In this document: piece after piece, positions 1 through 58,952 of the stretch
Layout of the letters: every line of letters starts with the position of its first letter
How positions within the stretch are numbered: the first letter of the stretch is position 1
DNA from: Planctomycetota bacterium
GTDB lineage: Bacteria; Planctomycetota; SZUA-567; JAFGNG01
Direction of reading: 5' to 3'
Length of the DNA: 58,952 nucleotides
Assembly (NCBI GenBank): GCA_016927125.1
Contig: JAFGNG010000028.1
Coordinates: 1-58,952 of the forward strand
Position numbers and translations under genes: made by a program
The notes under the pieces: generated by a model
What the model was told of the DNA's origin: nothing
What the model saw: only the letters and a program-made list of their open reading frames with translations
The model's database searches: none

Positions 1-1362
1 AATGTTAAAGTCGGCAAAGTCTACCTTGCCGCTGCCGTCAATATCACCAGGGATTCGCGCGGTTACATTGATCTTGGCGCCATCGGTCCCGCTTTGGCCG
101 AGAGCATCGGACGCAGTCAGGCTGACATTGTCAGTGCCAACGACCATCTCAAAGAACTGCGCATTACTTTGGTCATTCGGGCTGGTGATAGTGTATTCCG
201 CGCCGCCGTAATTCCAAGACCACTTGTACTGGGTCAAGGGTGAGTACGCGAAGATCGGGGCGCTTCCAGAACCATTAAGCAGAATGGTTTCACCCGGCTT
301 GACGCGCTTATCCGCATCAGGGGTCGCCCCTGCTTCACCCATGTCCGGGCCGGCGTCGGCAGTGATCAAAGCATCATAAGCGTATTCAATAACCAGTTTT
401 GGTGAATGCTCGGGCAAGGTGCCTTCAAACGGCTCGTTGAATGGCCTTATCCAGGTACCATCCGCGCCTTCTTGGCTAAGAATTACTAAAATCAACTCAT
501 AATCATTATCCCAGTAATGTACGCCCATATCGATATGGAAGCCCTGGTTATCATAAACGCCTTCGGCCCAATCACTGACGATGGGGGTAACATCGAGTTC
601 AGCAACTTCGACAAGAACCCAGGGGTTGCCATCCAGCATGACGGCATCAACCATGTCACCATGATCGCCGGCCGTACCTTGGGCGTTGTTGGCAGGATTA
701 CCATCGCGGTGTTCATCTATCGGGGAATTTGCCCAAGCAACCGGGGCCGTGTCATCATACCACCTGTAGACTGCGTTGGTCCTTGGACGAGCTTGATCTC
801 CTACATTATAGGGGGTATCCTGATCAGTCCACATGGTGGCATGGGGGGTAACCATGGATACTTCAACCCATAATTCATTGGGGACACCCTCTTCCCGGTT
901 CGGGTTTGCGCTATAGGCGCTACAGTAGAGGATTAATTTCGCACTTACAATATAGGGCCCGATGCCTTCGTTAATGCCATGTCCGGGTTCGCCAAGCGGT
1001 TCATCCGGGAGGGCTTCCAGCGTGGAGATAATGTCCGGGAAATAAATCAGCGCCGCTGGATACTGGCCAATATCAATGTTGAAGTAATAACGCTGGCGGA
1101 GATTTAGCCGTCCTCGTTGCCCGGTTAGGGCTTTAGGGGTATTTGGGCTTGCTCCGCTGGTTGGGGCCCATTTGCGCAAGCTAATATCCATGCAACCGGT
1201 ATAGCTCTCGTCTAACTCTCCAGTGATGTTGTTGTGATGCTCCTGAAAAGAAAGCTCCATAACTTCACCAACGGGATCAGCAGCGAGCGCTGTCCCAGAA
1301 AAACAAATCGCTATCAAAAAAATGGCTAGCGACGCACCAATTAAACTTGTTCTCATCTTCAT
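1..1362 (-). CDS. Secreted protein, 3'-truncated by the window edge: signal peptide, a ~270-aa beta-rich module shared with the 2567-aa protein, and the start of a dockerin-type C-terminal repeat
   Basis: Absent from the supplied ORF track because it has no stop inside the window. I checked every minus-strand codon in the frame 1-3, 4-6 ... and found no stop from 1362 to 1. ATG at 1362-1360 lies behind GGAGGAGGAG. N-terminus is MKMRTSLIGASLAIFLIAICFSGTALAADPVGE (signal peptide). The last visible residues, ARIPGDIDGSGKVDFADFNI, match the first dockerin-type repeat of the proteins ending at 18558 and 26859. Confidence 0.75.
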   Translation of the reverse strand, partial: MKMRTSLIGASLAIFLIAICFSGTALAADPVGEVMELSFQEHHNNITGELDESYTGCMDISLRKWAPTSGASPNTPKALTGQRGRLNLRQRYYFNIDIGQYPAALIYFPDIISTLEALPDEPLGEPGHGINEGIGPYIVSAKLILYCSAYSANPNREEGVPNELWVEVSMVTPHATMWTDQDTPYNVGDQARPRTNAVYRWYDDTAPVAWANSPIDEHRDGNPANNAQGTAGDHGDMVDAVMLDGNPWVLVEVAELDVTPIVSDWAEGVYDNQGFHIDMGVHYWDNDYELILVILSQEGADGTWIRPFNEPFEGTLPEHSPKLVIEYAYDALITADAGPDMGEAGATPDADKRVKPGETILLNGSGSAPIFAYSPLTQYKWSWNYGGAEYTITSPNDQSNAQFFEMVVGTDNVSLTASDALGQSGTDGAKINVTARIPGDIDGSGKVDFADFNI

Positions 1363-1451
1363 CCCACTCCTCCTCCTGAAAAATTAAAAATCATGATGAA
1401 CTTCGCCTTTTATCTTACAAATGCAATTACTATAACGTATGTTCTAGATTA

Positions 1452-1480
1452 AAGTTACTCTATAAAATTGGCTTTGTCAA
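1452..1480 (-). promoter_or_regulatory. Candidate sigma70-type promoter for the 1-1362 gene
   Basis: Minus strand reads TTGACA (1480-1475), a 17-nt spacer, then TAACTT (1457-1452). The AATTTGACAAA context is shared with upstream regions of the two other dockerin genes. Confidence 0.3.
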
Positions 1481-1685
1481 ATTTGGTTGTATGGGAATTA
1501 TTTCACAGCGAAGATTTTATTTAAGGCGAATGTTTTAAGTCTTTATTTTAAGGCAATTACAATTTTGAGCATCCCAAGGAAGGCATTATTATTTGAGACC
1601 GGGGGGGATGGCATGTCCCATAAAATTAATGTGCTGAGACAATTTCGAGTCCATATGAAACATGCTGTAATCTTGATGGGGCAGT

Positions 1686-1720
1686 CTAAAAAAGAGGCTG
1701 CCGAGGAACTCAAGCCTCTT
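1686..1720 (-). terminator. Intrinsic terminator after the ABC/TolC operon
   Basis: 7-bp stem AAGAGGC/GCCTCTT (1692-1698 and 1714-1720) followed on the minus strand by TTTTTT. It lies ~135 nt downstream of the TolC-family stop at 1856. Confidence 0.55.
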
Positions 1721-1855
1721 AGAGCATAGCCTTCGATAGCGGTTTATCTATGAATTAACAAAAAAGAGAGGTTAGAGTAAATATTCGAACACATCATGAG
1801 GTTTATCAAGAACTTAATCCAGAAGTCAATATGACCTTTCTGATTCGATCAAACC

Positions 1856-3481
1856 CTACTCAATGCCAATCTCTGGCACTTCAGGTTCCCATTCGATCTT
1901 GGCTGCTCCCAATATCGTTCCAGTCGCCTTAGCCAAATCTATCAAAGCAGCCTGATAGTTCGCTAATGCTGTATATTCCGCGCTTTGAGAATCTGCAAAT
2001 TTCGCCTGGGCTTCCAATACATCAGTGGAGGTTCTCATCCCGACTTCAAACTGCCGAAGCTCTGCTTCATACAGCCTGCCATCCAAGATCGCGCTCTGCC
2101 GGTTGGCCAGAATCTGCTGCCAGGAGGTCTCCAGGCCGTCCAAGGCGTCCAGCACTTCCTGTTCGATCACAGTTTCCCGGTCCGCACGAGAGGCCAGTTT
2201 TTGCCTGCGCAAATATAAGGCCTGACGCAAATCGCTTTTCGCAGCTTTATTGCCAAAGGGGAAAAGAAGATTCAGTGAAACCCTGTGATCTTCGTAATTT
2301 TTATCATACAGCATTTCATAAGAATCGCTGCGGCTGGCGCCCAGCGCATTGACTTCATAACCATACTGCAGGCTTAAATCCGGCAAGGTGGCATTGCGCA
2401 GATGCTCGATCTCGCTGAGATTTTTAGCAATCTCCAATTCAAGCTGCAGCATCTCCATCCGGTTGTCAATTGCATACGTCACCAGTTTTTGACTATTGAA
2501 CACATTATGTAAGGGATCCGCATCCGTCTTGGGAAGCAGCGCAGTTGCTCCTTCTATTGGCAGACCCGGCTTGTTCAAAATATATTTTAGGGTCCGTTGG
2601 CTGATGCGAAGATCATTTTCGGCAGCGATAATATTCGAAAGTTGCCCGGCAAGGCCGGCTTGGGCTCGCAAGAGATCCACCTGGGGATTTTGACCTGCAT
2701 CGACAAACCGCTTCGCCCGCTCTAATTGAGCTTGAGCCAGATCATATTGCTGCTTGCGAACCTCCAGGATCTTCCTCTTCTTATAAAGATCCCAATAGGC
2801 TTGATCGGCAGCAGCAATGGTATTGATTATCCCCAGTTTGGTAGCGGCATTGATGCTCTGCTGATCATACTTCGCGACCCGGATACTATACATGAATTCC
2901 CGCCTGCCAGCCCCCTTTAACAAAGGCTGGCTGACCGATAAACTGAAAGGTGTTGTATAAGACGAAGGGGAGGCAACGCCGGTAATGCTCGATTTTTGCT
3001 TAATGTCATCCAGGTTAAAGCTTACCGAACCACCTGTTCGCAAAGGTACCGACACCCCCATATTCATCGAGGTCCCCTCCCCTTTAGTTTCGGCAGAGGA
3101 TAAGCTTGGCGTATCGGTTCGGCTGTGGGTGATCCCGGAGGTAAAGACGACTTCGTACTTGCGGGCTTCTGTTGACTTGACATTTTCCGCTGCAATTGTC
3201 GGAGCCAGCAAACTAACCTTCAATCCCAGGTTGTTCTTCAACGTAATTGCCCGCACCTCTTCCAGGGTCAAAGCAAGTTCAGCAGGGGCTGCGGCCGGTT
3301 CGCCCTCTTCCGGCTTTTTTTCTACCTGCAAATCTTCAAGATTAAATGTCTCGATCTGTGTCAGCTTTTCCTCCGGCACTTCAAAGGAGCGGAATCTGTC
3401 GCTTTCCAGAAGCTTGATGCATCCACATAAAGGCAATACTATCAATCCAACCAACAGTAATTTTTCCAAAGGTTTATTCAT
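1856..3481 (-). CDS. TolC-family outer membrane efflux lipoprotein
   Basis: 541 aa with a lipobox (VLPLCGC). Long, duplicated coiled alpha-helical OEP-type sequence. Overlaps the stop of the upstream permease gene, so it is in the same operon. Confidence 0.85.
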   Translation of the reverse strand: MNKPLEKLLLVGLIVLPLCGCIKLLESDRFRSFEVPEEKLTQIETFNLEDLQVEKKPEEGEPAAAPAELALTLEEVRAITLKNNLGLKVSLLAPTIAAENVKSTEARKYEVVFTSGITHSRTDTPSLSSAETKGEGTSMNMGVSVPLRTGGSVSFNLDDIKQKSSITGVASPSSYTTPFSLSVSQPLLKGAGRREFMYSIRVAKYDQQSINAATKLGIINTIAAADQAYWDLYKKRKILEVRKQQYDLAQAQLERAKRFVDAGQNPQVDLLRAQAGLAGQLSNIIAAENDLRISQRTLKYILNKPGLPIEGATALLPKTDADPLHNVFNSQKLVTYAIDNRMEMLQLELEIAKNLSEIEHLRNATLPDLSLQYGYEVNALGASRSDSYEMLYDKNYEDHRVSLNLLFPFGNKAAKSDLRQALYLRRQKLASRADRETVIEQEVLDALDGLETSWQQILANRQSAILDGRLYEAELRQFEVGMRTSTDVLEAQAKFADSQSAEYTALANYQAALIDLAKATGTILGAAKIEWEPEVPEIGIE

Positions 3482-4742
3482 GTCTTAAGGCCTCGATAGG
3501 ATCAAGTTTGGATGCTTTAATTGCAGGGAACATCCCGAAGAAAATACCCACCCCGGCCGAGAATCCAAACGACATTAAAATTGCCCAACCCGGGATATAT
3601 GCCTGGTCTAATAAGTCAGCATTGGGGATCAGTTGGATTGCCTGGATGATTACATACCCGCCGCCAACTCCCAAGACTCCGCCCACACAACATAACACCA
3701 CCGCTTCGATTAAAAACTGCGTCAAGATGGCTGAGCCCTTTGCTCCTACTGCTTTCCGCAAACCAATCTCTCGGGTTCTCTCAGTAACCGACACCAGCAT
3801 AATATTCATAATCCCGACGCCACCAACCAGCAAGGAGATGCCGACAATCCCGCTTGCCACTGCGGTAATATATGCCGCTAATTCATTAAAACTCTTAAGG
3901 TGTCCTTCGACTGTCGTTACAAAGAAGGAATTTGGATCGCCAGGTTGCAGTCTTCGAGTTTGCCGCAGAAAAAAAGTAATTTCAGCTTTAGCTTCTTCTG
4001 AAATTTCAGGTGACTTGCTCGCTGCAATCACACGGAAAAATTGCTCATGGGCTTTATAACGAGTCATAAATGGGATAATTACTTCAAAGTTCTCTCCCCG
4101 GCCAGTATTGAAAATTCCAGTTGAGGGATTTTCTTTTATGAGCCCCACAATACGATAATTATTATTGTTAACGGTTATGAATTCTCCAATACAGTTTTTG
4201 TTGAGATGCAGTTTATCTCTAAGCAAGGGATCAATCAGGCACACCCGGCGGCCCTGGGTTTCGTCGATTAGCGAAAAGGGCCTTCCCATCAGGATTTCTC
4301 GCGAATTGATATCTATCCACACAGCATCGACAGCATAAATGGTAGCGCTTTCGATAGCATTATCTCCACTGCGTATTGGGGTATTAAACCTCGACTCGCG
4401 GGTTAAGTGTTTAACCGAAGGGCAATGCTCAAGCAGGTCTTCAAAATGTTCAGGCTTGAATCTAATAATATCCCATGAAGCATGCTTTAAAGGGCCGGTG
4501 TTAGGCTTGGTTGGGCTTATATAAATATTACAAATCCCGAAAGTTTCAAAATCACTAACCACCTTGGTCTTCAAACCGGTCAAAGCGGCAATCACCGCAA
4601 TAACGGAGGCAATGCCGATAACGATGCCTACGGTTGTCAATAACGATCGTACCTTATTAGCCCAGATTTGGCTCATCGCCAGGTTCACACTCTGAAAGAT
4701 TAGCCTGATGATACTAATCGGCATCATTAATAAAAATTTCAC
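3474..4742 (-). CDS. ABC transporter permease, MacB/FtsX family with a periplasmic core domain
   Basis: 422 aa: N-terminal TM helix, a ~230-aa periplasmic domain, then three C-terminal TM helices (the FtsX-type motif ERTREIGLRKAVGA). Overlaps the ATPase gene by 4 nt. Confidence 0.85.
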   Translation of the reverse strand: MKFLLMMPISIIRLIFQSVNLAMSQIWANKVRSLLTTVGIVIGIASVIAVIAALTGLKTKVVSDFETFGICNIYISPTKPNTGPLKHASWDIIRFKPEHFEDLLEHCPSVKHLTRESRFNTPIRSGDNAIESATIYAVDAVWIDINSREILMGRPFSLIDETQGRRVCLIDPLLRDKLHLNKNCIGEFITVNNNNYRIVGLIKENPSTGIFNTGRGENFEVIIPFMTRYKAHEQFFRVIAASKSPEISEEAKAEITFFLRQTRRLQPGDPNSFFVTTVEGHLKSFNELAAYITAVASGIVGISLLVGGVGIMNIMLVSVTERTREIGLRKAVGAKGSAILTQFLIEAVVLCCVGGVLGVGGGYVIIQAIQLIPNADLLDQAYIPGWAILMSFGFSAGVGIFFGMFPAIKASKLDPIEALRHE

Positions 4743-5476
4743 AGCCGCTGCCCTCCAAGGCGATATTGGTAGGCGTCGTCCTGCTCCACCGGCAGATCAC
4801 TGATAATTTTGCCGTCGAGCATCCGGATGATGCGCTTGGCGTGGCAAGCCACATCGGACTCATGCGTCACCATAATAATTGTCTGGCCCTGGTTATGAAG
4901 CTCGGTAAATAATGCCAGGATTCCCTTGCTGGTTTTGGAGTCGAGGTTGCCGGTAGGTTCGTCCGCCAGTAAGATATCAGGCTCATTAACCAAAGCTCGG
5001 GCGATTGCCACCCGTTGCTTTTCACCGCCTGACAACTGATTAGGCCGATGCCCGATACGATCACCCAGGCCAACCTGTTCCAAGGCTTTTTTTGCTTTCT
5101 TATGGCGCATAAACCAGCCATTGCGGGCATAGATTAATGGCAGCTCGACATTTTTTAAGGCATTCAGCCGGGGTAGTAATTCAAAAGACTGGAAAACGAA
5201 ACCAATCTTCTCGTTACGGGCATGGGCCAGGGCGGAATTGCTCATCTTGGTGGTATCCTTACCGTCGAGCTCATATGTCCCGCTGGTAGCGCGATCCAAG
5301 CAACCTAACAGATTCATCATGGTGCTCTTGCCTGAGCCGCTATGCCCCATCACCGCGACATATTCGTTCTCGCCGATTTCAGTACTAACCCCGTCCAGGG
5401 CATGAATACTCTCGCTGCCGACCTTATAGGTCCGCTTGATATTATTAAGCTTGATTAACGTTTTGCTATTATTCAC
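4739..5476 (-). CDS. ABC transporter ATP-binding protein (MacB/LolD-type)
   Basis: Walker [13 protein letters not shown] signature [15 protein letters not shown], Walker [14 protein letters not shown]-loop VTHE. Confidence 0.9.
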
Positions 5477-6863
5477 TTTTTACTTCCTGATCGACTTCTT
5501 CATCATCATTTTCTTCATTTCTATCTTGGTGCTTTTCTTCTTCCTTCTTTTCTTCGGTTTCATCGATAATCTTCTGGTCAGGTTTAATATTGCCAAGCAC
5601 TTTATAAGGCCCAACCACGACAAGATCACCCTCACTGAGACCTGACTTAATTATAATGTGGGTCATATCGCTTTCCCCGATTGTTACCGGCGTAGCAACT
5701 GCCTTGCCGTCAATCATACGATAAACAACCAAAGCATCGGTTTTATTCAAATCAACGTTGGGATTGTCCTGACGAATTTCCAGCGGCAGGTCGTCAACCT
5801 TCATGGAGACCACCGCTTGCGTGGGAATCTTAAGTACATTCTCATGCTTGCAGGTTTCGATATCAACATCGGCAGTCAAACCGGAAAATAACTGGTGCTC
5901 ATCATCAGCGGCAATGATAATCTCAGTCTTGTAGTAGTTTGTCCCTGAAGATGAACGATCTTGCGTAAGGGCAATTTTATCAACCACCCCTTCAAACTCA
6001 TGGCCCCAAAAGGCCTGCACCCTGATCTTTGCCTTCTGTTTCTCTGCCACCTTGCCAATATCCGACTCATCCACCTGCGCCACCAGCAGCATCTGGGAGA
6101 GATCCGCCACCTGCATAATAATTGTCCCGGCATTGTTCATAGTCCCGGTCATAACCATCTCGCCCACTTCCGCATTGATGCGAGTCACAATCCCGTCCAT
6201 GGGTGAAGTAATGGTTGCATAACTCAATGATTCCTTGGCCTGCTCAATTCGCTCTTTCGATGCCTGAAGATTATGTTCCATTACCACCAAACCAAGCTCT
6301 GCTGCCTTCAAACCTTGCTTGGCCGCTTGGTTTTGGCCCTGCTGTTCCTCAAGACGGCAGACAATCTGGTCAAAAGTCGCCTGGCTGATATCCTTGGATT
6401 CTAATAGTTGTTTTTGCCGTTCAAAATCTAACTGCGCTTGCCTGAGAGTTGCTTCATTTGCTTGTAAACTGGCCTTTTGCCTTTCAATATTAGCCTTATC
6501 AACTTCTATTTGCGCCTTTTGTGCTTCATAGCTTGCCTGCGCTGATCGCAAACCGCTTTCCAAATCTTTTGAATCCAGCTTGATCAGCAAATCGCCCTTT
6601 TTGACCTCTTGGCCTTCTTCAAAAGGCAATTCAACTATGCGGGCCGCTACCTTGGCGCTGATCTCAACCTTGCTCTTGGGTTCAATCTGTCCCGGCGCAG
6701 TAATAATTTCAACCAATTCCCCCAGCTTGACAGCTTCCACCCGCACAGGGGTAGGCTTTTCATCCTTCGGATCATTATTGCTCAGCATCCCCTGCACTAC
6801 AAAGGTCCCTACAAGGGTTAAGATTATTACTATCAAAATTGTAGTCTTAAAGTATTTACGCAT
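5469..6863 (-). CDS. Periplasmic adaptor (HlyD/MacA membrane-fusion family) with an acidic C-terminal tail
   Basis: 464 aa: N-terminal TM helix, lipoyl-like and long coiled-coil hairpin segments, beta-barrel region, then a Glu/Asp/Lys-rich tail. RBS AGGTG lies before the ATG. First gene of the minus-strand operon 6863 to 1856. Confidence 0.85.
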   Translation of the reverse strand: MRKYFKTTILIVIILTLVGTFVVQGMLSNNDPKDEKPTPVRVEAVKLGELVEIITAPGQIEPKSKVEISAKVAARIVELPFEEGQEVKKGDLLIKLDSKDLESGLRSAQASYEAQKAQIEVDKANIERQKASLQANEATLRQAQLDFERQKQLLESKDISQATFDQIVCRLEEQQGQNQAAKQGLKAAELGLVVMEHNLQASKERIEQAKESLSYATITSPMDGIVTRINAEVGEMVMTGTMNNAGTIIMQVADLSQMLLVAQVDESDIGKVAEKQKAKIRVQAFWGHEFEGVVDKIALTQDRSSSGTNYYKTEIIIAADDEHQLFSGLTADVDIETCKHENVLKIPTQAVVSMKVDDLPLEIRQDNPNVDLNKTDALVVYRMIDGKAVATPVTIGESDMTHIIIKSGLSEGDLVVVGPYKVLGNIKPDQKIIDETEEKKEEEKHQDRNEENDDEEVDQEVKSE

Positions 6864-7154
6864 GCTAACACCTTTCAGCTATATCCTTGCAGGATAGATT
6901 GCGGACTAAGCTCTGACTTGGACACTGCCATTTGTGTTTATCTTAGACATATATAAAATAACAGCTTAACAATACTGGATATCGTCTATTAAACTTCCTC
7001 CCCCGCTATATATAATGTGCGTATGATTGGAATTATGGATGAAAAATAATAAGTGAAAATGATATAAGCAACCTTTGTTCCAGTTTAATATTTATTATAA
7101 CTCTATTTTTGATAAGTACTTATCTAATTATTATTTTTAATATTTAAGGATTTT

Positions 7155-7200
7155 TTGCCATATGGTAGCAGTTTTTGCTTTGATTTGGCATATCTTGCCA
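7155..7200. promoter_or_regulatory. Two related 16-bp sites 30 bp apart upstream of the ABC-efflux operon (possible operator)
   Basis: TTGCCATATGGTAGCA (7155-7170) and TTGGCATATCTTGCCA (7185-7200). The second contains the inverted repeat TGGCA-N5-TGCCA. Confidence 0.2.
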
Positions 7201-7265
7201 GTGATATATGAAAAAGTTTCCTGCCCTGTGAAGCCTGAAGATTCCTGCGTGCATAACCTAAATTT

Positions 7266-7299
7266 GATAAAGCGCCCACTCCCCCTTGGGCGCTTTATC
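7266..7299 (-). terminator. Perfect 13-bp-stem hairpin downstream of the sigma-fusion gene
   Basis: GATAAAGCGCCCA (7266-7278), an 8-nt loop, then TGGGCGCTTTATC (7287-7299), 70 nt after the stop at 7369. No strong T-tract follows, so terminator function is uncertain. Confidence 0.45.
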
Positions 7300-7368
7300 A
7301 GGAGGCACAATTTTACCTCAACTTAGCAAAGCTGTTAAACGCTCATTGCGCTAATAACCGTATGCTCT

Positions 7369-10300
7369 TTAATCAAACACAAGCCGTCCCAACCGCTTGT
7401 GTTTATGCCAGTCAGCATAAGGCTGATAAGACCAACTGCTTGGCGCTTTATTATCATTGCGGAAAATACGGAAGAAATTAATCCGCCAGCTCTGCAATTG
7501 GTCGGCTTGAGTAAACTCAGCCAGAGGCAACTTGACTTCCGCAGTCCAGTAACCGTCACAGGGTTTGCATATTGCTTGCCAGTCTAACTGGAACGTGTAA
7601 TCTCGTTCTTCTTGCCGCACGTTCTGGTCAAACCGAATGCCAGCGGTATTAAAAGCTAATTGGTAATAGCTACCTTCTGATTCATCTGGTTGGATCATCA
7701 TCGCCAGGATATCGTCTCGTGAATCAAAAAATTCTGGTTCTCCATCTGCAATTGCCTGCAGTTGAGTCGGATCCGGATCGCTGCAGGCAAAAGCTAAATA
7801 GAGGAAAGTATCGTCGTAGAGGGCCTTGACCCCAGTTTCGATAGTGGAGCGTTGCGCCTTGGTTACCTGCCAGCACCTCACTTGGAAGGGCGATTCCTGC
7901 CAGGCTTCTTCATCCAACGCTCCGTCAAGCTCAAGCGGTTCTGTCACTCGTTTGGCAGTTATTGAGGCAAATTCTCCTGCTTTTTGGGTTGCTTCAACCT
8001 TATTCCATTCTAGCGGCAAAGAAAACTCTAACTCAAGGCTTGGTCGCACGTAGGTTGCTACATCGGCAAAGTCCGCCGGCACTTCTACGGGACCGTCATC
8101 ACCGTTATTAGCGTCGGGGATCAAGCGATCGACTATACCGGGATTATCATTATGCACCAGCGCTGACATTAACGCTTCACCTTCCTGGGGGTTCCAGAGA
8201 TTGTACCAGAGAATATTGCCGTTATTGAGAAGGGCCCAGCCACCATTGGGGTGGTTACTCGGCTTGTCTATTAAAATCACGGTATTGGGCTGGAGTTTTT
8301 CCGGCACCTGGGTAATTGGCAGGTATAGGTAATCGCTGTGGAATCCTTCGCCCCCCTCCGCTTGCAGCTGTGTCTTGGTAGGTGAAATAAAAGACTGTGG
8401 ATTGGATAATTCCTGCACCGTGGCCGCCAATTCTTCCAGTGAAGAGGGCATGCGCTGGTGTTGTTCGCGGAAAGAGGATATCCCGCGGTGGATTTGCTTG
8501 AGCTTGTTTTGCTGTTGATTCCGCAATGCTTTTTGCTGCGCCTCCCATTGGTTAATTGACTTAACAACAGTTTGGGTTAACGCCACTGCGGTTTCAGAAA
8601 TAACTTCCGTGGGTAGCTTGACCGCAATCTGTAATTTGCCAGCCTCAACTCCGATGCAACCCGTAACCGGCTGGGTGGAATCCGGCAATTCGCCAAGAGC
8701 CTGGGAGACCATCAGCACCTGGTCGTCCAGCCAACTAAGCGGCAAATCAGCCGCTAATTTCTGCAACGCCGCCGGCTGCTGGCCAAGGAGTTTCATCGTA
8801 TCCAAGAGGTAAATTGCGCCAAAGGCAAGCTGTTTCGTATCAGTAGCTTGTAGCGCTGCTCGGAACTCCTCACGCTGGCCTACTCCTGGGTTCGCTTGCT
8901 CAACCTGGTTAATAAGTTTCGCCAAGCTTGCCACCGCGTCGTCTTCACTCAGCCCGAATCCCTGCTGGTTTATCTCAATCACAAGTCGATCAGTAAACGT
9001 AGTAAGTTGCTGATGTTGCCAGTATTGCTGGAATATTGCCATCTCTGGCGCGGGTGGCACTTCGGCAAATTTAAATGCAAATTTGCTGTAAGGCATACCC
9101 GCAACTTCACCCGCCGCATCATCGAAGGTAGACTCCAGGCTGAAGGGCATGGCAAGCTCCTGGGTTATGTCATTAAACGTATCTGTGAAGTTTGCCAGTT
9201 CCTCCGGTAGAATTTCCTGAAAAGCCTTTGCATCTTTAACTTCGGTAAGATTGGCATTTTTGAATCCTGCGCCAGTAGAGAGTGGCACCACAGCCATACA
9301 GGCCTCTCCCTCTAACAACGATAGCAATTGTGAATGCTCCTCCGGCTCCTCGATTTCAGCTAAGAATATCTGGGGATTATGCGAACCGAAAAATTCTTCC
9401 GCCTTTGCCCGTATCACCTGAATAACCTCCATTACTTCAGGTTTAATGTTGCTGCTAACTGCAGCCACACTGTCTGCTGGCAAGAGCTGCAACAGCGGAT
9501 AGGTTGGCATTTCATTCTCATAAGCTTGCACCAACCGCTCCAACTCGCTCCCCGCTTTGGGCAGGAATTCACCCGTCAATACCAGCTTTTCTTCATTCAT
9601 GCTTACATCGTAACGGATCCCGTTTAGCATCTCGAAAACTTGTCGATTCATAGCCAGCCAGTTCGGCAGCCATTTTCTTATAAACTCTGGATTATTCCCC
9701 TCCGCCATTTGCTCTGGTAGCTCCGCCAAAAAAGTGTCGAGCACCTCGACATTCACCTGCATCAACTTTTCTACATCTATAGTTATTCGCAAGGTAGTGT
9801 CTTCTGGCAATTTCAAGGATTTCCATTTCTTAAGGGTGTCTGCTAAAGCAGGCAATGACTGCCGTTCACCCACGGCGATACAGTTATTTGGCAAACCGGT
9901 TAGGAGTCCAAGCTGTATCGGGGCTGGGTCAATAAAATCAAGATGATAAAAATCAGCCGAAGTGTCGGGGTTCTCAAAATCAACCTTCGGTGAAGTTACT
10001 TGCCAACCATACTGTGCCGCGACCGATAAGGATTCCTCCAGATTACGGATCGGCAGAATCACAGCAAACCTTATATTTGCTGGATCTTCAGGAGCGGGAT
10101 TAAAGAACACCACTTGGATGCCCTGGCTCTGATCAATAAGGCCGGGAGGGGCATTGCCAGGTTCAAAAATCGGCGCTACTTTTTGCAGCCATTGTTCGGT
10201 CATGCCAGGATACATTAATGCCGCTGCCGGTGTGCCTTTGGTGACTGCAATTAAAAACTCTTCCGTATCCTTGATGGAGGTTTCCAATGGCCCGGTATTG

Positions 10301-11169
10301 ATATGCATAATCATATCCCCGGGGAAAGAAACCTCTTCTACAGCAGTGATCGCTTCCTTAACCTCTACTGCTGGAGCTTCCGACATTGCTTCTACCACTA
10401 TTGGCGCGGCTGCACCAGCCACTGCTACTGCCGCGACTGTGACTATTGCCGCGGTTTTCATCTTTGTCCAAAAGATCATTTTTGCTATTCCTTTCGCTAT
10501 GGCAGTACTGGTCGCGGTCAGCACCACCCCCTTAGCCGTCACCAACACGGTAGATACGGTCGCGGCGGCAAGTTCCGCCGGGGCTGCCATGACTGCCTTC
10601 GCCGGCAACAAGGTCGCCAGCATCGCCACCGGCACGGCAATGCCCTTCCGGCGCAGAACTCCGCGCAATCTTTCAATCGCAGACGCGACCCGTTTCTTGG
10701 CAGCGTCTTCCGAGACAGATAGCTCTGCAGCTATCTCTCGCATAGATTTATTTTGTAAATACCGCAAGATTACGGCCTTGCGATCTCTTGCCCGAAGTGA
10801 GACCAGGGCGTGATCAAGGAGGGGAGTGATAGAATCCCAAACACTTTCATCATCTTGATTATTTACTGCGGCCTTCGCCGCGTTGGTTTCATGATACATT
10901 CGTCGCCTCCGGCTTCTAAGTGCATGCCCAGCAGCATAGCGGGTGGTATTAAGCAGCCACCCGGGCAGGAATACACTTTCTTTAATACTCTCTGCCTTCT
11001 GGGCAAGAAACAGAAAGACCCCTTGAGTTACATCTTCAGCAAGATGCGGATCCTGCACTTGTCGCAAAGCGGCCGAATAAACCAGATCAAGGTGGCGATT
11101 GACTAATTCTTCAAAAGCACTCTCGCACCGGCTTTCAGCATATTTTTGCAGCAATTGGGCATCACTCAT
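7369..11169 (-). CDS. ECF-type sigma-70 factor fused to a TM segment and a ~1000-aa extracytoplasmic domain ending in a CBM9-like module
   Basis: 1266 aa. Residues ~1-185 show sigma region 2 (DLVYSAALRQV...EDVTQGVF) and region 4 HTH (MREIAAELSVSEDAAKKRVASAIERLR). An Ala/Val/Gly-rich TM segment (AAIVTVAAVAVAGAAAPIVV) lies near aa 240-258. The last ~195 aa align with the C-terminus of the 47602-52266 protein. Strong RBS GAGGAGGAG. Confidence 0.8.
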   Translation of the reverse strand: MSDAQLLQKYAESRCESAFEELVNRHLDLVYSAALRQVQDPHLAEDVTQGVFLFLAQKAESIKESVFLPGWLLNTTRYAAGHALRSRRRRMYHETNAAKAAVNNQDDESVWDSITPLLDHALVSLRARDRKAVILRYLQNKSMREIAAELSVSEDAAKKRVASAIERLRGVLRRKGIAVPVAMLATLLPAKAVMAAPAELAAATVSTVLVTAKGVVLTATSTAIAKGIAKMIFWTKMKTAAIVTVAAVAVAGAAAPIVVEAMSEAPAVEVKEAITAVEEVSFPGDMIMHINTGPLETSIKDTEEFLIAVTKGTPAAALMYPGMTEQWLQKVAPIFEPGNAPPGLIDQSQGIQVVFFNPAPEDPANIRFAVILPIRNLEESLSVAAQYGWQVTSPKVDFENPDTSADFYHLDFIDPAPIQLGLLTGLPNNCIAVGERQSLPALADTLKKWKSLKLPEDTTLRITIDVEKLMQVNVEVLDTFLAELPEQMAEGNNPEFIRKWLPNWLAMNRQVFEMLNGIRYDVSMNEEKLVLTGEFLPKAGSELERLVQAYENEMPTYPLLQLLPADSVAAVSSNIKPEVMEVIQVIRAKAEEFFGSHNPQIFLAEIEEPEEHSQLLSLLEGEACMAVVPLSTGAGFKNANLTEVKDAKAFQEILPEELANFTDTFNDITQELAMPFSLESTFDDAAGEVAGMPYSKFAFKFAEVPPAPEMAIFQQYWQHQQLTTFTDRLVIEINQQGFGLSEDDAVASLAKLINQVEQANPGVGQREEFRAALQATDTKQLAFGAIYLLDTMKLLGQQPAALQKLAADLPLSWLDDQVLMVSQALGELPDSTQPVTGCIGVEAGKLQIAVKLPTEVISETAVALTQTVVKSINQWEAQQKALRNQQQNKLKQIHRGISSFREQHQRMPSSLEELAATVQELSNPQSFISPTKTQLQAEGGEGFHSDYLYLPITQVPEKLQPNTVILIDKPSNHPNGGWALLNNGNILWYNLWNPQEGEALMSALVHNDNPGIVDRLIPDANNGDDGPVEVPADFADVATYVRPSLELEFSLPLEWNKVEATQKAGEFASITAKRVTEPLELDGALDEEAWQESPFQVRCWQVTKAQRSTIETGVKALYDDTFLYLAFACSDPDPTQLQAIADGEPEFFDSRDDILAMMIQPDESEGSYYQLAFNTAGIRFDQNVRQEERDYTFQLDWQAICKPCDGYWTAEVKLPLAEFTQADQLQSWRINFFRIFRNDNKAPSSWSYQPYADWHKHKRLGRLVFD

Positions 11170-11440
11170 TTAATTCTCCTCCTCTATACTCTATTCTTAA
11201 ATGCCCGGCAGAAGCACAAAGGTGAAATTATTTTGTTATTTTTTTTATTTTCGCAAACCGCTCGCGTTTTACAGCTTTAGAGTAGCTTAAAATTATTAAT
11301 ATGAGAAGGAAAATCAGCATAATAACTCTACCTGGTTTCGCTACAAGTGGTTATTAGATAAGCAGGTAAAGCAATTAACTTCAGTGAGTGAGAAAACATA
11401 CGGAAAATGTACGTGATTTGTATCTGAGCAAAGCCACGGC

Positions 11441-11590
11441 GACTAACTGAGACTCAACTGGGTGTTTTGCAAGAAATGCAAGCTGCATAAAAAAACTATA
11501 AAGCAGGCGTAAGTCCCACTTTCCAAATTAGTTATATTGGAGCCACAAGGCCGATTCGTGCTTGTTGACCTGCGGTTTACAAAGCTGCTG
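11441..11590 (-). repeat. Repeat copy A: decayed tRNA-Thr 3' half (11538-11590), degraded terminator hairpin with T-tract, and conserved flank block
   Basis: Hand alignment to 45639-45935. The tRNA-derived part matches at 42/53 positions and the 41-nt flank block (11448-11488) at 38/41. It lacks the TTGGGCG pair. Confidence 0.7.
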
Positions 11591-11653
11591 TCAAATTGCG
11601 GATGATGTATTATTTTCCCCAAACTATTAATTTCTACTAATTCTCCATTAATC

Positions 11654-11683
11654 TTGATTTTTATCTGGAAATCAGGCTATATT
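11654..11683 (+). promoter_or_regulatory. Candidate sigma70 promoter of the TetR-RND operon
   Basis: TTGATT (11654-11659), 18-nt spacer, TATATT (11678-11683). The palindromic operator follows immediately. Confidence 0.4.
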
Positions 11684-11688
11684 ATGCA

Positions 11689-11706
11689 ATACTGACCGGT
11701 CAGTAT
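11689..11706. promoter_or_regulatory. Perfect 18-bp palindrome, probable TetR operator
   Basis: ATACTGACCGGTCAGTAT is its own reverse complement. It sits between the -10 element and the RBS of the TetR gene. Confidence 0.6.
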
Positions 11707-11725
11707 GCGTTTAAGGATTAGAAAA

Positions 11726-12340
11726 ATGAAAACCCAGAATAAGCGTGACCAGATTATCCAGGCGATTGAACCCTTACTCAGCACCCGCAGGTTCCATGAG
11801 ATCACCCTGGATGAGGTGGCCCAGGCTGCAAAAATTGGCAAGGGAACAATTTACCGCTATTTTAAAGATAAAGATGATCTTTTCTTTCATATTGCGACTG
11901 CGGGTTTTGATCAACTCTGCGAATTGCTGGAGGAAAATATCCCCAAGGATTCGCACTTCCAGGAAAAATTAATGGTAGTCTGTACCCAGATAAGTGATTT
12001 TTTCAAGGACCGCAGATCTGTTATCCGGGTAATCCAGGAGCATGAAGGTAGGATGCGATGCTTTCATGGCGAAATGAAGCAGCAATGGGTTGAAAAGCGC
12101 AAGAAGCTGGTGGCCACCGTTGCCGGGATCCTGGAACAGGGCGTTTCTGAAGGAGTTATCAAGCAAGAGCTCCCTACTGAGACCTTAGCGGCACTTCTCC
12201 TGGGGATGATGCGGGCACGGGCGCGAGAATTATCCGAAGACAGGAGTAATAATATCAAGTTATCGGAGATTGTGGATGTATTCCTGTTTGGAGTAGGAAA
12301 TCACGAGCTTTTGCCGAAGACTGTCGGCGGGAAGAAGTAA
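11726..12340 (+). CDS. TetR/AcrR family transcriptional repressor
   Basis: N-terminal HTH (ITLDEVAQAAKIGKGTIYRYFKDKDDLF). I prefer the ATG at 11726 (AAGGA 8 nt upstream) over the track start 11705, which lies inside the operator palindrome. Confidence 0.85.
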   Translation: MKTQNKRDQIIQAIEPLLSTRRFHEITLDEVAQAAKIGKGTIYRYFKDKDDLFFHIATAGFDQLCELLEENIPKDSHFQEKLMVVCTQISDFFKDRRSVIRVIQEHEGRMRCFHGEMKQQWVEKRKKLVATVAGILEQGVSEGVIKQELPTETLAALLLGMMRARARELSEDRSNNIKLSEIVDVFLFGVGNHELLPKTVGGKK

Positions 12341-12393
12341 AAAAGAGATTATCCCTTAAATTGTCGATAAAAAACCTTGGAGGAATGAATTCC

Positions 12394-13620
12394 ATGAGAA
12401 AGATTATTGTTGGTCTTGTACTTGCCTTAATACTCCTAGCTATTGGTTGGCGCATCTTCGAGAATTCAATCACGCAGAATGAAGGCGGCCAAAATTTTCG
12501 CGGCGGCGGAGCTGTAGCTGTCGAGACTGAAACCGTGCGTAAAGTCAATATTGAAGATATCCGCTTGTTTACCGGCACCCTGCTGCCGCAATCCCGATTT
12601 GTAGTAGCTCCCAAGATTGGCGGCCAGCTTGAAGAACTTACGGTACAAATAGGCGATACGGTCAAATCAGGACAACTGATTGCGAAAATCAATGATGATG
12701 AGTACCAGCAGAACGTTCAGCAGTCCAAGGCCGAACTTGAAGTTACCATGGCGGAAGTGGAGCAGGCCGAAGCCCTGTTGAATAATAGCAAACGCGAATA
12801 CGAACGGGTTATCGCCCTCCGAGAGAAAAAAATCACCTCTGAATCCGAATTGGATACAGCTGAATCTGAATATAAAACCCAGTTGGCCAAAAGCAAGGTG
12901 GCACTCTCCCAAAAAGCCCAGAAAGAAGCGGCCCTTAAAGCCGCTGAAGTTCGCCTGTCCTATACGGAGATCTATGCCTCTTGGGATTCCGGCAGTGATC
13001 TCCGCTTTATTGGCGAGAGATTCGTGGATGAAGGCGAAATGCTCACTGCCAACAACCCCCTTGTCAGTATTATCGATATTGACAAGCTGATAGCGGTGAT
13101 CCACGTGATTGAGCGCGATTATCCCCATATCCAGGTAGGCCAGGACACCACGATCAGCACGGACGCTTATCCGGAAGAAACCTTTACCGGGAAAATCATC
13201 CGCATCGCTCCCCTCCTGATGACCGCTTCCCGCCAGGCGCGGGTTGAGATTGAGGTTCCCAATTCCCAGCGACTTTTAAAACCCGGAATGTTTGTGCGGG
13301 TTCAAATCCAGTTTGCCAGGCATGAAAATGCCATTACCGTGCCGCAAAACGCTATAGTACGCCGTAACGGCCAGGATGGCGTCTTCCTGGTCAATAAAGA
13401 AGCAGGGAAGGCTGAGTTTGTGCAAACCAAAATCGGGATTAATAATGGCCAGGTAGTTGAAATTCTGGAGCCTGAAATTTCCGGGGAGGTGGTGGTGCTC
13501 GGGCATCATCTCTTGGTCGATGGCTCTGCAATTCTTTTGCAAAATTCGTCTCCGGAAGCTTCTGAGGAAAAACCAGGAAAGCCTGAGCAGCCACAGAAGC
13601 AGGAAGGAAACCGGCCATGA
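12394..13620 (+). CDS. RND efflux periplasmic adaptor (membrane fusion protein)
   Basis: N-terminal TM or signal sequence, lipoyl and coiled-coil hairpin segments, beta-barrel region. Start chosen at ATG 12394 (GGAGGA 9 nt upstream). Stop overlaps the pump start (ATGA). Confidence 0.85.
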   Translation: MRKIIVGLVLALILLAIGWRIFENSITQNEGGQNFRGGGAVAVETETVRKVNIEDIRLFTGTLLPQSRFVVAPKIGGQLEELTVQIGDTVKSGQLIAKINDDEYQQNVQQSKAELEVTMAEVEQAEALLNNSKREYERVIALREKKITSESELDTAESEYKTQLAKSKVALSQKAQKEAALKAAEVRLSYTEIYASWDSGSDLRFIGERFVDEGEMLTANNPLVSIIDIDKLIAVIHVIERDYPHIQVGQDTTISTDAYPEETFTGKIIRIAPLLMTASRQARVEIEVPNSQRLLKPGMFVRVQIQFARHENAITVPQNAIVRRNGQDGVFLVNKEAGKAEFVQTKIGINNGQVVEILEPEISGEVVVLGHHLLVDGSAILLQNSSPEASEEKPGKPEQPQKQEGNRP

Positions 13621-16600
13621 AACTCGCAAGGTTTTCTGTTCAGCGCCCGGTTTTCACCACCATGGCCACAAGCATTATCCTGATCCTGGGGGGGATTTCG
13701 CTGTGGCGTCTGCCGATCGACCTGATGCCGGATATCACCTATCCCACCTTAAGCGTTTCAACCGGTTATGAGGACGCCAATCCGGAAGAAGTCGAGGAAT
13801 TGATAACCCGCCCGATTGAAGAAGCGTTGAGCGCTGTTCCCGGAGTGGAGGAAATCACTTCGACCTCGTCAGAAGGCTCCAGCAGTGTCCGGATATCATT
13901 TTCCTGGGGAACTGATTTAGATGCAGCCGCTTCCGATATCCGGGATAAAATGGATCGGGTTATTCCCCGCCTGCCTGACGATGCGGATCGTCCGCAACTT
14001 AGAAAATTTGACCTGGCAAGTTTCCCGATCTTGATCTTGGGAGTATCGAGCGATCTTGATCCGCTCCAACTCCGTAAGTTGATTGATGATCAGGTTAAAT
14101 ACCGGGTTGAGAGAATCGCCGGGGTTGCCTCCCTGGATGCCTGGGGCGGTCTGGAAAGAGAAATCCATGTTAATCTCGATATTGATAAGATCAAAGCCCT
14201 GGGGCTCTCTTTGAATCAGATCATGGATCGGATTCGCGCAGGCAATGTGGATTTCCCCGCCGGCACTATCGAAAAGGGCTATCTTGATATCCGGGTCCGC
14301 ACCCCGGGCACCTATGCCAATCTGCAAGAACTGCGCGACACCGTGATTATGATCCGCGAGGGCGTGCCGGTGCAGTTGAGCGATGTTGCCTCGGTGGAAG
14401 ACTCCTCGGTAAAAACTACCAGGATTATCCGGGTAAATGGCAAGCCAGGATTACGCCTGGCGGTCAATAAGCAGTCCGGGACCAATACTGTCGAAGTGGC
14501 CAAAGCCGTGCTGGCAGAGATGCAGAGGATCAACCGGGATATCCCCCAGATTGAAATCACCCCGATTATCGACAGCTCGGAATATATTGAAAAATCAGTC
14601 AATAACATCAGCCGCGCCGCGGTTTACGGGGGCGGGTTGGCAGTCCTGGTGCTGCTGCTGTTTTTAAGGAACCTGCGCAGCACCGCGATTATCACCGTTT
14701 CCATTCCGGTTTCGATTATCGCCACCTTCATGATGATTTACTTCGGGGGATTCACTCTCAACATCATGACCCTGGGCGGATTAGCGCTGGGAGTCGGGAT
14801 GTTGATGGACAACTCGATTGTGGTTCTGGAAAACATTACCCGCCTGCGTGACAGCGGTTATGAAAAAGAAGCCGCGGCCGTGGAAGGCTCGGAAGAAGTA
14901 ACCTCTGCTATTATCGCTGGGACCCTTACCACCGTGGCGGTTTTCCTCCCCTTGATTTTTGTGCGTGGCATGGCGGGAGTCATGTTTAAACAATTGTCAC
15001 TGGTAATTGGTTTCTCCCTGCTGTGCTCGCTGGCCGCGGCAATTTCTCTGGTTCCGATGCTGGCTTCAAAACTTATCCATCCCACTACCCTCGGCAACAG
15101 CGAGCATGAAACCTGGGGGCATAAGATCTTCCGCCTCAGCGCTAAAATTTTTATTGAAATGGAAAAAACCTATAAAGAATTGCTGCATTTTGCCATTCAT
15201 CACCGAGCCATAATAATCATTTCCGGGGTGTTGCTGTTAGCGGGATCCCTGGCGCTGATTCCTTTTATTGGCTCCGAGCTTATGCCGGTTACCGATGAGG
15301 GGGAAGTCCGGATTAATGCGGAAATGGAAGTCGGCACCCGGGTTGATTTATTGGCCGAAAAGTTTGCCGAGATTGACCGGATCGTCCGGGTAGAAACTCC
15401 CGAAGTCCTCTATACAACCAAATCTCTTGGCGGTTCCAATTGGCGCTCCTCCGGCGGCCACTCTGGTGATATGCGGATCTCGTTGGTACCCCAAAAAGAG
15501 CGCACCCGCACCAGTGAAGAAATCGCCGAAGTTTTACGGAAAAAACTCGCTAACCTCCCGGGAGTGAAGGTCAGGGTACGAGCCGGGCAAGGTTTATTCA
15601 TTATGCGGATGGCAACCAGCGGAGGTGAAAGAATCGGAATCGAAATCCGAGGCTATGACTTCGATACTGCCGATGCCCTCGCCCAGCAGGTAGCCCAGGT
15701 GGCCCAGGAAGTGGAAGGGGTTACCGATACCAGGATCAGCCGTGAATCAGGCAGCCCGGAAAGGACCGTGGTCATCGACCGCAAGAAAGCGGCGGACATG
15801 AAATTGACGGTCTCCGAAATCGCAGAGGCCTTGCGCACGGTTTTGGCCGGCACCTCAGCGGGTAACTTCCGGGAAATGGGCGATGAATACCGTATTCTGG
15901 TCAAGGTTAAAGACGCTGACAAGATGCGCCTGGAGGACATCCTGGATTTAACTATAACTAATTCCGACAATGTCCCGGTGGTCTTGCGCAATGTGATTGC
16001 CATGAAGCCCCGCAGCGGCCCGGTTACGATTCAGCGAAAGGATCAGGAACGGATCGTCAGCGTCGATGTCAATATCAGCCAACGGGACATGGGATCAATT
16101 ATTGCTGACATCCGCGAGCGGTTGCAGACCGTGACTGTCCCGGCCGGGTTCAGCATAGTCTTCGGGGGAGATTATGAAGAACAGCAGAAAGCCTTTTATG
16201 AATTGCTGATGAGTTTTATCCTAGCATTAGTCCTGGTTTACATGGTAATGGCCTGCCAGTTTGAATCCCTGCGCGATCCCTTTGTGGTGATGTTCTCCGT
16301 ACCGCTGGCAGCCATCGGGGTAATCCTGATGTTGCTCTTAACCAACACCACCTTCAATGTCCAGACCTTCATCGGCTGCATTATGCTTGGTGGCATCGTA
16401 GTTAACAATGCGATCCTGCTGGTCGACCACACCAATCTCCTGCGCCGCCGCGACAAGCTGCCGATTAATGAAGCGATTGAAGAAGCGGGACGCCGCAGAC
16501 TGCGTCCGATCTTGATGACCGCTTTTACCACCACCCTGGGATTGATGCCGCTGGCCCTGGGTGTCGGCGAAGGCGGTGAAGCCCAGGCGCCGATGGCGCG

Positions 16601-16715
16601 GGCGGTAATCGGAGGGCTCTTGAGCTCAACCTTCATAACTCTTCTCTTTGTACCGGTGGTGTATTCCTTCTTTGAAAAGCGAATGTCCCATCCCCAGGAA
16701 ACCGGCGAGCTCTAA
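13617..16715 (+). CDS. RND efflux permease (AcrB/HAE-type, 12 TM)
   Basis: 1032 aa with the typical N-terminus (RPVFTTMATSIILILGGISL..LPIDLMPDIT), two large periplasmic loops, and conserved TM4/TM10-type segments. Confidence 0.9.
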   Translation: MKLARFSVQRPVFTTMATSIILILGGISLWRLPIDLMPDITYPTLSVSTGYEDANPEEVEELITRPIEEALSAVPGVEEITSTSSEGSSSVRISFSWGTDLDAAASDIRDKMDRVIPRLPDDADRPQLRKFDLASFPILILGVSSDLDPLQLRKLIDDQVKYRVERIAGVASLDAWGGLEREIHVNLDIDKIKALGLSLNQIMDRIRAGNVDFPAGTIEKGYLDIRVRTPGTYANLQELRDTVIMIREGVPVQLSDVASVEDSSVKTTRIIRVNGKPGLRLAVNKQSGTNTVEVAKAVLAEMQRINRDIPQIEITPIIDSSEYIEKSVNNISRAAVYGGGLAVLVLLLFLRNLRSTAIITVSIPVSIIATFMMIYFGGFTLNIMTLGGLALGVGMLMDNSIVVLENITRLRDSGYEKEAAAVEGSEEVTSAIIAGTLTTVAVFLPLIFVRGMAGVMFKQLSLVIGFSLLCSLAAAISLVPMLASKLIHPTTLGNSEHETWGHKIFRLSAKIFIEMEKTYKELLHFAIHHRAIIIISGVLLLAGSLALIPFIGSELMPVTDEGEVRINAEMEVGTRVDLLAEKFAEIDRIVRVETPEVLYTTKSLGGSNWRSSGGHSGDMRISLVPQKERTRTSEEIAEVLRKKLANLPGVKVRVRAGQGLFIMRMATSGGERIGIEIRGYDFDTADALAQQVAQVAQEVEGVTDTRISRESGSPERTVVIDRKKAADMKLTVSEIAEALRTVLAGTSAGNFREMGDEYRILVKVKDADKMRLEDILDLTITNSDNVPVVLRNVIAMKPRSGPVTIQRKDQERIVSVDVNISQRDMGSIIADIRERLQTVTVPAGFSIVFGGDYEEQQKAFYELLMSFILALVLVYMVMACQFESLRDPFVVMFSVPLAAIGVILMLLLTNTTFNVQTFIGCIMLGGIVVNNAILLVDHTNLLRRRDKLPINEAIEEAGRRRLRPILMTAFTTTLGLMPLALGVGEGGEAQAPMARAVIGGLLSSTFITLLFVPVVYSFFEKRMSHPQETGEL

Positions 16716-16729
16716 AAAGGATTTAATGC

Positions 16730-18373
16730 ATGGTTAATCGCGGCAAGTTTGATCTACTCATGGGTTATCTTTTCCCGCTATGTCTTTGCCTGCTGCTGCC
16801 GGCCTGCAATTTTTCAGGCTTCGCAAATGATGAAGAGCAAGCCGACCGCTCGCGTCCGGCCGCGAAGGTAAGCACCGAACCCGAAGAGGATTCGCAGGTA
16901 TCTCTGTCTGCAGAAAATACCGGCAAGGCAACCCCGGAGATTTCAGAATCCGAACCTCTTCGGCTCACCCTGCAGGAGGCGATTCTGCAGTCACTTGATA
17001 ATAATGCCGCTTTCCAGGTTGACAGGCTGACCCCGGCCCTGCAACGGACCTATGAGACTGAGGAACGCGCCGAGTTCGATCCTGTACTTTCCGGGGAATT
17101 TTCCAAAACTCGCGCGAAGACCAGCGAAGATGTCAGAGGCCAGGCCGATGATGAGGTGGCCAGCGCAACCTCCACCGGGGGCGCTCTCTCTCTTGAAACT
17201 TTACTGCCCACCGGGACCACGCTCGGCCTTGAGGCCGGCAGGACCAATTCCCGTGAGGACGGTTTTACCAGTGATACCGATACCCAGGCAAACCAGTATG
17301 GCATCAATATTACCCAGCCCCTGCTAAGAAGCTTCGGCCCCAGGGTGAATCTTGCCAATTTGCGTAAAGCAAAGCTGGATACACGCATCTCCCAATATGA
17401 ATTGCAGGGCCTGGCGGAAGCGCTGGTAGCGGAGGTCGAAAAAACCTACTGGGATTACGTGCTGGCCGAGAGGCAAATAGAAATTTATACCGATTCGCTC
17501 GAGATTGCCGAGCAATATATCAATGAAATTAAAGAACGGATTAACATCGGCAAGCTGGCTGAAACTGAACTTGCGGCTGCGGAAGCGGAAGTGGCCAGAC
17601 GGCGTGAAGACTTGATCAACGCCAATAGTAACTTTGCCAACGTCCGCCTGCTCTTTATCCGGCTTTTAAACCCTGGCGGCAGTAACCGCTGGACGCGGGA
17701 GCTCGAGATCCTTGATAAACCTCTGGCCGCTCCCCTGGAACTTGGGGATGTAGAAACCCGGGTTCAAAAAGCCTTGGCTTTGCGTCCGGAAATTAACGAG
17801 GCCCTTCTCAGAATTGAGAAAGGCGACCTGGAAATCATTCGAACCCGCAACGGTCTTCTTCCTAAGCTCGATCTCTTTATCCGTCTCGGTAATACCTCTT
17901 ACTCGGAAACCTTCTCCTCCAAAAATAATCTCGACGGCAAGGAGTATGCATATGAAATCGGGCTGCAGTTTGAATACGCCCTCGGCAACCGTGCCAAGAA
18001 AGCGGAACACGAGCGCGCCCTGTTGAGCGTTGAGCAGGCCAAAGAAATGTTGAATAATCTCCAAGGGCTTGTGCAGGTCGATGTGCGTTCGGCTTATATC
18101 GAGGTCGAGCGTTTCCGGGAACAAACCGAAGCCACTAAGGCGACGAGAAAACTTCGGGAAGAGGCTCTGCGCGTGGAAAACGAAAAATTTCGGGTAGGAA
18201 AGTCCACTGCCTTCCTCGTAGCCCAGGCGAGTAGGGATCTCGTCGCCAGCAGGATTAGCGAGGTTGAGGCCGTGGTCAATCATCTCAAGGCGCAGGTGGA
18301 TTTCTTCCGCCTGGAAAGTTCCCTCTTAGAGCGCCGGGGGATTGTAATTCCTGAGATAGAAACGGCCAAATAA
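16730..18373 (+). CDS. TolC-family outer membrane factor lipoprotein
   Basis: 547 aa, lipobox LLPAC, duplicated OEP-type helical repeats. Last gene of the TetR-RND operon. Confidence 0.85.
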   Translation: MVNRGKFDLLMGYLFPLCLCLLLPACNFSGFANDEEQADRSRPAAKVSTEPEEDSQVSLSAENTGKATPEISESEPLRLTLQEAILQSLDNNAAFQVDRLTPALQRTYETEERAEFDPVLSGEFSKTRAKTSEDVRGQADDEVASATSTGGALSLETLLPTGTTLGLEAGRTNSREDGFTSDTDTQANQYGINITQPLLRSFGPRVNLANLRKAKLDTRISQYELQGLAEALVAEVEKTYWDYVLAERQIEIYTDSLEIAEQYINEIKERINIGKLAETELAAAEAEVARRREDLINANSNFANVRLLFIRLLNPGGSNRWTRELEILDKPLAAPLELGDVETRVQKALALRPEINEALLRIEKGDLEIIRTRNGLLPKLDLFIRLGNTSYSETFSSKNNLDGKEYAYEIGLQFEYALGNRAKKAEHERALLSVEQAKEMLNNLQGLVQVDVRSAYIEVERFREQTEATKATRKLREEALRVENEKFRVGKSTAFLVAQASRDLVASRISEVEAVVNHLKAQVDFFRLESSLLERRGIVIPEIETAK

Positions 18374-18490
18374 TAATACCGCCCCCCCCCTTCTCCCTCA
18401 TCACTCCTGCCCAGTGAGATTCTATGAGATGAGCTGAGGCTGACCTGACCGCTTACCGGAGAGCTAAGCTTTTTACTAAAACCATAAAAT

Positions 18491-18519
18491 AAAGGCGGCC
18501 TCATTCAGAAGCCGCCTTT
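18491..18519. terminator. Hairpin terminator between convergent genes
   Basis: AAAGGCGGC, an 11-nt loop, then GCCGCCTTT. On the minus strand it is followed by ATTTTATGG, so it best serves the 2567-aa gene. Confidence 0.55.
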
Positions 18520-18557
18520 ATCAAAACCATTAATCCTAAGAAAAGATATCCTTCTAC

Positions 18558-21500
18558 TTACCGGCTTTCGCTATAGTGACTCTTGAGAATAGTAAAATCT
18601 GCGAAATCAACTATGCCGTTTCCGTCTAAATCTGCAGGCGCAAAATCGGTGTTGTAGTTTTTCTTTAAGAGGTTGAAATCTGCAAAATCAACTTTGTTGC
18701 TGCCATCAATATCTCCCGGGATCCAATCCACTGTTATTGAAACCGGTTCGCTCCACACGTTATTTTCATTCTTAACTCGCAGGATCACTTCATAGGGAGG
18801 ATAACCAGGCATAACCGCCGGGTTATAGCCATAACCCGGGAAGTTGTGGGTAAACTGCACCGCGGTTGATATTACCGCGGTATCCAGAGTCCATTCCCAT
18901 TCGACAATCGTATCGCCCTCGGGGTCAAAACTGCCGACCGCGTCTAACTTCACCTCCAGATTACCCTGAAGTTCAAAGCTTGGCACCGCAATGGGATCTT
19001 CATCAACATCAGCCACCGGGATGATAATATCTTCATCATAGGTTTCACCCCTACCGTCATCAGCACGAACGGTAATGATATATTCTGGCGTGGTTTCGAA
19101 ATCGATTGCCGCGCCAGAAGTAACTATTAATCTTGCCAAGCCGGCATCATTAACGATTTCGAAATTGCCGCTCGGGTCGCTTATCATTGAGAAGGAAAGA
19201 AGATCATCATTGGGATCAGTACCACTGATAATACCAACTAAGGTGCCTCCCGGACTATTTTCCGGGATGGCGAGGTCAGATTGCAGGAGATAAGCATATG
19301 CCGCACCGCAGTCATCCTCATCATTTGCCCCGGCAAGGGCATATTCCCCGGAAATAAATACTGCACGGCCAAATTCGTTGTTGGGGGTAGCGTCATCAGG
19401 AGTAATTTTGACAACCTCGAGCCAACCGCTGCCAAAGCGTTTAAAAAGGTAAACCGAGCCGGAATCTGGTCCGGAGTTATCGTCGCCATAAGCCCCAAGA
19501 GTTACATAGTCTCCAGAAATGGCGACGGCATAGCTGAAATAATCGCTCGCCTCGCTGTCAGAAGCGATCAGCTTGGCTTGTTCACTCCAAAAGAAGCCCT
19601 GGCGCTTGAAAACATAAGCTGAACCAGCGCCACTATTCTTTAAATAGGAGCCAACCACAGCGTCGTCGCCGGAAATGGAGACAGACTTGCCGAACCAGTC
19701 AGCCAACGCTCCGTCAGAGGCGGTTAACTTGGCTTCCTCTTTCCAGATAGTTTCATCTCGAGTGAAAATATAGGCAGAACCGGAATCGTTGCCGTTGTCA
19801 TCGTCCCGATAAGACCCGATAATGACTGAGTCGCCGGAAATGGCAACCGCGCATCCGAAACAGTCGCCTAATTCGCCGTCAGCCGGGACCAGCTTGGCTT
19901 GCTCGGTCCAGGTGGCATCATTTCGCTTAAAGATATAAGCGGCGCCAAAATCACCGCCGATGCCATCGCAGCCCACCGCGCCGACTACGGCGTAATCGCC
20001 GGAAATGGCAACCGAGCAGCCGAAGAAGTCATCTGCTGCGCTGCCCGAGGGGATTAACTTGGCTTGCTGGGCCCAAGTGCTTCCCGTACGTTTAAAAATA
20101 TAGGCTGAGCCGGAATTGCTGCCATGGTCATCGTTAAACATTGCCCCGGCAATGGCGTAATCGCCGGAAATTGAGACAGACTTGCCGAAGTAATCACCAA
20201 ATGCGCCGTCAGAGGCGGTCAGCTTGTCTTCCTCCAGCCAACTTGTGCCATCCCGCTTGAAAATGTAGGCTGAACCATAATTATAACCGCCGGTATCATC
20301 AGACCCAGCCCCGATAATTGCGTACTCTCCAGAGAGGCTAACGGAACAACCGAAATAATCATAATCCGCGCCGTCAGAGGCGGTTAACTTGGTTTCCTGG
20401 GTGTTGACTGTAAATGCGGAAAGGTCAATATCAGTAGGCGCTTCATTTGGTTTAGGAATAATCGCCGGAATCGTATAGGTAATTTCAAGTTTCGGCGCCC
20501 ATTCTGCCTGCTCCATACCGCCCAGGACATACTGGTTGTTTGCGATCCCCAAGGCGCCTTCATGTGTAATAAAATATGCGTAGAATGAATTACTGCCATC
20601 GAAATGGTGAAGGCCAGTGGCGAGGTGGAAGCCTTGATAAACATCTGTGCTTTGCCATTCTGTGATAATTGGCAGGACATCAAAATTGTGATAACCACTC
20701 TCAGAAAGAAGCATGGAATAATCCACTTCTGAGCCATGATCACCGCAATCTCCCTGGATCTGGGGCGGGCCAAGCTCTTCGATTATATGCGGTGCATACC
20801 ATCCCACATCTCTATCCCGGTATGCGGCGTTGGTATCGGTATGGTCATAGCCATCGGGATAGGAGGAGGTGCTTTCGGTCCACATGCCATCCCCGTTAGG
20901 ATCAGTAACCGGGGAAACCTCGATTGCGGCATTTGTCGAATTGGCCGGTGAGAATTGATAAATGGTCAAAGTGGCGCTTTCCACGACAGTACCTAAGGGC
21001 AGCGCTTCCAACGCTTCCTTGACCCCGGCAAAATAAATAAGGCAGGCATTGTATTGACCGATTGAATTATCGTCTGTATATGACTGTCCTTGCCTCAGAT
21101 ACGCGCGTTGGCCAACGTTCGGAGGCGGATCCTCTTCCTTTCCAGGAGAAGTCCACCGGCGCAGATTAATATCCATCGTGCCGTTGTAACCATCAACGCC
21201 CTCCTGAAAGACCATTGCACCCCCAGACGGCAAGTCAATCAGCGCATAGTGGTCTTCATCATAACCGATCATTGAGCCTGGATTTATTACCCGGAAACGA
21301 TATTTATGCCCATGGGTATTGATATCCGCGTACATTGCAAACCAAAGTTCAACATAGGTATCACTCGCGTAACTATCATTGATGCCATCTGCATCGCTTG
21401 AAAATTCGCCCGGGGCGGGAGTATAGCTGCCAGCAGGAGCACTGCTCTGGTACCAGCTGGTTTCAACCTCGTCATTATTAGAAATATTTACCGAGTATAA

Positions 21501-24500
21501 GTATGGCCGCCAGATAGTGTCCGCCGCGATATTGGTCCAAGGTCCGGGGGTTGGCGCATCATAGTCTTCCTGATATTGTAGTACCCAGTCTCCGCCTACT
21601 ACATCATTAAGTGCAATCTGGAGTGAAAGCAGATATGTCGAACTACAGTGGCCAACCATCTCAGTATTTTCTGTTTCCCAGGCAATTGCATCCGGCTCAA
21701 CCGGCTCATCGTTAGCCCAGGCATAATTAGTCATGATGACCGGGTAGTTGAAGGTAGCGGTGGGATATACTGAATAATTGAAGTCCGTGTCGGTTTTGAC
21801 TATGCGGAAGCGGTAATTATGGTCTACCGATGCGGCAGCAGGTTTGACTGCATACCATAATTCCACAGACTTGTCGGCAAGATAATCGTCTGTGACCGTA
21901 CCATCGTTTGAAAATTCACCGCTGTCAACAGTATAACCAACAGGCGGGTTGTTGTCGTACCAACCGGTTTGCACCTCGGCGTCATTGGCCAGATTCATCT
22001 CGTGCGCAGGGTCAGGTTCCCAGGCATTGCCGCCGGCGACATCGGTCCAGGGGCCGGGTGAATCGCTATCATAGTCCTCCTGGTACTGGAGGGACCAATC
22101 CCCGGATTGATTCTCTTCGAACGCGACTTGGACTGCGAGGATGTAGGTTTTCTCAGGAACGAAGAGCAGATCCGTTGCCTCCGCCTGCCAGTCGAGCGCA
22201 TCGGCATCGCTATCCGCATCCGGCGCCCAGCCATACGAAGTCTGACTGGCCTCGGGAATATCCACCTCTGTCTGGTCAAAATAACCCGCTCCCTTCCAAT
22301 CCACGCCATTAACCTCAAGGATAACCGGAATTTCGTAAAGAAGCTTAAAGGCTTTGGCATATTCGCCATTTGCAAGGGCATCACTGGCAGCAATGATTTT
22401 AGGCTGCATCTCTGTCGCAACTCCAGAACCTACAATTGACTTGACATAGATGGCATTGGCGATAAGTTCCTGCAAGTAGGCGAGTTCCCGGTATGGTATC
22501 CCGCTGTTTTCATAAGATGCCACCTCCACTGTGGTGGAGTTGAGCTTATAGCCTGCCAGGCCATAAGGCTCCAGAGCCACTGACAGCCTGTATTGGTCTC
22601 CGCTCGGCACCAGGGTTTCGGCCCCATTCGTAGCCAGGTTAAGGACTGGAGTGTTTTCATCAAGCATGATGTTGCCGGAAATCGGCCAGAAACCGGGATT
22701 CGCAACATAGATCCAGGTCTCCCCTCCTTTGACCAATTTTCTGATCACAAAATTGGTGTCAAAACCGGTGCTGAGTACCGGGGAGAATTTCTCCGGTGGA
22801 AGTTGTGAAAAGACCTTGGTAAAGGTGCGGTGTATCTGCTCATTGCCAAGGTTGATTGCCAGGTCGGTCCAGCCGAAGACGATAGCCTCTGGATCCCCGG
22901 AAATCAAAGCCGCGATAATCGGCTCCCGGCATTGATAGCCCCCCGGCTGCGGTTCAACCCGCACCCGATAAGATCTCATAATCCAATCTGACCCGCTAAC
23001 GAGATAAGGACTGATTGAACCAACGTTATAGTCTTTGCTGGCACACTGGTTTTCATCCCAGCTTGACCGCACAAAAACATAGCGATTGGTATCAGTCGCG
23101 AAGGCGTCAGTAATTCGGGGGTCCAGCTTGGCCAGCCAGAGGTAAGGGCTTTGCGAATATTGTAACCCGAAGCGCCAGGATTCCTTGAAACTGATGGTCC
23201 AGCGCCCGGTCCAAAGATCCGGAACGCTATGGAGGGCATTAAAATCATAGGCCATCGTGTGCAGGTATTCTTCATAGGTTTGTCCAGAAGTGAGCCAATC
23301 CTCGAAGAACTTATTGTCTTCGATCATCACGTCATTAAGAAACTGCAAATCCGCGCGCTCAGCCTGCAGCAAGGTGATCGCATCCCCCAGCCACTGGGCA
23401 TACTTGTCACAGCGCCATTGATAAAAAGCTGCCAGCCAAGCGGGGTTGTTAGTAAGTTTATTCTTGCGATGCCAAAAGCGATTCGGATCAGTTGGGGAGA
23501 TTACCGGATCCACTGAGTTAAGATCAATCCCGGTATCATTTTCAAAGAGACCGAAGGTATAGTCATCGAAGCTGCAGTAGAGCGCGTTATCATAATCCGT
23601 CGCGTAAGGATGGCCGAGGACATAACCCGGGGCCCATAACCCCACTGGATGCCCGGCTGGTCCGGATTCGTTGTGCACACCTTTGAAGTGAGTGAATTGC
23701 TTGTACTGCATGCCCCAGGCAGTCATATAGTCGTTAAACTTCTTCTTCACATCCGGATGTAGCCAGTTTTGCCTATTTACGTAACTGACCGAGGAATCAC
23801 TCATGGTAAACTGTTGGCCATTTTCGTTTACCAACCAGCAGGTATCGCCGCCCTGGGCCACCTGCGCATTGTTAAGCAACATCTCACACTCCCCGCGGTA
23901 TTGGGTGAATTCCATACCGAGGTAGAAATCAATGTTATTGATCTCCAGCACATTCGCCAGGAAAGCCCGGTAGCAATGCGGCATCCTGGAATCCTTGGTG
24001 TGGTTGATCAACATTGCCGGGGTGCCGCGATTGGTGTATTGATAAGCGCCCATGATGTGCATGTTCTGGCCGGCAAATTTCAGGTACTGGGTGTAATGAT
24101 CGTAAGTCTCCTTCATCCATTGCAAATCAAGGATATAACGGTGCATCAAAGTACCGTCGTTGGGATGGCTTTTTGCCAGGCCGAAGTTATTCCCGATTCC
24201 GGAGCTGTACAAGGTGCGCTCGGTATGGATGCCGAAGTCCCTTTCCAGCCCCATGCGGATCGCGGGAAGATCCCCGGTGATATGGTATACCCGCAAAGCT
24301 GCCGCGGCCGAATGCAGCCCATCCTCACCATTGACAATATCAACCGAGTGAGGTCCGGAATGGGTTGCCCGGCAGACCCAGCGCAAGGTCTTCATCCCAT
24401 AGGTTCGGTAAAAAGTCCTGCCAGTTTCAGCGCCGACCCCGGAGACGGAGTTATCCCATTCCCCCTCAGCTTTATGCGAAATTGAAACCTCGATCAGGCG

Positions 24501-26261
24501 GTCAGCGTCATCGGGATAATCCAGTTCAAACATGTAAAAATCGCCTTGATGGTCCGGGATAAAACGATAGGAGAAGAAGGAACTGCGCTCACTGCCGACC
24601 ACCTCGCGGTATTGGCTTCCATCGCTCATGGTCACGATTTTTGGAGCTTCCGGTGAGACTACTTCGGTAGAGTTGCCATAGGGGTCAATGGTGTACTCTT
24701 TCCATGCATGACTATCGGCAGGATCGGTAAAGTCGATGGTTTCTTCCAAGGTCATGCTCATACCTTCGGTGTAGCTGGCGCCTTCAATCGGGGTTGGCGA
24801 GTGATTAGCGATCACCATAAATGGCTCGCGTGTCCTCGTCCTAAATGCCGCCCCGCTCCGGGTTAATTCCAGGGAGATTGTATAGATGCCATCAGGCAGG
24901 CTATCCCCAAGGTTGATGCTGTATTTCAGGGAATTATCAATTTCGGTAAAGGATGATACCTGGCCACTGGCTTCCAAGGTGCCGAGCCCGCCAGCGTCTA
25001 TACCGGTTTCTACAGGTCTGCGGACATAGTATTTAAGCACCGGATCGGGGGCGGGATCTTTCAGCCCTTCCGGCACATAGACGTCGAAGCGCACCTCCGT
25101 GCCCTCTTCGTAAAAGAGGTTACGCTTGTTGGGATCAGGATTACGGATGTCGAATGGACCGGCATAGGCCGCCATCGCCACCTCGTCACTCTCGCCGCGC
25201 ATATGGTAGTAAATCCCATAGGCGTCTTGGACACCCCCGTCCTCCCCGACACCCTTCCAAGCAGAGTCATCAAATCCCGGTTCGCTCCACCCGGCCGGGC
25301 CGGTGGGACTGCAAGTCCAGCGTAACGAGGGATCGGTAGAAAGGCTGGTTTTCCATTCCGTCTCAGTGCCATCGGCCATAATAATTCGACACTGGAAAAA
25401 AGCCTGGGGTTTATATCTTACCCGGTAACAATAAAAGCCAATACAATTGGTTCCCGGTTGCAGGTAGGGGGTAATATCGACTGAATTGGTGTGGTAGAGA
25501 TACTCGGCCTGGTTTCTCTCTACTTTCTGGCCGTTGACATAAAGTTCGGCCGCGATCCGGTTCCATCCGTACCAGATGTATTCAGTTGCGCCACTGACAT
25601 CGGCTATTGCCCTCCAGACCGTGCCGGCCGGGAGGGTAAATTCCTTGCGGAGATAACCCTGACAGCGATCCTGGGTAAGTTTAACCCATTCAATTTCAAA
25701 ACTTTCCTGATAGGCCCCTGTGACGGTAAGCTTGAAACCATCAGGGGTGGGGAAGATCATCCCGCCGTTCTGATTCATGGTAACGCCTTCATCAGGATCG
25801 ACAGGCCAGGTATTACCGGAGAATTCCGTGGTTATCGGGTAAGTGTAAGACTGGGTTCCCTCTTTGTATTGCTCTACGGTCAGAGACTTGGTGCCGGTGC
25901 TTGACCCCTTAATCCTGATGATGATATGATTCTGCTCCGGCCACATGGACTGGACCTGGTCACGGGGTTGGGTACCGCTGACATTACCCCAGTTGAGAAC
26001 TGCGCTGGTATTAGAAAGTTGAAATTTAAGCAGCCCGCCGGAAACCTCCCAGGTGCCCGCTTTGACCCCGGTATATGAGACGAAATTCGCGGAGTTATCA
26101 ACTGGCAGAAAGATCTTTTCCGGAGTGTCGTAAGCGGGGGCGATTGAATCCGCCCAGAAAATTTCATTAGGATCTAAATCATCGGTAGGTTCGGCATGAA
26201 TGGTAAAGGTAAAAACCATTATCGAAACCATTGCTGCCAGTATAAAACGCCATTTATACAT
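18558..26261 (-). CDS. Giant secreted multidomain protein (2567 aa): glycosidase-like N-terminal ~1290 aa, twin ~160-aa repeats, ~250-aa shared module, FG-GAP-like propeller, cadherin-like, PKD-like and dockerin-type domains
   Basis: One uninterrupted ORF. Start moved to ATG 26261 (MYKWRFILAAMVSIMVFTFTIHA signal; AGGA..GGAG upstream). The N-terminal region aligns along its length with the 47602-52266 protein. The C-terminus is GDIDGSNKVDFADF...DLDGNGIVDFADF. Confidence 0.8.
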   Translation of the reverse strand: MYKWRFILAAMVSIMVFTFTIHAEPTDDLDPNEIFWADSIAPAYDTPEKIFLPVDNSANFVSYTGVKAGTWEVSGGLLKFQLSNTSAVLNWGNVSGTQPRDQVQSMWPEQNHIIIRIKGSSTGTKSLTVEQYKEGTQSYTYPITTEFSGNTWPVDPDEGVTMNQNGGMIFPTPDGFKLTVTGAYQESFEIEWVKLTQDRCQGYLRKEFTLPAGTVWRAIADVSGATEYIWYGWNRIAAELYVNGQKVERNQAEYLYHTNSVDITPYLQPGTNCIGFYCYRVRYKPQAFFQCRIIMADGTETEWKTSLSTDPSLRWTCSPTGPAGWSEPGFDDSAWKGVGEDGGVQDAYGIYYHMRGESDEVAMAAYAGPFDIRNPDPNKRNLFYEEGTEVRFDVYVPEGLKDPAPDPVLKYYVRRPVETGIDAGGLGTLEASGQVSSFTEIDNSLKYSINLGDSLPDGIYTISLELTRSGAAFRTRTREPFMVIANHSPTPIEGASYTEGMSMTLEETIDFTDPADSHAWKEYTIDPYGNSTEVVSPEAPKIVTMSDGSQYREVVGSERSSFFSYRFIPDHQGDFYMFELDYPDDADRLIEVSISHKAEGEWDNSVSGVGAETGRTFYRTYGMKTLRWVCRATHSGPHSVDIVNGEDGLHSAAAALRVYHITGDLPAIRMGLERDFGIHTERTLYSSGIGNNFGLAKSHPNDGTLMHRYILDLQWMKETYDHYTQYLKFAGQNMHIMGAYQYTNRGTPAMLINHTKDSRMPHCYRAFLANVLEINNIDFYLGMEFTQYRGECEMLLNNAQVAQGGDTCWLVNENGQQFTMSDSSVSYVNRQNWLHPDVKKKFNDYMTAWGMQYKQFTHFKGVHNESGPAGHPVGLWAPGYVLGHPYATDYDNALYCSFDDYTFGLFENDTGIDLNSVDPVISPTDPNRFWHRKNKLTNNPAWLAAFYQWRCDKYAQWLGDAITLLQAERADLQFLNDVMIEDNKFFEDWLTSGQTYEEYLHTMAYDFNALHSVPDLWTGRWTISFKESWRFGLQYSQSPYLWLAKLDPRITDAFATDTNRYVFVRSSWDENQCASKDYNVGSISPYLVSGSDWIMRSYRVRVEPQPGGYQCREPIIAALISGDPEAIVFGWTDLAINLGNEQIHRTFTKVFSQLPPEKFSPVLSTGFDTNFVIRKLVKGGETWIYVANPGFWPISGNIMLDENTPVLNLATNGAETLVPSGDQYRLSVALEPYGLAGYKLNSTTVEVASYENSGIPYRELAYLQELIANAIYVKSIVGSGVATEMQPKIIAASDALANGEYAKAFKLLYEIPVILEVNGVDWKGAGYFDQTEVDIPEASQTSYGWAPDADSDADALDWQAEATDLLFVPEKTYILAVQVAFEENQSGDWSLQYQEDYDSDSPGPWTDVAGGNAWEPDPAHEMNLANDAEVQTGWYDNNPPVGYTVDSGEFSNDGTVTDDYLADKSVELWYAVKPAAASVDHNYRFRIVKTDTDFNYSVYPTATFNYPVIMTNYAWANDEPVEPDAIAWETENTEMVGHCSSTYLLSLQIALNDVVGGDWVLQYQEDYDAPTPGPWTNIAADTIWRPYLYSVNISNNDEVETSWYQSSAPAGSYTPAPGEFSSDADGINDSYASDTYVELWFAMYADINTHGHKYRFRVINPGSMIGYDEDHYALIDLPSGGAMVFQEGVDGYNGTMDINLRRWTSPGKEEDPPPNVGQRAYLRQGQSYTDDNSIGQYNACLIYFAGVKEALEALPLGTVVESATLTIYQFSPANSTNAAIEVSPVTDPNGDGMWTESTSSYPDGYDHTDTNAAYRDRDVGWYAPHIIEELGPPQIQGDCGDHGSEVDYSMLLSESGYHNFDVLPIITEWQSTDVYQGFHLATGLHHFDGSNSFYAYFITHEGALGIANNQYVLGGMEQAEWAPKLEITYTIPAIIPKPNEAPTDIDLSAFTVNTQETKLTASDGADYDYFGCSVSLSGEYAIIGAGSDDTGGYNYGSAYIFKRDGTSWLEEDKLTASDGAFGDYFGKSVSISGDYAIAGAMFNDDHGSNSGSAYIFKRTGSTWAQQAKLIPSGSAADDFFGCSVAISGDYAVVGAVGCDGIGGDFGAAYIFKRNDATWTEQAKLVPADGELGDCFGCAVAISGDSVIIGSYRDDDNGNDSGSAYIFTRDETIWKEEAKLTASDGALADWFGKSVSISGDDAVVGSYLKNSGAGSAYVFKRQGFFWSEQAKLIASDSEASDYFSYAVAISGDYVTLGAYGDDNSGPDSGSVYLFKRFGSGWLEVVKITPDDATPNNEFGRAVFISGEYALAGANDEDDCGAAYAYLLQSDLAIPENSPGGTLVGIISGTDPNDDLLSFSMISDPSGNFEIVNDAGLARLIVTSGAAIDFETTPEYIITVRADDGRGETYDEDIIIPVADVDEDPIAVPSFELQGNLEVKLDAVGSFDPEGDTIVEWEWTLDTAVISTAVQFTHNFPGYGYNPAVMPGYPPYEVILRVKNENNVWSEPVSITVDWIPGDIDGSNKVDFADFNLLKKNYNTDFAPADLDGNGIVDFADFTILKSHYSESR

Positions 26262-26574
26262 AACTCCATTCCTCATTCTAAAGACTTTATAACCGAAGAA
26301 TAATTTCGAAATTAATCTATGGTGATAGTTATAGATAGGTAAGCTACGTGATGGGCAGGTAATAACACCGGATCTGCTATAATTATACTGATATTTTCCA
26401 GAGGCATTTACCCGCCGGCTGTTAAGTAATAATTCCAGCTACCTATTATAGCAATAAGTTAAAAAATATCCTCCGCTGAGCACATATTGGCTTTATTATA
26501 AAATGTAGTATAAATCAGTATTTGTCAATTAGCTTGTTATAATATAACCTGATAAGTGTATTATATCCTCTAAT

Positions 26575-26765
26575 CCCCTTGGGCGTTCTTTTGGGCGTGA
26601 CCATGAAGGCAACATGAGACTACCTGAGACCGAACTGGGTGTTTTGCAAGTTTCGCAAGAAGCATAAAAAATTGGATAGCAGGCGTAAGTCCCGTTATCC
26701 AATCTTGTTATGATGAAGCACCCAATCGATTCATGCCTGGTGACACTCGGTTTACAAAGCTGTTG
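26575..26765 (-). repeat. Repeat copy B: decayed tRNA-Thr 3' half (26714-26765), terminator hairpin (26671-26703, T-tract on minus), TGAGAC x2, TTGGGCG x2
   Basis: Same order and orientation as 45639-45935. The hairpin stem ATTGGATA/TATCCAAT shows a compensatory change relative to CTGGATAG/CTATCCAG. The copy lies ~90 nt downstream of the 26859 stop, so the hairpin can terminate that gene. Confidence 0.75.
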
Positions 26766-26828
26766 ATGGGAAGTGCTTACCTCTTACTTGTAAACCATCA
26801 CCTACAACTTAATTGATTTAGCCTTAAC

Positions 26829-26851
26829 CGTCCCGTTGGGCGGAATTGTGG
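26829..26851. repeat. Orphan 23-nt fragment of the repeat's TTGGGCG end
   Basis: CGTCCCGTTGGGCGGAATTGTGG matches CGTCCAGTTGGGCGGAACTGGGG (31418-31440) at 20/23 positions. The two copies bracket the 26859-31163 gene as direct repeats. Confidence 0.5.
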
Positions 26852-26858
26852 CTGAATT

Positions 26859-29800
26859 TTACCTGTGCTCCCCATAATGCGTTTTCAAGATGACAAAATC
26901 AGTGAAATCAATCCTGCCGCTCTGGTCGAAGTCTGCGGGCGGGCAAGTGGTGCTGTACACGGTTCTCAGGATGATGAAATCTTCATAATCGACATGATCA
27001 TCACCATTAATATCACCCTGGAGCCAGTCCACAACAACTGAGACCGGTTCGCTCCACAGCTCGTGCTCATCCTTCACGCGCAGGAACACTTCATGCGGGC
27101 CGCGGTTCGCGAAGATGTAATTGAAATCCAAGGCTGTTGAAATAATAGTATCGCCCAGCTTCCATTCATACTCGGTAATTGCTTCGCCATCAGGGTCGAA
27201 ACAGCCAGAAGCATGGAAATACACTTTCAGCATTTCATACAACCCGGTTTCCGGCACCAATGCAAATGCGGGTACAGCGATCGGAGCTTCATTGACATCA
27301 AGCACCATGATAGTAAACTCCTCGTCGTATATCCCTCCGTTTCCATCGTCAGCGCGGATAGTGATGTTGTGCGAGATAGCGGCTTCGTAGTCCAGGGTAG
27401 CGCCGGCAGCTAACTGCAGCTTCCAGGTGCCACTGTGGTTAATCACTTCAAAGTAACCCGAAGGATCGCTGTGCAACGAGAAGGTAAGGGTATCATTCTC
27501 AGGATCAACACCGGTAATTGTATTGATCAATGTTCCTGCAGGGCTGTTTTCTTCTACATCCGGTTGCAGGTTATTAAGATTGTAGATATATGCGGAGCCG
27601 GAATCAGTGCCATTATCATCATCTCTATAAGCTCCGATCACAGCATAGTTTCCAGAAATGGAAACAGAGGAACCAAAGCAATCAACTTCTTCGCCGTCAG
27701 GGGCGGTCAATTTCTTAACTTCTGTCCAACTGGTGCCATTTCGTTTGAAGACGTAAGCAGAGCCAGGATCTTTTTGAAGTAAACCAGTACCAATCACAGC
27801 ATAGTCGCCGGAGATCGAGACAGAGTGGCCAAAGCCATCATACAACTCGCCGTCAGAGGCAATGATTTTGGTTTGTTCAGTCCAACTGCTTCCATCTCGT
27901 TTGAAGATATATGCAGCGCCGGAATAATAGCCATTGTTACCGTCACGGTCTGCTCCGATTACGGCATAGTCCCCGGAAATCGAGACAGAGCAGCCAAAAG
28001 CCTCACTCCTTACGCCATCAGCAGCGAAGATTTTGGTTTGTTCAGTCCAACTGGTTCCGGTTCGTACAAAGACATAAGCAGAGCCGCAAGCTATGCCATT
28101 ACCATCGCTATAAGGGCTTCCAATAACAGCATAGTCACCGGACATGGAGACAGAGGAACCAAAGCTATCATGACCATCACCGTCAGAAGCAATGATTTTA
28201 GTTTGTTCAGTCCAACTGATTCCGGCTCGGTTAAAGACGTAAGCGGAGCCGGAAAAATAGCCATTGTCATAGTCGCCCGGGGCCCCGACTACAGCGTAGT
28301 CTCCGGAAATAGAGACAGACTCACCGAAATAATCACCCACCGAGCCGTCAGAGGCGGTGATCTTAGTTTGTTCAGTCCAACTGCTTCCATCCCGTTTAAA
28401 AATATAAGCTGAACCGGGATTTGGATTCTGGCCATAATGAGCACCGCTAATTACGTAGTCGTCGGAAATAGAGGTGGAGCAGCCGAAGTGATCATTTGCC
28501 GCGCCGTCAGAGGCAGTCAGTTTGGTTTCCTCTGTCCAACTGGAACCACTTCGCGCAAAGATATAAGCAGAGCCGGAAGCACTGCCATTATCATCGTCAC
28601 CCTGAGCTCCGACTACCGCGTAGTCGCCGGAGATGGAAACAGATAAACCAAAGTTATCCAACTCTTCGCCATCAGAGGCGGTGAGCCTTGTCTCCAGCGC
28701 ACTCAAGTCTATATCAATAGGCGCTTCATTGACATCAAGTACTATGATAGTAAAGTTCTCATCGTATATCTCAGCATGCTCATCATAGGCGCGGATAGTG
28801 ATGTTATGCGAAGAGGCGGTTTCATAATCAAGGGTAGCGCTGGAGGCTACCTGCAGCTTCCAGGTGCCAGCATCATAAATAACTTCGAAATTGCCAGAAG
28901 GATCGCTTTGCAGATAGAAAAATACCGTGTCGTCATCAGGATCAGTACCGGTGATGATACCGACCAGGGTTCCGGCAGGACTGTTTTCTGCAATCTCGTT
29001 ATTAGACAACGAGATATCATCAGGCGCCTCATTGACATCAAGTACAATGAGAGTAAAGATTTCATCATATATCCCGCCATTTCCATCATCTGCACGGATA
29101 GTGATGTCATGCGAAGAGGCGGTTTCATAATCAAGGGTAGCGCCGGGAGCTGCTTGCAGCTTCCAGGTGCCGCCGTCATTAATAACCTCGAAATTTCCTG
29201 AAGGATCGCTTTGTAGTGAGAAGGTAAGGGTGTCGTCATCGGGATCAGTACCGGTGACGATACCTACTAAAGTTCCTGCAGAACTGTTTTCTGCAATCTC
29301 GTTATCAGTCAAAGAGATATCATCAGGCGCTTCATTAACATCAAGTACAGCAATAGTAAAGTTCTCGTCATATGTCCAACCATTCCCATCATCGGCGCGG
29401 ATAGTGATGTCATGCGAGATCGCGGTTTCGTAATCAAGGGTTGCGCCGGGAGCCACCTGCAGCTTCCAGGTGCCGCCATCATCAATAACCTCGAAATTGC
29501 CGGAAGGATCGCTTTGCAGAGAGAATGAAAGCGTGTCGCCATTGGGATCAGTACCAGTAATTATACCGACCAGGGTTCCTGCAGGACTGTTTTCTGCAAT
29601 ATCGCTATTAGACAAAGATATATCAGTCGGTGCTTCATCAATATCCAGTACGATGATAGTGAAGACCTCGTCATAGATCCCCCCATTCCCGTCATCGGCA
29701 CGGATAGTGATGTCATGCGAGGAAGTGGTTTCATAATCAAGGGTAGCTCCAGGAGCTACCTGCAGCTTCCATTCGCCGCTATCTTCTACGATTTCAAAGT

Positions 29801-31163
29801 AGCTTGAAGGATCGCTTTGCAGAGAGAAGGTGAGAGTATCACCATCTGGATCAACACCGGTAATTGTACTGACCCAAGTTCCTGCAGGGCTGTTTTCCTT
29901 AACAGCCAATTGGATATCGTATACATATGCAGACCCGGAATTACTGCCATTGTCATCGTCGCCATAAGCCCCTATCAAGGCGATATCATTGAAAATCGAG
30001 ACAGAACCAAAAAAGTCTTCGGCCGCGCCGTCAGAGGCAGTGATTTTAATCTGTTCAGTCCAACTGGTTCCATTCCGTACGAAGATATAAGCAGATCCGG
30101 AATCTGGGCCGTTGTCATTATTACCATTAGCCCCGACAATGGCATAGACGCCGGAGATGGATACAGAACAACCAAAATAATCATTCATTGCGCCATCAGA
30201 TGCGGTCAGCTTGGCTTCCTCAGTCCAACTGGTGCCGTCACGTTTAAAGACATATGCAGAGCCGGAATCGGTGCCATTGTCATCGTCTCTATTAGCTCCG
30301 ATAACAGTGTAGTCGCCGGAAATGGAGACAGATTGGCCAAAGTAATCATCCGCTGCGCCATCAGAGGCGGTTAGCTTGGCTTCTTGAATCCAACTGGTAC
30401 CGTCGCGTTTAAAAACGTATGCAGAACCGGAAAAGCTACCATTGTCATCGTCTCCATAAGACCCGACCACGGCATAGTCGCCGGAAATAGAGACAGACAA
30501 ACCGAAAAAATCATACTCTGCAGCATCAGAGGCGGCCAGCTTGGTTTGTTCAGTCCAATTAGTGCCGTCGCGTTTAAAGATGTATGCAGCACCGGAGCCA
30601 TTGCCATTCTCTTCGTCTTCATAAGCACCAACCACTGCGTAGTCTCCGGAAATGGATACAGAGTTGCCGAAACAATAATACTCCACGCCGTCACTAGCGG
30701 TCAGCTTGGCTTGCTCAGTCCAACTGGTGCCGTCGCGTTTAAAGATGTATGCAGAGCCGGAATTATTGCCATTGTCATCGTCTCCATTAGCCCCGACAAT
30801 AGCATAGTCATCGGAAATCGAGACAGAGCCACCGAAAACATCACTCGCTGCGCCATCAGAAGCAGTAAGTTTAGCTTCTTGAGTCCAGTTGCCGGCGTCG
30901 CGTTTAAAGATGTATGCAGAGCCAGAAGTCTCGCCATTATCATCGTCATAAACAGCTCCCACTACAGCGTAGTCGCCGGATATCGAGACAGAGTTGCCGA
31001 AATGATCACCCACTGAGCCGTCAGAGGAGACAATTTTTGTCTCTGATACATTTGATACTGCTACAGTGAGACTAATATCAGTTGGCGCGTCGTTAGCCAG
31101 TACCAAACTACCACTGCAAACCAGGCTGATTATCATTGCGAATAAAAATCTGCGAGCACTCAT
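26859..31163 (-). CDS. Secreted adhesin-like protein (1434 aa): two FG-GAP-like beta-propeller arrays, five cadherin-like domains, a PKD-like domain and a dockerin-type C-terminus
   Basis: Start at ATG 31163 (GGAG 7 nt upstream; MSARRFLFAMIISLVCSGSLVLA signal). About 15 units of the pattern KLTASDG..D.FG.SVSISGDYAVVGA..DD.NG..SGSAYIFKRDG.SWTEQ. Cadherin-like units carry ENSPAGTLVG..TGTDPD.DTL.FSL and LDVNEAP. The C-terminus is GDINGDDHVDYEDF...DFDQSGRIDFTDF. Confidence 0.85.
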   Translation of the reverse strand: MSARRFLFAMIISLVCSGSLVLANDAPTDISLTVAVSNVSETKIVSSDGSVGDHFGNSVSISGDYAVVGAVYDDDNGETSGSAYIFKRDAGNWTQEAKLTASDGAASDVFGGSVSISDDYAIVGANGDDDNGNNSGSAYIFKRDGTSWTEQAKLTASDGVEYYCFGNSVSISGDYAVVGAYEDEENGNGSGAAYIFKRDGTNWTEQTKLAASDAAEYDFFGLSVSISGDYAVVGSYGDDDNGSFSGSAYVFKRDGTSWIQEAKLTASDGAADDYFGQSVSISGDYTVIGANRDDDNGTDSGSAYVFKRDGTSWTEEAKLTASDGAMNDYFGCSVSISGVYAIVGANGNNDNGPDSGSAYIFVRNGTSWTEQIKITASDGAAEDFFGSVSIFNDIALIGAYGDDDNGSNSGSAYVYDIQLAVKENSPAGTWVSTITGVDPDGDTLTFSLQSDPSSYFEIVEDSGEWKLQVAPGATLDYETTSSHDITIRADDGNGGIYDEVFTIIVLDIDEAPTDISLSNSDIAENSPAGTLVGIITGTDPNGDTLSFSLQSDPSGNFEVIDDGGTWKLQVAPGATLDYETAISHDITIRADDGNGWTYDENFTIAVLDVNEAPDDISLTDNEIAENSSAGTLVGIVTGTDPDDDTLTFSLQSDPSGNFEVINDGGTWKLQAAPGATLDYETASSHDITIRADDGNGGIYDEIFTLIVLDVNEAPDDISLSNNEIAENSPAGTLVGIITGTDPDDDTVFFYLQSDPSGNFEVIYDAGTWKLQVASSATLDYETASSHNITIRAYDEHAEIYDENFTIIVLDVNEAPIDIDLSALETRLTASDGEELDNFGLSVSISGDYAVVGAQGDDDNGSASGSAYIFARSGSSWTEETKLTASDGAANDHFGCSTSISDDYVISGAHYGQNPNPGSAYIFKRDGSSWTEQTKITASDGSVGDYFGESVSISGDYAVVGAPGDYDNGYFSGSAYVFNRAGISWTEQTKIIASDGDGHDSFGSSVSMSGDYAVIGSPYSDGNGIACGSAYVFVRTGTSWTEQTKIFAADGVRSEAFGCSVSISGDYAVIGADRDGNNGYYSGAAYIFKRDGSSWTEQTKIIASDGELYDGFGHSVSISGDYAVIGTGLLQKDPGSAYVFKRNGTSWTEVKKLTAPDGEEVDCFGSSVSISGNYAVIGAYRDDDNGTDSGSAYIYNLNNLQPDVEENSPAGTLINTITGVDPENDTLTFSLHSDPSGYFEVINHSGTWKLQLAAGATLDYEAAISHNITIRADDGNGGIYDEEFTIMVLDVNEAPIAVPAFALVPETGLYEMLKVYFHASGCFDPDGEAITEYEWKLGDTIISTALDFNYIFANRGPHEVFLRVKDEHELWSEPVSVVVDWLQGDINGDDHVDYEDFIILRTVYSTTCPPADFDQSGRIDFTDFVILKTHYGEHR
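28700..29910 (-). repeat. Four tandem ~303-bp intragenic repeats encoding cadherin-like domains
   Basis: Four consecutive ~101-aa units with most residues identical (for example SDPSGNFEVI.DGGTWKLQ.APGATLDYET..SHDITIRADDGNG). The DNA-level similarity is visible by eye. Confidence 0.7.
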
Positions 31164-31281
31164 GGTTATTCTCCATCTGCCGGACAATAACTAATTTTAA
31201 TAAGATAGAAGTTCTCAATAAATAAAGGAACGGTGTCTGCCAAATATACCTAAGCAGCGATTCCAATCAAGTTGTAATGAC

Positions 31282-31310
31282 ACACTACTACATAAATAAT
31301 GGTTTGTCAA
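31282..31310 (-). promoter_or_regulatory. Candidate sigma70-type promoter of the 26859-31163 gene
   Basis: Minus strand: TTGACA (31310-31305), 17-nt spacer, TAGTGT (31287-31282), in the context AATTTGACAAA. Confidence 0.3.
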
Positions 31311-31411
31311 ATTAAACACAAGATTTTAATTTTATGTCTAACAACAGGATCTAACAGATTTTCAATGAATATATTATCCTTGGTATTCTTCAAAATTTCA
31401 TGTAGTGATGA

Positions 31412-31615
31412 GTTGGGCGTCCAGTTGGGCGGAACTGGGGAGACTTCCTGAGACTCTGTGAGACTACATGAGACTGAACTGGGGGTTTTGCAATTTACGC
31501 AAGAGGCTTGAAAACAGCTGGATAAAAGGTGTAACTTACACTATTCAGATTAGTTATATTGGAGCCACAAAGCCGATTCGCGCCTGGTGACAGACGGTTT
31601 ACAAACCGGTCGGCC
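31412..31615 (-). repeat. Repeat copy C: decayed tRNA-Thr 3' half (31560-31615), hairpin (31518-31548, one mismatch on minus), TGAGAC x4, TTGGGCG x2
   Basis: Same order and orientation as 45639-45935. Four GAGAC boxes sit at exact 10-bp spacing (31440-31474). GTTGGGCG occurs at 31412-31419 and 31424-31431. Confidence 0.75.
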
Positions 31616-31789
31616 AAATTCGATGACTTTTTGTTAAACAGAAGACGGTATGAATATCTATTTATTTATGGGTGTTTGAGTGGAGGTTCTGTTTATGTGT
31701 ATATTGATTTTTTGATTGTAATTCTGCTGTCATCCCTTAAGCATAACGTAAATTCCCTGTTAGAGATTTTATCCCGCTTTTAACTTAAA

Positions 31790-31817
31790 TTGCATTAATC
31801 TATATTCTGAGTATAAT
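31790..31817 (+). promoter_or_regulatory. Candidate sigma70 promoter of the MMPL/LolA-like/barrel cluster
   Basis: TTGCAT (31790-31795), 16-nt spacer, TATAAT (31812-31817). A GATAAAA-GGCCG-TTTTATC inverted repeat follows just downstream. Confidence 0.4.
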
Positions 31818-31912
31818 CAGTCAGATAAAAGGCCGTTTTATCAGTAGTTGTTACCTTGGTATTTTCACCCCCAAATCTTAACTTTTGGGATTAAGCAAGC
31901 AAGGGATTGATT

Positions 31913-34714
31913 ATGAACAAACTCGTTAGATTCTCGGTTAACAACCCGAAGGTAATAACTGTAATGATGGTAATCATAACCATTATTCTTGCCTTGTTGG
32001 CCGCACTCCCAACCCTGCTTCCAGAGTCCTTCCCCAGGTTAAAACCTGCAATGATTGATACCGACCCAGAGAACATGCTGCCTGAGGATGAACCGGTCCG
32101 GGTTTTCCATCAGGAGATGAAAAAGACCTTTGCTCTCTGGGACATGATCGTAGTCGGGGTAGTCAACAACCATCATCCCGAGGGAGTTTTTAATGTCGCC
32201 ACCCTGCAAAAAATCCACGCCCTGGCCAGCTATGCCGAAGAATTAACCTGGGCGGATCCGGATAATCCGGAGCATAAATCCGGCGTCATTGCCGTGGATA
32301 TGCTGGCGCCTTCGACCGTTGACAATATTGAACCTGGCGCCATCGGCGAGGTGAAATTTGAGTGGCTGATGAAATCCCCTCCCGCAACCCCTGAGGAAGC
32401 CCTGGCGGTGCGCGACAAAGCCAAGCGCATTCCCATGTTCAACGGCACGTTGGTTAGCGATGGGGATAAAGATGCTACCGGCCAGACCGCCGCGCCAAAA
32501 GCAATTGCTATTTATATCCCCTTAACTGACAAGCATCTCAGCTACAAGGTAGCCAGTAAGCTCCAGGAAAGAATTGCAGACTTTGGTATTGGTGATGAAG
32601 AATTCCATATCACCGGCCTGCCGGTGGCGGAGGATACCTTCGGGGTGGAGATGTTCAAGCAGATGGCACTCTCCGCGCCGCTGGCGATGCTGATTATCTT
32701 CCTGCTGATGTGGTTCTTCTTCCGCAAGTTCTCTCTGATTATCTCACCCATGATCGTCGCGGTGGTTTGTGTGATCCAAACCATGGGCCTGCTCGTTACC
32801 ACTGGCCACACCATTCACATTATGAGTTCGATGATCCCGATCTTTATCATGCCGATCGCGGTGCTGGATGCGATCCACATTCTCAGTGAATTTTTTGACC
32901 GCTATCAGGAAAGCAAGGACAAGCGCGAGACCATCCTGAAGGTCATGGATACGCTCTTCACCCCGATGCTCTATACCTCCCTGACCACTGCTGTCGGTTT
33001 TGCCTCGCTGGCCCTGACGCCAATTCCGCCGGTGCAGGTTTTCGGTCTGTTCATCGCCTTTGGGGTCATGATGGCATGGCTCTGGACGGTGACTTTTATC
33101 CCGGCATCCATCATGTTCATCCGCCAGAAGTCGCTGGACAATTTTGGCCTGACCGAGCACAACCAGGAGGTGGAATCGCATTCCCTGCTATCCCGGCTGC
33201 TGGCGGCCACCGGGCGTCTTACCTTCCAGCATGCGAAACTGATTATGTTGCTGGCTGTCCTGGTAGCGCTTGCCGCAATCTATGGGATTTCCAAGATCAA
33301 TATCAATGACAACCCGGTTAAATGGTTTGAGCCAAACCATTCCATCCGTATAGCCGACAAGGAGCTAAATAAGCATTTTGCCGGTACTTATATGGCTTAT
33401 CTTACGCTTGCCTCTGCTGCCGGAGACGAAACTGTCCCCGCCACCCTTGCTTCCTTGGAAAAAGCTGCCGAAGCCAAGGCCAAAACCCTTGCAGAGGATG
33501 GTTATGAGGGCGTTACAGCCGTCTTTGCCAATCTCCTCACCCAGGCGAAAAAGCTTGCGCCAGAGGCCGTTTTCCGCGCCCAGTTTCTGAAACTGCTTGA
33601 AACCTATGCCCAAGAGCAGGCGGAAGCGAAGACAACGCCGGAGGTACAGATTGATGCCTGGTATGAAGCTGCCACCTTTGTCAGTTCTGAGAAACAGAGC
33701 ATCCAGACCTTTAAGGATCCGGGTGTCCTGAACTGGATCGCGGGCCTGCAGCAGCATCTGCTCACCCTCCAGAGCCGTGACCAACGGCAATTGGTAGGCA
33801 AGTCCAGCTCGCTGGCAGACATTGTCCGGACTGTCTACCGGGAATTGCGGGGCGGTTCGCAGGAGTACTATATTATTCCTGATAACCGGCAAGGGGTTGC
33901 GCAAACCCTGATGCAGTACCAAAATAGCCACCGCCCGCAGGATCTCTGGCATTTTGTGGAAAAACCTGATGAAACAGCGGACCAACCCGGTTATCGCAAG
34001 ATCAGCCTCTGGATCCAGCTCAAAAGCGGGGACAACCAGGATATGCAAGAGGTGATTGATGGGGTGGACGCATATATTGCGGGCAATCCCCCGACCTCAC
34101 CGTTAACGCATAACTGGTTTGGCTTGACCTATATCAATGTGATCTGGCAGGACAAGATGGTACAGGGCATGTTGGGCGCCTTTCTTGGCAGCTTCCTGGT
34201 AGTTTTCTTGATCATGATGCTGCTCTTCCGCAGCGCCCTCTGGGGATTGCTGTCGATGGTGCCATTATTAGTTACTATTGGTGCTATTTATGGGTTAATT
34301 GGTTTTATCGGCAAGGATTATGACATGCCGGTAGCAGTGCTTTCGAGCCTCAGCCTGGGCTTGGCAATTGATTATGCGATCCACTTTCTTGCCCGTTCAC
34401 GAGAGTTAAGAGCCACCCAGGGAGAATGGCAGGCAACCGTGGGGCCGATGTTTGGCGAGCCCGCCCGGGCAATCACCCGCAATGTCCTGGTTATCGGTGT
34501 GGGTTTCCTGCCGCTCCTGGCCTGTAAATGCGGTACCTGTATCGCAATGGGCGTTACTGCCATAATCCTCATTGGGATAAATATTTATCAATTTATGGAA
34601 GCGGGAATAACAACTCTGAGCTTGATCAGCATTATCGGTGTGGTTATGCTGTTCCTGCTTTGTTGCCTGGCAAGCCGGAGGAGTTCCTGCCGCCAGGAGA
34701 CACATAACCGCTAA
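31913..34714 (+). CDS. MMPL/RND-superfamily exporter (COG1033-type, two 6-TM bundles)
   Basis: ~933 aa. Two hydrophobic 5-6 TM blocks are each preceded by a soluble loop. N-terminus is NKLVRFSVNNPKVITVMMV. Start moved to ATG 31913 (AAGGGA 6 nt upstream); the track start is TTG 31907. Confidence 0.8.
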   Translation: MNKLVRFSVNNPKVITVMMVIITIILALLAALPTLLPESFPRLKPAMIDTDPENMLPEDEPVRVFHQEMKKTFALWDMIVVGVVNNHHPEGVFNVATLQKIHALASYAEELTWADPDNPEHKSGVIAVDMLAPSTVDNIEPGAIGEVKFEWLMKSPPATPEEALAVRDKAKRIPMFNGTLVSDGDKDATGQTAAPKAIAIYIPLTDKHLSYKVASKLQERIADFGIGDEEFHITGLPVAEDTFGVEMFKQMALSAPLAMLIIFLLMWFFFRKFSLIISPMIVAVVCVIQTMGLLVTTGHTIHIMSSMIPIFIMPIAVLDAIHILSEFFDRYQESKDKRETILKVMDTLFTPMLYTSLTTAVGFASLALTPIPPVQVFGLFIAFGVMMAWLWTVTFIPASIMFIRQKSLDNFGLTEHNQEVESHSLLSRLLAATGRLTFQHAKLIMLLAVLVALAAIYGISKININDNPVKWFEPNHSIRIADKELNKHFAGTYMAYLTLASAAGDETVPATLASLEKAAEAKAKTLAEDGYEGVTAVFANLLTQAKKLAPEAVFRAQFLKLLETYAQEQAEAKTTPEVQIDAWYEAATFVSSEKQSIQTFKDPGVLNWIAGLQQHLLTLQSRDQRQLVGKSSSLADIVRTVYRELRGGSQEYYIIPDNRQGVAQTLMQYQNSHRPQDLWHFVEKPDETADQPGYRKISLWIQLKSGDNQDMQEVIDGVDAYIAGNPPTSPLTHNWFGLTYINVIWQDKMVQGMLGAFLGSFLVVFLIMMLLFRSALWGLLSMVPLLVTIGAIYGLIGFIGKDYDMPVAVLSSLSLGLAIDYAIHFLARSRELRATQGEWQATVGPMFGEPARAITRNVLVIGVGFLPLLACKCGTCIAMGVTAIILIGINIYQFMEAGITTLSLISIIGVVMLFLLCCLASRRSSCRQETHNR

Positions 34715-34740
34715 GAATACACTTTACTTAGGAGATGATT

Positions 34741-35604
34741 ATGAACAGATTTATCTTTAGCATCGCGCTCTTTAGTCTGCTGCTGTTTTGTATGCAACCA
34801 ACGGGAAAGTGCGCCGAAACGGAAAGCACGCCGGAGGTTGCAGCCGGGGCTTCAGCAGAAAAGCCATCTGTCGATAAGATTGTGGCTAAAGCCAACCATA
34901 TTGCCTATTACCAGGGACGTGATGGCCGGGCAGACGTGGAAATGACCATTATTGACCAGGACGGCAAGGAGCGCAGCCGCCAGTTTACCATTCTCCGGCG
35001 CGACGTGGAAGTGGAAGACGATAGCCCTGTACAGGCTGGAGATCAGAAATTTTATGTTTATTTCAAACGCCCGGCGGATTGGAATAAGACTGTCTTCATG
35101 GTGCATAAGAAGGTTGATGGCGATGATGATCGCTGGTTGTACTTGCCAGGTTTGGACTTAGTTAAAAGAATCGCTGCCAGTGACAAGCGCACCAGCTTTG
35201 TCGGCAGCCACTTCCTCTATGAAGATGTCTCGGGCCGCAACCCCAATGAGGATCGCCACGAGCTTTCCTCGGAAACTGAGGATGCGTATGTACTTAAAAA
35301 TACTCCTAAGAACCCTGAGACAGTGGAGTTCTCCTATTATCTCATGTATGTGCATAAAAAAACGTTCCTGCCCTATTACCTCGAATATTATAACAGTAAA
35401 GGCGAGAAATACCGGGTCGGGCGTGCGGTATCTACTGAAACAATAGATGGTTACCTGACAGTTACCAAAGGGGAAATGGAAGATCTCAATACCGGGGGCA
35501 AGACTGTAGTAACCTACAGCAAGGTCAAGTACAATACGGATCTCCCGGATGATATCTTCACCGAGCGCTACCTGCGCAATCCACCGCGGAAAGAGTTGCG
35601 GTAA
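34741..35604 (+). CDS. LolA-like outer-membrane lipoprotein-sorting family protein (periplasmic)
   Basis: Signal peptide, then the pattern characteristic of LolA_like domains (EMTIIDQDGKERSRQFTI...DDRWLYLPGLDLVKRIAASDKRTSFVGSHFLYEDV). ATG 34741 has GGAG 6 nt upstream. Confidence 0.8.
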   Translation: MNRFIFSIALFSLLLFCMQPTGKCAETESTPEVAAGASAEKPSVDKIVAKANHIAYYQGRDGRADVEMTIIDQDGKERSRQFTILRRDVEVEDDSPVQAGDQKFYVYFKRPADWNKTVFMVHKKVDGDDDRWLYLPGLDLVKRIAASDKRTSFVGSHFLYEDVSGRNPNEDRHELSSETEDAYVLKNTPKNPETVEFSYYLMYVHKKTFLPYYLEYYNSKGEKYRVGRAVSTETIDGYLTVTKGEMEDLNTGGKTVVTYSKVKYNTDLPDDIFTERYLRNPPRKELR

Positions 35605-35625
35605 GAGACTTAAGGTATAGCAAAT

Positions 35626-37101
35626 ATGAGAGATAACAACAATTTTAGCAGATTGTTATTTGCTTTTGTCCTGGTTTTATGCTTTATCTTCATAAGCTGC
35701 GCCTTTTTTCTCGCAGCCGCGGAACCGCCCCTGCCCTTTGGGTTGGTGGAGGAGAAAGACATCCCCAGCGGCGCCCCTGCCCTTCCTGCCGGGCTTGAGC
35801 CGGATACCGGCGGACCCTCCCTGCCCTCCGGGTTGGAGCCAGCAGCCACTAAGAAAGCTGCATCCCCCCAAGCAAAACCGGATTCAGGATTTACTTTGCC
35901 GGTTAATCTCGCCGGATTCTGGGAAACCCGCTTCGGCAGCCGTTCGCAGGAAGACCCGCACGAAAAGGAGGTTTCCATCGGTGAAACCCGCCTGCAGTTG
36001 CAGTTAGAACAGCCTGGCGAGCGGGTAACTCTCAAGCTTACTACGGATCTCCTCTACGACCCGGTGCTTGACTGCCATGCACTTGATCTTGAGACCGGGC
36101 AGGGATGGCTGGATCTCCGCGAAGCCAGCATCCTGCTGCGGGCGACCGACTTTCTGGACCTGAAGGCCGGACGCCAGATTCTCACCTGGGGCACTGGGGA
36201 TATGCTCTTCATCAACGACCTCTTCCCCAAGGACTGGAATTCCTTCTTTATTGGCCGGGATGATGAATATTTGAAAAGCCCTTCGGACGCGCTTAAAGCC
36301 TCGCTCTTTTCTGGCATCGGCAACCTGGATATCGTTTATACCCCGCGTTTCGATGCGGATCGCTTTATCGACGGGCGCCGGATCAGTTATTACAATGCTT
36401 TCCTCGGCAGACGGGCAGGCAGGGATGCCATTATCGACCCCCTCCGGCCGGACGACTGGTTTGATGATGATGAACTGGCGCTGCGCTTTTATCGTAACCT
36501 TTCCGGGTATGAAGCCGCCCTGTATTTCTATAACGGCTACTGGAAAAGCCCTGGGGGAATGGACGAAATTTCAGGCCGTGCAATCTTCCCTAAGCTCAGG
36601 GTCCTGGGCGCAAGCGTGCGCGGCCCAATTGCTAACGGCATCGGCAACCTTGAGATCGGCCATTATAATTCCCGCGATGACAGGGACGGCGACAATTTCA
36701 TGATTAATAACAGCCAGTTCCGAGTCCTTATCGGGTATGAACAGGAACTGGTGAAGGATTTTACGATAGGCATGCAATACTATGTGGAGTATATGCTTGA
36801 CCATGACTCTTACCAGGATACCCTGCCGGCCATGTCGATGGAAGCGGATGAGGTGCGGCAGGTGGTGACGCTGCGCTTAACCAGGCTGATGATGAACCAG
36901 AACCTGAAGCTATCCCTCTTCACCTATCTCTCACCCTCCGACGGCGATGCTTTCCTGCGCCCGAAAATCAATTATCAAATTGATGACCACTGGTCGGCGG
37001 AACTGGGCGGTAATATTTTCTGGGGAGAGGACGAACATACTTTTTTCGGCCAATTCGAAGATAATACCAACCTTTACTTTGCCCTGAGATTTGGATTTTA
37101 A
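35626..37101 (+). CDS. Putative outer-membrane beta-barrel protein
   Basis: Signal sequence, a Pro/Gly-rich linker, alternating amphipathic beta-strand pattern, and a C-terminal ...YFALRFGF ending in Phe (OMP sorting signature). Confidence 0.55.
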   Translation: MRDNNNFSRLLFAFVLVLCFIFISCAFFLAAAEPPLPFGLVEEKDIPSGAPALPAGLEPDTGGPSLPSGLEPAATKKAASPQAKPDSGFTLPVNLAGFWETRFGSRSQEDPHEKEVSIGETRLQLQLEQPGERVTLKLTTDLLYDPVLDCHALDLETGQGWLDLREASILLRATDFLDLKAGRQILTWGTGDMLFINDLFPKDWNSFFIGRDDEYLKSPSDALKASLFSGIGNLDIVYTPRFDADRFIDGRRISYYNAFLGRRAGRDAIIDPLRPDDWFDDDELALRFYRNLSGYEAALYFYNGYWKSPGGMDEISGRAIFPKLRVLGASVRGPIANGIGNLEIGHYNSRDDRDGDNFMINNSQFRVLIGYEQELVKDFTIGMQYYVEYMLDHDSYQDTLPAMSMEADEVRQVVTLRLTRLMMNQNLKLSLFTYLSPSDGDAFLRPKINYQIDDHWSAELGGNIFWGEDEHTFFGQFEDNTNLYFALRFGF

Positions 37102-37363
37102 CCAGACAAATTAATCTTAATTTGTTTGTCATGTTTAATTCAATAAAGATTTGCTCAACTGTTTAAACAATCATTTTTGTTGAGATCCGTAGATACCACA
37201 TGGGATGTTCTCTTGGGAGGAATTGGGGCTTAAATAGAGTATGAATCGTAAGCAAAAGCATTTGTAGAGTCATGGAAAATAAGAATCCCTCCGCAGCATT
37301 CTCTTTAGAGGTGCTCTCTTTATCGGGGGGCCCAACTATTCATCCGCTCTGCTTATAATAAAG

Positions 37364-37870
37364 TTACTTCCCGTTTTTCCTGGTGGTCGTAAAGAGGTCA
37401 TAAAGCACCGGGATCAGCACCAGGGTAAATACGCCGGAAATAAAGATCCCGCCAATTGACGCAACTCCAACGCCATTGCGCATCTCGGCGCCAATCCCTC
37501 GTCCGAAAGCCAGGGGCATCATTCCCAGTACCGCTGCCATGGTAATCATGACAATGGGACGGAAGGGTTCGCAGGTGGCGCTGATCATAGCTTTGTGGCG
37601 CGGGACACCCTCGGCAATATGTACATTGAACTGGCCCACAATCAGGATCGCGTTATTCACCACAAAGCCCGTCATGATGACAAAGCCCATAATCTCAAAG
37701 ATACCCAGGCTCAATCCGGCAAGGGCGAGGGCCCAGATCATGCCAATCAATGCGAGGGGGAGAGTAATAATCGCCAGGCTGGGTTGCTTATAGGATTCCA
37801 AAATCGCCGCCAGGGTTAAAAAGATCATGATTACCACTATAAGCAGGGCCTCGCCAAGAGCAACCTGTGC
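37364..37870 (-). pseudogene. 5'-truncated remnant of an RND permease (last ~168 codons, TM10-12 region)
   Basis: The frame is open only from 37870 (in-frame TAA at 37871-37873). The translation ...LAAILESYKQP..GFVVNNAILIV..PIVMITMAAVLGMMPLAFG..VLIPVLYDLF matches the C-terminal ~15 percent of pumps such as 13617-16715. No RND sequence lies upstream. Confidence 0.7.
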
Positions 37871-38046
37871 TTAGAAATTCCAGAAGTTTTTCAACTTCTT
37901 CTCTAATAATTTTTTCAAATCATAGCCCTTGAATTTTAGCCGCAGTAAATCTTTTTAAAATTATAAACACAACAAGCTAGTTAGGCACAAAGTTTTATAT
38001 TAAATAAACCATCCCATATAAGTTTTAACCCACAGAGAGTTTTAAA

Positions 38047-38074
38047 TTGACTATATGCGACTAGTTAATACTAT
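38047..38074 (+). promoter_or_regulatory. Candidate sigma70 promoter of the Cu/Ag-type RND operon
   Basis: TTGACT (38047-38052), 16-nt spacer, TACTAT (38069-38074), 40 nt before the ATG at 38114. Confidence 0.35.
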
Positions 38075-38113
38075 TTAACTCGGTGTTGAATAATTTTTTC
38101 CGGAGAAAAGCTG

Positions 38114-39514
38114 ATGCCGAAAAGTTGCTTTGCACTTTTTGTTATTGTTACGGGATGCCTTCTTTTCGCGGGCTGCGGCAGTGACCTGGAACGCGATGCC
38201 CGGCATGACATGCAGGCAGAGGCGCAGGTAATCAATCTCCAAGAAGGGCAATTCGGAAAGCCAGTTGCCATTAACATTCTATTGAGTGACAATCCCGATC
38301 TATCTGAATACTTGCGCTATGCCGCGATTCATAACCATGATCTCCGGGCCGCCTTTTATGAGTGGCAGGCAGCCCTGGAAAAGGTTCCCCAGGCACAGGC
38401 ACTGCCTGATCCGAAGCTAAGTTATACAAATTATATAGAAGAGGTGGAAACCCGGGTCGGCCCTCAGAAAAACCGTTATATGCTGATGCAGATGTTGCCT
38501 TGGCCGACCAAGATAACCGGCAAGTCCGACCTGGCCCTGCGCCAAGCTTTGGTTCAGCAATATGTCTATGAAACGAAAAAGCTTGCCTTGTTCTATCAAG
38601 TAAAAAAAGCATACTACGAGTACTATTACCTTCATAAATCCATCCAGGTGATTAACGAGAATATCCAGCTCCTGCAAAGTATTGATGAAAGCTTACAGAC
38701 TAAATACAAAACTGGCAGCGTGGATAATCACACACTGCTCCAAACCCAGGTAGAACTGGGTAAGCTTGAGGATCACCGGGAAAGCTTGCAGGCTTTACAG
38801 GCAGTGATGGCTTCGCGCTTGAATGCCGCCCTCGGAAGGAGTGTCGGCCTCCCCTTGCCGTGGCCCGTGGTAATTGAGAAAGCTCCTCGCAGCCTTGTAG
38901 AGGAGGAAATCCTGGCAAGCCTGTTGCAGGATAATCCCGGCTTGCAGGCTGCAAGAGAAAAAATACATGCTGCTGATGCCGGCGTAAGCTTGGCACATGC
39001 CGAATACTTCCCGGATTTTGGCCTTGGCGCGTCCGTGATTGAAACTGACCGCCGGACCGACATGGATCCTAATGACAACGGCAAAGATCCGGTGATGCTT
39101 ACCCTGGAACTCTCCCTACCGCTCTGGTGGAACAAGTACAACGCCGGGATGCGCGAGGCTGAAGCCAGGCGGAATGCCGCCCGGGAGGAGCTGGAAGCAA
39201 AGACCCTCATGCTCTCTTCAGATCTGCAGCTTGCTTTCTACAATTATCAGGACGCAAACCGCAGGCAAAAGTTCTTCCAGGACACACTAATACCTAAGGC
39301 GGAGCAGGCGCTGGCCTCGGCCCAGACCGCGTTTGCAACTGGCGAAACCAGCTTCACGGATCTGATTAATGCTGAACGCAACCTGCTTGAACTTCGCCTG
39401 ATGGTCGAACGAGCGCTGGTTGACAACCGCATTCACTTGGCAGAACTTGAAAAGCTGGCGGGGAGGAATTTACGCTTGGCTGCCGATACTGATGTTGCAA
39501 CTGAATCAGATTAG
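38114..39514 (+). CDS. TolC/CusC-family outer membrane factor lipoprotein
   Basis: 466 aa, lipobox LFAGC, OEP-type duplicated helical repeats. First gene of a three-gene RND operon. Confidence 0.85.
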   Translation: MPKSCFALFVIVTGCLLFAGCGSDLERDARHDMQAEAQVINLQEGQFGKPVAINILLSDNPDLSEYLRYAAIHNHDLRAAFYEWQAALEKVPQAQALPDPKLSYTNYIEEVETRVGPQKNRYMLMQMLPWPTKITGKSDLALRQALVQQYVYETKKLALFYQVKKAYYEYYYLHKSIQVINENIQLLQSIDESLQTKYKTGSVDNHTLLQTQVELGKLEDHRESLQALQAVMASRLNAALGRSVGLPLPWPVVIEKAPRSLVEEEILASLLQDNPGLQAAREKIHAADAGVSLAHAEYFPDFGLGASVIETDRRTDMDPNDNGKDPVMLTLELSLPLWWNKYNAGMREAEARRNAAREELEAKTLMLSSDLQLAFYNYQDANRRQKFFQDTLIPKAEQALASAQTAFATGETSFTDLINAERNLLELRLMVERALVDNRIHLAELEKLAGRNLRLAADTDVATESD

Positions 39515-39595
39515 TAAGCATTTGGATTGATTCCTATTATCCCCTCGCCTGAACATTCTCGCCCACCTCAACCTAAGGGGAAAAGGAGATCTATC

Positions 39596-41629
39596 ATGGA
39601 TTCATCAAAACCTCAGCCAAAACCCAATAGACTGCTAAAAAAAATTATCGTTGGCATCCTGCTTATTTTTCTGATCTGGATGATCACCGGCAGGCATTCA
39701 AAATCCCCTGACAATGATACTTCGCCTGTAGGGACAGAGCAAACTGCCAAAGCCACTGTCTGGACCTGTGCAATGCATCCCCAAATCCGGCAGCCAGAAC
39801 CCGGGAGGTGCCCGATCTGCGCAATGGCACTCATTCCCGCTGGCGGAGAAGAAGCCGAAGGACTCGGCCCCCGGATGATGAGCATTTCGGAAGAGTCGAT
39901 AAGACTGGCTGAAATCCAGATGCAACCGGTGGAGCGTCGATTTGTCGATCTGGAGATCCCACTGGTTGGTAAAATCGATTACGATGAAACCCGGGTTAAA
40001 ACCATCTCCTCCTGGGTGCCGGGTAGGCTGGAGCGCCTCTTTGTCGATTATACCGGCATTCCGGTCAAAGAGGGCGATCACCTCGTGGAGATTTACAGCC
40101 CGGAACTCTATAGCGGACAGGAAGAATTGTTGCAGGCAATCAAATCCCTGGAAAAACTTCAGGAGAGCAGTAGCAAGCTGGTCAAGGAATCTACTGAAAA
40201 AAACATCGCTGCCGCCCGGGAAAAATTGAAACTTCTGGGATTAAATCCGGAGCAGATCCAGGAAATTGAAACAAGCCGAACCCCGTCCGCAACGGTGGAG
40301 ATCGATGCTCCCCTTGGCGGCGTAGTGATTAAAAAAATCGCGGAACAAGGGGCGTATGTCAAAACCGGAACCCCGATCTATCAACTGGCGGATCTCTCCA
40401 CTCTCTGGGTTAAACTCAATGCCTATGAGAGCGATGTCGCGCGACTGAGATACGGCCAGGAGGTTGAAATCCTTACCGAAGCCTACGGCGACCGAATCTT
40501 TCCCGGCTGGATTTCTTTTATTGACCCGATTTTAAATCCCAAGACCCGGACGGTTGAGGTTCGGGTTGTGGTTAATAATTCTGACGGCCTGCTGAGGCCG
40601 AATATGTTCGCGAAAGCAAAGGTTAAGGTGCGCCTGGGAGAAAATGAGGAGGTCGTAACCCGTAACCTCCAGGGAAAATGGATTTCTCCAATGCATCCGG
40701 AGGTGATCAAGGATCATCCCGGCAAATGCGATGTCTGCGGGATGGATCTGGTTAAGGCCGAAGACTTAGGATATAAAGACACCAGTAAAATTCAACCCGC
40801 GCTGGTGGCGCCGGCCTCAGCCGTCCTGACCACCGGCGAGAGAGCTATTGTATATGTGCAGGTGCCGGGAAAGGAAAAACCGACATTTCAAGGTGTTGAA
40901 ATCAAGGTTGGCGCAAAAGCGGGAGATTATTATCTCGTCAACTCCGGGCTCACTGAGGGGCAAAATGTTGTCACCAACGGGAATTTTAAGATCGACTCCG
41001 CCCTGCAGTTGATGGCAAAACCCAGCATGATGGATCCGCAAGGCGAAGGCTCTGCACCCATGGAGCATGTACACCAGCAAAGCAACGCAATTCTTTCCAG
41101 GCTCCCGGAAGAGCTCTCAGTCACCCTGGAAGAACCCCAGAGGGCCGCTGGGATATCTGATATATCAGCAGCCTTCCGCCAGCAGCTCCAGCCGCTCTAT
41201 GACAACTACTTGAAATGCCAGCAAGCCCTTGCCGCTGATAACGAACAGGAGGCCAGGCAGGCGATTGAAGCGATGGTTAACGCCTTGGGCAGAATCGACA
41301 TGGAGCTGGTTAAAGGCGAGGCTCATATGCAATGGATGACGCTCTCCAGCAAACTGCGGGAGATCCTGGAACAAGCCAATAAAACCTCCGGGATTGTGGA
41401 GTTGCGCAAATACTTCATTACGTTGAGCAAACTCGTAATTAATCTGGAAAAAACCTTCGGGCACATCGGCGAACAGGCCCACAGTATCGCCTTCTGTCCC
41501 ATGGCAGACAGCAATAAGGGTGCAGAATGGCTGCAAATTGGAGATACGATTAATAATCCCTACTACGGCACGGTAATGCTGCGCTGCGGGGAAATCCGCC
41601 AGACAATTCCGGCACAGAAAACAAAGTAA
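39596..41629 (+). CDS. CusB-like RND adaptor with two Cys-rich heavy-metal-binding motifs and a DUF3347-like C-terminal domain
   Basis: Start at ATG 39596 (AAGGAG 7 nt upstream). Motifs: WTCAMHPQIRQPEPGRCPICAMAL and WISPMHPEVIKDHPGKCDVCGMDL. A membrane-fusion core lies between and after them. The helical C-terminal ~160 aa ends in ...FCPMADSNKGAEWLQ. Confidence 0.8.
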   Translation: MDSSKPQPKPNRLLKKIIVGILLIFLIWMITGRHSKSPDNDTSPVGTEQTAKATVWTCAMHPQIRQPEPGRCPICAMALIPAGGEEAEGLGPRMMSISEESIRLAEIQMQPVERRFVDLEIPLVGKIDYDETRVKTISSWVPGRLERLFVDYTGIPVKEGDHLVEIYSPELYSGQEELLQAIKSLEKLQESSSKLVKESTEKNIAAAREKLKLLGLNPEQIQEIETSRTPSATVEIDAPLGGVVIKKIAEQGAYVKTGTPIYQLADLSTLWVKLNAYESDVARLRYGQEVEILTEAYGDRIFPGWISFIDPILNPKTRTVEVRVVVNNSDGLLRPNMFAKAKVKVRLGENEEVVTRNLQGKWISPMHPEVIKDHPGKCDVCGMDLVKAEDLGYKDTSKIQPALVAPASAVLTTGERAIVYVQVPGKEKPTFQGVEIKVGAKAGDYYLVNSGLTEGQNVVTNGNFKIDSALQLMAKPSMMDPQGEGSAPMEHVHQQSNAILSRLPEELSVTLEEPQRAAGISDISAAFRQQLQPLYDNYLKCQQALAADNEQEARQAIEAMVNALGRIDMELVKGEAHMQWMTLSSKLREILEQANKTSGIVELRKYFITLSKLVINLEKTFGHIGEQAHSIAFCPMADSNKGAEWLQIGDTINNPYYGTVMLRCGEIRQTIPAQKTK

Positions 41630-41648
41630 TTATAACTCCAAGGAGAAG

Positions 41649-44600
41649 ATGATGGGGCTTCCCGAGAACAATCTATATTCTTCAGGAGATGGCTGGCTTG
41701 CCAGGATTATTGCCTTTTGTTTGCAGAATCGGCTGGTTGTCCTGCTGGCGGTGTTGGCTATGATTTGCTGGGGTTTGATTACTGCACCGTTCGACTGGAA
41801 TTTAAAATTTCTGCCGCGCGATCCGATCGCGGTGGACGCGCTCCCTGATCTCGGTGAAAACCAGCAGATTGTCTTTACTGAATGGCCGGGCCGCTCGCCT
41901 CAGGACATTGAAGACCAGATCACCTATCCCCTAACTTCTGCCCTGCTCGGTATTCCCGGGGTAAAGTCAGTCCGCAGTTCCTCGATGTTCGGCTTTTCCA
42001 ATATCTTCATCATCTTCTCGGAAGATGTAGAGTTTTACTGGTCGCGAACCAGGATTCTAGAAAAGCTTAACTCTCTACCCGCTGGAGCCCTACCGGAAGG
42101 GGTCAAACCCACCATGGGGCCTGACGCCACTCCTTTGGGGCAGGTGTTCTGGTATACCCTTGAGGGACGCGATCCGGAAGGCGCTTCTACCGGAGGCTGG
42201 GATCTGGATGAGCTCCGCAGCATCCAGGACTGGCTGGTACGCTATGAATTGATGGCAGTTCCGGGTGTAGCCGAGGTCGGCTCGATAGGCGGGTTTGTCA
42301 AGGAATACCAGGTAGATGTTGATCCGTATGCGATGATCGCCAAGGGGGTTAACCTTACCCAGGTAATAATGGCGTTAAAAAACAGCAACCTCGATACCGG
42401 CGCAAGGACTATGGAGATAAACCGGGTTGAATATGTGATTCGTGGTCTGGGGCTGGTTAAAAATATTTCTGACCTTGAAGAAGCAGTAGTCACAGAAACT
42501 GATAATATCCCCCTGCGGGTTAAGGATATTGCCCGGGTTAGCCTCGGCCCTGCCCTGCGGCGTGGCGCCCTGGATAAAAGCGGCGCAGAAGCGGTCGGCG
42601 GGGTGGTGGTTGTCCGCTATGGAGCAAACCCCCTGGAAGTGATCCAGTGGGTTAAGGACAAGATCGCTGCCTTCAGCCAAAGCCTTCCCCAAAAGACCGT
42701 ACCTGTCCGCAACAGTGACGGTTCTGTAAGGGAGGCAGTGTCACAGGTTAAGGTGGTTCCTTTCTACGATCGTACCGGCCTCATCCATGAGACCCTCGGC
42801 ACCCTCAACCGCGCGCTGGTGGAGGAGATCCTGGTAACCATCATCGTGGTGGTGGTTATGCTGATGCACTTTGGTAGCTCAATGCTGATTTCTGGTCTCC
42901 TGCCTCTTGCGGTTTTGATGTGCTTCATTGCCATGAAGATTTTCGGTGTTGACGCCAATATTGTGGCGCTCTCGGGGATTGCCATCGCAATCGGGACCAT
43001 GGTCGATATGGGCATTGTCCTCAATGAAAATATTCTTAAACACATGGAGGCAGCAGACAAAGATGCCTCTCCCATACAAACCATCTATCAGGCCACTATT
43101 GAGGTCGGGAGCGCGGTTTTGACCGCGGTTTTGACAACTGTGATCAGCTTCCTGCCCATCTTTACCATGGAAATGGCGGAAGGCAAGCTCTTCAAGCCCC
43201 TGGCTTATACCAAGACCTTCGCGCTGGTGGCATCCCTGATTGTCGCACTCACTATCATCCCCCCGGTAGCGCTGACAATTTTCCGGAAAAGGAAAAAACT
43301 AAGCAAATATGCTTTCATATTAATTGAATTACTCTTTCCTGTAGCGCTTTACACGCTTTACTTTTTAGAGAGTTGGTTACTCTTTGTAATTCTGATTCTT
43401 CTTGCGATATACCTAATTATTCAAGGATGGCTCCCTGAAAAGGTGCGCTCTATCCTGCGTCGCACCGCAAACTACCTTGCCGTTGCTGTGGTGGCAGTCT
43501 TTTTAACCAGCAGGTGGCAGCCTCTGGGAATTGAGCATGGGGTGGTTCGCAACCTAATCTTTGTGGCTGTTATCATCGGCGGATTTTTATTCCTGATCCA
43601 TTTGTTCCATAAAGGTTATCCACAGATGTTGCACTGGTGTTTGGCAAATAAGAGTAAGTTCCTGTTAATTCCCATAATCTTGGTATTATTTGGCGCGACT
43701 ATCTGGCTGGGATTTAATTCGGTCTTCAGCTTTATCCCTGCCATAGGTAATAAAATCGGAATTGGTGAGACCATCCGCCTTTCCAGCCCCTGGGCATGGG
43801 CCAGCCACAGGTTCCCCGGCTTGGGCAAGGAGTTTATGCCGGATTTTGATGAAGGCTCATTTTTATTAATGCCGACAACTATGCCGCACGCTTCAATCGG
43901 TGAGGCTATGGATGTTCTCCAGAAACAGGATATGGCGCTGAATGCCCTCCCCGAGGTCAGCCTGGCAGTAGGGAAAATTGGCAGGGTGGATAGCCCGCTC
44001 GACCCCGCCCCGGTTTCAATGATTGAAACCGTGATTAATTATCATCCCGAGTATTTGGCTGATAGTAGCGGCAAGAAGCTCGCCTTCGTGTATGCTTCCG
44101 ACCAAACCGATCTCTTTAGAAATCCTTCGGGAGACCCAGTAATGGCTCCTGATGGCGAACCTTATACAGTATTAGGTAAGTTTTCCCGGGATGAATCCGG
44201 CGTGTTAATTCCAGATCCTGGAGGGAGTCCCTTCCGGATATGGCGCCCGGTTCTCGACCCGCAGATAAATCCTGGCCGAGAGGAATGGGCCGGAATTAAT
44301 AGTCCGGATGATATCTGGGAGGAAATCCTGCGGGTAACGGAAATCTCCGGCACTACCTCCGCGCCGAAACTGCAGCCGATTGCCGCGCGGCAGGTGATGC
44401 TCCAAAGCGGTATGCGCGCCCCTATGGGGATCAAAATCCTGGGCAAGGGGCAAGCTTCTCTGGAGGATCTCGAAGCGGTTGGATTGGAGTTGGAAAAGTA
44501 TTTACAACAGGTTCCATCAATAAAAGCGAATACTGTCAACGCGGAGCGGGTTGTGGGTAAGCCTTACCTGGAGATCAAAATCGACCGCCTGGCGATTCAG

Positions 44601-45617
44601 CGCTATAACCTGACGGTGGCGGAAGTGCAGAATGTTATTCAGGCGGCAATCGGGGGCATGCCGATCACCACCACGGTGGAAGGGCGTGAGCGTTACCAGG
44701 TTCGGATTCGTTATCAACGTGAACTGAGGGATAGCATTGAAGATCTTGAACGCATCCTGGTTTCCAACCGCAAGGGGTTGCAGGTTCCCCTGAAAGAGCT
44801 TATCGAAGAGCGCAAGATTCAATACCGTCGCGGCCCCCAGTCGATCAAGAGTGAGGATAGCTCGTTGGTAAGCTACGTCCTCTTTGACAAGCAATCTGGG
44901 TATGCTGAGGTGGATGTGGTTAATGCAGCGAGAGAATTTCTGCAAAGCCGGATAGAGGCCGGTGAGCTAATCCTTCCCGCAGGCGTAACTTACAAGTTCG
45001 CTGGAAGTTATGAAAACCAGATCCGCAGTGAAAAAAAGCTGATGGTAGTCCTACCTTTGGCCTTGTTGATAATCTTCTTTATTCTTTATTTCCAGTTTAA
45101 ATCCGGCTCTACCACTCTCTTTGTCTTTTCAGGTATCTTCGTCGCAGCTGCGGGTGGGTTTATTATGCTCTGGCTATATGGGGAAGGCTGGTTTTTAAAT
45201 TTTTCAATTTTCGGAACCAACCTGCGCGACTTGTTCCAGATGCATCCGATCAACCTGAGCGTGGCGATCTGGGTTGGTTTTATCGCCCTCTTCGGCATTG
45301 CCACCGATAACAGCGTAATCATTGCAACTTATCTGGACCAGACCTTTGCCAAACAAAAACCTGCGAGCATTGAGACGATTCGCGAGGCAACTGTTACTGC
45401 GGGAATGCGCCGGATCCGGCCGTGCCTGATGACAACTGCAACCACCATCCTTGCGCTGCTGCCGGTCTTGACCTCTACGGGCCGGGGCGCTGACATCATG
45501 ATCCCAATGGCTATCCCGGTTTTTGGAGGTATGATTCTTACCCTCATTACCGCCTTCATCGTCCCAGTGTTATACTGCGGATTGAAAGAGACGAAGAGTA
45601 AAAACTTATCCCCTTAG
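41649..45617 (+). CDS. CusA/CzcA-type heavy-metal RND permease, unusually long (1322 aa)
   Basis: RND hallmarks are present throughout. There are about 100 extra hydrophobic residues after TM6 and an extended second periplasmic loop compared with ~1040-aa family members. Confidence 0.85.
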   Translation: MMGLPENNLYSSGDGWLARIIAFCLQNRLVVLLAVLAMICWGLITAPFDWNLKFLPRDPIAVDALPDLGENQQIVFTEWPGRSPQDIEDQITYPLTSALLGIPGVKSVRSSSMFGFSNIFIIFSEDVEFYWSRTRILEKLNSLPAGALPEGVKPTMGPDATPLGQVFWYTLEGRDPEGASTGGWDLDELRSIQDWLVRYELMAVPGVAEVGSIGGFVKEYQVDVDPYAMIAKGVNLTQVIMALKNSNLDTGARTMEINRVEYVIRGLGLVKNISDLEEAVVTETDNIPLRVKDIARVSLGPALRRGALDKSGAEAVGGVVVVRYGANPLEVIQWVKDKIAAFSQSLPQKTVPVRNSDGSVREAVSQVKVVPFYDRTGLIHETLGTLNRALVEEILVTIIVVVVMLMHFGSSMLISGLLPLAVLMCFIAMKIFGVDANIVALSGIAIAIGTMVDMGIVLNENILKHMEAADKDASPIQTIYQATIEVGSAVLTAVLTTVISFLPIFTMEMAEGKLFKPLAYTKTFALVASLIVALTIIPPVALTIFRKRKKLSKYAFILIELLFPVALYTLYFLESWLLFVILILLAIYLIIQGWLPEKVRSILRRTANYLAVAVVAVFLTSRWQPLGIEHGVVRNLIFVAVIIGGFLFLIHLFHKGYPQMLHWCLANKSKFLLIPIILVLFGATIWLGFNSVFSFIPAIGNKIGIGETIRLSSPWAWASHRFPGLGKEFMPDFDEGSFLLMPTTMPHASIGEAMDVLQKQDMALNALPEVSLAVGKIGRVDSPLDPAPVSMIETVINYHPEYLADSSGKKLAFVYASDQTDLFRNPSGDPVMAPDGEPYTVLGKFSRDESGVLIPDPGGSPFRIWRPVLDPQINPGREEWAGINSPDDIWEEILRVTEISGTTSAPKLQPIAARQVMLQSGMRAPMGIKILGKGQASLEDLEAVGLELEKYLQQVPSIKANTVNAERVVGKPYLEIKIDRLAIQRYNLTVAEVQNVIQAAIGGMPITTTVEGRERYQVRIRYQRELRDSIEDLERILVSNRKGLQVPLKELIEERKIQYRRGPQSIKSEDSSLVSYVLFDKQSGYAEVDVVNAAREFLQSRIEAGELILPAGVTYKFAGSYENQIRSEKKLMVVLPLALLIIFFILYFQFKSGSTTLFVFSGIFVAAAGGFIMLWLYGEGWFLNFSIFGTNLRDLFQMHPINLSVAIWVGFIALFGIATDNSVIIATYLDQTFAKQKPASIETIREATVTAGMRRIRPCLMTTATTILALLPVLTSTGRGADIMIPMAIPVFGGMILTLITAFIVPVLYCGLKETKSKNLSP

Positions 45618-45638
45618 CCTATTGGGTTTTATCCAAAT

Positions 45639-45859
45639 CCCCTTGGGCGCTCTGTTGGGCGCAACCAGGGATACTCTATGAGACAGCATGAGACTGAACT
45701 GGGTGTTTTGCAAGAAATGCAAGAGGCATGATATTTCAAAGAATGATTCAAAAGCTCTTCAGTGGGATTAGACTTTAAAAAAGCCGTAACTCCAATTTTC
45801 CTATGGCAATAAAGAAACTGGATAGCAGGCGTAAGTCCCACTATCCAGCTTGATTATGA
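45639..45859 (-). repeat. Repeat copy D (reference copy): downstream flank of tRNA-Thr with terminator hairpin, conserved block, TGAGAC x2, TTGGGCG x2
   Basis: Terminator CTGGATAG-N15-CTATCCAG (45818-45848) plus TTTCTTT on the minus strand. TGAGAC at 45679 and 45689. TTGGGCG at 45643 and 45655. It carries a ~90-nt insert (45729-45815) absent from copies A-C. Confidence 0.75.
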
Positions 45860-45935
45860 TGGAGCCACCTACCCGATTCGAACGGGTGACCTGCGGTTTA
45901 CAAAACCGCTGCTCTACCAACTGAGCCAAGGTGGC
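45860..45935 (-). tRNA. tRNA-Thr (anticodon UGU), CCA encoded
   Basis: 76 nt folded by hand: acceptor GCCACCT/AGGTGGC, D arm GCTC-AGTTGGTA-GAGC, anticodon arm GCGGT-TTTGTAA-ACCGC, variable AGGTC, T arm ACCCG-TTCGAAT-CGGGT, discriminator T, CCA. Confidence 0.93.
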
Positions 45936-46509
45936 GGATTAGTTAAGCTGCTTTAAGTGCTTGGAGCTAGAATCTCCAGGGTTTTGTTTGCTATTTCTGT
46001 TCTCGGCTTCTGACCTTAATAATTCTGGTTTATCAGAACAAAGCCGATGAATCCCAGTTAAAACAGAAAAAGTCAAGCTCGCAAAACCACTCAAAGCTCT
46101 ACTTCAACCAGTCGTCAAGGCGATTTATATCAACATTCAAAAAAACATCATACTATTTCAAATCGGACTTGTCCAGTGCATTATATACTTCGGCATTTTC
46201 CCCCTTGGAATTGCCTCTTATTGTGCAGTAATGCTTACATAACCAGGGTGCAGGTGTTAGGCCAACTGAAGCTGCTGGCTACTTTTTAATGCTTGCCAAA
46301 TACCTGGCGCTGATTAAAATTCCCTCATTAGCAACCCGGCTTTTCTGAAATCGAGCTTGATTTGGGAGTTTACAATCAGGATCCCTTAAAAATGCTTAAA
46401 AACTTACGTAACTTAATAGTTAAATTCAGCTTCCGAGGGATTTGATTAAAAACGTAACATAGTATTATAGTCAGTCAACCGCACATTCTTTTAGAGAGGA
46501 GAGAGTTAC

Positions 46510-47553
46510 ATGTTTACACAGCGGAAAGCAAAAATGGTTTCCTTGGTAATTATAGTATTACTCGTTCTGGGATGGTTTGCGTTGCCTCCAGCCACCGCGG
46601 GAGAAGCAACTCCGCCGCAGGCGAAAGCAGAAGTTAAGGAACCCAATGCGGCTGAGCTTTATGCCTTGGCTTTTGAGGCTATTAGTGATGATCCTGCAGG
46701 CTTCCGGAAAGAATTTTTAATTACAAGATTCCCCGAGCTGCCCGAACCATTGAAGCCATTGACTGAAAAAGAGCTTGCCATTATCGAATCCGGTGATGTG
46801 AAGCAGATGTCAATGCCTTTCGTGCGGGAGGTCAGAGAGGTGGTGGAGACCACGCGCAAAGCTTCGAAGATTAATCACTGCGACTGGAAGCTGGACTGGA
46901 CTCAAGGCCCTGAAATGGACTTGTATCATCTTGAGCCTGCCAAGACCCTGAGCCGGCTTGCCTGCATGCGCGCGGATTATATGTTGGATTTCTCCATCAA
47001 TACGCCCATGAATCCGCGTAACAAGGCCTCCGCCGCGCGAAGAGCGATCCAGGATCTGATTACAACCCTGGAGATGGCGCGGCATGTCGGATCAGATGGC
47101 ACAGTGGTTTCTGCCCTGGTTGAAATTTCGATAGAAAATCAAGTTATCCTCAAGGCTGCTTCGCTATACTCGAGGATGGATGCAAACGCCAGGGAAATCC
47201 TGAAGAAGGGGATTCTTGCCACCCCTGAGGGAATCACACTTGCGCAGGCTTTAGAATGCCTGGAGAAGGAAAAAGCGCAATTGGCGGAATACGTCAAAAA
47301 ACTTACTCCGGCTGCAAAGCAGGAAATTGAAAAATCTTTACAGAGATCCGAGCAAGAAATCCCTGAATTCTTCCTGCGCATTAATGAACTCCGCCGCTTG
47401 CTCCGCGAAGGCCTTGAACGCGAGGTTGAAGAGGAAAAAGACGGCACGCCCAAGGCTTTCACCCTGACTTCGGAGAAGTCCTACAAGGGCAAGCCGATTG
47501 AGTTGATCTTCGACTATCCCCTCCCGGAAGAGATGGAAGCGGAAGCCGAATAG
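46510..47553 (+). CDS. Hypothetical secreted or membrane-anchored helical protein
   Basis: 347 aa with strong RBS GAGAGGAGAGAG and N-terminal hydrophobic segment VSLVIIVLLVLGWFALPPATA. No family recognised. Confidence 0.5.
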   Translation: MFTQRKAKMVSLVIIVLLVLGWFALPPATAGEATPPQAKAEVKEPNAAELYALAFEAISDDPAGFRKEFLITRFPELPEPLKPLTEKELAIIESGDVKQMSMPFVREVREVVETTRKASKINHCDWKLDWTQGPEMDLYHLEPAKTLSRLACMRADYMLDFSINTPMNPRNKASAARRAIQDLITTLEMARHVGSDGTVVSALVEISIENQVILKAASLYSRMDANAREILKKGILATPEGITLAQALECLEKEKAQLAEYVKKLTPAAKQEIEKSLQRSEQEIPEFFLRINELRRLLREGLEREVEEEKDGTPKAFTLTSEKSYKGKPIELIFDYPLPEEMEAEAE

Positions 47554-47601
47554 GGTATAGCCAAGTAATAAGATATAGTCGAACCTGCGACCAAACTGGC
47601 A

Positions 47602-50600
47602 CTACTCAAACCGCAAGCGCCCCAGGCGTTTCTGCGTGTGCCAGTCAATATACCCCTGGTATGACCAGCAGCTCGGGGCGACCAGGTCGTTGCGGTACTT
47701 GCGGTAGAAATTAATCAGCCACCGCTCGCGCTGTCTGGTCTGTTCCAGATCCCCCAGCGGGATTAAGACCTCGGCAGTCCAGTAGCCCTGCCCCTTCCAG
47801 ATCACTGTCTGCCACGGCGGTTTGAAATCATAATCGCGGCCGCCATTCTCAACCTTCTGGTCAAAATGGACGCCCTTGGTGTTGAAGGCCAGTTGGTAAT
47901 AGAGATCGACCTCCGCGTCGGGATGGATCATCATTGCCAGCACATCATCGCGCGAGCCGTAGATTTCATTCTCCATCTCTGCGCTGGCTTTGAGCTTATC
48001 AGGCTCCCGATCGGCGCAGGCAAAGGCGACGTAGAGATTCTTGTCATCATAAAGCGCCTTGACGCCGGTCTCCAAAATCGACTTCTGCTTCTCCTTCACC
48101 TTCCAGAAGCCGGTGGTGAAAGGAATTGCTTCCCAGGCGGCTTCATCCAGGCGACCATCAATGGTGATTTCTCCGGTAGCGCGTTTAGTCAGCATGGTGG
48201 GCAGCGCTTCCGGATCCGGGTTGGGATCTATCTTTGCCAGGCTTTCCGGGAGGAATGCCTGGTATTGTGCAGCCTTCTCCAGGAATTCCCACCAGGGATG
48301 GTAGAACTGATAGTTGGTAACCCGGTTCCAAACCTTGGCGTACAGTCCCTGGGCAAGCTCATGGCGGGAAGCGGCAATGGTTTGATGCAGGTAGTCCTGT
48401 TCTTGTTCTGAAATGCTGAGCTTGATTTGGGGATCAGCCAGCAGTTTATCAGCGCGCTCAATTATATTACTCAGGAAAGAGAGCTCTGGCCCGCTGATCG
48501 GCTGGGTATGGAATTCAAGGATTTTTAAATCTTTAGAGTTTACCCGGAAAACAGCCAATCCGTAAGGGTTGAGTTTGACCGGCACATGAATCATACCATC
48601 ATCCCTATTGGTTCCGGTTTCTCTACCGCTGGGAATCTCATAGACCCTGCCTTTGGCTTCAATTACTACGCTGCCAGCAATGTGCCAGTAGCCGGGATTC
48701 GCAACATAGATCCAGGATTCATTCCCGGAAGAATATTTGCGGATCGCCAGGTTGGTGGTGAGCCCTGTATTCATGACTACTTCAAAATCCGCCTTGGGAA
48801 GGTGCGTAAAGGTTTGCATAATGCTGCGCAGTTCCTGCTCGTGGCCGACATTGATATGGAGATCGGTCCAGCCGCCCAGAACCAGCCCCGGGTCCGCGGT
48901 GATGATTGCCTGGATAAAGGCCTCGCGCGCGTGGTAGCCGCTCGGCTGCGGCAGTGTCCGCGTCTTGGAACAATTCATAATCCAGTCTGATTCCACCAGG
49001 AGATGGCGGTCCTGCGCGCCTTCGCTCTTCAGCATATAGCCGCCGCTCAGGAGCATATTCTCGTCCCAACTGGTGCGGACCAGGACGCCGCGCTGCCTGC
49101 TCTTGGCAAAGGCCGAGACAATCCCCGGATCGGTGCGCGCCAGCCAGCAGTAGGAATCCTGGCTCGGGAAGTCGCCGTGGATATCCTGCCAACTGATGGT
49201 CCAGCGGGTATTACAATAATTTTCAAGCGCCCCCAGGCCCTCAAGGTCAATTCCGAAATCCTTCATAATGTCTTGAAACGAATCTTCCGAGTTTGCCAGG
49301 TAGCGGCAGAATTTTTTATCCCCTTCCACCAAGGTGTTGACCAACTCCAGATCCTCGCGGAAATTCTTCAGCCGCTGGACTGCCTCTGCGCAAAAAGCAG
49401 TATAAGCCCCGGCGCGCCAGTCGAGGAAGTTCCGGCGGAGTTCTTCATCTGCTTTGATCGCGTCAAACCTCTTGGCAAAGCGGCTGGGATCGGTTTCGGC
49501 AATCCCGAGATCGTTGCCGGTTTCCTTGGCAAAGCGTTCCATGGCATGGTCATCAAAGCTCGCTTCCAGGGGATTGTCATAGTTGCTGCCCAGGCCATAG
49601 CCCGGCAGCCAGTAGCTGGCAGTGCTGTCCGGGCCGCTCAAGTGGTGAACCCCGCGGTAGCGAGGCAGGTGGGCGTAGGCGCGCGATAAGCTTTCCAGTA
49701 AATCAAAGAACTTCCCCTGCACTGCCGGGTGCATGAAGTTCTGCACCTCGGAAACCCGCGCAAAGCCATAGCGTTGTTCACCCTTGCCGTTTACCAGCCA
49801 GGGGGTATCGGCGCCCTTGGCAACCTCCGCGTTATTCGCGTACCCGCGCACCCTGCCGCTCTGGCTGAAGCCAACGCCAGCATAGAAATCTATGTTGTTA
49901 ATCTCAAAGAGATTAGCCATCATGGTGCGCATGCAGTGGCGAATACGAGAGGTTTCTATTAAGGGAACCGGCACGAAGGGCGTATCCCCCTCGTTGTACT
50001 GGTAACATCCCATGACATGGGTATTCTGCCCGGAGAACTTGAGGTACTGCACATAGCGCTCGCCGGTTTCCAGGAGCCAGACCAGGTCGCGCAACTGAAC
50101 CTTCATCAACGGCTCCGTCTCCGGTTCCACCAGCCAGGTATCTTCCCAACCCTCTGCGTTCTTCAAATACCGCGAGCCAAAACTGCGCCCGATGCCGGAG
50201 GTGTAGAAGCAACGCTCGCTATGAATACCATAGTTGCGGTTGTTACCGCTCTCGACAGAAGGGAGATCCCCCTTGACCCGGTAGATGCGCAAGAGTTTAG
50301 CGGCCCCGTTTTGGTTATTAATGGCGTTGAGGACATCCACGGTATGCGGGCCTTCGTCCGCGACGTGGATCCAGTTGAGTTTCTGCATTTTATTGGTCAG
50401 GTAAAGCTTGCCCCCGGTCTCAATCCCCGCGCCGGTCTGGCTGTTGGTCCAGATCTTCTCGCGCTTGCTCGTGATAGAGACGACAGTGATGCGCTGTGCG
50501 TCGTCGGGGTACTCCAGCTCCATCAGGTAGAAGGAACCGGGATGCTTGAATTCTATCCGGTAACTGAAGCCGGAGCCGCGCCGGGGGTCAGTCACCTCGC

Positions 50601-52266
50601 GATAACGCATTTCTCCATTTTGCGTAATGGTCGGTGCCTCCACCCGGGGAGCCACCATCCCGGTAAGGCTCGCCGGCATCCGGGATTCGCGCCAGGGATG
50701 CGGATCTTCCGGGTTGGTGAAGTCAATAGTGTCTTCCAGCTCCAGCTCAAGCCCTTCTTTATAATCGGTCCCAGCAATCTTTTTGAGTTCAAGTCGCCTC
50801 AGAATCACCAGCGGCTCGCGGGAACGCTCCGCAATCACCTTGCCATCACTGCCGGTAAGTTTAAGCGCCAAGGCGTAAACCCCGAAAGGCTGTTTGCCGA
50901 GATTAAGAGTATAAACCAGGGAATTATTGATTTCCTTAAAGTCGGATATTGTCTTTTGAGAAACCTCCTGGCTATCACCGTCCAGATCCGCTTTGCTGAA
51001 ATAAGCGGTCAGTTGCGGCGATTTATCCTTGAAGCCGATCGGCGTATAAACCTCAACAATCGCATCCTCGGAACTGCGGTAAAAGAGGTCAGGTCGAGAA
51101 GGGTTTTTCATAACCAACACCCCGCCATACTCCGGGATGCCGAGCTGCCGCGCCGGGCCGCGGAGATCAATCTTCGGCGCAGAGCCCTTGCGCTCCCGGT
51201 AATACAGCTCCATCACCCCGCTGACTACCTCGGCCTCGTCCTCCCCGTAATCCTCCGCCTTGACCTGGAGCCATGCAGAACTATCGAATTCGGCCTGGTT
51301 CCAGCCTTCCTGGTAATCCGGTGAAAATCTCCAGCCTTCAGCGGTAGCCGTTTCGATCACCGCGCCGCTCACCATTACGATCTTCGCCTGGAAATATAGC
51401 GGTGGGTTCTTGCCGATCCTGCGGCCATAAAAGCCGGCAACGTTCTTGCCGGGCTTGAGATACTTGGCAATATCCACGGGAATGGTATGATCCAGGGACA
51501 GCATCCCGGTTTCTGTGATCTCTTCGCCATTGATATAGAGACGGCTGATCACCTCATCATTTCCGGCAAGGTGCGCGTAGTTGGTAATGGTGGCATTGGC
51601 AATGGCGCGCCAAACGCCGCCCTCGGGGAGGGTGAAGTCGCCGCGGCAGTAGCCTTCATAGATCGGTTGGACAAGTTTGACTGATTTCAGTTTGATGCGG
51701 GTTCCCGCTTCAGCCCTGATCCTCAGTTCCAAGCCATCCGGATTCGGGCCGGAGGTCTGCAAGGGCTCGAAGGCCAGCTCCTGCTCGCCCTGCCCCTCCA
51801 GGACTGTCCTCCCGGTGCGAGACTGCGGTTGGCCATCGCTCCAGTAACGCAGCCGCCATTCACTCTTATCCGAAGATTGGCTGAGCTGCAATTTCACTGC
51901 AAAATATTCCTGCCAGGTATTAGCGATCTCTGCAATTACTTGTTCGCCTTTGTAGTTGCCCCAGCCGAGGATGGCTTCTTCCCCGGTGACAGTGAAAGCG
52001 AGGCTCTCGCCATCCAACTCCACCTCCTCTACCCCGAGGAAGGTGGTGAAGTTAGCGCGATTAGCAGTTGCGAGAAAGACCTTGTCGCGTTCTTTAACGG
52101 GAAGCTCCATGCCGCTGCCGAAGAGATATTCATTAATCTCCGGATCCTCGATCTCCATGGAGGGGGCGATTGCTTCCGGTTCGGTTCCAGTTGCAGCCGC
52201 GAAAAGAGAAAATGAAAGGGAAATTATTATGGTAAAGGAGCTTAAAAATCGTGGTAGCTTTGACAT
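47602..52266 (-). CDS. Giant secreted glycosidase-like protein (1554 aa), paralogue of the N-terminal half of 18558-26261, with a C-terminal CBM9-like module
   Basis: Signal peptide (FTIIISLSFSLFAAATG), RBS AAGGAG. Collinear similarity to the 2567-aa protein over ~1300 aa, for example DFTLPEGGVWRAIAN vs EFTLPAGTVWRAIAD and HSERCFYTSGIG vs HTERTLYSSGIG. The last ~195 aa align with the C-terminus of the sigma fusion. Confidence 0.8.
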   Translation of the reverse strand: MSKLPRFLSSFTIIISLSFSLFAAATGTEPEAIAPSMEIEDPEINEYLFGSGMELPVKERDKVFLATANRANFTTFLGVEEVELDGESLAFTVTGEEAILGWGNYKGEQVIAEIANTWQEYFAVKLQLSQSSDKSEWRLRYWSDGQPQSRTGRTVLEGQGEQELAFEPLQTSGPNPDGLELRIRAEAGTRIKLKSVKLVQPIYEGYCRGDFTLPEGGVWRAIANATITNYAHLAGNDEVISRLYINGEEITETGMLSLDHTIPVDIAKYLKPGKNVAGFYGRRIGKNPPLYFQAKIVMVSGAVIETATAEGWRFSPDYQEGWNQAEFDSSAWLQVKAEDYGEDEAEVVSGVMELYYRERKGSAPKIDLRGPARQLGIPEYGGVLVMKNPSRPDLFYRSSEDAIVEVYTPIGFKDKSPQLTAYFSKADLDGDSQEVSQKTISDFKEINNSLVYTLNLGKQPFGVYALALKLTGSDGKVIAERSREPLVILRRLELKKIAGTDYKEGLELELEDTIDFTNPEDPHPWRESRMPASLTGMVAPRVEAPTITQNGEMRYREVTDPRRGSGFSYRIEFKHPGSFYLMELEYPDDAQRITVVSITSKREKIWTNSQTGAGIETGGKLYLTNKMQKLNWIHVADEGPHTVDVLNAINNQNGAAKLLRIYRVKGDLPSVESGNNRNYGIHSERCFYTSGIGRSFGSRYLKNAEGWEDTWLVEPETEPLMKVQLRDLVWLLETGERYVQYLKFSGQNTHVMGCYQYNEGDTPFVPVPLIETSRIRHCMRTMMANLFEINNIDFYAGVGFSQSGRVRGYANNAEVAKGADTPWLVNGKGEQRYGFARVSEVQNFMHPAVQGKFFDLLESLSRAYAHLPRYRGVHHLSGPDSTASYWLPGYGLGSNYDNPLEASFDDHAMERFAKETGNDLGIAETDPSRFAKRFDAIKADEELRRNFLDWRAGAYTAFCAEAVQRLKNFREDLELVNTLVEGDKKFCRYLANSEDSFQDIMKDFGIDLEGLGALENYCNTRWTISWQDIHGDFPSQDSYCWLARTDPGIVSAFAKSRQRGVLVRTSWDENMLLSGGYMLKSEGAQDRHLLVESDWIMNCSKTRTLPQPSGYHAREAFIQAIITADPGLVLGGWTDLHINVGHEQELRSIMQTFTHLPKADFEVVMNTGLTTNLAIRKYSSGNESWIYVANPGYWHIAGSVVIEAKGRVYEIPSGRETGTNRDDGMIHVPVKLNPYGLAVFRVNSKDLKILEFHTQPISGPELSFLSNIIERADKLLADPQIKLSISEQEQDYLHQTIAASRHELAQGLYAKVWNRVTNYQFYHPWWEFLEKAAQYQAFLPESLAKIDPNPDPEALPTMLTKRATGEITIDGRLDEAAWEAIPFTTGFWKVKEKQKSILETGVKALYDDKNLYVAFACADREPDKLKASAEMENEIYGSRDDVLAMMIHPDAEVDLYYQLAFNTKGVHFDQKVENGGRDYDFKPPWQTVIWKGQGYWTAEVLIPLGDLEQTRQRERWLINFYRKYRNDLVAPSCWSYQGYIDWHTQKRLGRLRFE

Positions 52267-52397
52267 GTTTAGCTCTCCTTCTTCCGATTAAGGTTAAAAA
52301 AGGAATGAATCTCTCCAGAGGTTAATGCGTTGCGACTGAACCTCTGCAAACTACTTGTCAGGTTAAACTTTTTTTTTATTAAGTCAAGAAGTGCATT

Positions 52398-52426
52398 TTG
52401 CATTGTATACTATTTCTTGTTATAAT
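52398..52426 (+). promoter_or_regulatory. Candidate sigma70 promoter of the DUF4838 gene
   Basis: TTGCAT (52398-52403), 17-nt spacer, TATAAT (52421-52426). Confidence 0.4.
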
Positions 52427-52545
52427 TTAACTCTATTCGTGGCTGAAGGTTATATATTACCTGTCTTAATATTTGAGCTGGATTTACCCTAGTGTCACTC
52501 AAATTGTAACTTACCGCTGTTTACAGATGATACTGGAGCCACTGC

Positions 52546-54687
52546 ATGGATTCTGCTAATGATAATCACAATCAGGACTGGCTTATCCTCTCACCAACAG
52601 GAAATTTCAACTCCGTGGATGAAGCGGCTATGGCGGAAGAGAGGATTGACTGGACTGAAAAGGAAAACCTGGACCAGGAGGCTTGCACGCTCTCCTTCGC
52701 AAGTAAAGAGATTGTGGAGCACTTGCACAAAATCTCCGCAGTTAATTTTGTGCATTGTGATAACCTTTCTTCCTTTTCCAATTCTCCAGAACGCAACGGG
52801 GTTATAATCCTCGCACCGCACTCATTTGCAGAATCCCACGAGTTGATTAAACCTTTTTTAGATCCAATTGAAATTCCGTCAGGTGCACAGGCGTTTCTTT
52901 TAAGATCATTTGAAATTGAAAAACACCGCTGGTATCTGGTGCTTGGCTCCGACCGCGCCGGCGCCTTATACGGGGCATATGAATTGTTAAAATCTCTCAG
53001 TATCCGCTGGTTTTCGCCGGATCCACAGGGCACTGATCTCCCGACAAGCCTGCCCTCTCCCCTGCCTGAGCTAAACACCAGCCAGTCCCCTTCATTCCTG
53101 AGCCGGGGCTTCAGCGGCGGCAACCGTGGTGACCGGGCTTTCCTTCTCTGGATGGCCCGCAACCAGCTTAACCTCTGGACCCCCACGGAAGCTGACCGGG
53201 CCTTTGGTAAAAAACTGTGCCTGAAATTCAGCATGGCCGGGCACCGGATCTTCGGCAGGTATATCCCGCCAGAAGAATACTTTGAGAAGCACCCGGAATG
53301 GTACGGGCTGCATAATGGCCAACGGCAGAACCGGGTGGACTCGCTCGAAGGCTATAACATGTGTTTTTCCAATGCCGAGGCGCGCCAGAAGATCGCTGAG
53401 GCATTGACTGAAGATTTAATCTCAGGGGAATATTTCTACGTTGACAAGATGAATATCTGGCCGATTGACAATGGCAAGTGGTGCGAGTGCGATGACTGCC
53501 AGGCACTGGGCAACCCCACGAATCAACTCTTGTTATTGATTCACGATTGTAATAGTGAGGTCCGCAAAGCCCGTCGTGAAGGCCGCCTGCAGCGGGAGGT
53601 CGAGATTGCCTTCCTCGCTTATCATGAAACCCTGCCGGTTCCTTCCCGGCCCCTGCCGGAAGGATTTGATCATGAGCATATTATCGCGACCTTCTTCCCA
53701 ATCGAGCGCTGTTACGCCCATCCCTTTGCGGATCCGTCCTGTACCGAGATCAACCAGGCGATGCGGGATTACTGGGAAGCGTGGACCAGGCCGGATTGCT
53801 ATTTCAAAGGTGATATGCAGATGGGTGAATATTACAATGTCGCCCTCTTTGCCGGTATTCCGGTCGTCTTCATGAAGATCCTGGCAGCGGATATCCCCTA
53901 CTACTACGCCACCGGCGCGCGCCATATGCATTACATGCATGTCGCAATCGCTGACTGGGGAACGATGGCGCTCACCAATTACCAGTACGCGGCGCTCCTC
54001 TGGAACCATGAGCTGGACAGTGCCACCTTCCTGGAGGATTTCATGGCCCGGCGCTACCGGGAGCAGGCTGCACTGATGTATGAATTTTATTCCTTGCTGG
54101 AAAAGGCGATGGGTAATGCCAAGGCCTTGAAGCATTATACCGGCATGATGGGAGTCAACCGCCACTGCTTCTGGAGTTCGCTGCGTACTCCCGCCTCTCC
54201 CGAGAATCCCGTAGAGCTTTTCCAGACCGAACACTTCCCTTATGCGCCGCGTGAACGCACTAATAACAACGCGCCTTCATTTTTGGAAATGCTGGAGATG
54301 CTAGAAGAGGCGAAGGGGATGCTCGACCAGGCGCTTCTGGAGTGTCGGGATCCGGAGGTTGCCCTCCGCCTTGCCGCTGATGCGCGGCGGTTCCGGTATG
54401 GGCGCAAGGTGGTATATTTCCTCTATCACTTCGCCCGCTTGCGAATGTTTGAAAACCAGGGGGATCAAGAAAGGGCTAAACTGGAAGCTGAAACCCTCTG
54501 CATGTATGGCGAGGCCCTGCGCCGGATAACGCGGATGGTAAACTCCCTGAGTATCCGGGAGCGTGCCTATAAAAACGGCTTGACCGCTACCTGGCTGATC
54601 GAGGCCTACGAGGGAGCTATGGCAGAATACGGGGTGGAGATTGCAGTTCAAGGCGAGGCCACCGGCAACTTGATCGCCCCGCCTTAA
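52546..54687 (+). CDS. DUF4838-type protein (putative glycoside-hydrolase-related), no signal peptide seen
   Basis: 713 aa. The segments GALYGAYELLKSLSIRWFSPD and WCECDDCQALG resemble patterns I recall from DUF4838 proteins. The assignment is from memory only. Confidence 0.55.
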   Translation: MDSANDNHNQDWLILSPTGNFNSVDEAAMAEERIDWTEKENLDQEACTLSFASKEIVEHLHKISAVNFVHCDNLSSFSNSPERNGVIILAPHSFAESHELIKPFLDPIEIPSGAQAFLLRSFEIEKHRWYLVLGSDRAGALYGAYELLKSLSIRWFSPDPQGTDLPTSLPSPLPELNTSQSPSFLSRGFSGGNRGDRAFLLWMARNQLNLWTPTEADRAFGKKLCLKFSMAGHRIFGRYIPPEEYFEKHPEWYGLHNGQRQNRVDSLEGYNMCFSNAEARQKIAEALTEDLISGEYFYVDKMNIWPIDNGKWCECDDCQALGNPTNQLLLLIHDCNSEVRKARREGRLQREVEIAFLAYHETLPVPSRPLPEGFDHEHIIATFFPIERCYAHPFADPSCTEINQAMRDYWEAWTRPDCYFKGDMQMGEYYNVALFAGIPVVFMKILAADIPYYYATGARHMHYMHVAIADWGTMALTNYQYAALLWNHELDSATFLEDFMARRYREQAALMYEFYSLLEKAMGNAKALKHYTGMMGVNRHCFWSSLRTPASPENPVELFQTEHFPYAPRERTNNNAPSFLEMLEMLEEAKGMLDQALLECRDPEVALRLAADARRFRYGRKVVYFLYHFARLRMFENQGDQERAKLEAETLCMYGEALRRITRMVNSLSIRERAYKNGLTATWLIEAYEGAMAEYGVEIAVQGEATGNLIAPP

Positions 54688-54695
54688 AAATAATT

Positions 54696-56201
54696 TTAGT
54701 CGGAAGGATTGTCTTCTGTATTCTCAGATTCAAAGCCGGACTTTCTCAGCAGTTGGGTATTCCTGGTTTCCTCCCGATAAGCGCTGTAAATACTCTTTAA
54801 ATTCGCCGGGGCAAAGAGGGTCATATCGGTCAGAACTGCGCGCAGTCCTTCCGGCTTCATCCTGATCCCGATAATGCAGGTGAGAATGCTTAGGATAAAC
54901 ATCAAGCCAAACTGTCGGCTGTATTGGTGGATGCCGGGAAGGGTTAACAAATCCGTAATTCCCTCGGTCAAATTCAAGACCCCGATAGTCAGCACTGCCG
55001 CGACTACCCCGGTTACCTGGTAAACCACCGAGGTCTGTACCTCCCTGCCCTCGGGCAGGATGCCGGTGCGAAGCTGCAGCGTCACCGCGAAGGTAGCGAC
55101 ATTGCAGGTTGCGATCGGCACGCTGATGAGGATTGCCAGGGGAATTACCGGCCAGGCGGGCAGGGTTTCCACAAAGGTCCAGAGTAACCCGGTTGGCCAT
55201 CCCGGCAAGGCTTCCACAAAGATCCATAAAAATCCGAAGCTCATTAAAACCACCTGCGCTCCCAGGATCAGCGCTGAGGGCGAGATGCTATGGCCGATTA
55301 TTCTGATCGCGTAGGAGCTGATAATCGCGCCCAGGATTTCAGCAATCACAATCAACACTACCAAGCTGTTGCTGAATTCAACCACGTTCTTAAAATAACT
55401 TATCCGGTAAGCGCTGCAAATTACCAGCCCGGTCTGGCAGGCAATGACCATGGCGATCTTCAGCATTACCGGGTTTTGCCAGACCTGCCGGAAGGCGTGC
55501 GCCATGCTCTTGAGCGAGCCTTCTTCCAGGTAGCCCGTCTTGGGAAGCCGGCTGAGCAGCCAGGAGGTGAAGCCGTTAAACGCTATCCCGATGCCTATCA
55601 GCAGTATAAACGCGGGCTCATCCTTGGCAAACCAGCCGCTGCCGAAGACGGCGAAGATCAGGATCGTGACTGCCAGTCTCCCGGCCTGCACCAGGCTGAC
55701 CAGGGTTGCCATGGTGCCGGGGAGCTCCCTGGGGGTGGCAAGTGCCTTATACACTGAAAAGGATGCGGACATGCCGAAGGCCCGGGCAATCGTAAAGGTA
55801 TAGTAAGCCACGACCAGCACCCAGACCCGCATCGTGTTGGACGGGAGGAAGGGGAGCAAGAGATAGGGAAAACAGGCAAAAGTCCTGAGCAGCCAGAATT
55901 TTGACCAAATCGCAGTGGTTTCCCGGCCATTCAATAATAATGGCGCAAAGACCGGGGCAAACCCTGAGATATACATCGCCGCGTACAAGAGCCCCATCTG
56001 AAAGTCACTGGCATGGTAATGCAGGGCCAACAGATAGATAATCGCCATTGTAGTCAGCCCATTGCCCCAAGCGTTCCAGAAAGTCGCCTGGTACAGTAAA
56101 GGGCGGGCAGCGTGCTGCTTTTTGCGAGACAGATTAATAATCATGGAATTCGGATTAATCCTAATTAGCTGTCGCCTTAATAATGGTATACCATTTCCCA
56201 A
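54696..56201 (-). CDS. Polytopic membrane protein, MFS-like transporter
   Basis: About 12 hydrophobic segments in two halves. The true start is probably internal (for example MIINLSRKK...). No diagnostic motif was verified. Confidence 0.45.
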   Translation of the reverse strand: MGNGIPLLRRQLIRINPNSMIINLSRKKQHAARPLLYQATFWNAWGNGLTTMAIIYLLALHYHASDFQMGLLYAAMYISGFAPVFAPLLLNGRETTAIWSKFWLLRTFACFPYLLLPFLPSNTMRVWVLVVAYYTFTIARAFGMSASFSVYKALATPRELPGTMATLVSLVQAGRLAVTILIFAVFGSGWFAKDEPAFILLIGIGIAFNGFTSWLLSRLPKTGYLEEGSLKSMAHAFRQVWQNPVMLKIAMVIACQTGLVICSAYRISYFKNVVEFSNSLVVLIVIAEILGAIISSYAIRIIGHSISPSALILGAQVVLMSFGFLWIFVEALPGWPTGLLWTFVETLPAWPVIPLAILISVPIATCNVATFAVTLQLRTGILPEGREVQTSVVYQVTGVVAAVLTIGVLNLTEGITDLLTLPGIHQYSRQFGLMFILSILTCIIGIRMKPEGLRAVLTDMTLFAPANLKSIYSAYREETRNTQLLRKSGFESENTEDNPSD

Positions 56202-56274
56202 AGGTTAAAGCTTCCAGTATTACTGGGGAATGTCAAGCGCTTTCGTTTTCTAGACTAAAAAGGCATATTAGTAT

Positions 56275-56302
56275 TTGACATTCATAATCTATGTAGTATT
56301 AT
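56275..56302 (+). promoter_or_regulatory. Candidate sigma70 promoter of the PadR operon
   Basis: TTGACA (56275-56280), 16-nt spacer, TATTAT (56297-56302). It overlaps the track's first ATG (56301), which argues for the downstream start. Confidence 0.45.
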
Positions 56303-56339
56303 GCATTGTATAGCTATGTATAGAAAGCAAGGGGCTAGC

Positions 56340-56672
56340 ATGGAATTCTCCAAAGAAATTCTCAAAGGGATCTTGGAAACTCTGATTCTTTATGTGATCT
56401 CCCAGGGACCCAAGCATGGTTACCTGGTTGCTCGGACTATTGGTAAAATGACTGATGGCAAGATTGAAATCCAGGACGGCACCCTCTACCCCATCCTCCA
56501 TCGACTGGAGAAAAAGGGGCTGATCACCGGTTCCTGGGTTGAGACCGGGCAAACCCGTAAGCGAAAAGAATATACCCTGACTCAGCAAGGTAAGGAAATG
56601 TTAAAAGAGCAGGCCGGGCAGTGGCAGACGCTCTCTGAAATCTTAACTCAAGTAGTGGAGGAGGTGCTATGA
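56340..56672 (+). CDS. PadR family transcriptional regulator
   Basis: Winged-helix pattern LILYVISQGPKHGYLVARTI....IQDGTLYPILHRLEKKGLI..W.......RKEYTLT..G. Start at ATG 56340 with AAGGGG upstream. Confidence 0.85.
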   Translation: MEFSKEILKGILETLILYVISQGPKHGYLVARTIGKMTDGKIEIQDGTLYPILHRLEKKGLITGSWVETGQTRKRKEYTLTQQGKEMLKEQAGQWQTLSEILTQVVEEVL

Positions 56673-57346
56673 ATCGACTGGAAGAATATATTGAGTTATT
56701 TTCAAAAAAGCTCCATGTCAGCCCCACTGATCGCGAGCGTATTCTGGATGAATTGCGGCAGCACATAGAGGAATGCAAGCTGGAGTTTTTCTCTCAGGGG
56801 CATTCGGAAAAGAAAGTTGAGGATTTAGTGTTAAAGCGGTTGGGTGACGCCAAGGAAATTATTCATAACTTCGATGTAATCTACAAGCGCGGTTCCCTGG
56901 CTTTTATGCTGGACCTGTTTCATAAGGAGGGTATTGCCATGCGCCGTACAGTACTCAAGACCATTGATTGGATTGCTACTATCATAATGGGGACTCTTGG
57001 ATTTTTAGCTTTCTGGCTTCCGGTTATTTTTGTTCTGCCAAGTCTCCAAGGTCTTGATCATGAATATAATTTTAAATTGGAATTAAACCTGTTTCCATTC
57101 GTATATAAAGTCCGTGAAATTGTTAGATTCATAGAGCATGTTTATTGGGCGCCTTCTATTGTAGGAATCTTACTGGTTGGCTTAATAATTTGGCTTTTTT
57201 ATAAATCCAAGAGTAAACTTAAGTATGAAGTTTTGAAAACAGGGCTAACTTTACTCAGCGCCTCTCTGGTGATTTTTGGAATTTTCTTTCTCGGTTGTAT
57301 TGGCCTTATTTATTTTCAGATAGTGATGCAACTTTTACTGCGGTAA
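56669..57346 (+). CDS. PadR-associated membrane protein (DUF1700-like N-terminal helical domain plus TM helices)
   Basis: Overlaps the PadR stop by 4 nt. N-terminus is MNRLEEYIELFSKKLHVSPTDRERILDELRQHIEE, followed by about four TM helices. Confidence 0.6.
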   Translation: MNRLEEYIELFSKKLHVSPTDRERILDELRQHIEECKLEFFSQGHSEKKVEDLVLKRLGDAKEIIHNFDVIYKRGSLAFMLDLFHKEGIAMRRTVLKTIDWIATIIMGTLGFLAFWLPVIFVLPSLQGLDHEYNFKLELNLFPFVYKVREIVRFIEHVYWAPSIVGILLVGLIIWLFYKSKSKLKYEVLKTGLTLLSASLVIFGIFFLGCIGLIYFQIVMQLLLR

Positions 57347-57384
57347 AACTGGAGTGCAAATTAAATCTTTGAGGAAGCTATTGT

Positions 57385-58236
57385 TCACACCTTATACACC
57401 CTTTGGGCGTTGGTGACAAATAACTTGGTGAGTTCATCCTTGGAACAGCCGCTCAAGAGCCACTCCAGTGCGGCAAACCACTGCCGGTACTGCGCGTGCA
57501 GATTCAGCATCGGCCAGTCCCCGCCGAACATCAGCCGGTCAAAGGTAAAGCACTCCACCACGTGCTCGAAGTACGGCCGGAATTCCTCCTTCTTCCAACC
57601 GAAAGGCTCTGCTTCCGAGACAAAACCGGAAACCTTGCAGGTTACATTGTCAAACATGGAGAGTTCTTTGAGATCCGTCTTCCACGGCTCCAACAATCCA
57701 TCCTTGATGTTGGGCTTGGCAATGTGATCCAGGATAAAGGAGACCTGGGGGCATTTGCGCACCATCTGGATAGCCTTGGGAAGCTGGTCGTGCGCAATAC
57801 AGATATCGAAGCTCAAGTTATACTCCGCCAGGATTTGCACTCCGCGGATAAACTTTGACCGCACGCACAGATCCGGATCCTTCTGGAACTGGATCAGCCT
57901 GCGGATGCCGTTGACCCTCGGGATCAGAAGCAACTCTTCGATTGCGTCCCGCACCGCGTCCCCGTCCTCCACCGGCGCCCAGGGGATGATGCACTTGATG
58001 CGTTTATCCTCTTCCGCAATCTCCGCGACCCACTTCGCCTCGTCGAGCGCTTTTTCGCGCCCAACCTCGGCCTCGATAAAGACAATGGATTCGACGGGGA
58101 TATCCCCGATGGCTTCGCTATATTCAACCGGCGTGCTGCGCTTGCAAATCTCAGGGTATTCCGGCAGCCAGGGCGTGGAAACCCCGTCGGGATCCCAGAA
58201 ATGGACATGCGTGTCTACAATCGGGAGATCTATCAA
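57385..58236 (-). CDS. Amidohydrolase-2 family protein, sugar-lactonase-like (fucono/rhamnono-lactonase type)
   Basis: The IVDTHVHFWDP motif lies near the N-terminus. Start reassigned to TTG 58236 (GGAG 7 nt upstream, 4 nt after the mutarotase stop), giving ~283 aa. The track start would overlap the upstream gene by 110 nt. Confidence 0.7.
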   Translation of the reverse strand: MIDLPIVDTHVHFWDPDGVSTPWLPEYPEICKRSTPVEYSEAIGDIPVESIVFIEAEVGREKALDEAKWVAEIAEEDKRIKCIIPWAPVEDGDAVRDAIEELLLIPRVNGIRRLIQFQKDPDLCVRSKFIRGVQILAEYNLSFDICIAHDQLPKAIQMVRKCPQVSFILDHIAKPNIKDGLLEPWKTDLKELSMFDNVTCKVSGFVSEAEPFGWKKEEFRPYFEHVVECFTFDRLMFGGDWPMLNLHAQYRQWFAALEWLLSGCSKDELTKLFVTNAQRVYKV

Positions 58237-58240
58237 GAAC

Positions 58241-58567
58241 CTACTCCATGTAAAAATATTGTTCCAGCATCTGCGGTTCATCGTTGGCCAGGCCCGGCGC
58301 GACCGGCTCGAAGAAGGGCGACATGTATTCCTTCCAGCGCTTGCTGGCATCGGTCTCGGCCAACTTGCTTAAGGCTTCGCCCGGATCTCCCTCCACTTCA
58401 AGGTAACCGACCAGCAGCCCATCCTCGCGGCAGAACTGGGAGTAATTGCTAATGCCGACATCCTGCATGGCTTGGAGCATCTCCGGCCAGACCGGTTCAT
58501 GCGCCTTTTTATAGGCTGCGAGCTGATCTTCCTTCGCCTTGTAGAGAAAACAGATGCGATTCATCAT
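58241..58567 (-). CDS. rhaM: L-rhamnose mutarotase family protein
   Basis: ~108 aa: MNRICFLYKAKEDQLAAYKKAHEPVWPEMLQAMQDVGISNYS...YLE......MLEQYFYME, typical of the RhaM/YiiL ferredoxin-like family. GGAGG lies upstream of the ATG pair at 58567/58564. Confidence 0.8.
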   Translation of the reverse strand: MMNRICFLYKAKEDQLAAYKKAHEPVWPEMLQAMQDVGISNYSQFCREDGLLVGYLEVEGDPGEALSKLAETDASKRWKEYMSPFFEPVAPGLANDEPQMLEQYFYME

Positions 58568-58589
58568 CACCCTCCCCTGCCTTGTCAAG

Positions 58590-58952
58590 CTATTGCGCGG
58601 TATAGCCGCCGTCGCACATCACGGTGGTACCGGTCATGTAATCCGATTCATTGGAAGCGAGGAAGACCGCGAGGTTGGCAATGTCTTCCGGCAGGCCGAG
58701 GCGCTGCAGCGGGATCATTTTGAGGGCTTCCTCGTAATCCTCGGGCTTGACATCCTCGATCGCGATATTGGTGTCGACCACGCCGGTGCCGAGGGCGTTG
58801 ACCAGGATCCCGTACTTCGCGAGATCCAGGGCGCTCGATTTGGTCAACATCATGATCGCGGCCTTGGTCGGGGCGTAGTGCGTCAGGTGCGAGGCCCCCA
58901 CCTTCTCGGAGATGGAAGAGTGGTTGATGATCTTGCCGACCAGCGGGTCGCC
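58590..58952 (-). CDS. Short-chain dehydrogenase/reductase (SDR), 5' end outside the window
   Basis: The frame is open to base 58952. It reads ...GKIINHSSISEKVGASHLTHYAPTKAA (catalytic Y-x3-K) ...YMTGTTVMCDGGYTAQ stop. Confidence 0.8.
   Translation of the reverse strand, partial: GDPLVGKIINHSSISEKVGASHLTHYAPTKAAIMMLTKSSALDLAKYGILVNALGTGVVDTNIAIEDVKPEDYEEALKMIPLQRLGLPEDIANLAVFLASNESDYMTGTTVMCDGGYTAQ

Follow-up and report, generated by a model that had tools for sequence, protein, structure and literature searches.

A family of ECF sigma factors joined to a transmembrane helix and unrelated ectodomains in Verrucomicrobiota and Planctomycetota, with a planctomycetal member of 1266 amino acids

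The window analysed here is a stretch of 58,952 nucleotides from a Planctomycetota bacterium (contig JAFGNG010000028.1), in which a gene for a protein of 1266 amino acids was found on the minus strand. The gene and the features within and around it are:

11194..11241, minus strand: promoter-like element with an A-rich block, TTTCAC (11227-11222), a 15-nt spacer and GGGCAT (11206-11201)
11176..11182, minus strand: Shine-Dalgarno sequence GGAGGAG, spaced 6 nt from the ATG (direct sequence reading)
7369..11169, minus strand: whole gene, a fusion of sigma factor, linker, transmembrane helix (TM) and ectodomain, 1266 aa plus stop
10900..11106, minus strand: sigma region 2, aa 22-90 (Pfam Sigma70_r2, 8.3e-9)
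10663..10818, minus strand: sigma region 4, aa 118-169 (Pfam Sigma70_r4_2, 1.4e-8; Sigma70_r4, 8.9e-8)
10456..10644, minus strand: conserved family-specific cytoplasmic linker, aa 176-238 (alignment of 34 homologues)
10387..10455, minus strand: single TM helix, approximately aa 239-261, TAAIVTVAAVAVAGAAAPIVVEA (Kyte-Doolittle hydropathy and flanking charges)
8515..10323, minus strand: module A, aa 283-885, with full-length homology to stand-alone secreted proteins of ~630 aa
7996..8514, minus strand: module B, aa 886-1058, with a probably helical, Gln-rich part and, C-terminal to it, a small segment without detectable relatives
7372..7995, minus strand: CBM9-like domain, aa 1059-1266 (Pfam CBM9_1, PF06452, near the gathering score)
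7265..7300, minus strand: terminator-like hairpin ~70 nt past the stop, with a stem of 14 pairs (7/14 G-C)

The first-pass annotation had described a single uninterrupted frame of 1266 codons, and the gene was indeed found to be one open frame from its ATG (11169-11167, minus strand) to the stop codon. By simple arithmetic, an accidental run of 1266 sense codons has a probability of (61/64)^1266, or ~1e-26. The nearest downstream gene on the same strand begins 505 nt away, and the gene looks monocistronic. An NCBI entry with the identical protein is titled 'MAG: sigma-70 family RNA polymerase sigma factor [Planctomycetes bacterium]'.

The sigma-70 regions 2 and 4 previously noted at the N-terminus were both recovered, with Sigma70_r2 (aa 22-90) and Sigma70_r4_2 (aa 118-168) exceeding the Pfam gathering scores. 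TIGR02937 matched aa 17-169 with 77.8 bits compared to a cut-off of 42.9 (E 7e-22), and neither sigma region 3 nor region 1 (1.1) was matched in the Pfam scan of the protein. The sigma domains have a pLDDT >95 in the AlphaFold model. All top matches in a Foldseek search of the PDB were ECF sigma factors (E 3e-6 to 5e-5), including a sigma chain from M. tuberculosis (9m9e_F), SigW, sigmaE, AlgU, SigK and CnrH, and the TM-score to sigmaE region 2 was 0.85-0.92 (normalised to target). As judged from these matches and the predicted fold, aa 1-175 is an ECF (group 4) sigma factor. C15 is the only cysteine within aa 1-262, and no conserved cysteine column was found among close relatives in the alignment of homologues.

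The linker that follows sigma region 4 is composed of the motif RRG..L..AaLA..L...AV.AAPa.LA, which in the 1266-aa protein reads RKGIAVPVAMLATLLPAKAVMAAPAELA, a stretch of low complexity (Ala/Ser/Thr/Gly) and a W.K.K next to the membrane. Residues G176, P197 and L200 show at least 90% conservation across the 34 homologues. AlphaFold predicts helices at aa 181-195 and 198-211, and aa 204-222 are modelled with low confidence (pLDDT <50). Comparison of the linker profile to PDB and Pfam revealed no anti-sigma domain, the best PDB match being unrelated (E 0.11), and a motif search likewise found no HxxxCxxC anti-sigma motif, as had been stated earlier. Since the linker is without detectable similarity to anti-sigma domains, an autoinhibition of the sigma factor by the linker is speculative.

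The hydrophobic segment proposed earlier at aa 240-258 coincides closely with the best 19-residue Kyte-Doolittle window, which was located at aa 241-259 with a score of 2.42. The flanks of the TM are positive-inside, with K236 and K238 on the N-terminal side (WTKMK) and an acidic stretch on the C-terminal side. From hydropathy, flanking charges and a predicted AlphaFold helix at aa 222-262 that spans the TM segment, the protein is predicted to be single-pass with an N-in/C-out topology. The arrangement of sigma factor, membrane anchor and ectodomain in the first-pass annotation was retained on sequence and model: the ECF sigma factor is placed in the cytoplasm, and a single TM connects it to a large extracytoplasmic region. 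The non-sigma remainder, given there as ~1000 aa, amounts to 1004 residues beyond the TM.

The ectodomain is a three-part mosaic of module A, module B and the CBM9-like C-terminus. Relatives of module A (P0051, P0053, P0058, P0067 and others) were found in the representative search with E-values of 1e-36 to 1e-18 and identities of 22-29%. The module A alignment (A2) begins directly past the signal peptides of the stand-alone relatives, and the place of the signal peptide is taken by the sigma-TM cassette in the 1266-aa protein. The AlphaFold model of module A has a pLDDT of 77 and a pTM of 0.77, and its sole match in a PDB fold search was weak (T. pallidum TP0453, E 2e-3). Module B matched no Pfam or NCBIfam family, was covered by none of the 150 best matches listed in the representative search, and no similarity was found when it was compared with pseudopilin-like proteins. 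Pfam scans of the protein and its pieces gave no WD40 or beta-propeller family match.

The CBM9-like domain has homologues with E-values down to 1e-47 in the representative search, and three of these with 42-45% identity (P0041, P0044 and P0050) exceed the CBM9_1 threshold with 23.6-37.6 bits. It shares 50% identity over 216 aa with the C-terminal end of a 1554-aa protein encoded elsewhere in the window (ORF 47602-52266). These similarities indicate that the domain is probably glycan-binding, but since CBM9_1 is a broad family, carbohydrate is a candidate ligand at most. The earlier idea of a polysaccharide signal gains some support from the CBM9-like last ~200 aa, although the own match of the isolated C-terminal fragment (7e-5) reaches 23.2 bits and stays below the gathering score of 23.4; the whole protein scores 20.4 bits.

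A sigma factor, a conserved 60-aa linker and a TM in one ORF were found at no fewer than 541 loci in GTDB species genomes, mostly from Verrucomicrobiota and some from Planctomycetota. The 1266-aa protein, previously treated as a rarity, therefore belongs to a family found at hundreds of loci. We defined this PVC family of sigma-linker-TM fusions from the homologues found in the present analysis, and the locus-level comparison took the 80 best-matching of the at least 541 confirmed GTDB loci. Linker and TM were conserved together with the sigma factor both in the 34 database homologues and in these 80 best-matching loci, and in 99 other family members the homologous linker and TM likewise continue without a break in frame, which speaks against a missed frameshift or stop at 10400-10650, the interval singled out in the first-pass annotation. 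When a 19-residue Kyte-Doolittle score of at least 1.8 was required, the best hydrophobic window was located near the TM position in 62 of the 77 inspected relatives, mostly starting near aa 240. Small residues are abundant in the TMs of the family (A 24%, G 10%, T 10%), and 79 of 80 contain Gly or Pro. One family member (L068) is from an isolate genome, Haloferula sp. BvORR071. The distant matches P0033-P0037 have the same linker/TM layout, and P0035-P0037 have WD40 repeats. Among these, the sequences of P0033-P0035 were read and found to have a cysteine in sigma2, with P0033 and P0035 also having one in sigma4.

The ectodomains that follow the shared cassette are mutually unrelated across the family loci. 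This was the case for 91% of 4825 family pairs, and for 61% of the pairs with N-modules at least 70% identical. The ectodomain of the 1266-aa protein had no match among the 99 other family ectodomains. In its closest relative, P0002, the TM is nearly identical and divergence begins only after VVEAM. Two members are almost ectodomain-free (L035 with 280 aa and L041 with 241 aa).

Family genes are preceded by the upstream motif aAAAta.tTTGTCC-N15-GGGCAT near the start codon. A position weight matrix (PWM) trained on 23 sites that precede family genes of other genomes scored 16.1 upstream of the gene described here, compared to 5.0 for the next non-overlapping site on either strand of the window and 3.3-6.5 for shuffled sequence. 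The site just upstream of the gene is thus the only outlier within the window, although 16.1 is weak, since most of the 23 training sites score 23-52. The -35-like block of this site is degenerate (TTTCAC instead of TTGTCC) and the 5' UTR is ~21 nt longer. Of the 105 PWM hits in the 80 loci, 54 precede the focal family gene by 20-80 nt, and ~44 others precede neighbouring paralogues. By this distribution of matches the motif is family-specific, and only from co-occurrence do we infer that the sigma factor may itself read TTGTCC-N15-GGGCAT. The PWM scan of the window found the motif absent upstream of the gene for the 1554-aa protein, and no regulatory link between the two genes was found.

In sequence comparisons the promoter-sigma-linker-TM cassette behaves as a duplicating unit joined to many secreted proteins. 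On balance, and with modest confidence, we favour a membrane-tethered ECF sigma factor with an interchangeable periplasmic domain, which would be released by proteolysis and expressed from an autoregulated promoter. The tether, possibly aided by a linker that folds back onto the sigma domains, would hold the sigma factor off RNA polymerase. On the periplasmic side, the ectodomain would bind a ligand, suffer damage or undergo a similar event that permits a site-1 cut or trimming, and a site-2 metalloprotease would next cleave inside the Ala/Gly-rich TM. The freed sigma factor with its linker stub, perhaps further trimmed, would bind core polymerase and transcribe promoters of the TTGTCC-N15-GGGCAT type, its own included. 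S2P substrates need helix-destabilising content, such as Ala/Gly/Thr-rich TMs; ordinary signal anchors likewise can have TMs rich in small residues. By analogy to IutY, and judging from TM composition, regulated intramembrane proteolysis (RIP) is the best-supported candidate for the release mechanism. No gene for an M50/S2P or other protease was found adjoining the gene or at the two other family loci where called genes were inspected.

A broader reading is tentative and we regard it as doubtful. A self-contained cassette would turn secreted proteins into one-component sigma switches released by RIP. With an autoregulated ECF-type promoter of its own, the duplicating cassette could replace the signal peptide of any secreted protein, which would become a transmembrane sigma switch. 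The AV.AAP..LA linker would then be a new short intramolecular inhibitory element unrelated to known anti-sigma domains, and prepilin-type (DUF1559-like) genes would be among the targets in Verrucomicrobia.

The shuffling of ectodomains even between close paralogues would also be expected if the fusion is an evolutionary by-product without sensing, with the ectodomain as a passenger behind a duplicating cassette. The main control of sigma activity would in this case lie in transcription or in constitutive processing, e.g. a signal-peptidase-like cut after the TM followed by stub clearance by S2P. The members nearly without ectodomain (L035 and L041) and the patchwork of pieces with relatives elsewhere agree with such an origin, and for unrelated planctomycetal C-terminal extensions a fortuitous insertion of duplicated sigma2-sigma4 is proposed in PMC7671368. 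However, the frame of the 1004-aa ectodomain is intact, module A is predicted to fold confidently, and linker and TM are clearly conserved. That hundreds of fusions have been kept in two phyla suggests that attaching an ectodomain serves a selected function, and we consider a mere by-product unlikely.

It appears quite improbable that the sigma factor is active while tethered, in the manner of ToxR, CadC and TcpP. The linker would here let the membrane-bound sigma factor recruit RNA polymerase without proteolysis, promoters near the membrane would be used, and the ectodomain would modulate activity via conformation or oligomerisation. The low-complexity aa 204-222, with their low pLDDT in the model, could serve as a flexible tether, and a conserved protease partner was absent nearby in the inspected loci. 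A sigma factor docks deep within the holoenzyme and must cycle off, and we know of no sigma factor that works while membrane-tethered. IutY, the only membrane-anchored sigma hybrid studied by experiment, is released by proteolysis (PMC8999054).

An assembly or sequencing artefact that fused a sigma gene to a downstream gene is hardly credible, since the same single-ORF cassette is present at hundreds of GTDB loci: the contig derives from a metagenome-assembled genome, but the one-frame continuity recurs in independent assemblies (the 34 database proteins and the 62 of 77 inspected GTDB loci), in the Haloferula isolate and in P0002 with its nearly identical TM.

An ECF sigma factor fused to its own membrane sensor would be the simplest conceivable transmembrane transcription switch, and such fusions occur by the dozen in PVC bacteria. 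To our knowledge, no such fusion from these PVC phyla has been experimentally tested. The 1266-aa example brings no new principle. The family analysis provides handles in the form of a cassette boundary fixed directly past the TM, a linker motif and a candidate cognate promoter, and Haloferula sp. BvORR071 is a cultivated host with a family member. If the favoured reading of proteolytic release and autoregulation is true, the cassette would be attractive as a modular part in synthetic biology.

IutY of Pseudomonas putida (ECF243) is a sigma/anti-sigma hybrid that is released by Prc and RseP, and truncated IutY is constitutively active (PMC8999054). Both IutY and the 1266-aa protein consist of one polypeptide with an N-terminal ECF sigma factor, one TM and a periplasmic domain. 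IutY has a FecR-type anti-sigma part and a TonB-dependent transducer, whereas neither was detected for the 1266-aa protein; its ectodomain is unrelated, and no TonB-dependent receptor gene was found near the gene. The same review describes ECF48, ECF52 and ECF53 as having a sigma factor, at least one TM and an extracytoplasmic region with a carbohydrate-binding domain, with proteolytic activation proposed, and SCO4117 of Streptomyces coelicolor (ECF52) as combining a sigma factor, a TM and a carbohydrate-binding domain (PMC8999054). These groups are actinobacterial and have a ZAS-like zinc finger between sigma and TM, in contrast to the 1266-aa protein, which is without HxxxCxxC.

The C-terminal CBM9-like domain, shared at 50% identity with the 1554-aa protein from the same contig, is a trait reminiscent of RsgI. 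Modules related to those of RsgI are also found on SigI-controlled enzymes. In Clostridium thermocellum, the membrane protein RsgI, which is paired with SigI, senses polysaccharide by extracellular carbohydrate-binding modules and signals by proteolysis (PMC10328401), but RsgI is a separate anti-sigma protein and not a sigma fusion.

The ECF41 promoter, TGTCACA-n16-CGTC (Wecke et al., 2012, PMC3426412), matches the present family motif in its spacing and TGTC...CGT geometry. In ECF41 a regulatory extension follows the sigma factor within a single polypeptide, an arrangement comparable to that of the 1266-aa protein. However, ECF41 proteins have no TM, and their extension is a soluble domain of ~100 aa in the cytoplasm; the sigma cores are not close, an ECF41-type family being absent among the NCBIfam matches of the 1266-aa protein. 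ECF57 is the former ECF01-Gob, and its C-terminal extension carries WD40-like repeats. Its sigma2 and sigma4 domains each contain a conserved cysteine (PMC8999054), whereas the 1266-aa protein and its close relatives have neither these two cysteines nor WD40 repeats.

Pinto et al. (2020, PMC7671368) had already analysed how diverse the C-terminal extensions of planctomycetal ECF sigma factors are. Likened by description, those proteins are from the same phylum as the 1266-aa protein and carry long, unrelated extensions of variable size on an ECF core; as in the present family, the sigma core duplicates independently of the extension. They are planctomycetal, whereas the members found here are mostly from Verrucomicrobiota. 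In the available excerpts of the literature on planctomycetal extended ECFs, neither the conserved linker motif nor the shared upstream motif nor the fixed position of the TM is mentioned. Fusions of a sigma factor, a TM and an ectodomain are a known, catalogued and uncharacterised kind of protein, of which the 1266-aa protein is a further member.

The fusion gene of the window was found as one unbroken reading frame of 1266 codons (7369-11169, reverse strand), as the first-pass annotation had claimed. NCBI holds the identical protein under the name 'MAG: sigma-70 family RNA polymerase sigma factor [Planctomycetes bacterium]'. Sigma-70 regions 2 and 4 had also been placed at the N-terminus, and the Pfam check returned both Sigma70_r2 and Sigma70_r4_2 above their gathering scores. 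The features of the gene and its sigma part are:

11182-11176, reverse strand: GGAGGAG, Shine-Dalgarno sequence 5' of the ATG
11169-11167, reverse strand: start codon ATG, read from the sequence
aa 22-90 of the protein: Sigma70_r2 (Pfam)
aa 118-168 of the protein: Sigma70_r4_2 (Pfam)
7300-7265, reverse strand: terminator-like hairpin with a 14-pair stem, 3' of the fusion gene

The fusion gene looks monocistronic, as the gene that follows on this strand begins 505 nt beyond it.

The NCBIfam model TIGR02937 (sigma70-ECF) scored 77.8 bits against a cut-off of 42.9, and neither region 1 nor region 3 of sigma was found in the protein with Pfam and NCBIfam. In an AlphaFold2 model of aa 1-270, based on 34 sequences, both sigma domains have a pLDDT above 95, and the best PDB matches of this model were all ECF sigma factors (9m9e_F from M. 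tuberculosis, SigW, sigmaE, AlgU, SigK, and CnrH). Two PVC-flavoured sigma models were also tried. Membership was rejected both for TIGR02989, the Rhodopirellula/Verrucomicrobium sigma family (44.6 bits against a cut-off of 124.55), and for Pfam Sigma70_ECF (PF07638; 15.6 bits against 21.1).

The top Kyte-Doolittle window (aa 241-259, score 2.42) coincides with the hydrophobic segment proposed earlier at about aa 240-258. Since K236 and K238 precede this strong window, and the 38 residues C-terminal to it include seven acidic ones, hydropathy and flanking charges fit a single-pass topology with the N-terminus inside and the C-terminus outside. Weaker scores, of up to 1.86, belong to two Ala-rich stretches (aa 176-196 and aa 199-219) that have Lys and Pro inside them. 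AlphaFold predicts short helices at 181-195 and 198-211, a pLDDT below 50 at 204-222, and a long helix at 222-262; we read the two stretches as cytoplasmic.

Among N-terminally aligned homologues, conservation runs past the sigma4 domain, through the linker and into the TM segment. The linker carries the motif RRG..L..AaLA..L...AV.AAPa.LA, of which G176, P197, and L200 are kept in at least 90% of the aligned homologues. It is followed, in order, by a low-complexity Ala/Ser/Thr/Gly stretch, a juxtamembrane W.K.K, and the TM segment. The TM segments of the family are composed of 24% A, 19% V, 10% G, and 10% T, and Gly or Pro is present in 79 of 80. A regular expression scan for the anti-sigma motif HxxxCxxC gave nothing, in agreement with its reported absence. 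A recognizable anti-sigma domain in the linker was rejected, as a profile of 24 linker sequences gave a single, unrelated match (E 0.11) in a PDB-sequence search. No anti-sigma families were found by Pfam in the 24 linkers, only scattered single-member matches to unrelated families (best E 0.0039). The conserved linker may serve for autoinhibition, as a handle for a protease or adaptor, or as a mere spacer.

With the whole protein as query, a search retrieved 37 further proteins, 700-1300 aa long, that match just its first 11-25%. Their ectodomains all differ and include LRR, CarboxypepD_reg repeats, thioredoxin-like, PDZ, HEAT, TolB-like, TonB_C, and WD40 domains. P0002, the closest relative, shares 51% identity across 260 aa and has a near-identical TM segment and an LRR domain directly past VVEAM. 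When one genome per GTDB species was scanned with a 5-sequence alignment as query, at least 541 loci were confirmed. The best 80 of these at least 541 loci are mostly from Verrucomicrobiota (Limisphaerales, Pedosphaera, Verrucomicrobiia, Luteolibacter), including one isolate, Haloferula sp. BvORR071, and some are from Planctomycetota (Phycisphaerales, Tepidisphaeraceae). In the best 80 the aligned region covers query residues 1 to about 260; the length of the ORFs, where complete, ranges from 241 to 1051 aa (median near 500). A strong hydrophobic window follows sigma4 in 62 of 77 loci from this set, and mostly begins a few residues from position 240. Minimal members were also seen: the product of locus L035 (280 aa) has sigma, linker, and TM with the ectodomain almost absent, and that of L041 (241 aa) stops short of any TM.

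Ectodomains were compared among 100 family members with a TM segment and an ectodomain of at least 80 aa. The N-modules are all mutually homologous, and the ectodomains match in 425 of 4825 pairs; where N-modules are at least 70% identical, the ectodomain is shared in just 22 of 56 pairs. The ectodomain of the query has no match in this set. Family genes are frequently arranged in tandem, and clusters of three to four copies within 8 kb were observed among loci L007-L086 (e.g., L007, L024, L041, L059, and L071). Pinto et al. (PMC7671368) describe planctomycetal sigma factors with unrelated extensions and give as cause the duplication of the sigma core with capture of adjacent sequence. The shuffled ectodomains and tandem copies reproduce this picture in a different, mostly verrucomicrobial sample.

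An exhaustive search with aa 263-1266 resolved two ectodomain modules with relatives, module A (aa 283-885) and a CBM9-like domain (aa 1059-1266). Stand-alone proteins, about 590-650 aa in size, can be aligned with module A from one end to the other (22-29% identity, E down to 1e-36). Among the stand-alone homologues read, most carry a signal peptide at the N-terminus, and most finish in a Pro-rich tail with Phe as last residue. The homology starts about 20 residues past the fusion TM, so that the sigma-linker-TM cassette occupies the place of the signal peptide in the stand-alone homologues. No family in Pfam or NCBIfam covers module A. Its AlphaFold model (pLDDT 77, pTM 0.77) consists of repeated beta-beta-alpha units, and the sole near-significant PDB fold match, Treponema pallidum lipoprotein TP0453 (E 2e-3, target-normalised TM-score about 0.4), is a weak lead. 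The stand-alone homologue P0051 is encoded directly downstream of an NfeD/Peptidase_S49 gene and P0067 near a Band_7/stomatin gene (L001 4702-7902; L003 496-3823), while a third, P0053, has a differing gene context.

Module B (aa 886-1058) has no relatives among the matches listed and no Pfam or NCBIfam family. An 'NLKQIG' motif had suggested a pseudopilin/DUF1559-like domain for module B, an idea that was rejected: Pfam and NCBIfam were empty, and BLASTP against two prepilin-type proteins of related loci gave E 0.7-0.9. The CBM9-like fragment scored 23.2 bits against a Pfam gathering score of 23.4. Its relatives reach E 1e-47, are mostly C-terminal in proteins of about 1500 aa, and in several cases exceed the Pfam threshold. 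The nearest relative found lies in the window, at the C-terminus of a 1554-aa ORF (47602-52266, reverse strand; 50% over 216 aa, E 6e-65). This ORF has no Pfam family, belongs with P0040-P0049 to a conserved family whose proteins are about 1500 aa long, and has a DUF4838 protein gene (52546-54687, forward strand) as divergent neighbour. PDB-sequence searches with the ectodomain and with the 1554-aa protein gave no matches. The ectodomain combination is so far unique: two word-indexed searches of 5.8 billion sequences and an exhaustive one across 1.84 billion cluster representatives gave the protein itself as the sole full-length match.

A strand-specific search for enriched k-mers in front of 73 family genes of the fetched loci and the fusion gene of the window returned TTTGTCC and AAAATAA. 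TTGTC is located 30-60 nt before the predicted ATG in 35 of the 73 loci, and at -36 to -39 in 23 of those 35. The consensus is aAAAta.tTTGTC[CT]-N15-G[GT][GC]C[AG]T-TTATAGGTGA-ATG; a palindromic form (TTGTCC...GGACAT) was rejected, being true of a subset of sites alone. A 48-nt PWM made from the 23 sites gave 105 hits scoring at least 14 on both strands of 80 loci. Of these, 54 sit before the focal family gene at a distance of 20-80 nt, and about 44 of the other 51, counted from printed translations, precede further family genes, mostly flanking paralogues. Every family gene in a tandem cluster is preceded by a separate TTGTCC-N15-GGGCAT, some 37 nt from the ATG, so the 5' UTRs of these genes should be very short. 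The motif also precedes genes with a prepilin-type N-terminus (FTLIELLVVIAII..., PulG/DUF1559-like) in L030 (about 7791, forward strand), L053 (about 7580, forward strand), and L014 (about 4869, reverse strand), which are candidate non-sigma targets of the family. No prepilin-type gene with such an N-terminus was found in the window.

The sole PWM outlier in the window (score 16.1; 11241-11194, reverse strand) lies immediately 5' of the fusion gene. No other non-overlapping site scored above 5.0, and ten shuffles peaked at 3.3-6.5. The match scores below most training sites and has the -35-like block TTTCAC, and the 5' UTR of the fusion gene is about 21 nt longer than the family pattern, with a strong Shine-Dalgarno sequence. 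The motif is probably a family-specific, autoregulated promoter, and its co-occurrence with the family genes suggests that the sigma factor reads its own motif. Co-occurrence is the customary argument for promoter assignment in ECF groups. As the PWM scan found no second site on either strand of the window, including upstream of the 1554-aa ORF, no target beyond the fusion gene itself can be proposed here; a regulatory link to the CBM9-bearing 1554-aa protein or to the flanking efflux operons is unsupported.

Efflux systems are dense on the contig (1856-6863, reverse strand; 11705-18373, 31907-37101, and 38114-45617, forward strand). They comprise an ABC pump of the MacAB type with HlyD and OEP; an RND pump with OEP and a TetR regulator, oriented divergently to the sigma gene; a transporter of the MMPL/sterol-sensing-domain kind, accompanied by LolA-like and DUF1302 genes; and a heavy-metal-type RND system whose HlyD protein has HMBD and DUF3347 domains. 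A 157-aa ORF (37364-37837, reverse strand) matches the last 150 positions alone of the AcrB/ACR_tran profile and is probably a gene remnant. Two large reverse-strand genes encode FG-GAP repeats and cadherin domains (18558-26276, 2572 aa; 26859-31187, 1442 aa), the latter with PKD domains in addition.

The fusion protein is a cytoplasmic ECF sigma factor covalently joined, via a conserved linker, to a single TM segment and a large extracytoplasmic mosaic. From the precedents of IutY, SCO4117, and pro-sigmaK, and from the TM composition of the family, we infer that the tether would hold the sigma factor inactive and that proteolysis would then free it. In pro-sigmaK, the sigma factor itself can be the substrate of an S2P-type protease. 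Activation of sigmaK by proteolysis is described (PMC6242693), experiments on the P. putida hybrid IutY show release through Prc and RseP and constitutive activity of the truncated form, and proteolytic release is likewise proposed for S. coelicolor SCO4117 (ECF52), in which an extracytoplasmic carbohydrate-binding domain is present (PMC8999054). No conserved partner gene, anti-sigma or protease, was found beside family members in the window or in L004-L006. That the ectodomain is a passenger and processing constitutive we consider rather unlikely, and there is even less reason to expect that the sigma factor acts while tethered. An assembly artefact behind the single ORF is highly improbable and for practical purposes ruled out, because independent family members share the sigma-linker-TM continuity: P0002 reaches its LRR domain only after VVEAM, and the 62 of 77 loci keep the sigma-TM layout.

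One-polypeptide ECF sigma factors with TM-containing extensions are already catalogued (ECF48, ECF52, ECF53, ECF57, ECF263, and IutY), and the planctomycetal expansion of ECF sigma factors with unrelated extensions has been analyzed (PMC7671368). ECF57 is described by WD40 repeats and a Cys pair (PMC8999054), whereas the fusion protein has neither; more distant relatives of the same layout do show them, with WD40 in P0035-P0037 and Cys in both sigma domains in P0033 and P0035. The place of the fusion protein is probably in a neighbouring or an unclassified group. It cannot be filed with the IutY/ECF52 hybrids, because no similarity of its linker to known anti-sigma domains was detected and there is no zinc motif. 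The ECF41 promoter is given as TGTCACA-n16-CGTC, and its TGTC...CGT spacing equals that of the family motif (PMC3426412). The fusion protein is a further example of a kind already known, with an ectodomain combination of its own. Three traits may be new at the level of the family: the conservation of the linker, the constant position of the cassette boundary, and the promoter-like motif that the family genes share.

Follow-up and report, generated by a model that had tools for sequence, protein, structure and literature searches.

A tRNA-Thr unit and three partial copies of it delimit recombinase-free gene modules in a planctomycete contig

Islands stacked at small-RNA genes

Among the 3919 islands of Islander, the anticodon-centred class is the commonest attP class (2083 islands) and a 3' fragment is present in 3760, whereas arrays of three or more number only 4 (PMC4383910). 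The locus described here lies on a 58,952-nt contig of a planctomycete MAG, which was analysed over its whole length (the window, to which all copy counts refer). It is like the Islander-type tDNA islands in that an intact tRNA gene and 3' fragments in the same orientation, which start at the anticodon loop, mark the ends of segments whose cargo (efflux, adhesins) is of the accessory type. The fragments are cognate and correctly oriented and begin at a canonical crossover sublocation, yet none of the intervals holds an integrase, and the Islander filter would therefore reject them all. In addition, the repeats differ from that type in being 190-230 nt long, in running about 130-190 nt past the tRNA end, in their identity of 75-79%, in the derived states that they share and in the native composition of the DNA between them.

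Segments that are bounded by att sites, lack integration and transfer genes and are stacked at one target gene are known as CIMEs, and together with site-specific accretion they have been reviewed for, among others, the ICESt1/ICESt3-related elements of Streptococcus thermophilus (PMC5704250). Three of the modules described below, M1 to M3, likewise lie between attL/attR-type repeats and carry no integration or transfer genes, though the repeats are 75-79% identical. Unlike the CIMEs, the array has degenerate att-type repeats and comes from a planctomycete MAG, not from a firmicute, and its lineage is not known to have a related functional ICE or IME. The ssrA islands of Dehalococcoides offer a third comparison, as many of them stand in tandem downstream of one small-RNA gene, bounded by direct repeats of its 3' end with extra conserved nucleotides. 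Their repeat of the ssrA end is 20 bp, most carry a serine recombinase module (DsiB), which is absent from the contig analysed here, and they vary in presence or absence between strains; for some that have no integration module, a cis-mobilisable or fixed state is assumed (PMC3146451).

Two further classes of repeat can be compared with the array. Like REP or MITE elements, the unit is a short, non-coding intergenic repeat that contains a hairpin and occurs in several copies, but its four copies in the 59 kb of this contig alone are all colinear with the tRNA locus, the partial ones lie in one orientation downstream of the parent tRNA, and there are neither terminal inverted repeats nor target duplications. 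Integron cassette arrays also consist of ordered gene units with a recurring element that resembles a recombination site and a fixed anchor; here, in contrast, intI and attI are absent, the units are multi-gene, 5-15 kb long and of mixed orientation, and the site is derived from a tRNA and is not an attC hairpin.

The tRNA-Thr unit and its partial copies

ARAGORN and Rfam find only one intact tRNA in the window, a tRNA-Thr(UGU) at 45860-45935 on the minus strand (DNA anticodon TGT; Rfam tRNA, 69.2 bits) with an encoded CCA, which anchors the array and is referred to as copy D. Its sequence is 96-99% identical to the tRNA-Thr(TGT) of three planctomycete MAGs and 91% identical to that of a fourth. 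The first-pass annotation had described three partial copies that repeat the tRNA locus in the same order and orientation, and this description holds. Reading and alignment of the four sites show a minus-strand unit that comprises the tRNA from the anticodon stem to the CCA, a trailer, a hairpin with a T-run and a flank block, and the same strand and order are found in copies A (11441-11590), B (26572-26765) and C (31412-31612), all of which lie downstream of tRNA-Thr within 34 kb. Pairwise blastn among the four regions gives E values of 1e-12 to 1e-28 (D and A are 78.8% identical over 104 nt), overall identity is about 75-79%, and three motif searches, one of them with a 9-mer, each return 4 of 4 sites with 0.00 expected. 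A profile of the unit searched against the window with nhmmer detects exactly four copies (E 1e-32 to 1e-66), so that the partial copies are significantly similar to the tRNA locus within the window and the array of one tRNA-Thr unit with three partial copies is confirmed. Apart from two palindrome self-matches, the next best profile match, at 18411-18447, has a non-significant E of 0.48 and was rejected as a fifth copy, as was a candidate at 7279-7311, which belongs to an unrelated hairpin with a perfect 13-bp stem and forms its 3' arm. The two self-matches, on the plus strand with E of 0.013 and 0.1, are the palindromes of the D and B hairpins.

The left edge of A, B and C is common to all three and falls in the anticodon stem and loop. 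It lies just left of an 11-mer, TTTGTAAACCG, which in D covers the anticodon loop and the 3' strand of the anticodon stem (45894-45904) and which we propose as a putative crossover or identity segment. This core is identical in all four copies (11573-11583 in A, 26748-26758 in B and 31595-31605 in C; 11/11 in every pair), whereas the remaining tRNA-derived part, which reaches to 11538, 26714 and 31560, respectively, is 63-80% identical. Nothing similar is seen to the left of TTTGTAAACCG, and within 60 nt on that side no pair shows similarity (p 0.05-0.79). Taken alone, 11 invariant columns are not exceptional (shuffle P = 0.15); considered together with the 9-run they give P = 0.03. The core 9-mer TTGTAAACC occurs a fifth time, inverted, 31 nt from the core of B, with 0.29 copies expected in the whole window, and its position suggests that breakage and joining may have taken place at the core sequence.

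As the first-pass annotation had it, the partial copies are not tRNA genes: in A, B and C, ARAGORN detects no tRNA and Rfam none at a threshold as loose as E <= 5, and all three lack the acceptor 5' strand and the D arm and have a disrupted T arm. Alignment shows that the three have in common several states that are derived with respect to D, among them a T-stem insertion of 1 nt, T54>C and the absence of an 80-nt spacer. At least some copies therefore stem from a copy that was already dead, and we conclude that they do not represent three independent displacements of a functional tRNA half. Divergence from D does not fall with distance from the tRNA, and C, the predicted youngest, has the most private changes. 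A mosaic pattern of the attL/attR type (2x2) was also sought and rejected, as by our own count the informative sites conflict and are not significantly clustered once adjacent columns are collapsed.

Downstream of the tRNA, the hairpin of D (45818-45849) has a stem of 13-15 bp and a loop of 4 nt, in place of the 8-bp stem and 15-nt loop originally drawn, and is followed by a T-run at 45811-45817. It folds at -23.1 kcal/mol (z -4.43), that of B (26672-26702) is intact at -19.3 kcal/mol (z -4.2), and the outer pair C-G in D is T-A in B, which agrees with the compensatory change reported earlier. The hairpins of A (11496-11526; z 0.0) and C (31518-31548; z -1.3) are decayed. Accordingly, the earlier claim that a terminator hairpin recurs in the copies is valid for B, which like D combines a stable stem-loop with a T-run, but fails for A and C.

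Between hairpin and block, D has a spacer of about 80 nt (45732-45810) to which nothing corresponds in the alignment of A, B and C. The block of D (45636-45731) ends 19 nt from the stop codon of a cusA-like gene and contains a TTGCA-N5-TGCAA palindrome and the AAAACACCCAGTT motif, along with GTCTCA repeats spaced by 10 nt and two occurrences of CGCCCAA at a 12-nt interval. That of C (31412-31509) carries four AGTCTC(A/C) repeats with 10-nt spacing, B retains its block at 26572-26665, and in A the proximal part is kept (11448-11488) and the distal part lost. The copies have ragged right edges (A < C < B = D). Across the blocks, AGTCTCA is found 2-4 times with a spacing of 10 nt and CGCCCAA twice with one of 12 nt. 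In all pairs the identity of the proximal 41 nt (78-93%) exceeds that of the tRNA part (63-80%), which extends to the whole set what had been noted for D and A; the underlying counts of 38/41 (92.7% over 41) for the D-A block and 42/53 (79.2% over 53, measured against the near-identical tRNA of locus L005) for the tRNA part of A were reproduced. Among the pseudo-copies, 100 of 123 positions of the proximal block are identical versus 167 of 243 in the tRNA part with the hairpin (Fisher p = 0.0125, the pairs not being independent). Private changes occur in similar numbers in all four blocks, D not being special there, and a consistent promoter-like site was not found in the block.

No homologous unit turned up elsewhere in any collection searched, and neither did close relatives of the MAG. 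Identical sequence is present in SRR13394437, and the Logan contig stops at window position 45897, tRNA position 39. Exact-motif scans with the block pattern TTGCAAAACNCCCAGTTNNGTCTC gave no match in genome contigs or metagenome contigs, a pattern specific to the T arm of the pseudo-copies gave none in metagenome contigs, and phages and plasmids yielded no blastn match to unit B. A looser 17-mer matched 18 times in viral contigs, and these matches were discarded as chance since none extends beyond 17-22 nt. The tRNA-Thr loci of the four planctomycete MAGs each have one intact tRNA-Thr, and within the locus examined there is no flank similarity, partial copy or adjacent integrase.

Modules between the copies

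M1, M2 and M3 have a repeat at both ends, and M4 is open at the contig end. Pfam assigns to M1 (31613-45635) an operon with MMPL, LolA-like and DUF1302-like genes (31907-37101, plus strand), an RND fragment (37364-37837, minus strand) that is 5'-truncated and only 34% identical to the other RND gene of the window, and a cusCBA-like operon (38114-45617, plus strand). M2 (26766-31411) consists of a single adhesin-like gene with FG-GAP, cadherin and PKD domains (26859-31187, minus strand; 1442 aa; Pfam). Its product is a paralogue, with about 50% amino acid identity, of a 2572-aa FG-GAP/cadherin/dockerin protein whose gene (18558-26276, minus strand) lies head to tail with it in M3 (11591-26571), next to a TetR-MFP-RND-OMF operon (11705-18373, plus strand; Pfam). 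In M4 (1-11440) Pfam and NCBIfam identify an ECF-sigma fusion protein (7369-11169, minus strand) and a HlyD/ABC/MacB/OMF export operon (1856-6863, minus strand), and the fusion gene has a C-terminal paralogue across the tRNA.

The first-pass annotation had seen no integrase, excisionase, transposase or transfer gene, and scans with Pfam, NCBIfam and PHROGs of the ORFs of at least 100 aa that could be genes likewise find no such domain in the contig. The 59 kb hold no tyrosine or serine recombinase, relaxase or phage gene, and the gaps are too short for a sizeable remnant. The tetranucleotide signature of the modules equals that of the flank to the right of the tRNA (r 0.83-0.94) and thus gives no sign of foreign origin. 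The nearest homologues of the CusA-like and MMPL proteins, at 65-71% amino acid identity, are in unrelated, tRNA-free contexts that are not syntenic, and 46510-47553, the neighbouring gene of the tRNA, is an orphan. A TetR look-up in an assembly index, aimed at alternative junctions, gave no record.

Origin of the array

Based on these data we propose that the units are att-type direct repeats and that the array is an old tandem accretion at tRNA-Thr, anticodon-centred and now without an integrase, either CIME-like or fixed, a reading to which we give a probability of about 45%. DNA segments would have inserted repeatedly, in the Campbell (site-specific) manner, either within the 3' half of tRNA-Thr(UGU) or at the att site of a segment that had settled there before. 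With every such segment would come a unit of some 190-230 nt, in which the tRNA sequence from anticodon stem to CCA is followed by the terminator and by about 100 nt of flank, and strand exchange in or next to TTTGTAAACCG would regenerate a working tRNA and push the truncated unit to the far end of the insert. Repeated rounds would build the order tRNA, M1, C, M2, B, M3, A, M4. The flank block may be the arm region bound by the recombinase and accessory proteins, as its phased repeats and palindrome suggest, and the modules would now be fixed fossils or else cis-mobilisable by an integrase encoded elsewhere.

Several features argue for insertion. An intact tDNA with three cognate 3' fragments in one orientation over 34 kb downstream is the signature by which tDNA islands are mapped (PMC4383910), the sharp left edge common to the copies at the anticodon stem and loop is what anticodon-centred integration leaves, and the invariant 11-mer at this edge fits the same process. 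The inverted TTGTAAACC near the core of B, the better preservation of the proximal block than of the tRNA part with the hairpin, and the helical phasing of its repeats point the same way, and ragged right edges are expected where an arm runs into different cargo. The modules look accessory and rearranged, with a 5'-truncated RND gene and with MMPL and cus operons that stand in unrelated contexts in relatives, and integrase-less members of tandem arrays are on record (PMC5704250, PMC3146451). Against insertion stands the lack of a recombinase in 59 kb, as four independent clean losses beside preserved att scars would be odd, together with the native tetranucleotide composition, left (P-arm) sides that share nothing, an 11-column run that is unexceptional alone, a divergence that is not ordered by distance (C having the most private changes), repeats that at 75-79% identity are far longer than usual att duplications, and the failure to find a homologous unit in any collection searched. 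The derived states shared by A, B and C against D also speak against it, though insertion at the att site carried by a resident element would explain copies that descend from a pseudo-copy. Of the serial integration or duplication at the tRNA 3' end proposed in the first-pass annotation, the delimitation of modules by repeats and the absence of a recombinase from the window stand, whereas the mobile origin stays putative, given the missing recombinase, the native composition, the derived states shared by A, B and C, and searches that yielded no relative close enough to reveal empty sites.

The main rival, which we consider unlikely, is ordinary duplication, in which one truncated pseudo-unit arose once, by an old insertion or a partial duplication of the tRNA locus, and later gave rise to two more through segmental or tandem duplication and unequal crossing-over among paralogous genes, so that the copies would be neutral relics and the modules never mobile. 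It would account for the T-stem insertion, T54>C and missing 80-nt spacer in A, B and C, for the position of B and C, each of which precedes one of the two head-to-tail adhesin paralogues, and for the sigma-fusion gene after A with its C-terminal paralogue beyond the tRNA, and it agrees with the native composition, the lack of a recombinase and the decayed hairpins of A and C. However, similarity ends abruptly at both edges of the unit, and neither the spacers nor the sequence left of the core have anything in common. Moreover, the age that reduced the adhesins to 50% amino acid identity should have erased a neutral, non-coding piece of 190 nt, and yet the units are 75-79% identical; the block, better kept than the rest of the unit, and the inverted core 9-mer beside B also count against duplication.

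It is improbable that the unit, chiefly its flank block, was co-opted and kept as a protein-binding control element or insulator before large surface-protein genes, with the hairpin stopping read-through, an alternative that had been raised in similar form at the outset. The distances of 220-300 nt then reported between the partial copies and large minus-strand genes were indeed recovered (272 nt from A to 7369-11169, 296 nt from B to 18558-26276 and 225 nt from C to 26859-31187), and the 78-93% identity of the proximal block with its palindrome and phased direct repeats, the similar numbers of private changes in all four blocks and the compensatory change that preserves the B hairpin would suit such a role. 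Yet the distance to the start codon varies, the three spacers share no 7-mer and contain no conserved promoter or UTR, and the block itself offers no consistent promoter-like site. D has no minus-strand gene downstream, its block adjoining the stop of the convergent cusA-like gene at 19 nt, A and C have a decayed hairpin, A is without the distal block, and nhmmer finds no unit upstream of the large minus-strand gene at 47602-52266.

A further possibility concerns the nature of the flank only and is compatible with insertion as well as duplication, namely that the block represents what is left of a plus-strand gene, its 3' end, which was once convergent with the tRNA; the unit would then combine a gene 3' end, a bidirectional terminator and a tRNA 3' half. 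All four copies have a plus-strand frame that reads ...ETELGVLQxxQEA* and ends in a stop at a common position, several of the differences being synonymous (ACT/ACC, GGT/GGG, GAG/GAA, GCA/GCT), and the frames of B and D extend to NPLGRSxGR. We regard this as highly improbable: a search of 1.84 billion representative proteins with a profile built from the four peptides retrieved one spurious repeat protein only, the variable number (2-4) of 10-nt repeats upstream of the last 13 codons breaks the frame, the 'codons' that vary fall in the loop of the palindrome TTGCA-N5-TGCAA, and the stop lies in an A-run complementary to the terminator T-run, where chance stops are likely. That the units are live sites, at which a trans-encoded recombinase would use the core and the phased-repeat arm to insert, excise and reshuffle integrase-less cassettes (giant adhesins, efflux operons) at tRNA-Thr, would be compatible with the conservation of the arm block in the pseudo-copies and with the inverted core next to B but is very unlikely, as hairpin decay, an identity of 75-79% and the failure to find a related unit elsewhere disfavour recent activity.

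The array is thus most likely the scar of repeated insertions at a tRNA gene, a known kind of genome architecture. It opens no long-standing question, and its value is that of a well-delimited example, with sites at which excision could be looked for directly in the reads of the source metagenome. Such arrays would escape island finders that require an integrase, and tRNA fragments of this kind may be mishandled by annotation pipelines. If the insertion reading is true, the contig documents a single tRNA gene at which efflux systems and genes for giant surface proteins were stacked in a poorly sampled planctomycete lineage, and would extend to the Planctomycetota a picture of accretion and CIMEs that has been drawn mainly from firmicutes, proteobacteria and Dehalococcoides.

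The tRNA-Thr gene and three partial copies

ARAGORN and Rfam find a sole tRNA in the window, the tRNA-Thr(TGT) gene at 45860-45935 on the minus strand (copy D). Reading and alignment show one ordered unit there and at three partial copies on the same strand, A (11441-11590), B (26572-26765) and C (31412-31612). From 5' to 3' on the minus strand the unit comprises the tRNA from the anticodon stem to the CCA, a short trailer 3' of the CCA, a hairpin with a T-run and, after the hairpin, a flank block that reads ATGCCTCTTGCATTTCTTGCAAAACACCCAGTTCAGTCTCA and continues into GTCTCA repeats and two CGCCCAA motifs. Pairwise blastn of the four regions, partial copies against the tRNA locus included, gives significant E values of 1e-12 to 1e-28, the diagnostic motifs of the unit match at 4 of the 4 sites (0 expected), and a profile HMM recovers exactly four copies from the window. 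It found no fifth copy there: its next-best scores (E 0.013 and 0.1) are two self-matches of the hairpin palindromes in D and B on the plus strand, and everything else is at E = 0.48 or weaker. The first-pass annotation, which had located the unit at these four places and counted its matches by hand, is thus upheld and its counts reproduced. As it had also proposed, the partial copies are not tRNA genes; ARAGORN gives one intact tRNA and sees no tRNA-likeness in A, B or C, nor does Rfam at E <= 5.

A, B and C have a single start point in common, their left edge. The core 11-mer TTTGTAAACCG, which spans the anticodon loop and the 3' strand of its stem, is identical in 4 of 4 copies, whereas to the left of it no pair exhibits significant similarity over the 60 nt compared. 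Pairwise identity falls from 100% in the core to 63-80% in the remaining tRNA part and 59-80% in the trailer and hairpin, and is 78-93% in the proximal 41-nt block; the distal block is kept in B, C and D and is missing from A. The earlier observation that the flank is conserved above the tRNA-derived part was borne out in the pseudo-copies (block 100/123 versus tRNA part and hairpin 167/243; Fisher p = 0.0125, with pairs that are not independent). By column shuffling, the invariant run of 11 columns is unexceptional alone (P = 0.15); jointly with an invariant run of 9 columns it gives P = 0.03. Compared to D, the three partial copies share derived states, namely a 1-nt insertion in the 5' strand of the T-stem, T54>C, a change in the trailer, two block positions and the loss of a spacer of ~80 nt that only D carries between hairpin and block. 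Beyond these, the four copies are about equidistant and their groupings conflict.

An inverted core 9-mer, TTGTAAACC, lies at 26788-26796 on the plus strand, 31 nt to the left of the core of B. No other extra copy occurs in the 59 kb (0.29 expected in the whole window), and this one may be a scar of recombination or belong to a site. The only other assembly with this sequence, a 2,954-nt Logan contig (SRR13394437), ends at window position 45897, tRNA position 39, within the core 11-mer, which could reflect either a k-mer graph branch from related tRNAs or population heterogeneity at an att core.

The unit hairpin has a stem of 13-15 bp and a 4-nt loop. Judged by fold, D (-23.1 kcal/mol, z -4.4) and B (-19.3 kcal/mol, z -4.2), the latter with a compensatory change of the outer pair, have a strong terminator, and A and C fold no better than shuffled sequence; of the partial copies, B alone thus bears out the earlier claim of a terminator stem. 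Within the block, the palindrome TTGCA-N5-TGCAA has kept its arms and varies in its loop, AGTCTCA-type repeats recur at a spacing of exactly 10 nt (2-3 in A, B and D, 4 in C), and the two CGCCCAA motifs are spaced by 12 nt.

Three further sites were noted. On the minus strand at 26829-26851, to the left of unit B, AATTCCGCCCAACGGGACGG closely follows the stop codon of the 1442-aa adhesin gene and resembles the distal block of C (31418-31440) at 20/23 (pairwise search, E 0.001), so that a second, short direct repeat flanks the adhesin gene together with its upstream spacer on both sides. The interval 18403-18520 (minus strand), where the OMF and 2572-aa genes converge, has a G+C-rich hairpin terminator (~18485-18520) and then a CTCA-repeat stretch, whose faint likeness to the GTCTCA region is not significant (nhmmer E 0.48) and which could represent a fifth block in advanced decay. 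Beyond the 3' end of the sigma-fusion gene, 7266-7300 is a perfect 13-bp inverted repeat, GATAAAGCGCCCA-N7-TGGGCGCTTTATC, likely a terminator; its match to the distal block is spurious, due to the GGGCG arm of the repeat.

Gene modules and searches elsewhere

The copies separate four modules. M1 (31613-45635), next to the tRNA, contains an MMPL/LolA-like/DUF1302-like operon, a 5'-truncated RND gene and a cusCBA-like operon. M2 (26766-31411, between C and B) is a single FG-GAP/cadherin adhesin gene of 1442 aa, and M3 (11591-26571, between B and A) carries its 2572-aa paralogue (~50% amino-acid identity) and a TetR-MFP-RND-OMF operon. M4 (1-11440, beyond A) encodes an ECF-sigma fusion protein and a MacAB-type export operon. 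The truncated RND gene of M1 (37364-37837, minus strand; 157 aa, with no more than 34% identity to the other RND gene of the window) retains only the C-terminal ~150 residues of an AcrB-type pump with AT-rich sequence alone upstream, and marks a truncation or rearrangement breakpoint beside the cusCBA-like operon. The 1266-aa sigma fusion (7369-11169, minus strand) has its ECF sigma-70 domain (regions 2 and 4) at the N-terminus, and the long C-terminal part fused to it finishes in a CBM9-like domain. Over its last 216 residues the protein shares 50% identity with the C-terminus of a 1554-aa protein encoded on the other side of the tRNA (47602-52266, minus strand). In both adhesin genes, coding repeats of 165 nt (FG-GAP) and 303 nt (cadherin-like) form long arrays (19300-20400 and 27260-31040); the repeats show 60-83% identity, whether compared inside one gene or across the two, and are a substrate for unequal recombination.

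As had been stated at first reading, the window is without integrase or excisionase: Pfam, NCBIfam and PHROGs reveal no recombinase, excisionase, relaxase or phage function, and the intergenic gaps are too small for a recombinase gene. In tetranucleotide signature the modules correlate with each other, and with the 12 kb on the right side of the tRNA, at 0.83-0.94; M2, which is internally repetitive, is the one exception.

The protein of 46510-47553, which adjoins the tRNA, is JXA52_00885 of an NCBI MAG labelled 'Planctomycetes bacterium', of which the window is one complete contig of 58,952 nt, and the gene content fits this phylum (the ECF-sigma fusion, FG-GAP/cadherin/dockerin giant proteins, several RND, MMPL and MacB export systems, DUF4838). 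The lineage is thinly sampled; this tRNA-adjacent protein has no homologue among 5.8 billion clusters, and for CusA-like and MMPL proteins the closest homologues reach only 65-71% identity, their operons kept in unrelated, tRNA-free neighbourhoods. Genome and metagenome contigs, collections without the source genome or close relatives, gave 0 matches to the block motif and to a pattern specific to the pseudo-copies; phage and plasmid collections gave no match, and what matched among viral contigs were 17-22-mers due to chance. A tRNA-Thr of 91-99% identity occurs in four planctomycete MAGs, none of which shows a similar flank or partial copies over the stretches examined. The MAG whose tRNA-Thr is the most similar has, at ~2.5-5 kb downstream of this tRNA, a umuC/umuD-like pair (IMS polymerase and S24 peptidase; 1020-3484 of that locus) and a PD-(D/E)XK-like gene, and no integrase was seen in the 8 kb covered.

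Origin of the copies

We rank first, at a probability of roughly 0.45, that the copies are an old accretion array at tRNA-Thr, based on the signature of tDNA integration and on known integrase-less stacks (CIMEs, Dehalococcoides). The features match what site-specific integration into a tRNA gene leaves: an intact tDNA is followed by cognate 3' fragments in the same orientation, truncated at a common point in the anticodon loop. Islander relies on this very signature; among its 3919 islands, 3760 have a 3' fragment and 2083 an anticodon-centred attP (PMC4383910). Accretion arrays and CIMEs stack segments of which some no longer have integration genes (PMC5704250), and such stacks lie downstream of ssrA in Dehalococcoides, where some islands are without an integration module and, as here, extra nucleotides are conserved around the repeat (PMC3146451). 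On the accretion reading, the flank block would be an arm region with putative phased protein-binding repeats. Lambda-type attP arms carry tandem arm-type sites at ~10-bp spacing, which serves as a lead only. Some insertions may have entered a resident att site and not always the live tRNA, a described route (PMC5704250) with which the derived states common to A, B and C agree. Serial integration at the tRNA 3' end, as first proposed, is retained in part: the tDNA and fragment signature speaks for it, whereas a contig without any recombinase, native composition, unrelated left arms, the strongest divergence in C (expected to be youngest) and unusually long repeats only 75-79% identical count against it.

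The main rival, ordinary duplication that carried a single dead copy to further places among paralogous genes, is rather unlikely: B and C each precede one of the two head-to-tail adhesin paralogues, yet similarity stops abruptly at the unit edges, and a neutral 190-nt piece should be gone if adjacent genes are at 50% amino-acid identity. The first-pass alternative of a co-opted terminator and control cassette, which the extra conservation of the block keeps alive, is weakened to the point of being improbable, as the A and C hairpins are decayed, D has no gene downstream, the unit-to-gene spacers are unrelated and a unit is missing upstream of the large gene at 47602-52266, which is comparable. 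That tRNA-Thr hosts a cassette array still live and served in trans seems quite improbable. A plus-strand frame, ...ETELGVLQxxQEA*, runs through the block with the same stop in 4 of 4 copies (45618-45731 in D, directly after the cusA-like stop codon and in frame with that gene; 26548-26667 in B; 31452-31511 in C; 11428-11490 in A), suggesting the remnant of a lost convergent gene, but a profile search among 1.84 billion proteins found no such family.

As an accretion array, the structure would be a somewhat atypical addition to the known tDNA att-repeat arrays and integrase-less accreted segments.

Follow-up and report, generated by a model that had tools for sequence, protein, structure and literature searches.

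The Islander signature of integration into a tRNA gene consists of a regenerated target and a displaced 3′-fragment of it; sites centered on the anticodon form the commonest class, and arrays of at least three were found only 4 times in 3919 islands (PMC4383910). In attL of KplE1, arm-type sites for IntS and five TorI sites lie directly past the 3′-end of argW, the TorI sites being spaced by 12 nt and 2 nt and accompanied by P′ arm-type sites (PMC2951348). The attP of ICEMlSymR7A, which is 283 bp long, contains five arm-type motifs (PMC11963761). Directionality factors of the winged-helix type, like the proteins related to them, bind DNA in head-to-tail order, their protomers being spaced by one turn.

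The window analyzed here is an entire contig of 58,952 bp, in which an intact tRNA-Thr gene is accompanied by four copies (A to D) of a unit of about 190 bp (Table 1). This unit is a copy of the 3′-two-thirds of the tRNA-Thr gene together with approximately 135 bp of downstream sequence. Read along the minus strand, it comprises the 3′-two-thirds of the tRNA, a terminator hairpin, a TTGC-N7-GCAA hairpin, CCCAGTT, a variable number of GTCTCA motifs and two CGCCCAA motifs. Units A, B and C retain only the 3′-part of the tRNA, which ends at or just past the anticodon loop and is 60–70% identical to the tRNA with a degenerate T-arm; all three fragments have the same orientation as the tRNA and are positioned on the 3′-side of the intact gene. 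Beyond the anticodon loop on the right, the four units show no detectable homology, and since the DNA there is unrelated in all of them, three different junctions share one break point within the tRNA. On the left side, B and D have the edge AATCCCC in common and then diverge, and C begins at its first box. An extension of A and C into the 5′-half of the tRNA was ruled out by local alignment against shuffled sequences. The preliminary description of the boxes makes no mention of a tRNA.

Table 1. Units, partial copies and neighboring genes in the window, in order of position.
Feature	Position	Strand	Content
Possible piece	7282–7297	+	CCCCTTGGGCGCT; 13 nt identical to the left edge of D; weak alone
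ECF-sigma fusion gene	7369–11169	-	Left of unit A
Unit A	11429–11600	+	Without TTGGGCG; GGCGAC 11438, TGAGAC 11448
Unit A, right side			Core 11456–11482; decayed hairpin; pseudo-tRNA fragment 11538–11590, CGGTTTACAAA at 11573
Interval A to E		+	TetR and RND efflux operon
Array E	18415–18440	+	TGAGAT 18415, TGAGAT 18425, TGAGGC 18435; 10-bp spacing
Interval E to B		-	Giant FG-GAP/cadherin/dockerin gene 1
Unit B	26572–26770	+	Edge AATCCCC; TTGGGCG 26579, 26591; TGAGAC 26615, 26625
Unit B, right side			Core 26633–26659; hairpin; pseudo-tRNA fragment 26714–26766, CGGTTTACAAA at 26748
Piece F	26828–26852	+	CCGTCCCGTTGGGCGGAATTGTGGC; 20/25 against the spacer, box 2 and GAACTGGGG of C
Interval B to C		-	Giant gene 2
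Unit C	31413–31612	+	TTGGGCG 31413, 31425; GGAGAC 31439; TGAGAC 31449, 31459, 31469
Unit C, right side			Core 31477–31503; decayed hairpin; pseudo-tRNA fragment 31560–31611, CGGTTTACAAA at 31595
Interval C to D			MMPL, LolA-like, DUF1302-like; AcrB C-terminal fragment; OEP-CusB-CusA operon (+)
Piece G	37213–37228	+	TTGGGAGGAATTGGGG; degenerate box about 12 nt upstream
AcrB C-terminal gene fragment	37364–37837	-	Within interval C to D
Unit D	45636–45911	+	TTGGGCG 45643, 45655; GGATAC 45669; TGAGAC 45679, 45689
Unit D, core	45697–45723	+	Invariant AACTGGGTGTTTTGCAA-N5-GCAAG
Unit D, right side			D-specific insertion of about 80 nt (45731–45811), hairpin, tRNA 3′-part to CGGTTTACAAA 45894–45904
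tRNA terminator hairpin	45815–45851	-	15-bp stem and T-rich tail; terminator scan
Intact tRNA-Thr(TGT)	45860–45935	-	ARAGORN; Rfam tRNA, 69 bits; 3′-two-thirds form the right part of D

The arrangement seen here, with the tRNA whole at one end, its 3′-fragments directly oriented and every break falling at the anticodon loop, is the signature of tRNA-targeted integration, and A, B and C compared with D match the pattern of a regenerated target plus displaced 3′-fragments. The units are best, if tentatively, read as scars of serial site-specific insertions at tRNA-Thr, and the phased boxes within them as arm-type recombinase sites or directionality-factor sites, a combination to which somewhat less than an even chance is assigned. 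A simple tandem duplication of the unit together with a giant gene was rejected, as the upstream flanks and the N-termini of the giant proteins are non-homologous.

The tRNA-derived parts of the four units have decayed to different degrees. The terminator hairpin folds at -21.7 kcal/mol in D (z -6.4), and its homologue in B remains strong (-16.2 kcal/mol, z -6.0); both the T-arm and the terminator are decayed in A and C, where the hairpins fold at -7.5 and -4.7 kcal/mol, respectively. Certain T-arm changes are common to A, B and C and absent from the live tRNA; these three units therefore descend from a common degenerate or element-borne version rather than from three successive working 3′-ends.

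The boxes themselves are direct, not inverted, repeats of motifs 6–7 nt in length. By direct reading, TTGGGCG-N5-TTGGGCG occurs exactly once in each of B, C and D, and a scan of the window allowing up to two mismatches gave 4 matches compared with 0.79 expected. The pattern TGAGAC-N4-TGAGAC occurs exactly at four positions, one in B, two in C and one in D, compared with 0.11 expected in the window. Both motifs and their 12-bp and 10-bp spacings had been reported in the preliminary description, and the TTGGGCG pairs in B, C and D and the TGAGAC pairs in B and D were recovered exactly as reported there. Its “one and a half” boxes in A likewise correspond to TGAGAC and the adjacent GGCGAC, which agrees at 4/6 positions. 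The four TGAGAC boxes attributed to C do keep the 10-bp spacing, but three are exact and the fourth is GGAGAC, one mismatch away; D has a decayed GGATAC in addition to its two exact boxes, and B has two boxes only. All of the arrays listed in that description were confirmed, but a fifth phased array, E, was missing from it.

The spacing of these elements is strictly maintained. The distance from the first TTGGGCG to the last TGAGAC is 46 bp in B as in D, and 56 bp in C, and the sole indel that distinguishes the box region of C from those of B and D is exactly one additional 10-bp unit. The last TGAGAC is followed at 19 bp by an invariant TTGCAA in all four copies. The TGAGAC array lies 123–126 bp from the invariant CGGTTTACAAA, a distance that reaches 205 bp in D because of the D-specific insertion, and TTGGGCG lies approximately 160–180 bp from it.

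Conservation of the boxes was assessed by setting the box columns from copy C alone and then scoring identity in B and D. Identical positions amounted to 61/64 (95%) in the boxes, 21/44 (48%) in the inter-box spacers and 181/264 in the remaining unit (Fisher test: 1e-8 for boxes versus spacers, 1e-6 for boxes versus the rest of the unit). Because the boxes exceed both the spacers and the rest of the unit in identity, their conservation is selective and goes beyond shared ancestry; the phased repeats are real and selectively conserved. The four units are 64–78% identical in pairwise comparison (22–36% diverged), and the best-conserved stretch is a non-box one, TGAGAC-N2-AACTGGGKGTTTTGCAA-N5-GCAAG, which is identical at 34/35 positions between A (11448–11482) and D, compared with 70% for the whole units A and D. 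A third small direct repeat, YGCAAK-N3-YGCAAG, is included in this stretch.

A different interpretation of the same alignment is that the units have no present function and represent a decaying segmental copy of the region downstream of tRNA-Thr, in which the boxes would be leftovers of 10-bp and 12-bp slippage or long-dead binding sites. It would account for the variable box number (1.5, 2, 2 + 1 and 4) and for the visible decay of the outer boxes, which read GGATAC in D and GGCGAC in A and are lost in B, as well as for the loss of both TTGGGCG boxes from A (2/14 identity), for the lack of a partner protein gene in the window and for the failure to find any copy off this contig. However, the 4-nt spacers within one copy all differ while the hexamers are kept, which argues against a young slippage repeat, and the boxes are conserved far above their surroundings. 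The fullest arrays, moreover, are found in C, despite its tRNA part and hairpin being the most decayed of the four. Absence of function, with or without a slippage origin of the boxes, is accordingly regarded as rather unlikely.

The 10-bp period of the direct repeats and the selective conservation of the boxes would also suit a winged-helix regulator, of the OmpR/PhoB type or similar, that binds the boxes and controls a promoter, either one serving the minus-strand giant and ECF genes or a plus-strand one using the TTGCAA that lies 19 nt past the last box. Units A, B and C are indeed located upstream of minus-strand genes, and A and C are also upstream of plus-strand efflux operons; among the four units, the terminator hairpin is decayed only in A and C, where a plus-strand operon follows, and TTGCAA is succeeded, by direct reading, by an A-rich hexamer 15–17 nt on in 4/4 copies. 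Unit D and array E, however, are located between convergent genes and have no gene to regulate, which weakens the earlier suggestion that the boxes are upstream elements of the giant genes. TTGACA hexamers do exist near the giant genes, as had been stated (minus strand, 26530–26525 and 31310–31305), but no matching -10 was detected in the promoter scan, which was also empty in the core and in or beside the units. The left flanks, which carry the TTGACA hexamers, are non-homologous, and the boxes lie at differing distances from TTGACA (about 50 and 100 nt). Neither Response_reg nor Trans_reg_C domains were found among the window ORFs scanned, and the window encodes TetR, PadR and the ECF sigma fusion. 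The proposal of a response-regulator array thus loses ground, the window having no response-regulator gene and the arrays no fixed distance to a promoter. It holds, as stated earlier, that the boxes cannot be assigned to any DNA-binding protein of the window, which encodes these three proteins and no integrase or excisionase. A regulator would, in addition, leave the tRNA fragment cut at the anticodon loop unexplained, and control of either promoter by such a protein is judged improbable. Two specific promoter candidates were rejected: a sigma-54 promoter in the core by reading, its GG-to-GC spacing being 8–9 nt instead of the required 12, and an ECF-type promoter (GAAC-N17-CGCA), which is inconsistent between copies.

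The positions of D and E, which begin 20–40 nt past the stop codons of plus-strand efflux operons, raise the question of whether the units act as RNA, either as a plus-strand small RNA or as a 3′-UTR element whose end is the bidirectional hairpin. A hairpin (GCGYYC-loop-GGGCG) would then form from the two TTGGGCG boxes, and the UGAGAC motifs would be single-stranded binding motifs for protein or RNA. A perfect extended -10 (TGTTATAAT, 26535–26543) precedes B, in every copy box 1 is followed by three pyrimidines able to pair with the GGG of box 2, and the box region of D folds at z -2.1. The corresponding regions of B and C nevertheless fold no better than shuffled sequences (z +0.7 and -0.6), the copies are not consistently preceded by a promoter, and Rfam 15 returned a match to the real tRNA only and nothing on the units even at E ≤ 5; three or four sequences are also too few for covariation to be informative. 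An RNA element of this form is considered quite unlikely.

Genes for a recombination or transposition apparatus were sought throughout the window. The domain scan of the 59-kb contig detected no integrase, excisionase, resolvase or transposase domain in any sizeable ORF; neither PF00589 nor any other recombinase match was obtained from the sizeable ORFs or from six-frame translation of the four unit-bearing gaps, and the small ORFs and six-frame translations of these four gaps gave no match at E ≤ 0.1. TnsABC, IntI and replication-initiator genes are likewise absent from the window. The 347-aa gene adjoining tRNA-Thr is an orphan with zero homologues found, and the base composition of the modules between the units is not distinguishable from that of the remaining window.

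These results bear on the idea that the units are ends of another kind of mobile element, for instance a MITE, integron-type sites, or the ends of a transposon whose transposase binds at sub-terminal positions. Tn7-like and Mu-like elements typically carry several short direct repeats in such positions; GTTGGGC fits the integron core GTTRRRY, and the box-containing sites bracket gene-sized modules. The lack of a transposase, TnsABC or IntI gene, of terminal inverted repeats and of an attC-like palindrome speaks against such ends, GTTRRRY is too degenerate for the match to carry meaning here, and duplication of 50 nt of a tRNA is not a product of transposition; other mobile ends are consequently held to be very improbable. 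Integron attI/attC sites in particular do not fit, since there is no integrase and the boxes are direct rather than inverted. Plasmid or phage iterons, which are repeats of 17–22 bp beside a rep gene or origin, are likewise unsupported, and with them the iteron interpretation of the preliminary description: the motifs measure 6–7 nt and the window has no replication gene.

Once the tRNA-Thr origin of the unit is taken into account, the remaining one of the three original interpretations, that the boxes are arm-type sites for a recombinase or an excisionase, has the strongest support. It is partly supported: the tRNA-Thr 3′-fragment, the truncation at the anticodon loop and the direct orientation favor it, but no integrase or excisionase gene accompanies the boxes.

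Partial copies were sought with a profile of the unit (nhmmer) and with pattern scans. Array E, which is located between the stop of the OEP gene of the plus-strand RND operon and the stop of the minus-strand giant gene 1, lacks a core, hairpin and tRNA fragment (nhmmer E 0.32). Five matches to TGAGAY-N4-TGAGAY, all on the plus strand, occur in the window compared with 0.04 expected. Piece F is the best non-self match in the window, scoring above the true homologues in B and D, and a score of 20 was reached in 1/60 shuffles. It is positioned approximately 60 nt to the right of the break point at the edge of the tRNA fragment of B, just past the stop of giant gene 2; this position, together with its best match being to the box variant of C, is the look expected of a second-arm site. 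Box motifs are absent within 200 nt across the break point for A and C. Piece G is flanked by the DUF1302-like gene and the AcrB C-terminal fragment, in the gap that separates them, and its pattern gave 3 matches compared with 0.01 expected, a result that is suggestive only, as the pattern was partly tuned post hoc. The possible piece at the left of the window forms the 3′-arm of the terminator hairpin that follows the ECF-sigma fusion gene. Each inter-operon gap between 6.8 and 46.5 kb thus contains a unit or a piece on the same strand; as the criteria for pieces were set with the sites already in view, this regularity is a lead and not a statistic. Past the tRNA (46.5–59 kb), the gaps contain no unit and no piece.

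Relatives of the unit were sought elsewhere. The exact pattern GAGACNNAACTGGGNGTTTTGC had 0 matches in the GTDB representative genomes and 2 in the JGI metagenomes, both of them chance matches inside coding sequence; in IMG/VR the core motif gave 18 chance matches, none of them unit-like, and the combined box pattern gave 0. No match was obtained by blastn of the unit against phages and plasmids. Taken together, the GTDB, JGI, IMG/VR and phage/plasmid searches located no related copy of the unit outside this contig, and no empty site, excised form or second genome was found, so that inference about the units rests wholly on the copies within the window. In a scan with the tRNA 3′-half, an almost identical tRNA-Thr turned up in a single Planctomycetota MAG (L004). 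The DNA downstream of it is unrelated, consisting of a different terminator followed by broken helix-turn-helix ORFs, and the MAG has no flanking genes in common with the contig; the unrelated downstream region indicates that the unit is not conserved tRNA-flanking DNA. In the closest CusA homologues (approximately 70% identity, some of them from named Planctomycetes), the cus operon is embedded among housekeeping genes, and their contigs have no tRNA, unit or integrase nearby. A literature search on TGAGAC direct repeats returned nothing relevant.

From the observed anatomy, conservation pattern and context of the units, we infer that proteins bind to them and that recombination took place there, in the following manner. 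The unit would represent the tRNA-proximal arm and core of the att site of an integrative element, and gene modules would have been inserted successively at the anticodon loop of tRNA-Thr. These modules would comprise the two efflux operons together with the lipoprotein-sorting module, the two giant FG-GAP/cadherin genes and perhaps the ECF-sigma fusion gene. Each insertion would displace the older core and arm copy outward and leave a new copy beside the tRNA. A tyrosine recombinase, a directionality factor or both are the candidate ligands of TGAGAC, with its 10-bp period, and TTGGGCG, with its 12-bp period, the recombinase using them as arm-type sites; proteins of these kinds oligomerize head-to-tail on a single face of the DNA helix. 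The crossover and core region would correspond to the invariant CGGTTTACAAA, located at the truncated edge, and for the element with its end at C, piece F may provide the site on the second arm. The recombinase would have been lost or be encoded elsewhere in the genome.

Several features of the locus agree with insertion at tRNA-Thr. Att sites of related elements that diverged under selection for protein binding would be most conserved in their boxes, core block and anticodon loop, and the conservation seen is patchy in the manner of binding sites, with the phase kept. Two classes of motif with 10- and 12-bp periods, located 120–180 bp from the putative crossover, and an indel of just one helical turn agree with the arms of known att sites. 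The genes carried resemble island cargo, an AcrB gene fragment among them, and the pieces at every other inter-operon gap lie on one strand, with none beyond the tRNA. The main weakness is that 59 kb contain no integrase or excisionase gene, nor a remnant of one. The divergence among the units implies old events or elements that had already diverged, the T-arm changes of A, B and C are not predicted by a simple model of once-working 3′-ends, and homology over approximately 135 bp past the tRNA end exceeds that of ordinary displaced fragments. Second-arm sites are mostly absent, and no related copy is found elsewhere.

In a more far-reaching version of the insertion model, an integron-like system anchored at the tRNA would still be active and capture DNA at the units: a recombinase encoded elsewhere in the genome would use the unit, with its core at the anticodon loop and its two classes of phased accessory sites on one arm, to stack operon-sized cassettes without integrases beside tRNA-Thr. 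Although this is a long shot, it would account for a unit or piece in each inter-operon gap over 40 kb and for intact boxes beside decaying tRNA and terminator parts.

If the units are att-site scars, approximately 40 kb of this contig, from a lineage about which little is known, would consist of modules acquired and stacked at a single tRNA gene, among them efflux systems for metals and drugs, a lipoprotein-sorting module and two giant adhesin-like genes. Searches for the recombinase and for further modules in the genome could then start from the box sequences, and the locus would count among the rare tandem arrays of such length, with no integrase of its own, which raises the question of mobilization in trans. 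On present evidence the att-site interpretation is plausible and unproven, and its interest hinges on the existence of a trans-acting recombinase. Should the boxes be regulatory instead, they would define a new regulon joining giant surface proteins and efflux systems.

Among the known systems, OmpR/PhoB-family boxes are 6–7-nt direct repeats with a period of 10–11 bp in arrays of two to four, and the present arrays resemble them in box length, period and array size. They differ in that two of the five arrays here have no downstream gene, no cognate regulator gene is nearby and no promoter at a fixed distance is demonstrable. Lambda attP, KplE1 attL and ICEMlSymR7A attP share with the units two classes of short direct repeats on the arm past the tRNA 3′-end, arranged in tandem about one helical turn apart and within approximately 200 bp of the core. 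Unlike in these sites, no int or RDF gene follows the arm here, and second-arm sites are seen in only one case, piece F. The boxes are putative binding sites whose sequences are unrelated to any characterized arm site. Islander-type islands differ from this locus in the integrase criterion, as no module has an integrase, in fragments that are near-identical to the tRNA rather than 60–70% identical, in homology that does not extend approximately 135 bp beyond the tRNA 3′-end and in only rarely forming arrays of three or more modules, as here. The absence of integrases, the long conserved arm and the pieces at each module boundary are unusual traits. In common with Islander-type islands, the locus has an intact tRNA at one end, direct 3′-fragments on its 3′-side in the same replicon, a break at the anticodon loop and cargo-type genes between the fragments. 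The region resembles, and probably arose like, a tandem tDNA island array, without being called a set of active islands, and its units are probably a familiar phenomenon, namely scars that att sites with phased accessory sites have left at a tRNA gene.

Across the whole window, the TGAGAC motif shows a strong strand bias, with 25 occurrences on the plus strand versus 2 on the minus strand (approximately 14 expected per strand). The units, i.e., the ~190-bp repeats that carry phased TTGGGCG and TGAGAC boxes, hold only 8 of the 25 plus-strand occurrences, and the motif remains skewed outside them (17 plus versus 2 minus). An extended −10 element located ahead of unit B is directed into this unit; it was missed by the promoter scan because it is accompanied by no −35 match. 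The terminator-like hairpin near the tRNA-Thr gene of unit D could represent the end of a plus-strand transcript of the cus operon (OEP-CusB-CusA) that runs antisense through the tRNA gene. Two bidirectional terminators were also identified (see the table), and the 3′ arm of the one at 7270–7297 is a TTGGGCGC box.

Features identified in the window
Feature	Position	Strand	Remarks
Terminator	7270–7297	both directions	AAAGCGCCCA..TGGGCGCTTT; clean, bidirectional
ECF sigma fusion	7369–11169	−	sigma factor regions 2 and 4 fused to ~1,100-aa extension
Terminator	18493–18521	both directions	AAAGGCGGC..GCCGCCTTT; clean, bidirectional
Extended −10	26535–26543	+	TGTTATAAT; perfect; ~35 nt ahead of first box of unit B
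AcrB C-terminal gene fragment	37364–37837	−	157-aa ORF; match to AcrB/ACR_tran profile
Terminator-like hairpin	45960–45980	+	CTTGGAGCTAGAATCTCCAGG + GTTTTGTTTG; just past 5′ end of minus-strand tRNA-Thr
347-aa gene	46510–47553	+	5′ side of tRNA-Thr
1,554-aa protein	47602–52266	−	weak CBM9-like C-terminal domain

The repeat-finder output for the window is dominated by long in-frame coding repeats (19300–20400 and 27260–31040) in the two giant dockerin genes; these repeats comprise 165-bp FG-GAP units and 303-bp cadherin-like units that are 60–83% identical; a comparison of the N-terminal regions of these two genes revealed no homology to each other. The extension of the ECF sigma fusion ends in a weak CBM9-like domain, as does the 1,554-aa protein, and one 40-nt DNA segment occurs in both genes, close to the 3′ end of each (at 7454 and 47687). 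Between a DUF1302-like gene and the cus operon, the AcrB fragment, whose profile match is confined to the final 150 positions, marks an old rearrangement junction beside piece G, a putative partial copy of the box region.

A search among 5.8 billion proteins identified no homologue of the 347-aa gene product other than itself at E ≤ 1e-5. In L004, a Planctomycetota MAG with a nearly identical tRNA-Thr, the terminator after the tRNA gene differs from that in the window, and frameshifted helix-turn-helix ORFs come next, with umuD- and umuC-like genes located farther along (L004 5340–5940 and 1020–3484); the region after the tRNA gene in L004 may be the remains of a different element inserted at the same tRNA.

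Follow-up and report, generated by a model that had tools for sequence, protein, structure and literature searches.

The window, by which we mean the whole stretch of DNA analysed (58,952 nucleotides of contig JAFGNG010000028.1, Planctomycetota bacterium assembly GCA_016927125.1), encodes on its minus strand an ECF sigma factor fusion and a secreted glycosidase-like protein, here termed the giant, which end in related C-terminal modules. The genes lie 36 kb apart, with efflux and adhesin-like genes between them. The features concerned are as follows.

7265..7300, minus strand: terminator-like hairpin with a 14-bp stem, about 70 nt past the stop codon of the fusion gene
7369..11169, minus strand: gene for the 1,266-aa ECF sigma fusion, MBN1256224.1 (ORF)
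7372..8019, minus strand: C-terminal CBM9-like module of the sigma fusion, aa 1051-1266 (BLASTP, conserved columns, tree)
8020..10380, minus strand: orphan extracytoplasmic spacer of 787 aa, aa 264-1050 (homology searches)
10381..10461, minus strand: single strong transmembrane (TM) helix, aa 237-263 (Kyte-Doolittle scan, peak 2.42)
10645..11169, minus strand: ECF sigma domain, aa 1-175, with region 2 at 22-90 and region 4 at 118-169 (Pfam, TIGR02937)
47602..52266, minus strand: gene for the 1,554-aa secreted glycosidase-like giant, MBN1256239.1 (JXA52_00890) (ORF)
47605..48252, minus strand: C-terminal CBM9-like module of the giant, aa 1339-1554 (BLASTP, AF2, Foldseek, profile, Pfam)
48793..50235, minus strand: TIM-barrel-like core of alternating strands and helices, about aa 678-1158, bounds approximate (AF2 secondary structure)
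51256..51582, minus strand: jelly-roll domain, about aa 229-337, resembling part of GH78 rhamnosidases (family profile, NCBIfam)
52189..52266, minus strand: predicted signal peptide of the giant, aa 1-26 (hydrophobic aa 6-26 after K3 and R6)
52546..54687, plus strand: 713-aa DUF4838 protein, GH67N-like at its N terminus, encoded divergently next to the giant (Pfam; context only)

BLASTP aligns the two C termini over 216 residues with 109 identities (50%), 63% positives and no gaps (E=1e-78). On comparison of the full-length proteins, fusion residues 1051-1266 and giant residues 1339-1554 form the single significant segment (E=6e-65), and no significant similarity was found outside the CBM9-like module. 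The sequence-only reading had held the two C termini to be paralogous and alignable without large gaps, with about half of the positions identical; this is borne out by the alignment and by the phylogeny described below, and each of the blocks it listed (ETGVKALYDD, LY[LV]AFAC, SRDD[IV]LAMMI, YYQLAFNT, GYWTAEV, W.INF[FY]R and WSYQ.Y.DWH...RLGRL.F) is present in both copies. The bounds it gave (47605-48189 and 7372-7956, 195 aa) were correctly placed but short by 21 aa, since both the alignment and the modelled fold begin at 48252 in the giant and at 8019 in the fusion. The window holds only these two copies of the module (the next match when both were searched by tblastn against the six-frame window has E=0.07), and in both the last residue abuts the stop codon exactly.

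As modelled, the module is a beta-sandwich of the CBM9 superfamily, though a non-canonical CBM9. The AF2 model is of the giant's copy (pLDDT 95.9), the fold of the fusion copy following from its 50% gapless identity. The top Foldseek matches are 4jpq, TmCBM9-2 (1i82) and CkCBM9.3 (7nwn), each with a probability of 1.00; 4jpq is structurally the closest (TM 0.73), with E=1.4e-8 and TM 0.66/0.74 for 1i82_A, at approximately 17% identity to TmCBM9-2, and E=1.3e-8 for 7nwn. A profile of the module family matches 1i82 over nearly its full length (E=1.5e-14), and together with the model and the Foldseek matches it upholds the earlier assignment of a CBM9-like or DOMON-like fold. Against the Pfam CBM9_1 model (PF06452, cut-off 23.4 bits) the giant copy scores 22.1 bits and the fusion copy 20.4-20.8 bits, each just short of a cut-off that 49 of the 60 nearest non-giant carriers of the module pass; these carriers also have beta-helix/pectate-lyase, GH123, GH84, AXE1, PcRGLX or CBM_4_9 domains. 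Neither window module matched CBM9_2 (PF16011) at E<=0.1.

TmCBM9-2 (from Thermotoga maritima Xyn10A, 1I82) and CkCBM9.3 (7NWN) share with the window modules the same fold, detectable sequence homology and the equivalent of Trp175, and, like the giant's module, are C-terminal on a glycoside hydrolase. BACUNI_03838 (4JPQ; of the Pfam CBM9_2 type) shares the C-terminal signature 'FH.P..FG.L.F', but stands alone as a protein of some 220 aa, whereas the window modules are C-terminal domains. The aromatic clamp of TmCBM9-2 consists of Trp71 and Trp175 (PMC8280721). Half of this two-Trp clamp is kept in both copies: the Trp175 equivalent is W204 (module numbering), within 'DWH', whereas the Trp71 equivalent is Ser100, with a Tyr or Phe at -2 (residue 98) that, judging by its position, might act as a substitute. 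Since, in addition, Glu77 of TmCBM9-2 is replaced by Ala, the canonical CBM9 site is remodelled.

The fusion is organised as a sigma domain, about 60 Ala-rich residues, the TM helix, the 787-aa spacer and the CBM9-like module. The sigma domain is of the ECF type (group 4), with Pfam scores of 35.6 bits for Sigma70_r2 and 34.7 bits for r4_2, and with 77.8 bits for TIGR02937 versus a cut-off of 42.9. The TM helix is flanked by KMIFWTKMK on its N side and by acidic residues on its C side (positive-inside); the topology is based on hydropathy only, and is less than fully certain because residues 176-218, rich in Ala, form a second hydrophobic segment, though a weaker one (peak 1.86). With the giant's signal peptide, this helix predicts an extracytoplasmic location for both modules. 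The approximately 60 residues between sigma region 4 and the TM helix are too few for a separate anti-sigma N terminus; residues 161-300 contain neither Cys nor His, and no zf-HC2 or FecR match was found in the fusion with Pfam. For the spacer, a word-index search of 5.8 billion proteins returned no homologue, the only matches being weak and confined to the module included in the query, and there was no match to the spacer in Pfam or among PDB sequences. A by-eye likeness of fusion residues 880-1010 to DUF1559 / H-X9-DG proteins of planctomycetes was rejected (BLASTP versus an SBP_bac_10 protein of L001, E=0.3; no Pfam match), as was the idea that a frameshift or an artificial fusion produced the sigma/TM junction, there being no alternative minus-strand ORF of at least 100 aa within 7369-11169.

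The AF2 model of the giant (pLDDT 87.3, pTM 0.90) matches multidomain GH66, GH13, GH2 and GH78 enzymes in Foldseek, with the entire model rather than single domains as the query. The jelly-roll family profile matches residues 186-288 of 3w5m, a Streptomyces GH78 rhamnosidase (E=5.4e-9), as well as the lectins 6t0q/6kbj, and NCBIfam rhamnosid_Stmyc gives a weak match at giant aa 233-337; this domain is possibly CBM67-like, after the CBM67 of SaRha78A. The catalytic region has no sequence match to a classified GH family in Pfam, NCBIfam or the PDB, the matches being at the level of the fold and the jelly-roll. At least 70 relatives (clusters at 50% identity), most of about 1,500 aa, occur in Planctomycetota, Armatimonadota and relatives; the members of this family are secreted and lack Pfam annotation, with the CBM9-like module as their standard C terminus.

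In a tree of 84 modules, the fusion module is sister to the giant module of the same genome in 495 of 500 NJ bootstraps, and the sigma copy nests among the giant C termini, beside P0010 and P0022. This nesting reveals that the sensor of the regulator came from the enzyme, i.e. that the 3' end of a giant-type gene was duplicated in a planctomycete lineage, in the direction from enzyme to regulator. The two modules have 11 rare residues in common, compared with 2-4 for control pairs. Across 51 other giant modules, 28 columns reach a conservation of 90% or more; the fusion module retains 27 of these although it has diverged to 50% identity, which points to long purifying selection. No other sigma fusion with the module was found, by phmmer with the window's sigma domain, among the best 150 of 24,741 relatives of the module in 1.84 billion representatives, nor among 80 GTDB loci. 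The fusion stands alone among 5.8 billion proteins and derives from a MAG of an uncultured organism, so conservation of the fusion cannot support its function. A word-index search with the module alone, left out of this census, returned 8 proteins and missed both window proteins and all giants; a genome scan with a 4-sequence alignment retrieved mostly distant CBM9_1/DUF5916 proteins.

Given these results, we consider the chances slightly better than even that the fusion is a one-polypeptide transmembrane signalling device, with a putative glycan sensor in the form of its enzyme-derived CBM9-like module. The extracytoplasmic module would bind a glycan of the same kind as does the enzyme's module, and glycan occupancy would alter the state of the tethered sigma domain, which would then be freed, probably by regulated proteolysis. 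Proteolytic release of a sigma factor has been demonstrated in IutY and is the proposed mechanism of the ECF52/53 fusions (PMC8999054, PMC5826349), and proteolytic signalling has been shown for RsgI anti-sigma factors (PMC10328401, PMC12203970). The sharing of the module suggests that the regulator may sense what the enzyme binds, and a regulatory link between the fusion and giant genes is plausible, if putative. A more ambitious proposal is that of a self-contained glycan-sensing sigma factor with its sensor copied from an enzyme under its control, such that binding of the giant's substrate or product would free the sigma domain and turn on expression of the giant/DUF4838 locus; we regard this complete circuit, which would have been assembled recently by duplication of the enzyme's binding module, as unlikely.

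Comparison of the regions upstream of the fusion (11170-11704) and the giant (52267-52545), which as a comparison of two sequences only has low power, revealed no shared ECF-type promoter motif beyond chance. Bipartite matches (6-mer, 14-18 nt, 5-mer) between them numbered 1, versus 2.1 expected, and no GGAAC..CGT-type ECF motif was found in either. The sole long word that they share, the 9-mer GTGGCTCCA, was discounted as a candidate; in the giant's region it lies at the DUF4838 start codon. The pairing of fusion and giant is not conserved, the fusion being a singleton and the regulators being of the LacI/GntR or AraC type in the two homologous loci with an obvious regulator. The window contains no gene for a site-1 or site-2 protease.

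The design of the fusion may be viewed as a variation on the known ECF52-type fusions and RsgI/SigI. As in the fusion, RsgI/SigI of Clostridium thermocellum and its relatives employs a transmembrane regulator with an extracellular carbohydrate-binding sensor, the RsgI sensor modules being of kinds also found on the enzymes. Signalling in this system is proteolytic, and the sigma factor thereby set free controls the genes of the cellulosome, which degrades polysaccharides (PMC10328401, PMC12203970, PMC6852018). However, RsgI and SigI are separate anti-sigma and sigma proteins, and SigI is not an ECF, whereas the window fusion is one polypeptide with an ECF domain; the RsgI sensors are of the CBM3, PA14 or GH type in a Gram-positive Firmicute host, whereas that of the fusion is CBM9-like. 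The fusion has no RsgI_N match and no detectable RsgI-type N-terminal or autoproteolytic domain. ECF52/ECF53 proteins of Actinobacteria, e.g. SCO4117, likewise join, in one protein, an ECF domain to one or more TM segments, an extended extracytoplasmic linker and a domain for carbohydrate binding (PMC5826349, PMC8999054). ECF52 proteins, restricted to Actinobacteria, have a zinc-finger anti-sigma part (ZAS, HxxxCxxC), a linker rich in proline and a module of the NPCBM type (smart00776); in contrast, the window fusion, from Planctomycetota, has no Cys or His from the sigma domain to the TM helix, an orphan spacer that is not proline-rich, and a CBM9-like module. The IutY-type hybrids (ECF243) are, like the fusion, membrane-tethered ECFs, activated in their case by regulated intramembrane proteolysis, by Prc then RseP (PMC8999054), but they have TonB-dependent cell-surface signalling and a FecR-like anti-sigma part, both of which the fusion lacks. 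No FecR or TonB-dependent receptor match was found in the fusion or its annotated neighbours. The analogy drawn in the sequence-only reading with trans-envelope signalling in polysaccharide utilisation loci thus stands only as a loose likeness, because the TonB-dependent transducer and FecR-like anti-sigma are absent; RsgI/SigI and the ECF52-type fusions are nearer.

The genes beside the fusion are MacAB-TolC-like genes (1856-6863) and a TetR/RND cluster (11705-18373), i.e. envelope/efflux rather than carbohydrate genes, and ECF sigma factors are classically regulators of envelope stress (PMC7826278). Both points, along with the altered canonical CBM9 site and the lack of a promoter link to the giant in our comparison, would fit a module that localises the fusion on the cell's own envelope polymer (peptidoglycan, capsule or LPS glycan), with the fusion reporting on envelope state, or being merely positioned there, and having no tie to the giant gene or its substrate. 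We nevertheless consider this unlikely: the terminator-like hairpin lies between the fusion and the efflux operon, homologues of the giant are found in glycan-utilisation clusters, and the nearest relatives of the module sit on polysaccharide-degrading domains, where its often N-terminal position implies that it is not a C-terminal sorting tag.

The Foldseek matches of the module also include 2ivf_C (E=2.3e-7, TM 0.65) and 7b04_C, and H205 (module numbering), in the 'WH' motif, is invariant in all 17 modules of the family alignment. Such matches could indicate a DOMON-type domain for a cofactor or small ligand, such as heme b, that senses redox or a non-carbohydrate ligand; the gamma subunits of ethylbenzene dehydrogenase and nitrite oxidoreductase are heme b examples of this type. 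This we find improbable, as the best structural and the only sequence-profile matches are to carbohydrate-binding modules, the carriers of the module are carbohydrate-active enzymes, and the invariant columns include no Met, Lys or further His that could provide the remaining axial ligand. About equally improbable, or fractionally more so, is that the fusion is an evolutionary accident with no sensing role, i.e. a by-product of domain shuffling or a decaying gene; its singleton status, orphan spacer and MAG source are what might be expected of one, but its 1,266-codon ORF is intact with no competing frames, its sigma regions score above curated thresholds, and the family-conserved columns have been kept, all but one, despite the divergence of the module.

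If the fusion does act as a glycan-sensing device, it would be a clear case of the invention of a regulatory input, in which the substrate-binding module of an enzyme was duplicated onto a membrane-tethered sigma factor, such that regulator and enzyme read the same molecule; only seldom can a tree reveal, as here, the direction of such a transfer. Carbohydrate-sensing sigma fusions, hitherto predicted in Actinobacteria alone, would then extend to Planctomycetota, as would RsgI-type logic, hitherto found in Firmicutes, here with another family of module and lacking any recognisable anti-sigma domain. We know of no substrate-sensing circuit derived from a duplicated enzyme binding module that has been described in Planctomycetota.

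Homologues of the giant adjoin GH78-like, GH106, GH2, GH88, GH32/43 and GH42 genes. These glycan-utilisation neighbourhoods, together with the barrel-like model, the GH fold matches and the jelly-roll profile, agree with the initial description of the giant as enzyme-like, and its family, in which some 1,300 residues lack annotation, makes a promising candidate for a glycoside hydrolase family outside the present classification.

The C-terminal ends of two proteins encoded in the window, a 1,554-residue glycosidase-like protein (here the giant) and a 1,266-residue ECF sigma factor fusion, are paralogous, as a sequence-only reading had claimed: their last 216 residues align with 50% identity and zero gaps (pairwise E=1e-78), and all the sequence blocks listed in that reading are present in both. 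Both genes lie on a 58,952-bp contig, the whole of the window, from an uncultured member of the Planctomycetota. The coordinates given in the earlier reading for this CBM9-like module were correct, except that the start was placed 21 residues too late. Full-length comparison revealed no similarity between the two proteins outside the module, and six-frame tblastn found no third copy in the window. The relevant features are:

47602-52266, minus strand: giant gene (ORF), hypothetical protein MBN1256239.1, 1,554 aa
7369-11169, minus strand: fusion gene (ORF), 'sigma-70 family' protein MBN1256224.1, 1,266 aa
48252 (giant) and 8019 (fusion), minus strand: module starts from the alignment, 21 residues upstream of those first read
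8020-10380, minus strand: orphan, predicted extracytoplasmic spacer of the fusion, 787 aa (residues 264-1050), from sequence searches
about 51256-51582, minus strand: jelly-roll domain of the giant (residues 229-337), from a profile match to a rhamnosidase and lectins
52546-54687, plus strand: DUF4838 protein, 713 aa, with a GH67N-like N terminus, divergent from the giant gene across a 279-bp intergenic region

In a neighbor-joining tree of 84 modules, the fusion module is sister to that of the same-genome giant (495 of 500 bootstraps), and the pair is nested among giant C termini, beside P0010 and P0022, the closest orthologues of the giant. The two modules have in common 11 residues each present in <10% of 51 other giants, compared with 2-4 for control pairs; four of the 11 lie in the loop bearing Trp204 (W204, module numbering). 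Of 28 columns with 90% or greater conservation across the other giants, the fusion module retains 27. Together, these observations imply that the fusion acquired its sensor end from the enzyme family, within this lineage; that end has since diverged to 50% identity while still under the family's constraints.

Assignment of the module to the CBM9-like/DOMON-like superfamily, as in the sequence-only reading, proved right at that level, as supported by structural matches and by a profile match to the CBM9 of Thermotoga maritima Xyn10A (TmCBM9-2). Taken singly, the two copies score 22.1 and 20.4 bits against Pfam CBM9_1 (gathering score 23.4), but the profile of an alignment of 28 relatives matches the TmCBM9-2 sequence (1i82) over almost its full length (E=1.5e-14). 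The AlphaFold2 model of the giant's module (pLDDT 95.9, pTM 0.92) has as its top Foldseek match in the PDB 4jpq (BACUNI_03838, a putative carbohydrate-binding protein; TM 0.73); 7nwn (a Caldicellulosiruptor CBM9) and the TmCBM9-2 complex with cellobiose (1i82; TM 0.66/0.74) also match, all three with probability 1.00. TmCBM9-2 grips its sugar via a clamp of Trp71 and Trp175 (PMC8280721). Of these two positions, that of Trp175 is retained as W204, within 'DWH', in both window modules, whereas that of Trp71 is Ser, with a Tyr or Phe two residues upstream that might complete a clamp, and Glu77 is replaced by Ala; the module thus departs from a canonical CBM9. Lower-ranked Foldseek matches are two heme-binding gamma subunits, those of ethylbenzene dehydrogenase and of nitrite oxidoreductase; that the module is a DOMON-type cofactor domain is nevertheless very unlikely.

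Run exhaustively with HMMER against 1.84 billion representatives, the subfamily profile picked up 24,741 relatives, of which 216 reach E<=1e-30. Among the best 150, about 70 are giant homologues, mostly of ~1,500 residues, with the module at the extreme C terminus. A word-index protein search with the 216-residue module gave only eight matches; it missed the two proteins of the window (100% identical) and every giant (35-47% identical), all of which the HMMER search recovered. Of the 60 nearest non-giant carriers, 49 pass CBM9_1; partner domains in such carriers include beta-helix/pectate-lyase, GH123, GH84, acetyl-xylan-esterase, rhamnogalacturonan-lyase-like and CBM_4_9 domains, and in many of the best of them the module is N-terminal. 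These partners and placements favour a role connected with carbohydrates and speak against the module being a C-terminal sorting tag.

For the first 1,338 residues of the giant, neither Pfam nor the PDB gives a sequence match. The giant's description as enzyme-like is, however, borne out by fold matches, a signal peptide and the gene neighbourhoods of its homologues. The secondary-structure string of the AlphaFold2 model of residues 139-1338 (pLDDT 87.3, pTM 0.90) reads, in order, as beta-sandwich domains, a TIM-barrel-like region of alternating strands and helices, a beta-sandwich and a helical bundle. All Foldseek matches of the model are multidomain glycoside hydrolases (GH78 rhamnosidase, GH2, GH66 dextranase and GH13), with low global TM scores, as expected for a multidomain query. 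In the GH78 rhamnosidase of Streptomyces avermitilis, the family profile matches residues 186-288 (E=5.4e-9), which we take to be the enzyme's rhamnose-binding CBM67; it also matches some lectins. The giant's jelly-roll domain may thus be CBM67-like, hinting at rhamnose-containing substrates. A word search gave 22 homologues in Pirellulales, Phycisphaerales, Armatimonadota and further MAGs; genes around homologues encode GH78-like, GH106, GH2, GH88, GH32/43, GH42, sulfatase and DUF6259 proteins. LacI/GntR and AraC regulators adjoin two homologues, and an AraC-type sensor domain and a ROK protein lie near two others. The giant thus probably represents an unclassified glycoside hydrolase family that merits CAZy-style follow-up: at 50% identity it has no fewer than 70 clusters, and its members, mostly of ~1,500 residues, have ~1,300 residues lacking Pfam annotation. 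The family can expand within a genome: the 8.6-Mb genome with homologue P0014 encodes a second CBM9_1-bearing protein, of 1,575 residues, 5 kb from it (the two genes lie at 485-5212, minus strand, and 10001-14536, plus strand, of locus L001) and, elsewhere, a paralogue, P0030.

Residues 1-175 of the fusion are a bona fide ECF domain, with Pfam r2 and r4 matches and 77.8 bits against TIGR02937 (cut-off 42.9). Next come some 60 residues, rich in Ala/Val and lacking Cys and His, and then a single strongly hydrophobic helix (residues 237-263). With KMIFWTKMK before it and acidic residues after it, this helix predicts an N-in/C-out topology. For the spacer that follows, a search of 5.8 billion proteins returned no relative, and neither Pfam nor PDB sequences gave a match; the module forms the C-terminal end. 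No competing ORF indicative of a frameshift artefact was seen. A terminator-like hairpin (14-bp stem) lies 3' of the stop codon, so the fusion is probably not co-transcribed with the downstream MacAB-TolC-like operon.

We lean towards the fusion being a membrane-tethered ECF sigma factor, the outer CBM9-like domain of which would bind a glycan related to that of the giant's module, with regulated proteolysis freeing the sigma domain. Proteolytic release of the sigma domain has been shown for IutY (PMC8999054) and proposed for ECF52 SCO4117 (PMC5826349, PMC8999054), and regulated proteolysis has been shown for RsgI (PMC10328401, PMC12203970). The fusion matches the one-component design of ECF52/53 and the logic of RsgI/SigI, yet fails defining features of each known design: it lacks the ECF52-type ZAS domain and the FecR domain and TonB-dependent partner of IutY, is not a separate sigma/anti-sigma pair as is RsgI/SigI, and differs from ECF52/53 and RsgI/SigI in module family and phylum. 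A same-strand five-gene run in L060 (Hymenobacter sp. BRD67, 2400-8529) and L057 likewise places a CBM9-like protein (866 aa, CBM9_1 plus DUF5916) beside ECF signalling genes (ECF sigma, zf-HC2 anti-sigma and two DUF4097 'toastrack' proteins), in an arrangement unrelated to the fusion.

That the fusion controls the giant is unlikely. The genes are separated by 36 kb that include efflux systems and FG-GAP/cadherin giants, and no common ECF-type promoter signal above chance was found. None of the genes immediately flanking the giant in the window was recognised as encoding a transcription factor, whereas at least two homologous loci have one, which is weak circumstantial evidence for a circuit. 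The DUF4838 protein is probably another glycosidase-like gene; its pairing with the giant was not seen in five homologous loci examined. A module role in envelope-glycan localisation or stress is similarly unlikely. No counterpart of the fusion was found by the 5.8-billion-protein word search, among the best 150 module relatives or in 80 GTDB loci. That the fusion is a functionless accident, its module having kept nearly all of the family's conserved columns, seems highly improbable. The evolutionary inference, from enzyme module to sigma fusion, is clean; the regulatory idea is based on one MAG-derived singleton.

The intervening FG-GAP-repeat proteins (both minus strand) have cadherin and PKD domains: one of 2,572 residues (18558-26276), with a dockerin-like C terminus, and one of 1,442 residues (26859-31187). 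In the heavy-metal-type efflux cluster (38114-45617), the 1,322-residue RND pump (41649-45617, plus strand) matches ACR_tran in two stretches, implying a large insertion; its membrane-fusion partner (39527-41629, plus strand) has two HMBD heavy-metal-binding motifs and DUF3347. Adjoining the cluster is a gene remnant, a 157-residue ORF (37364-37837, minus strand) that covers no more of an AcrB-type RND pump than its C-terminal end (positions 872-1020 of ACR_tran).
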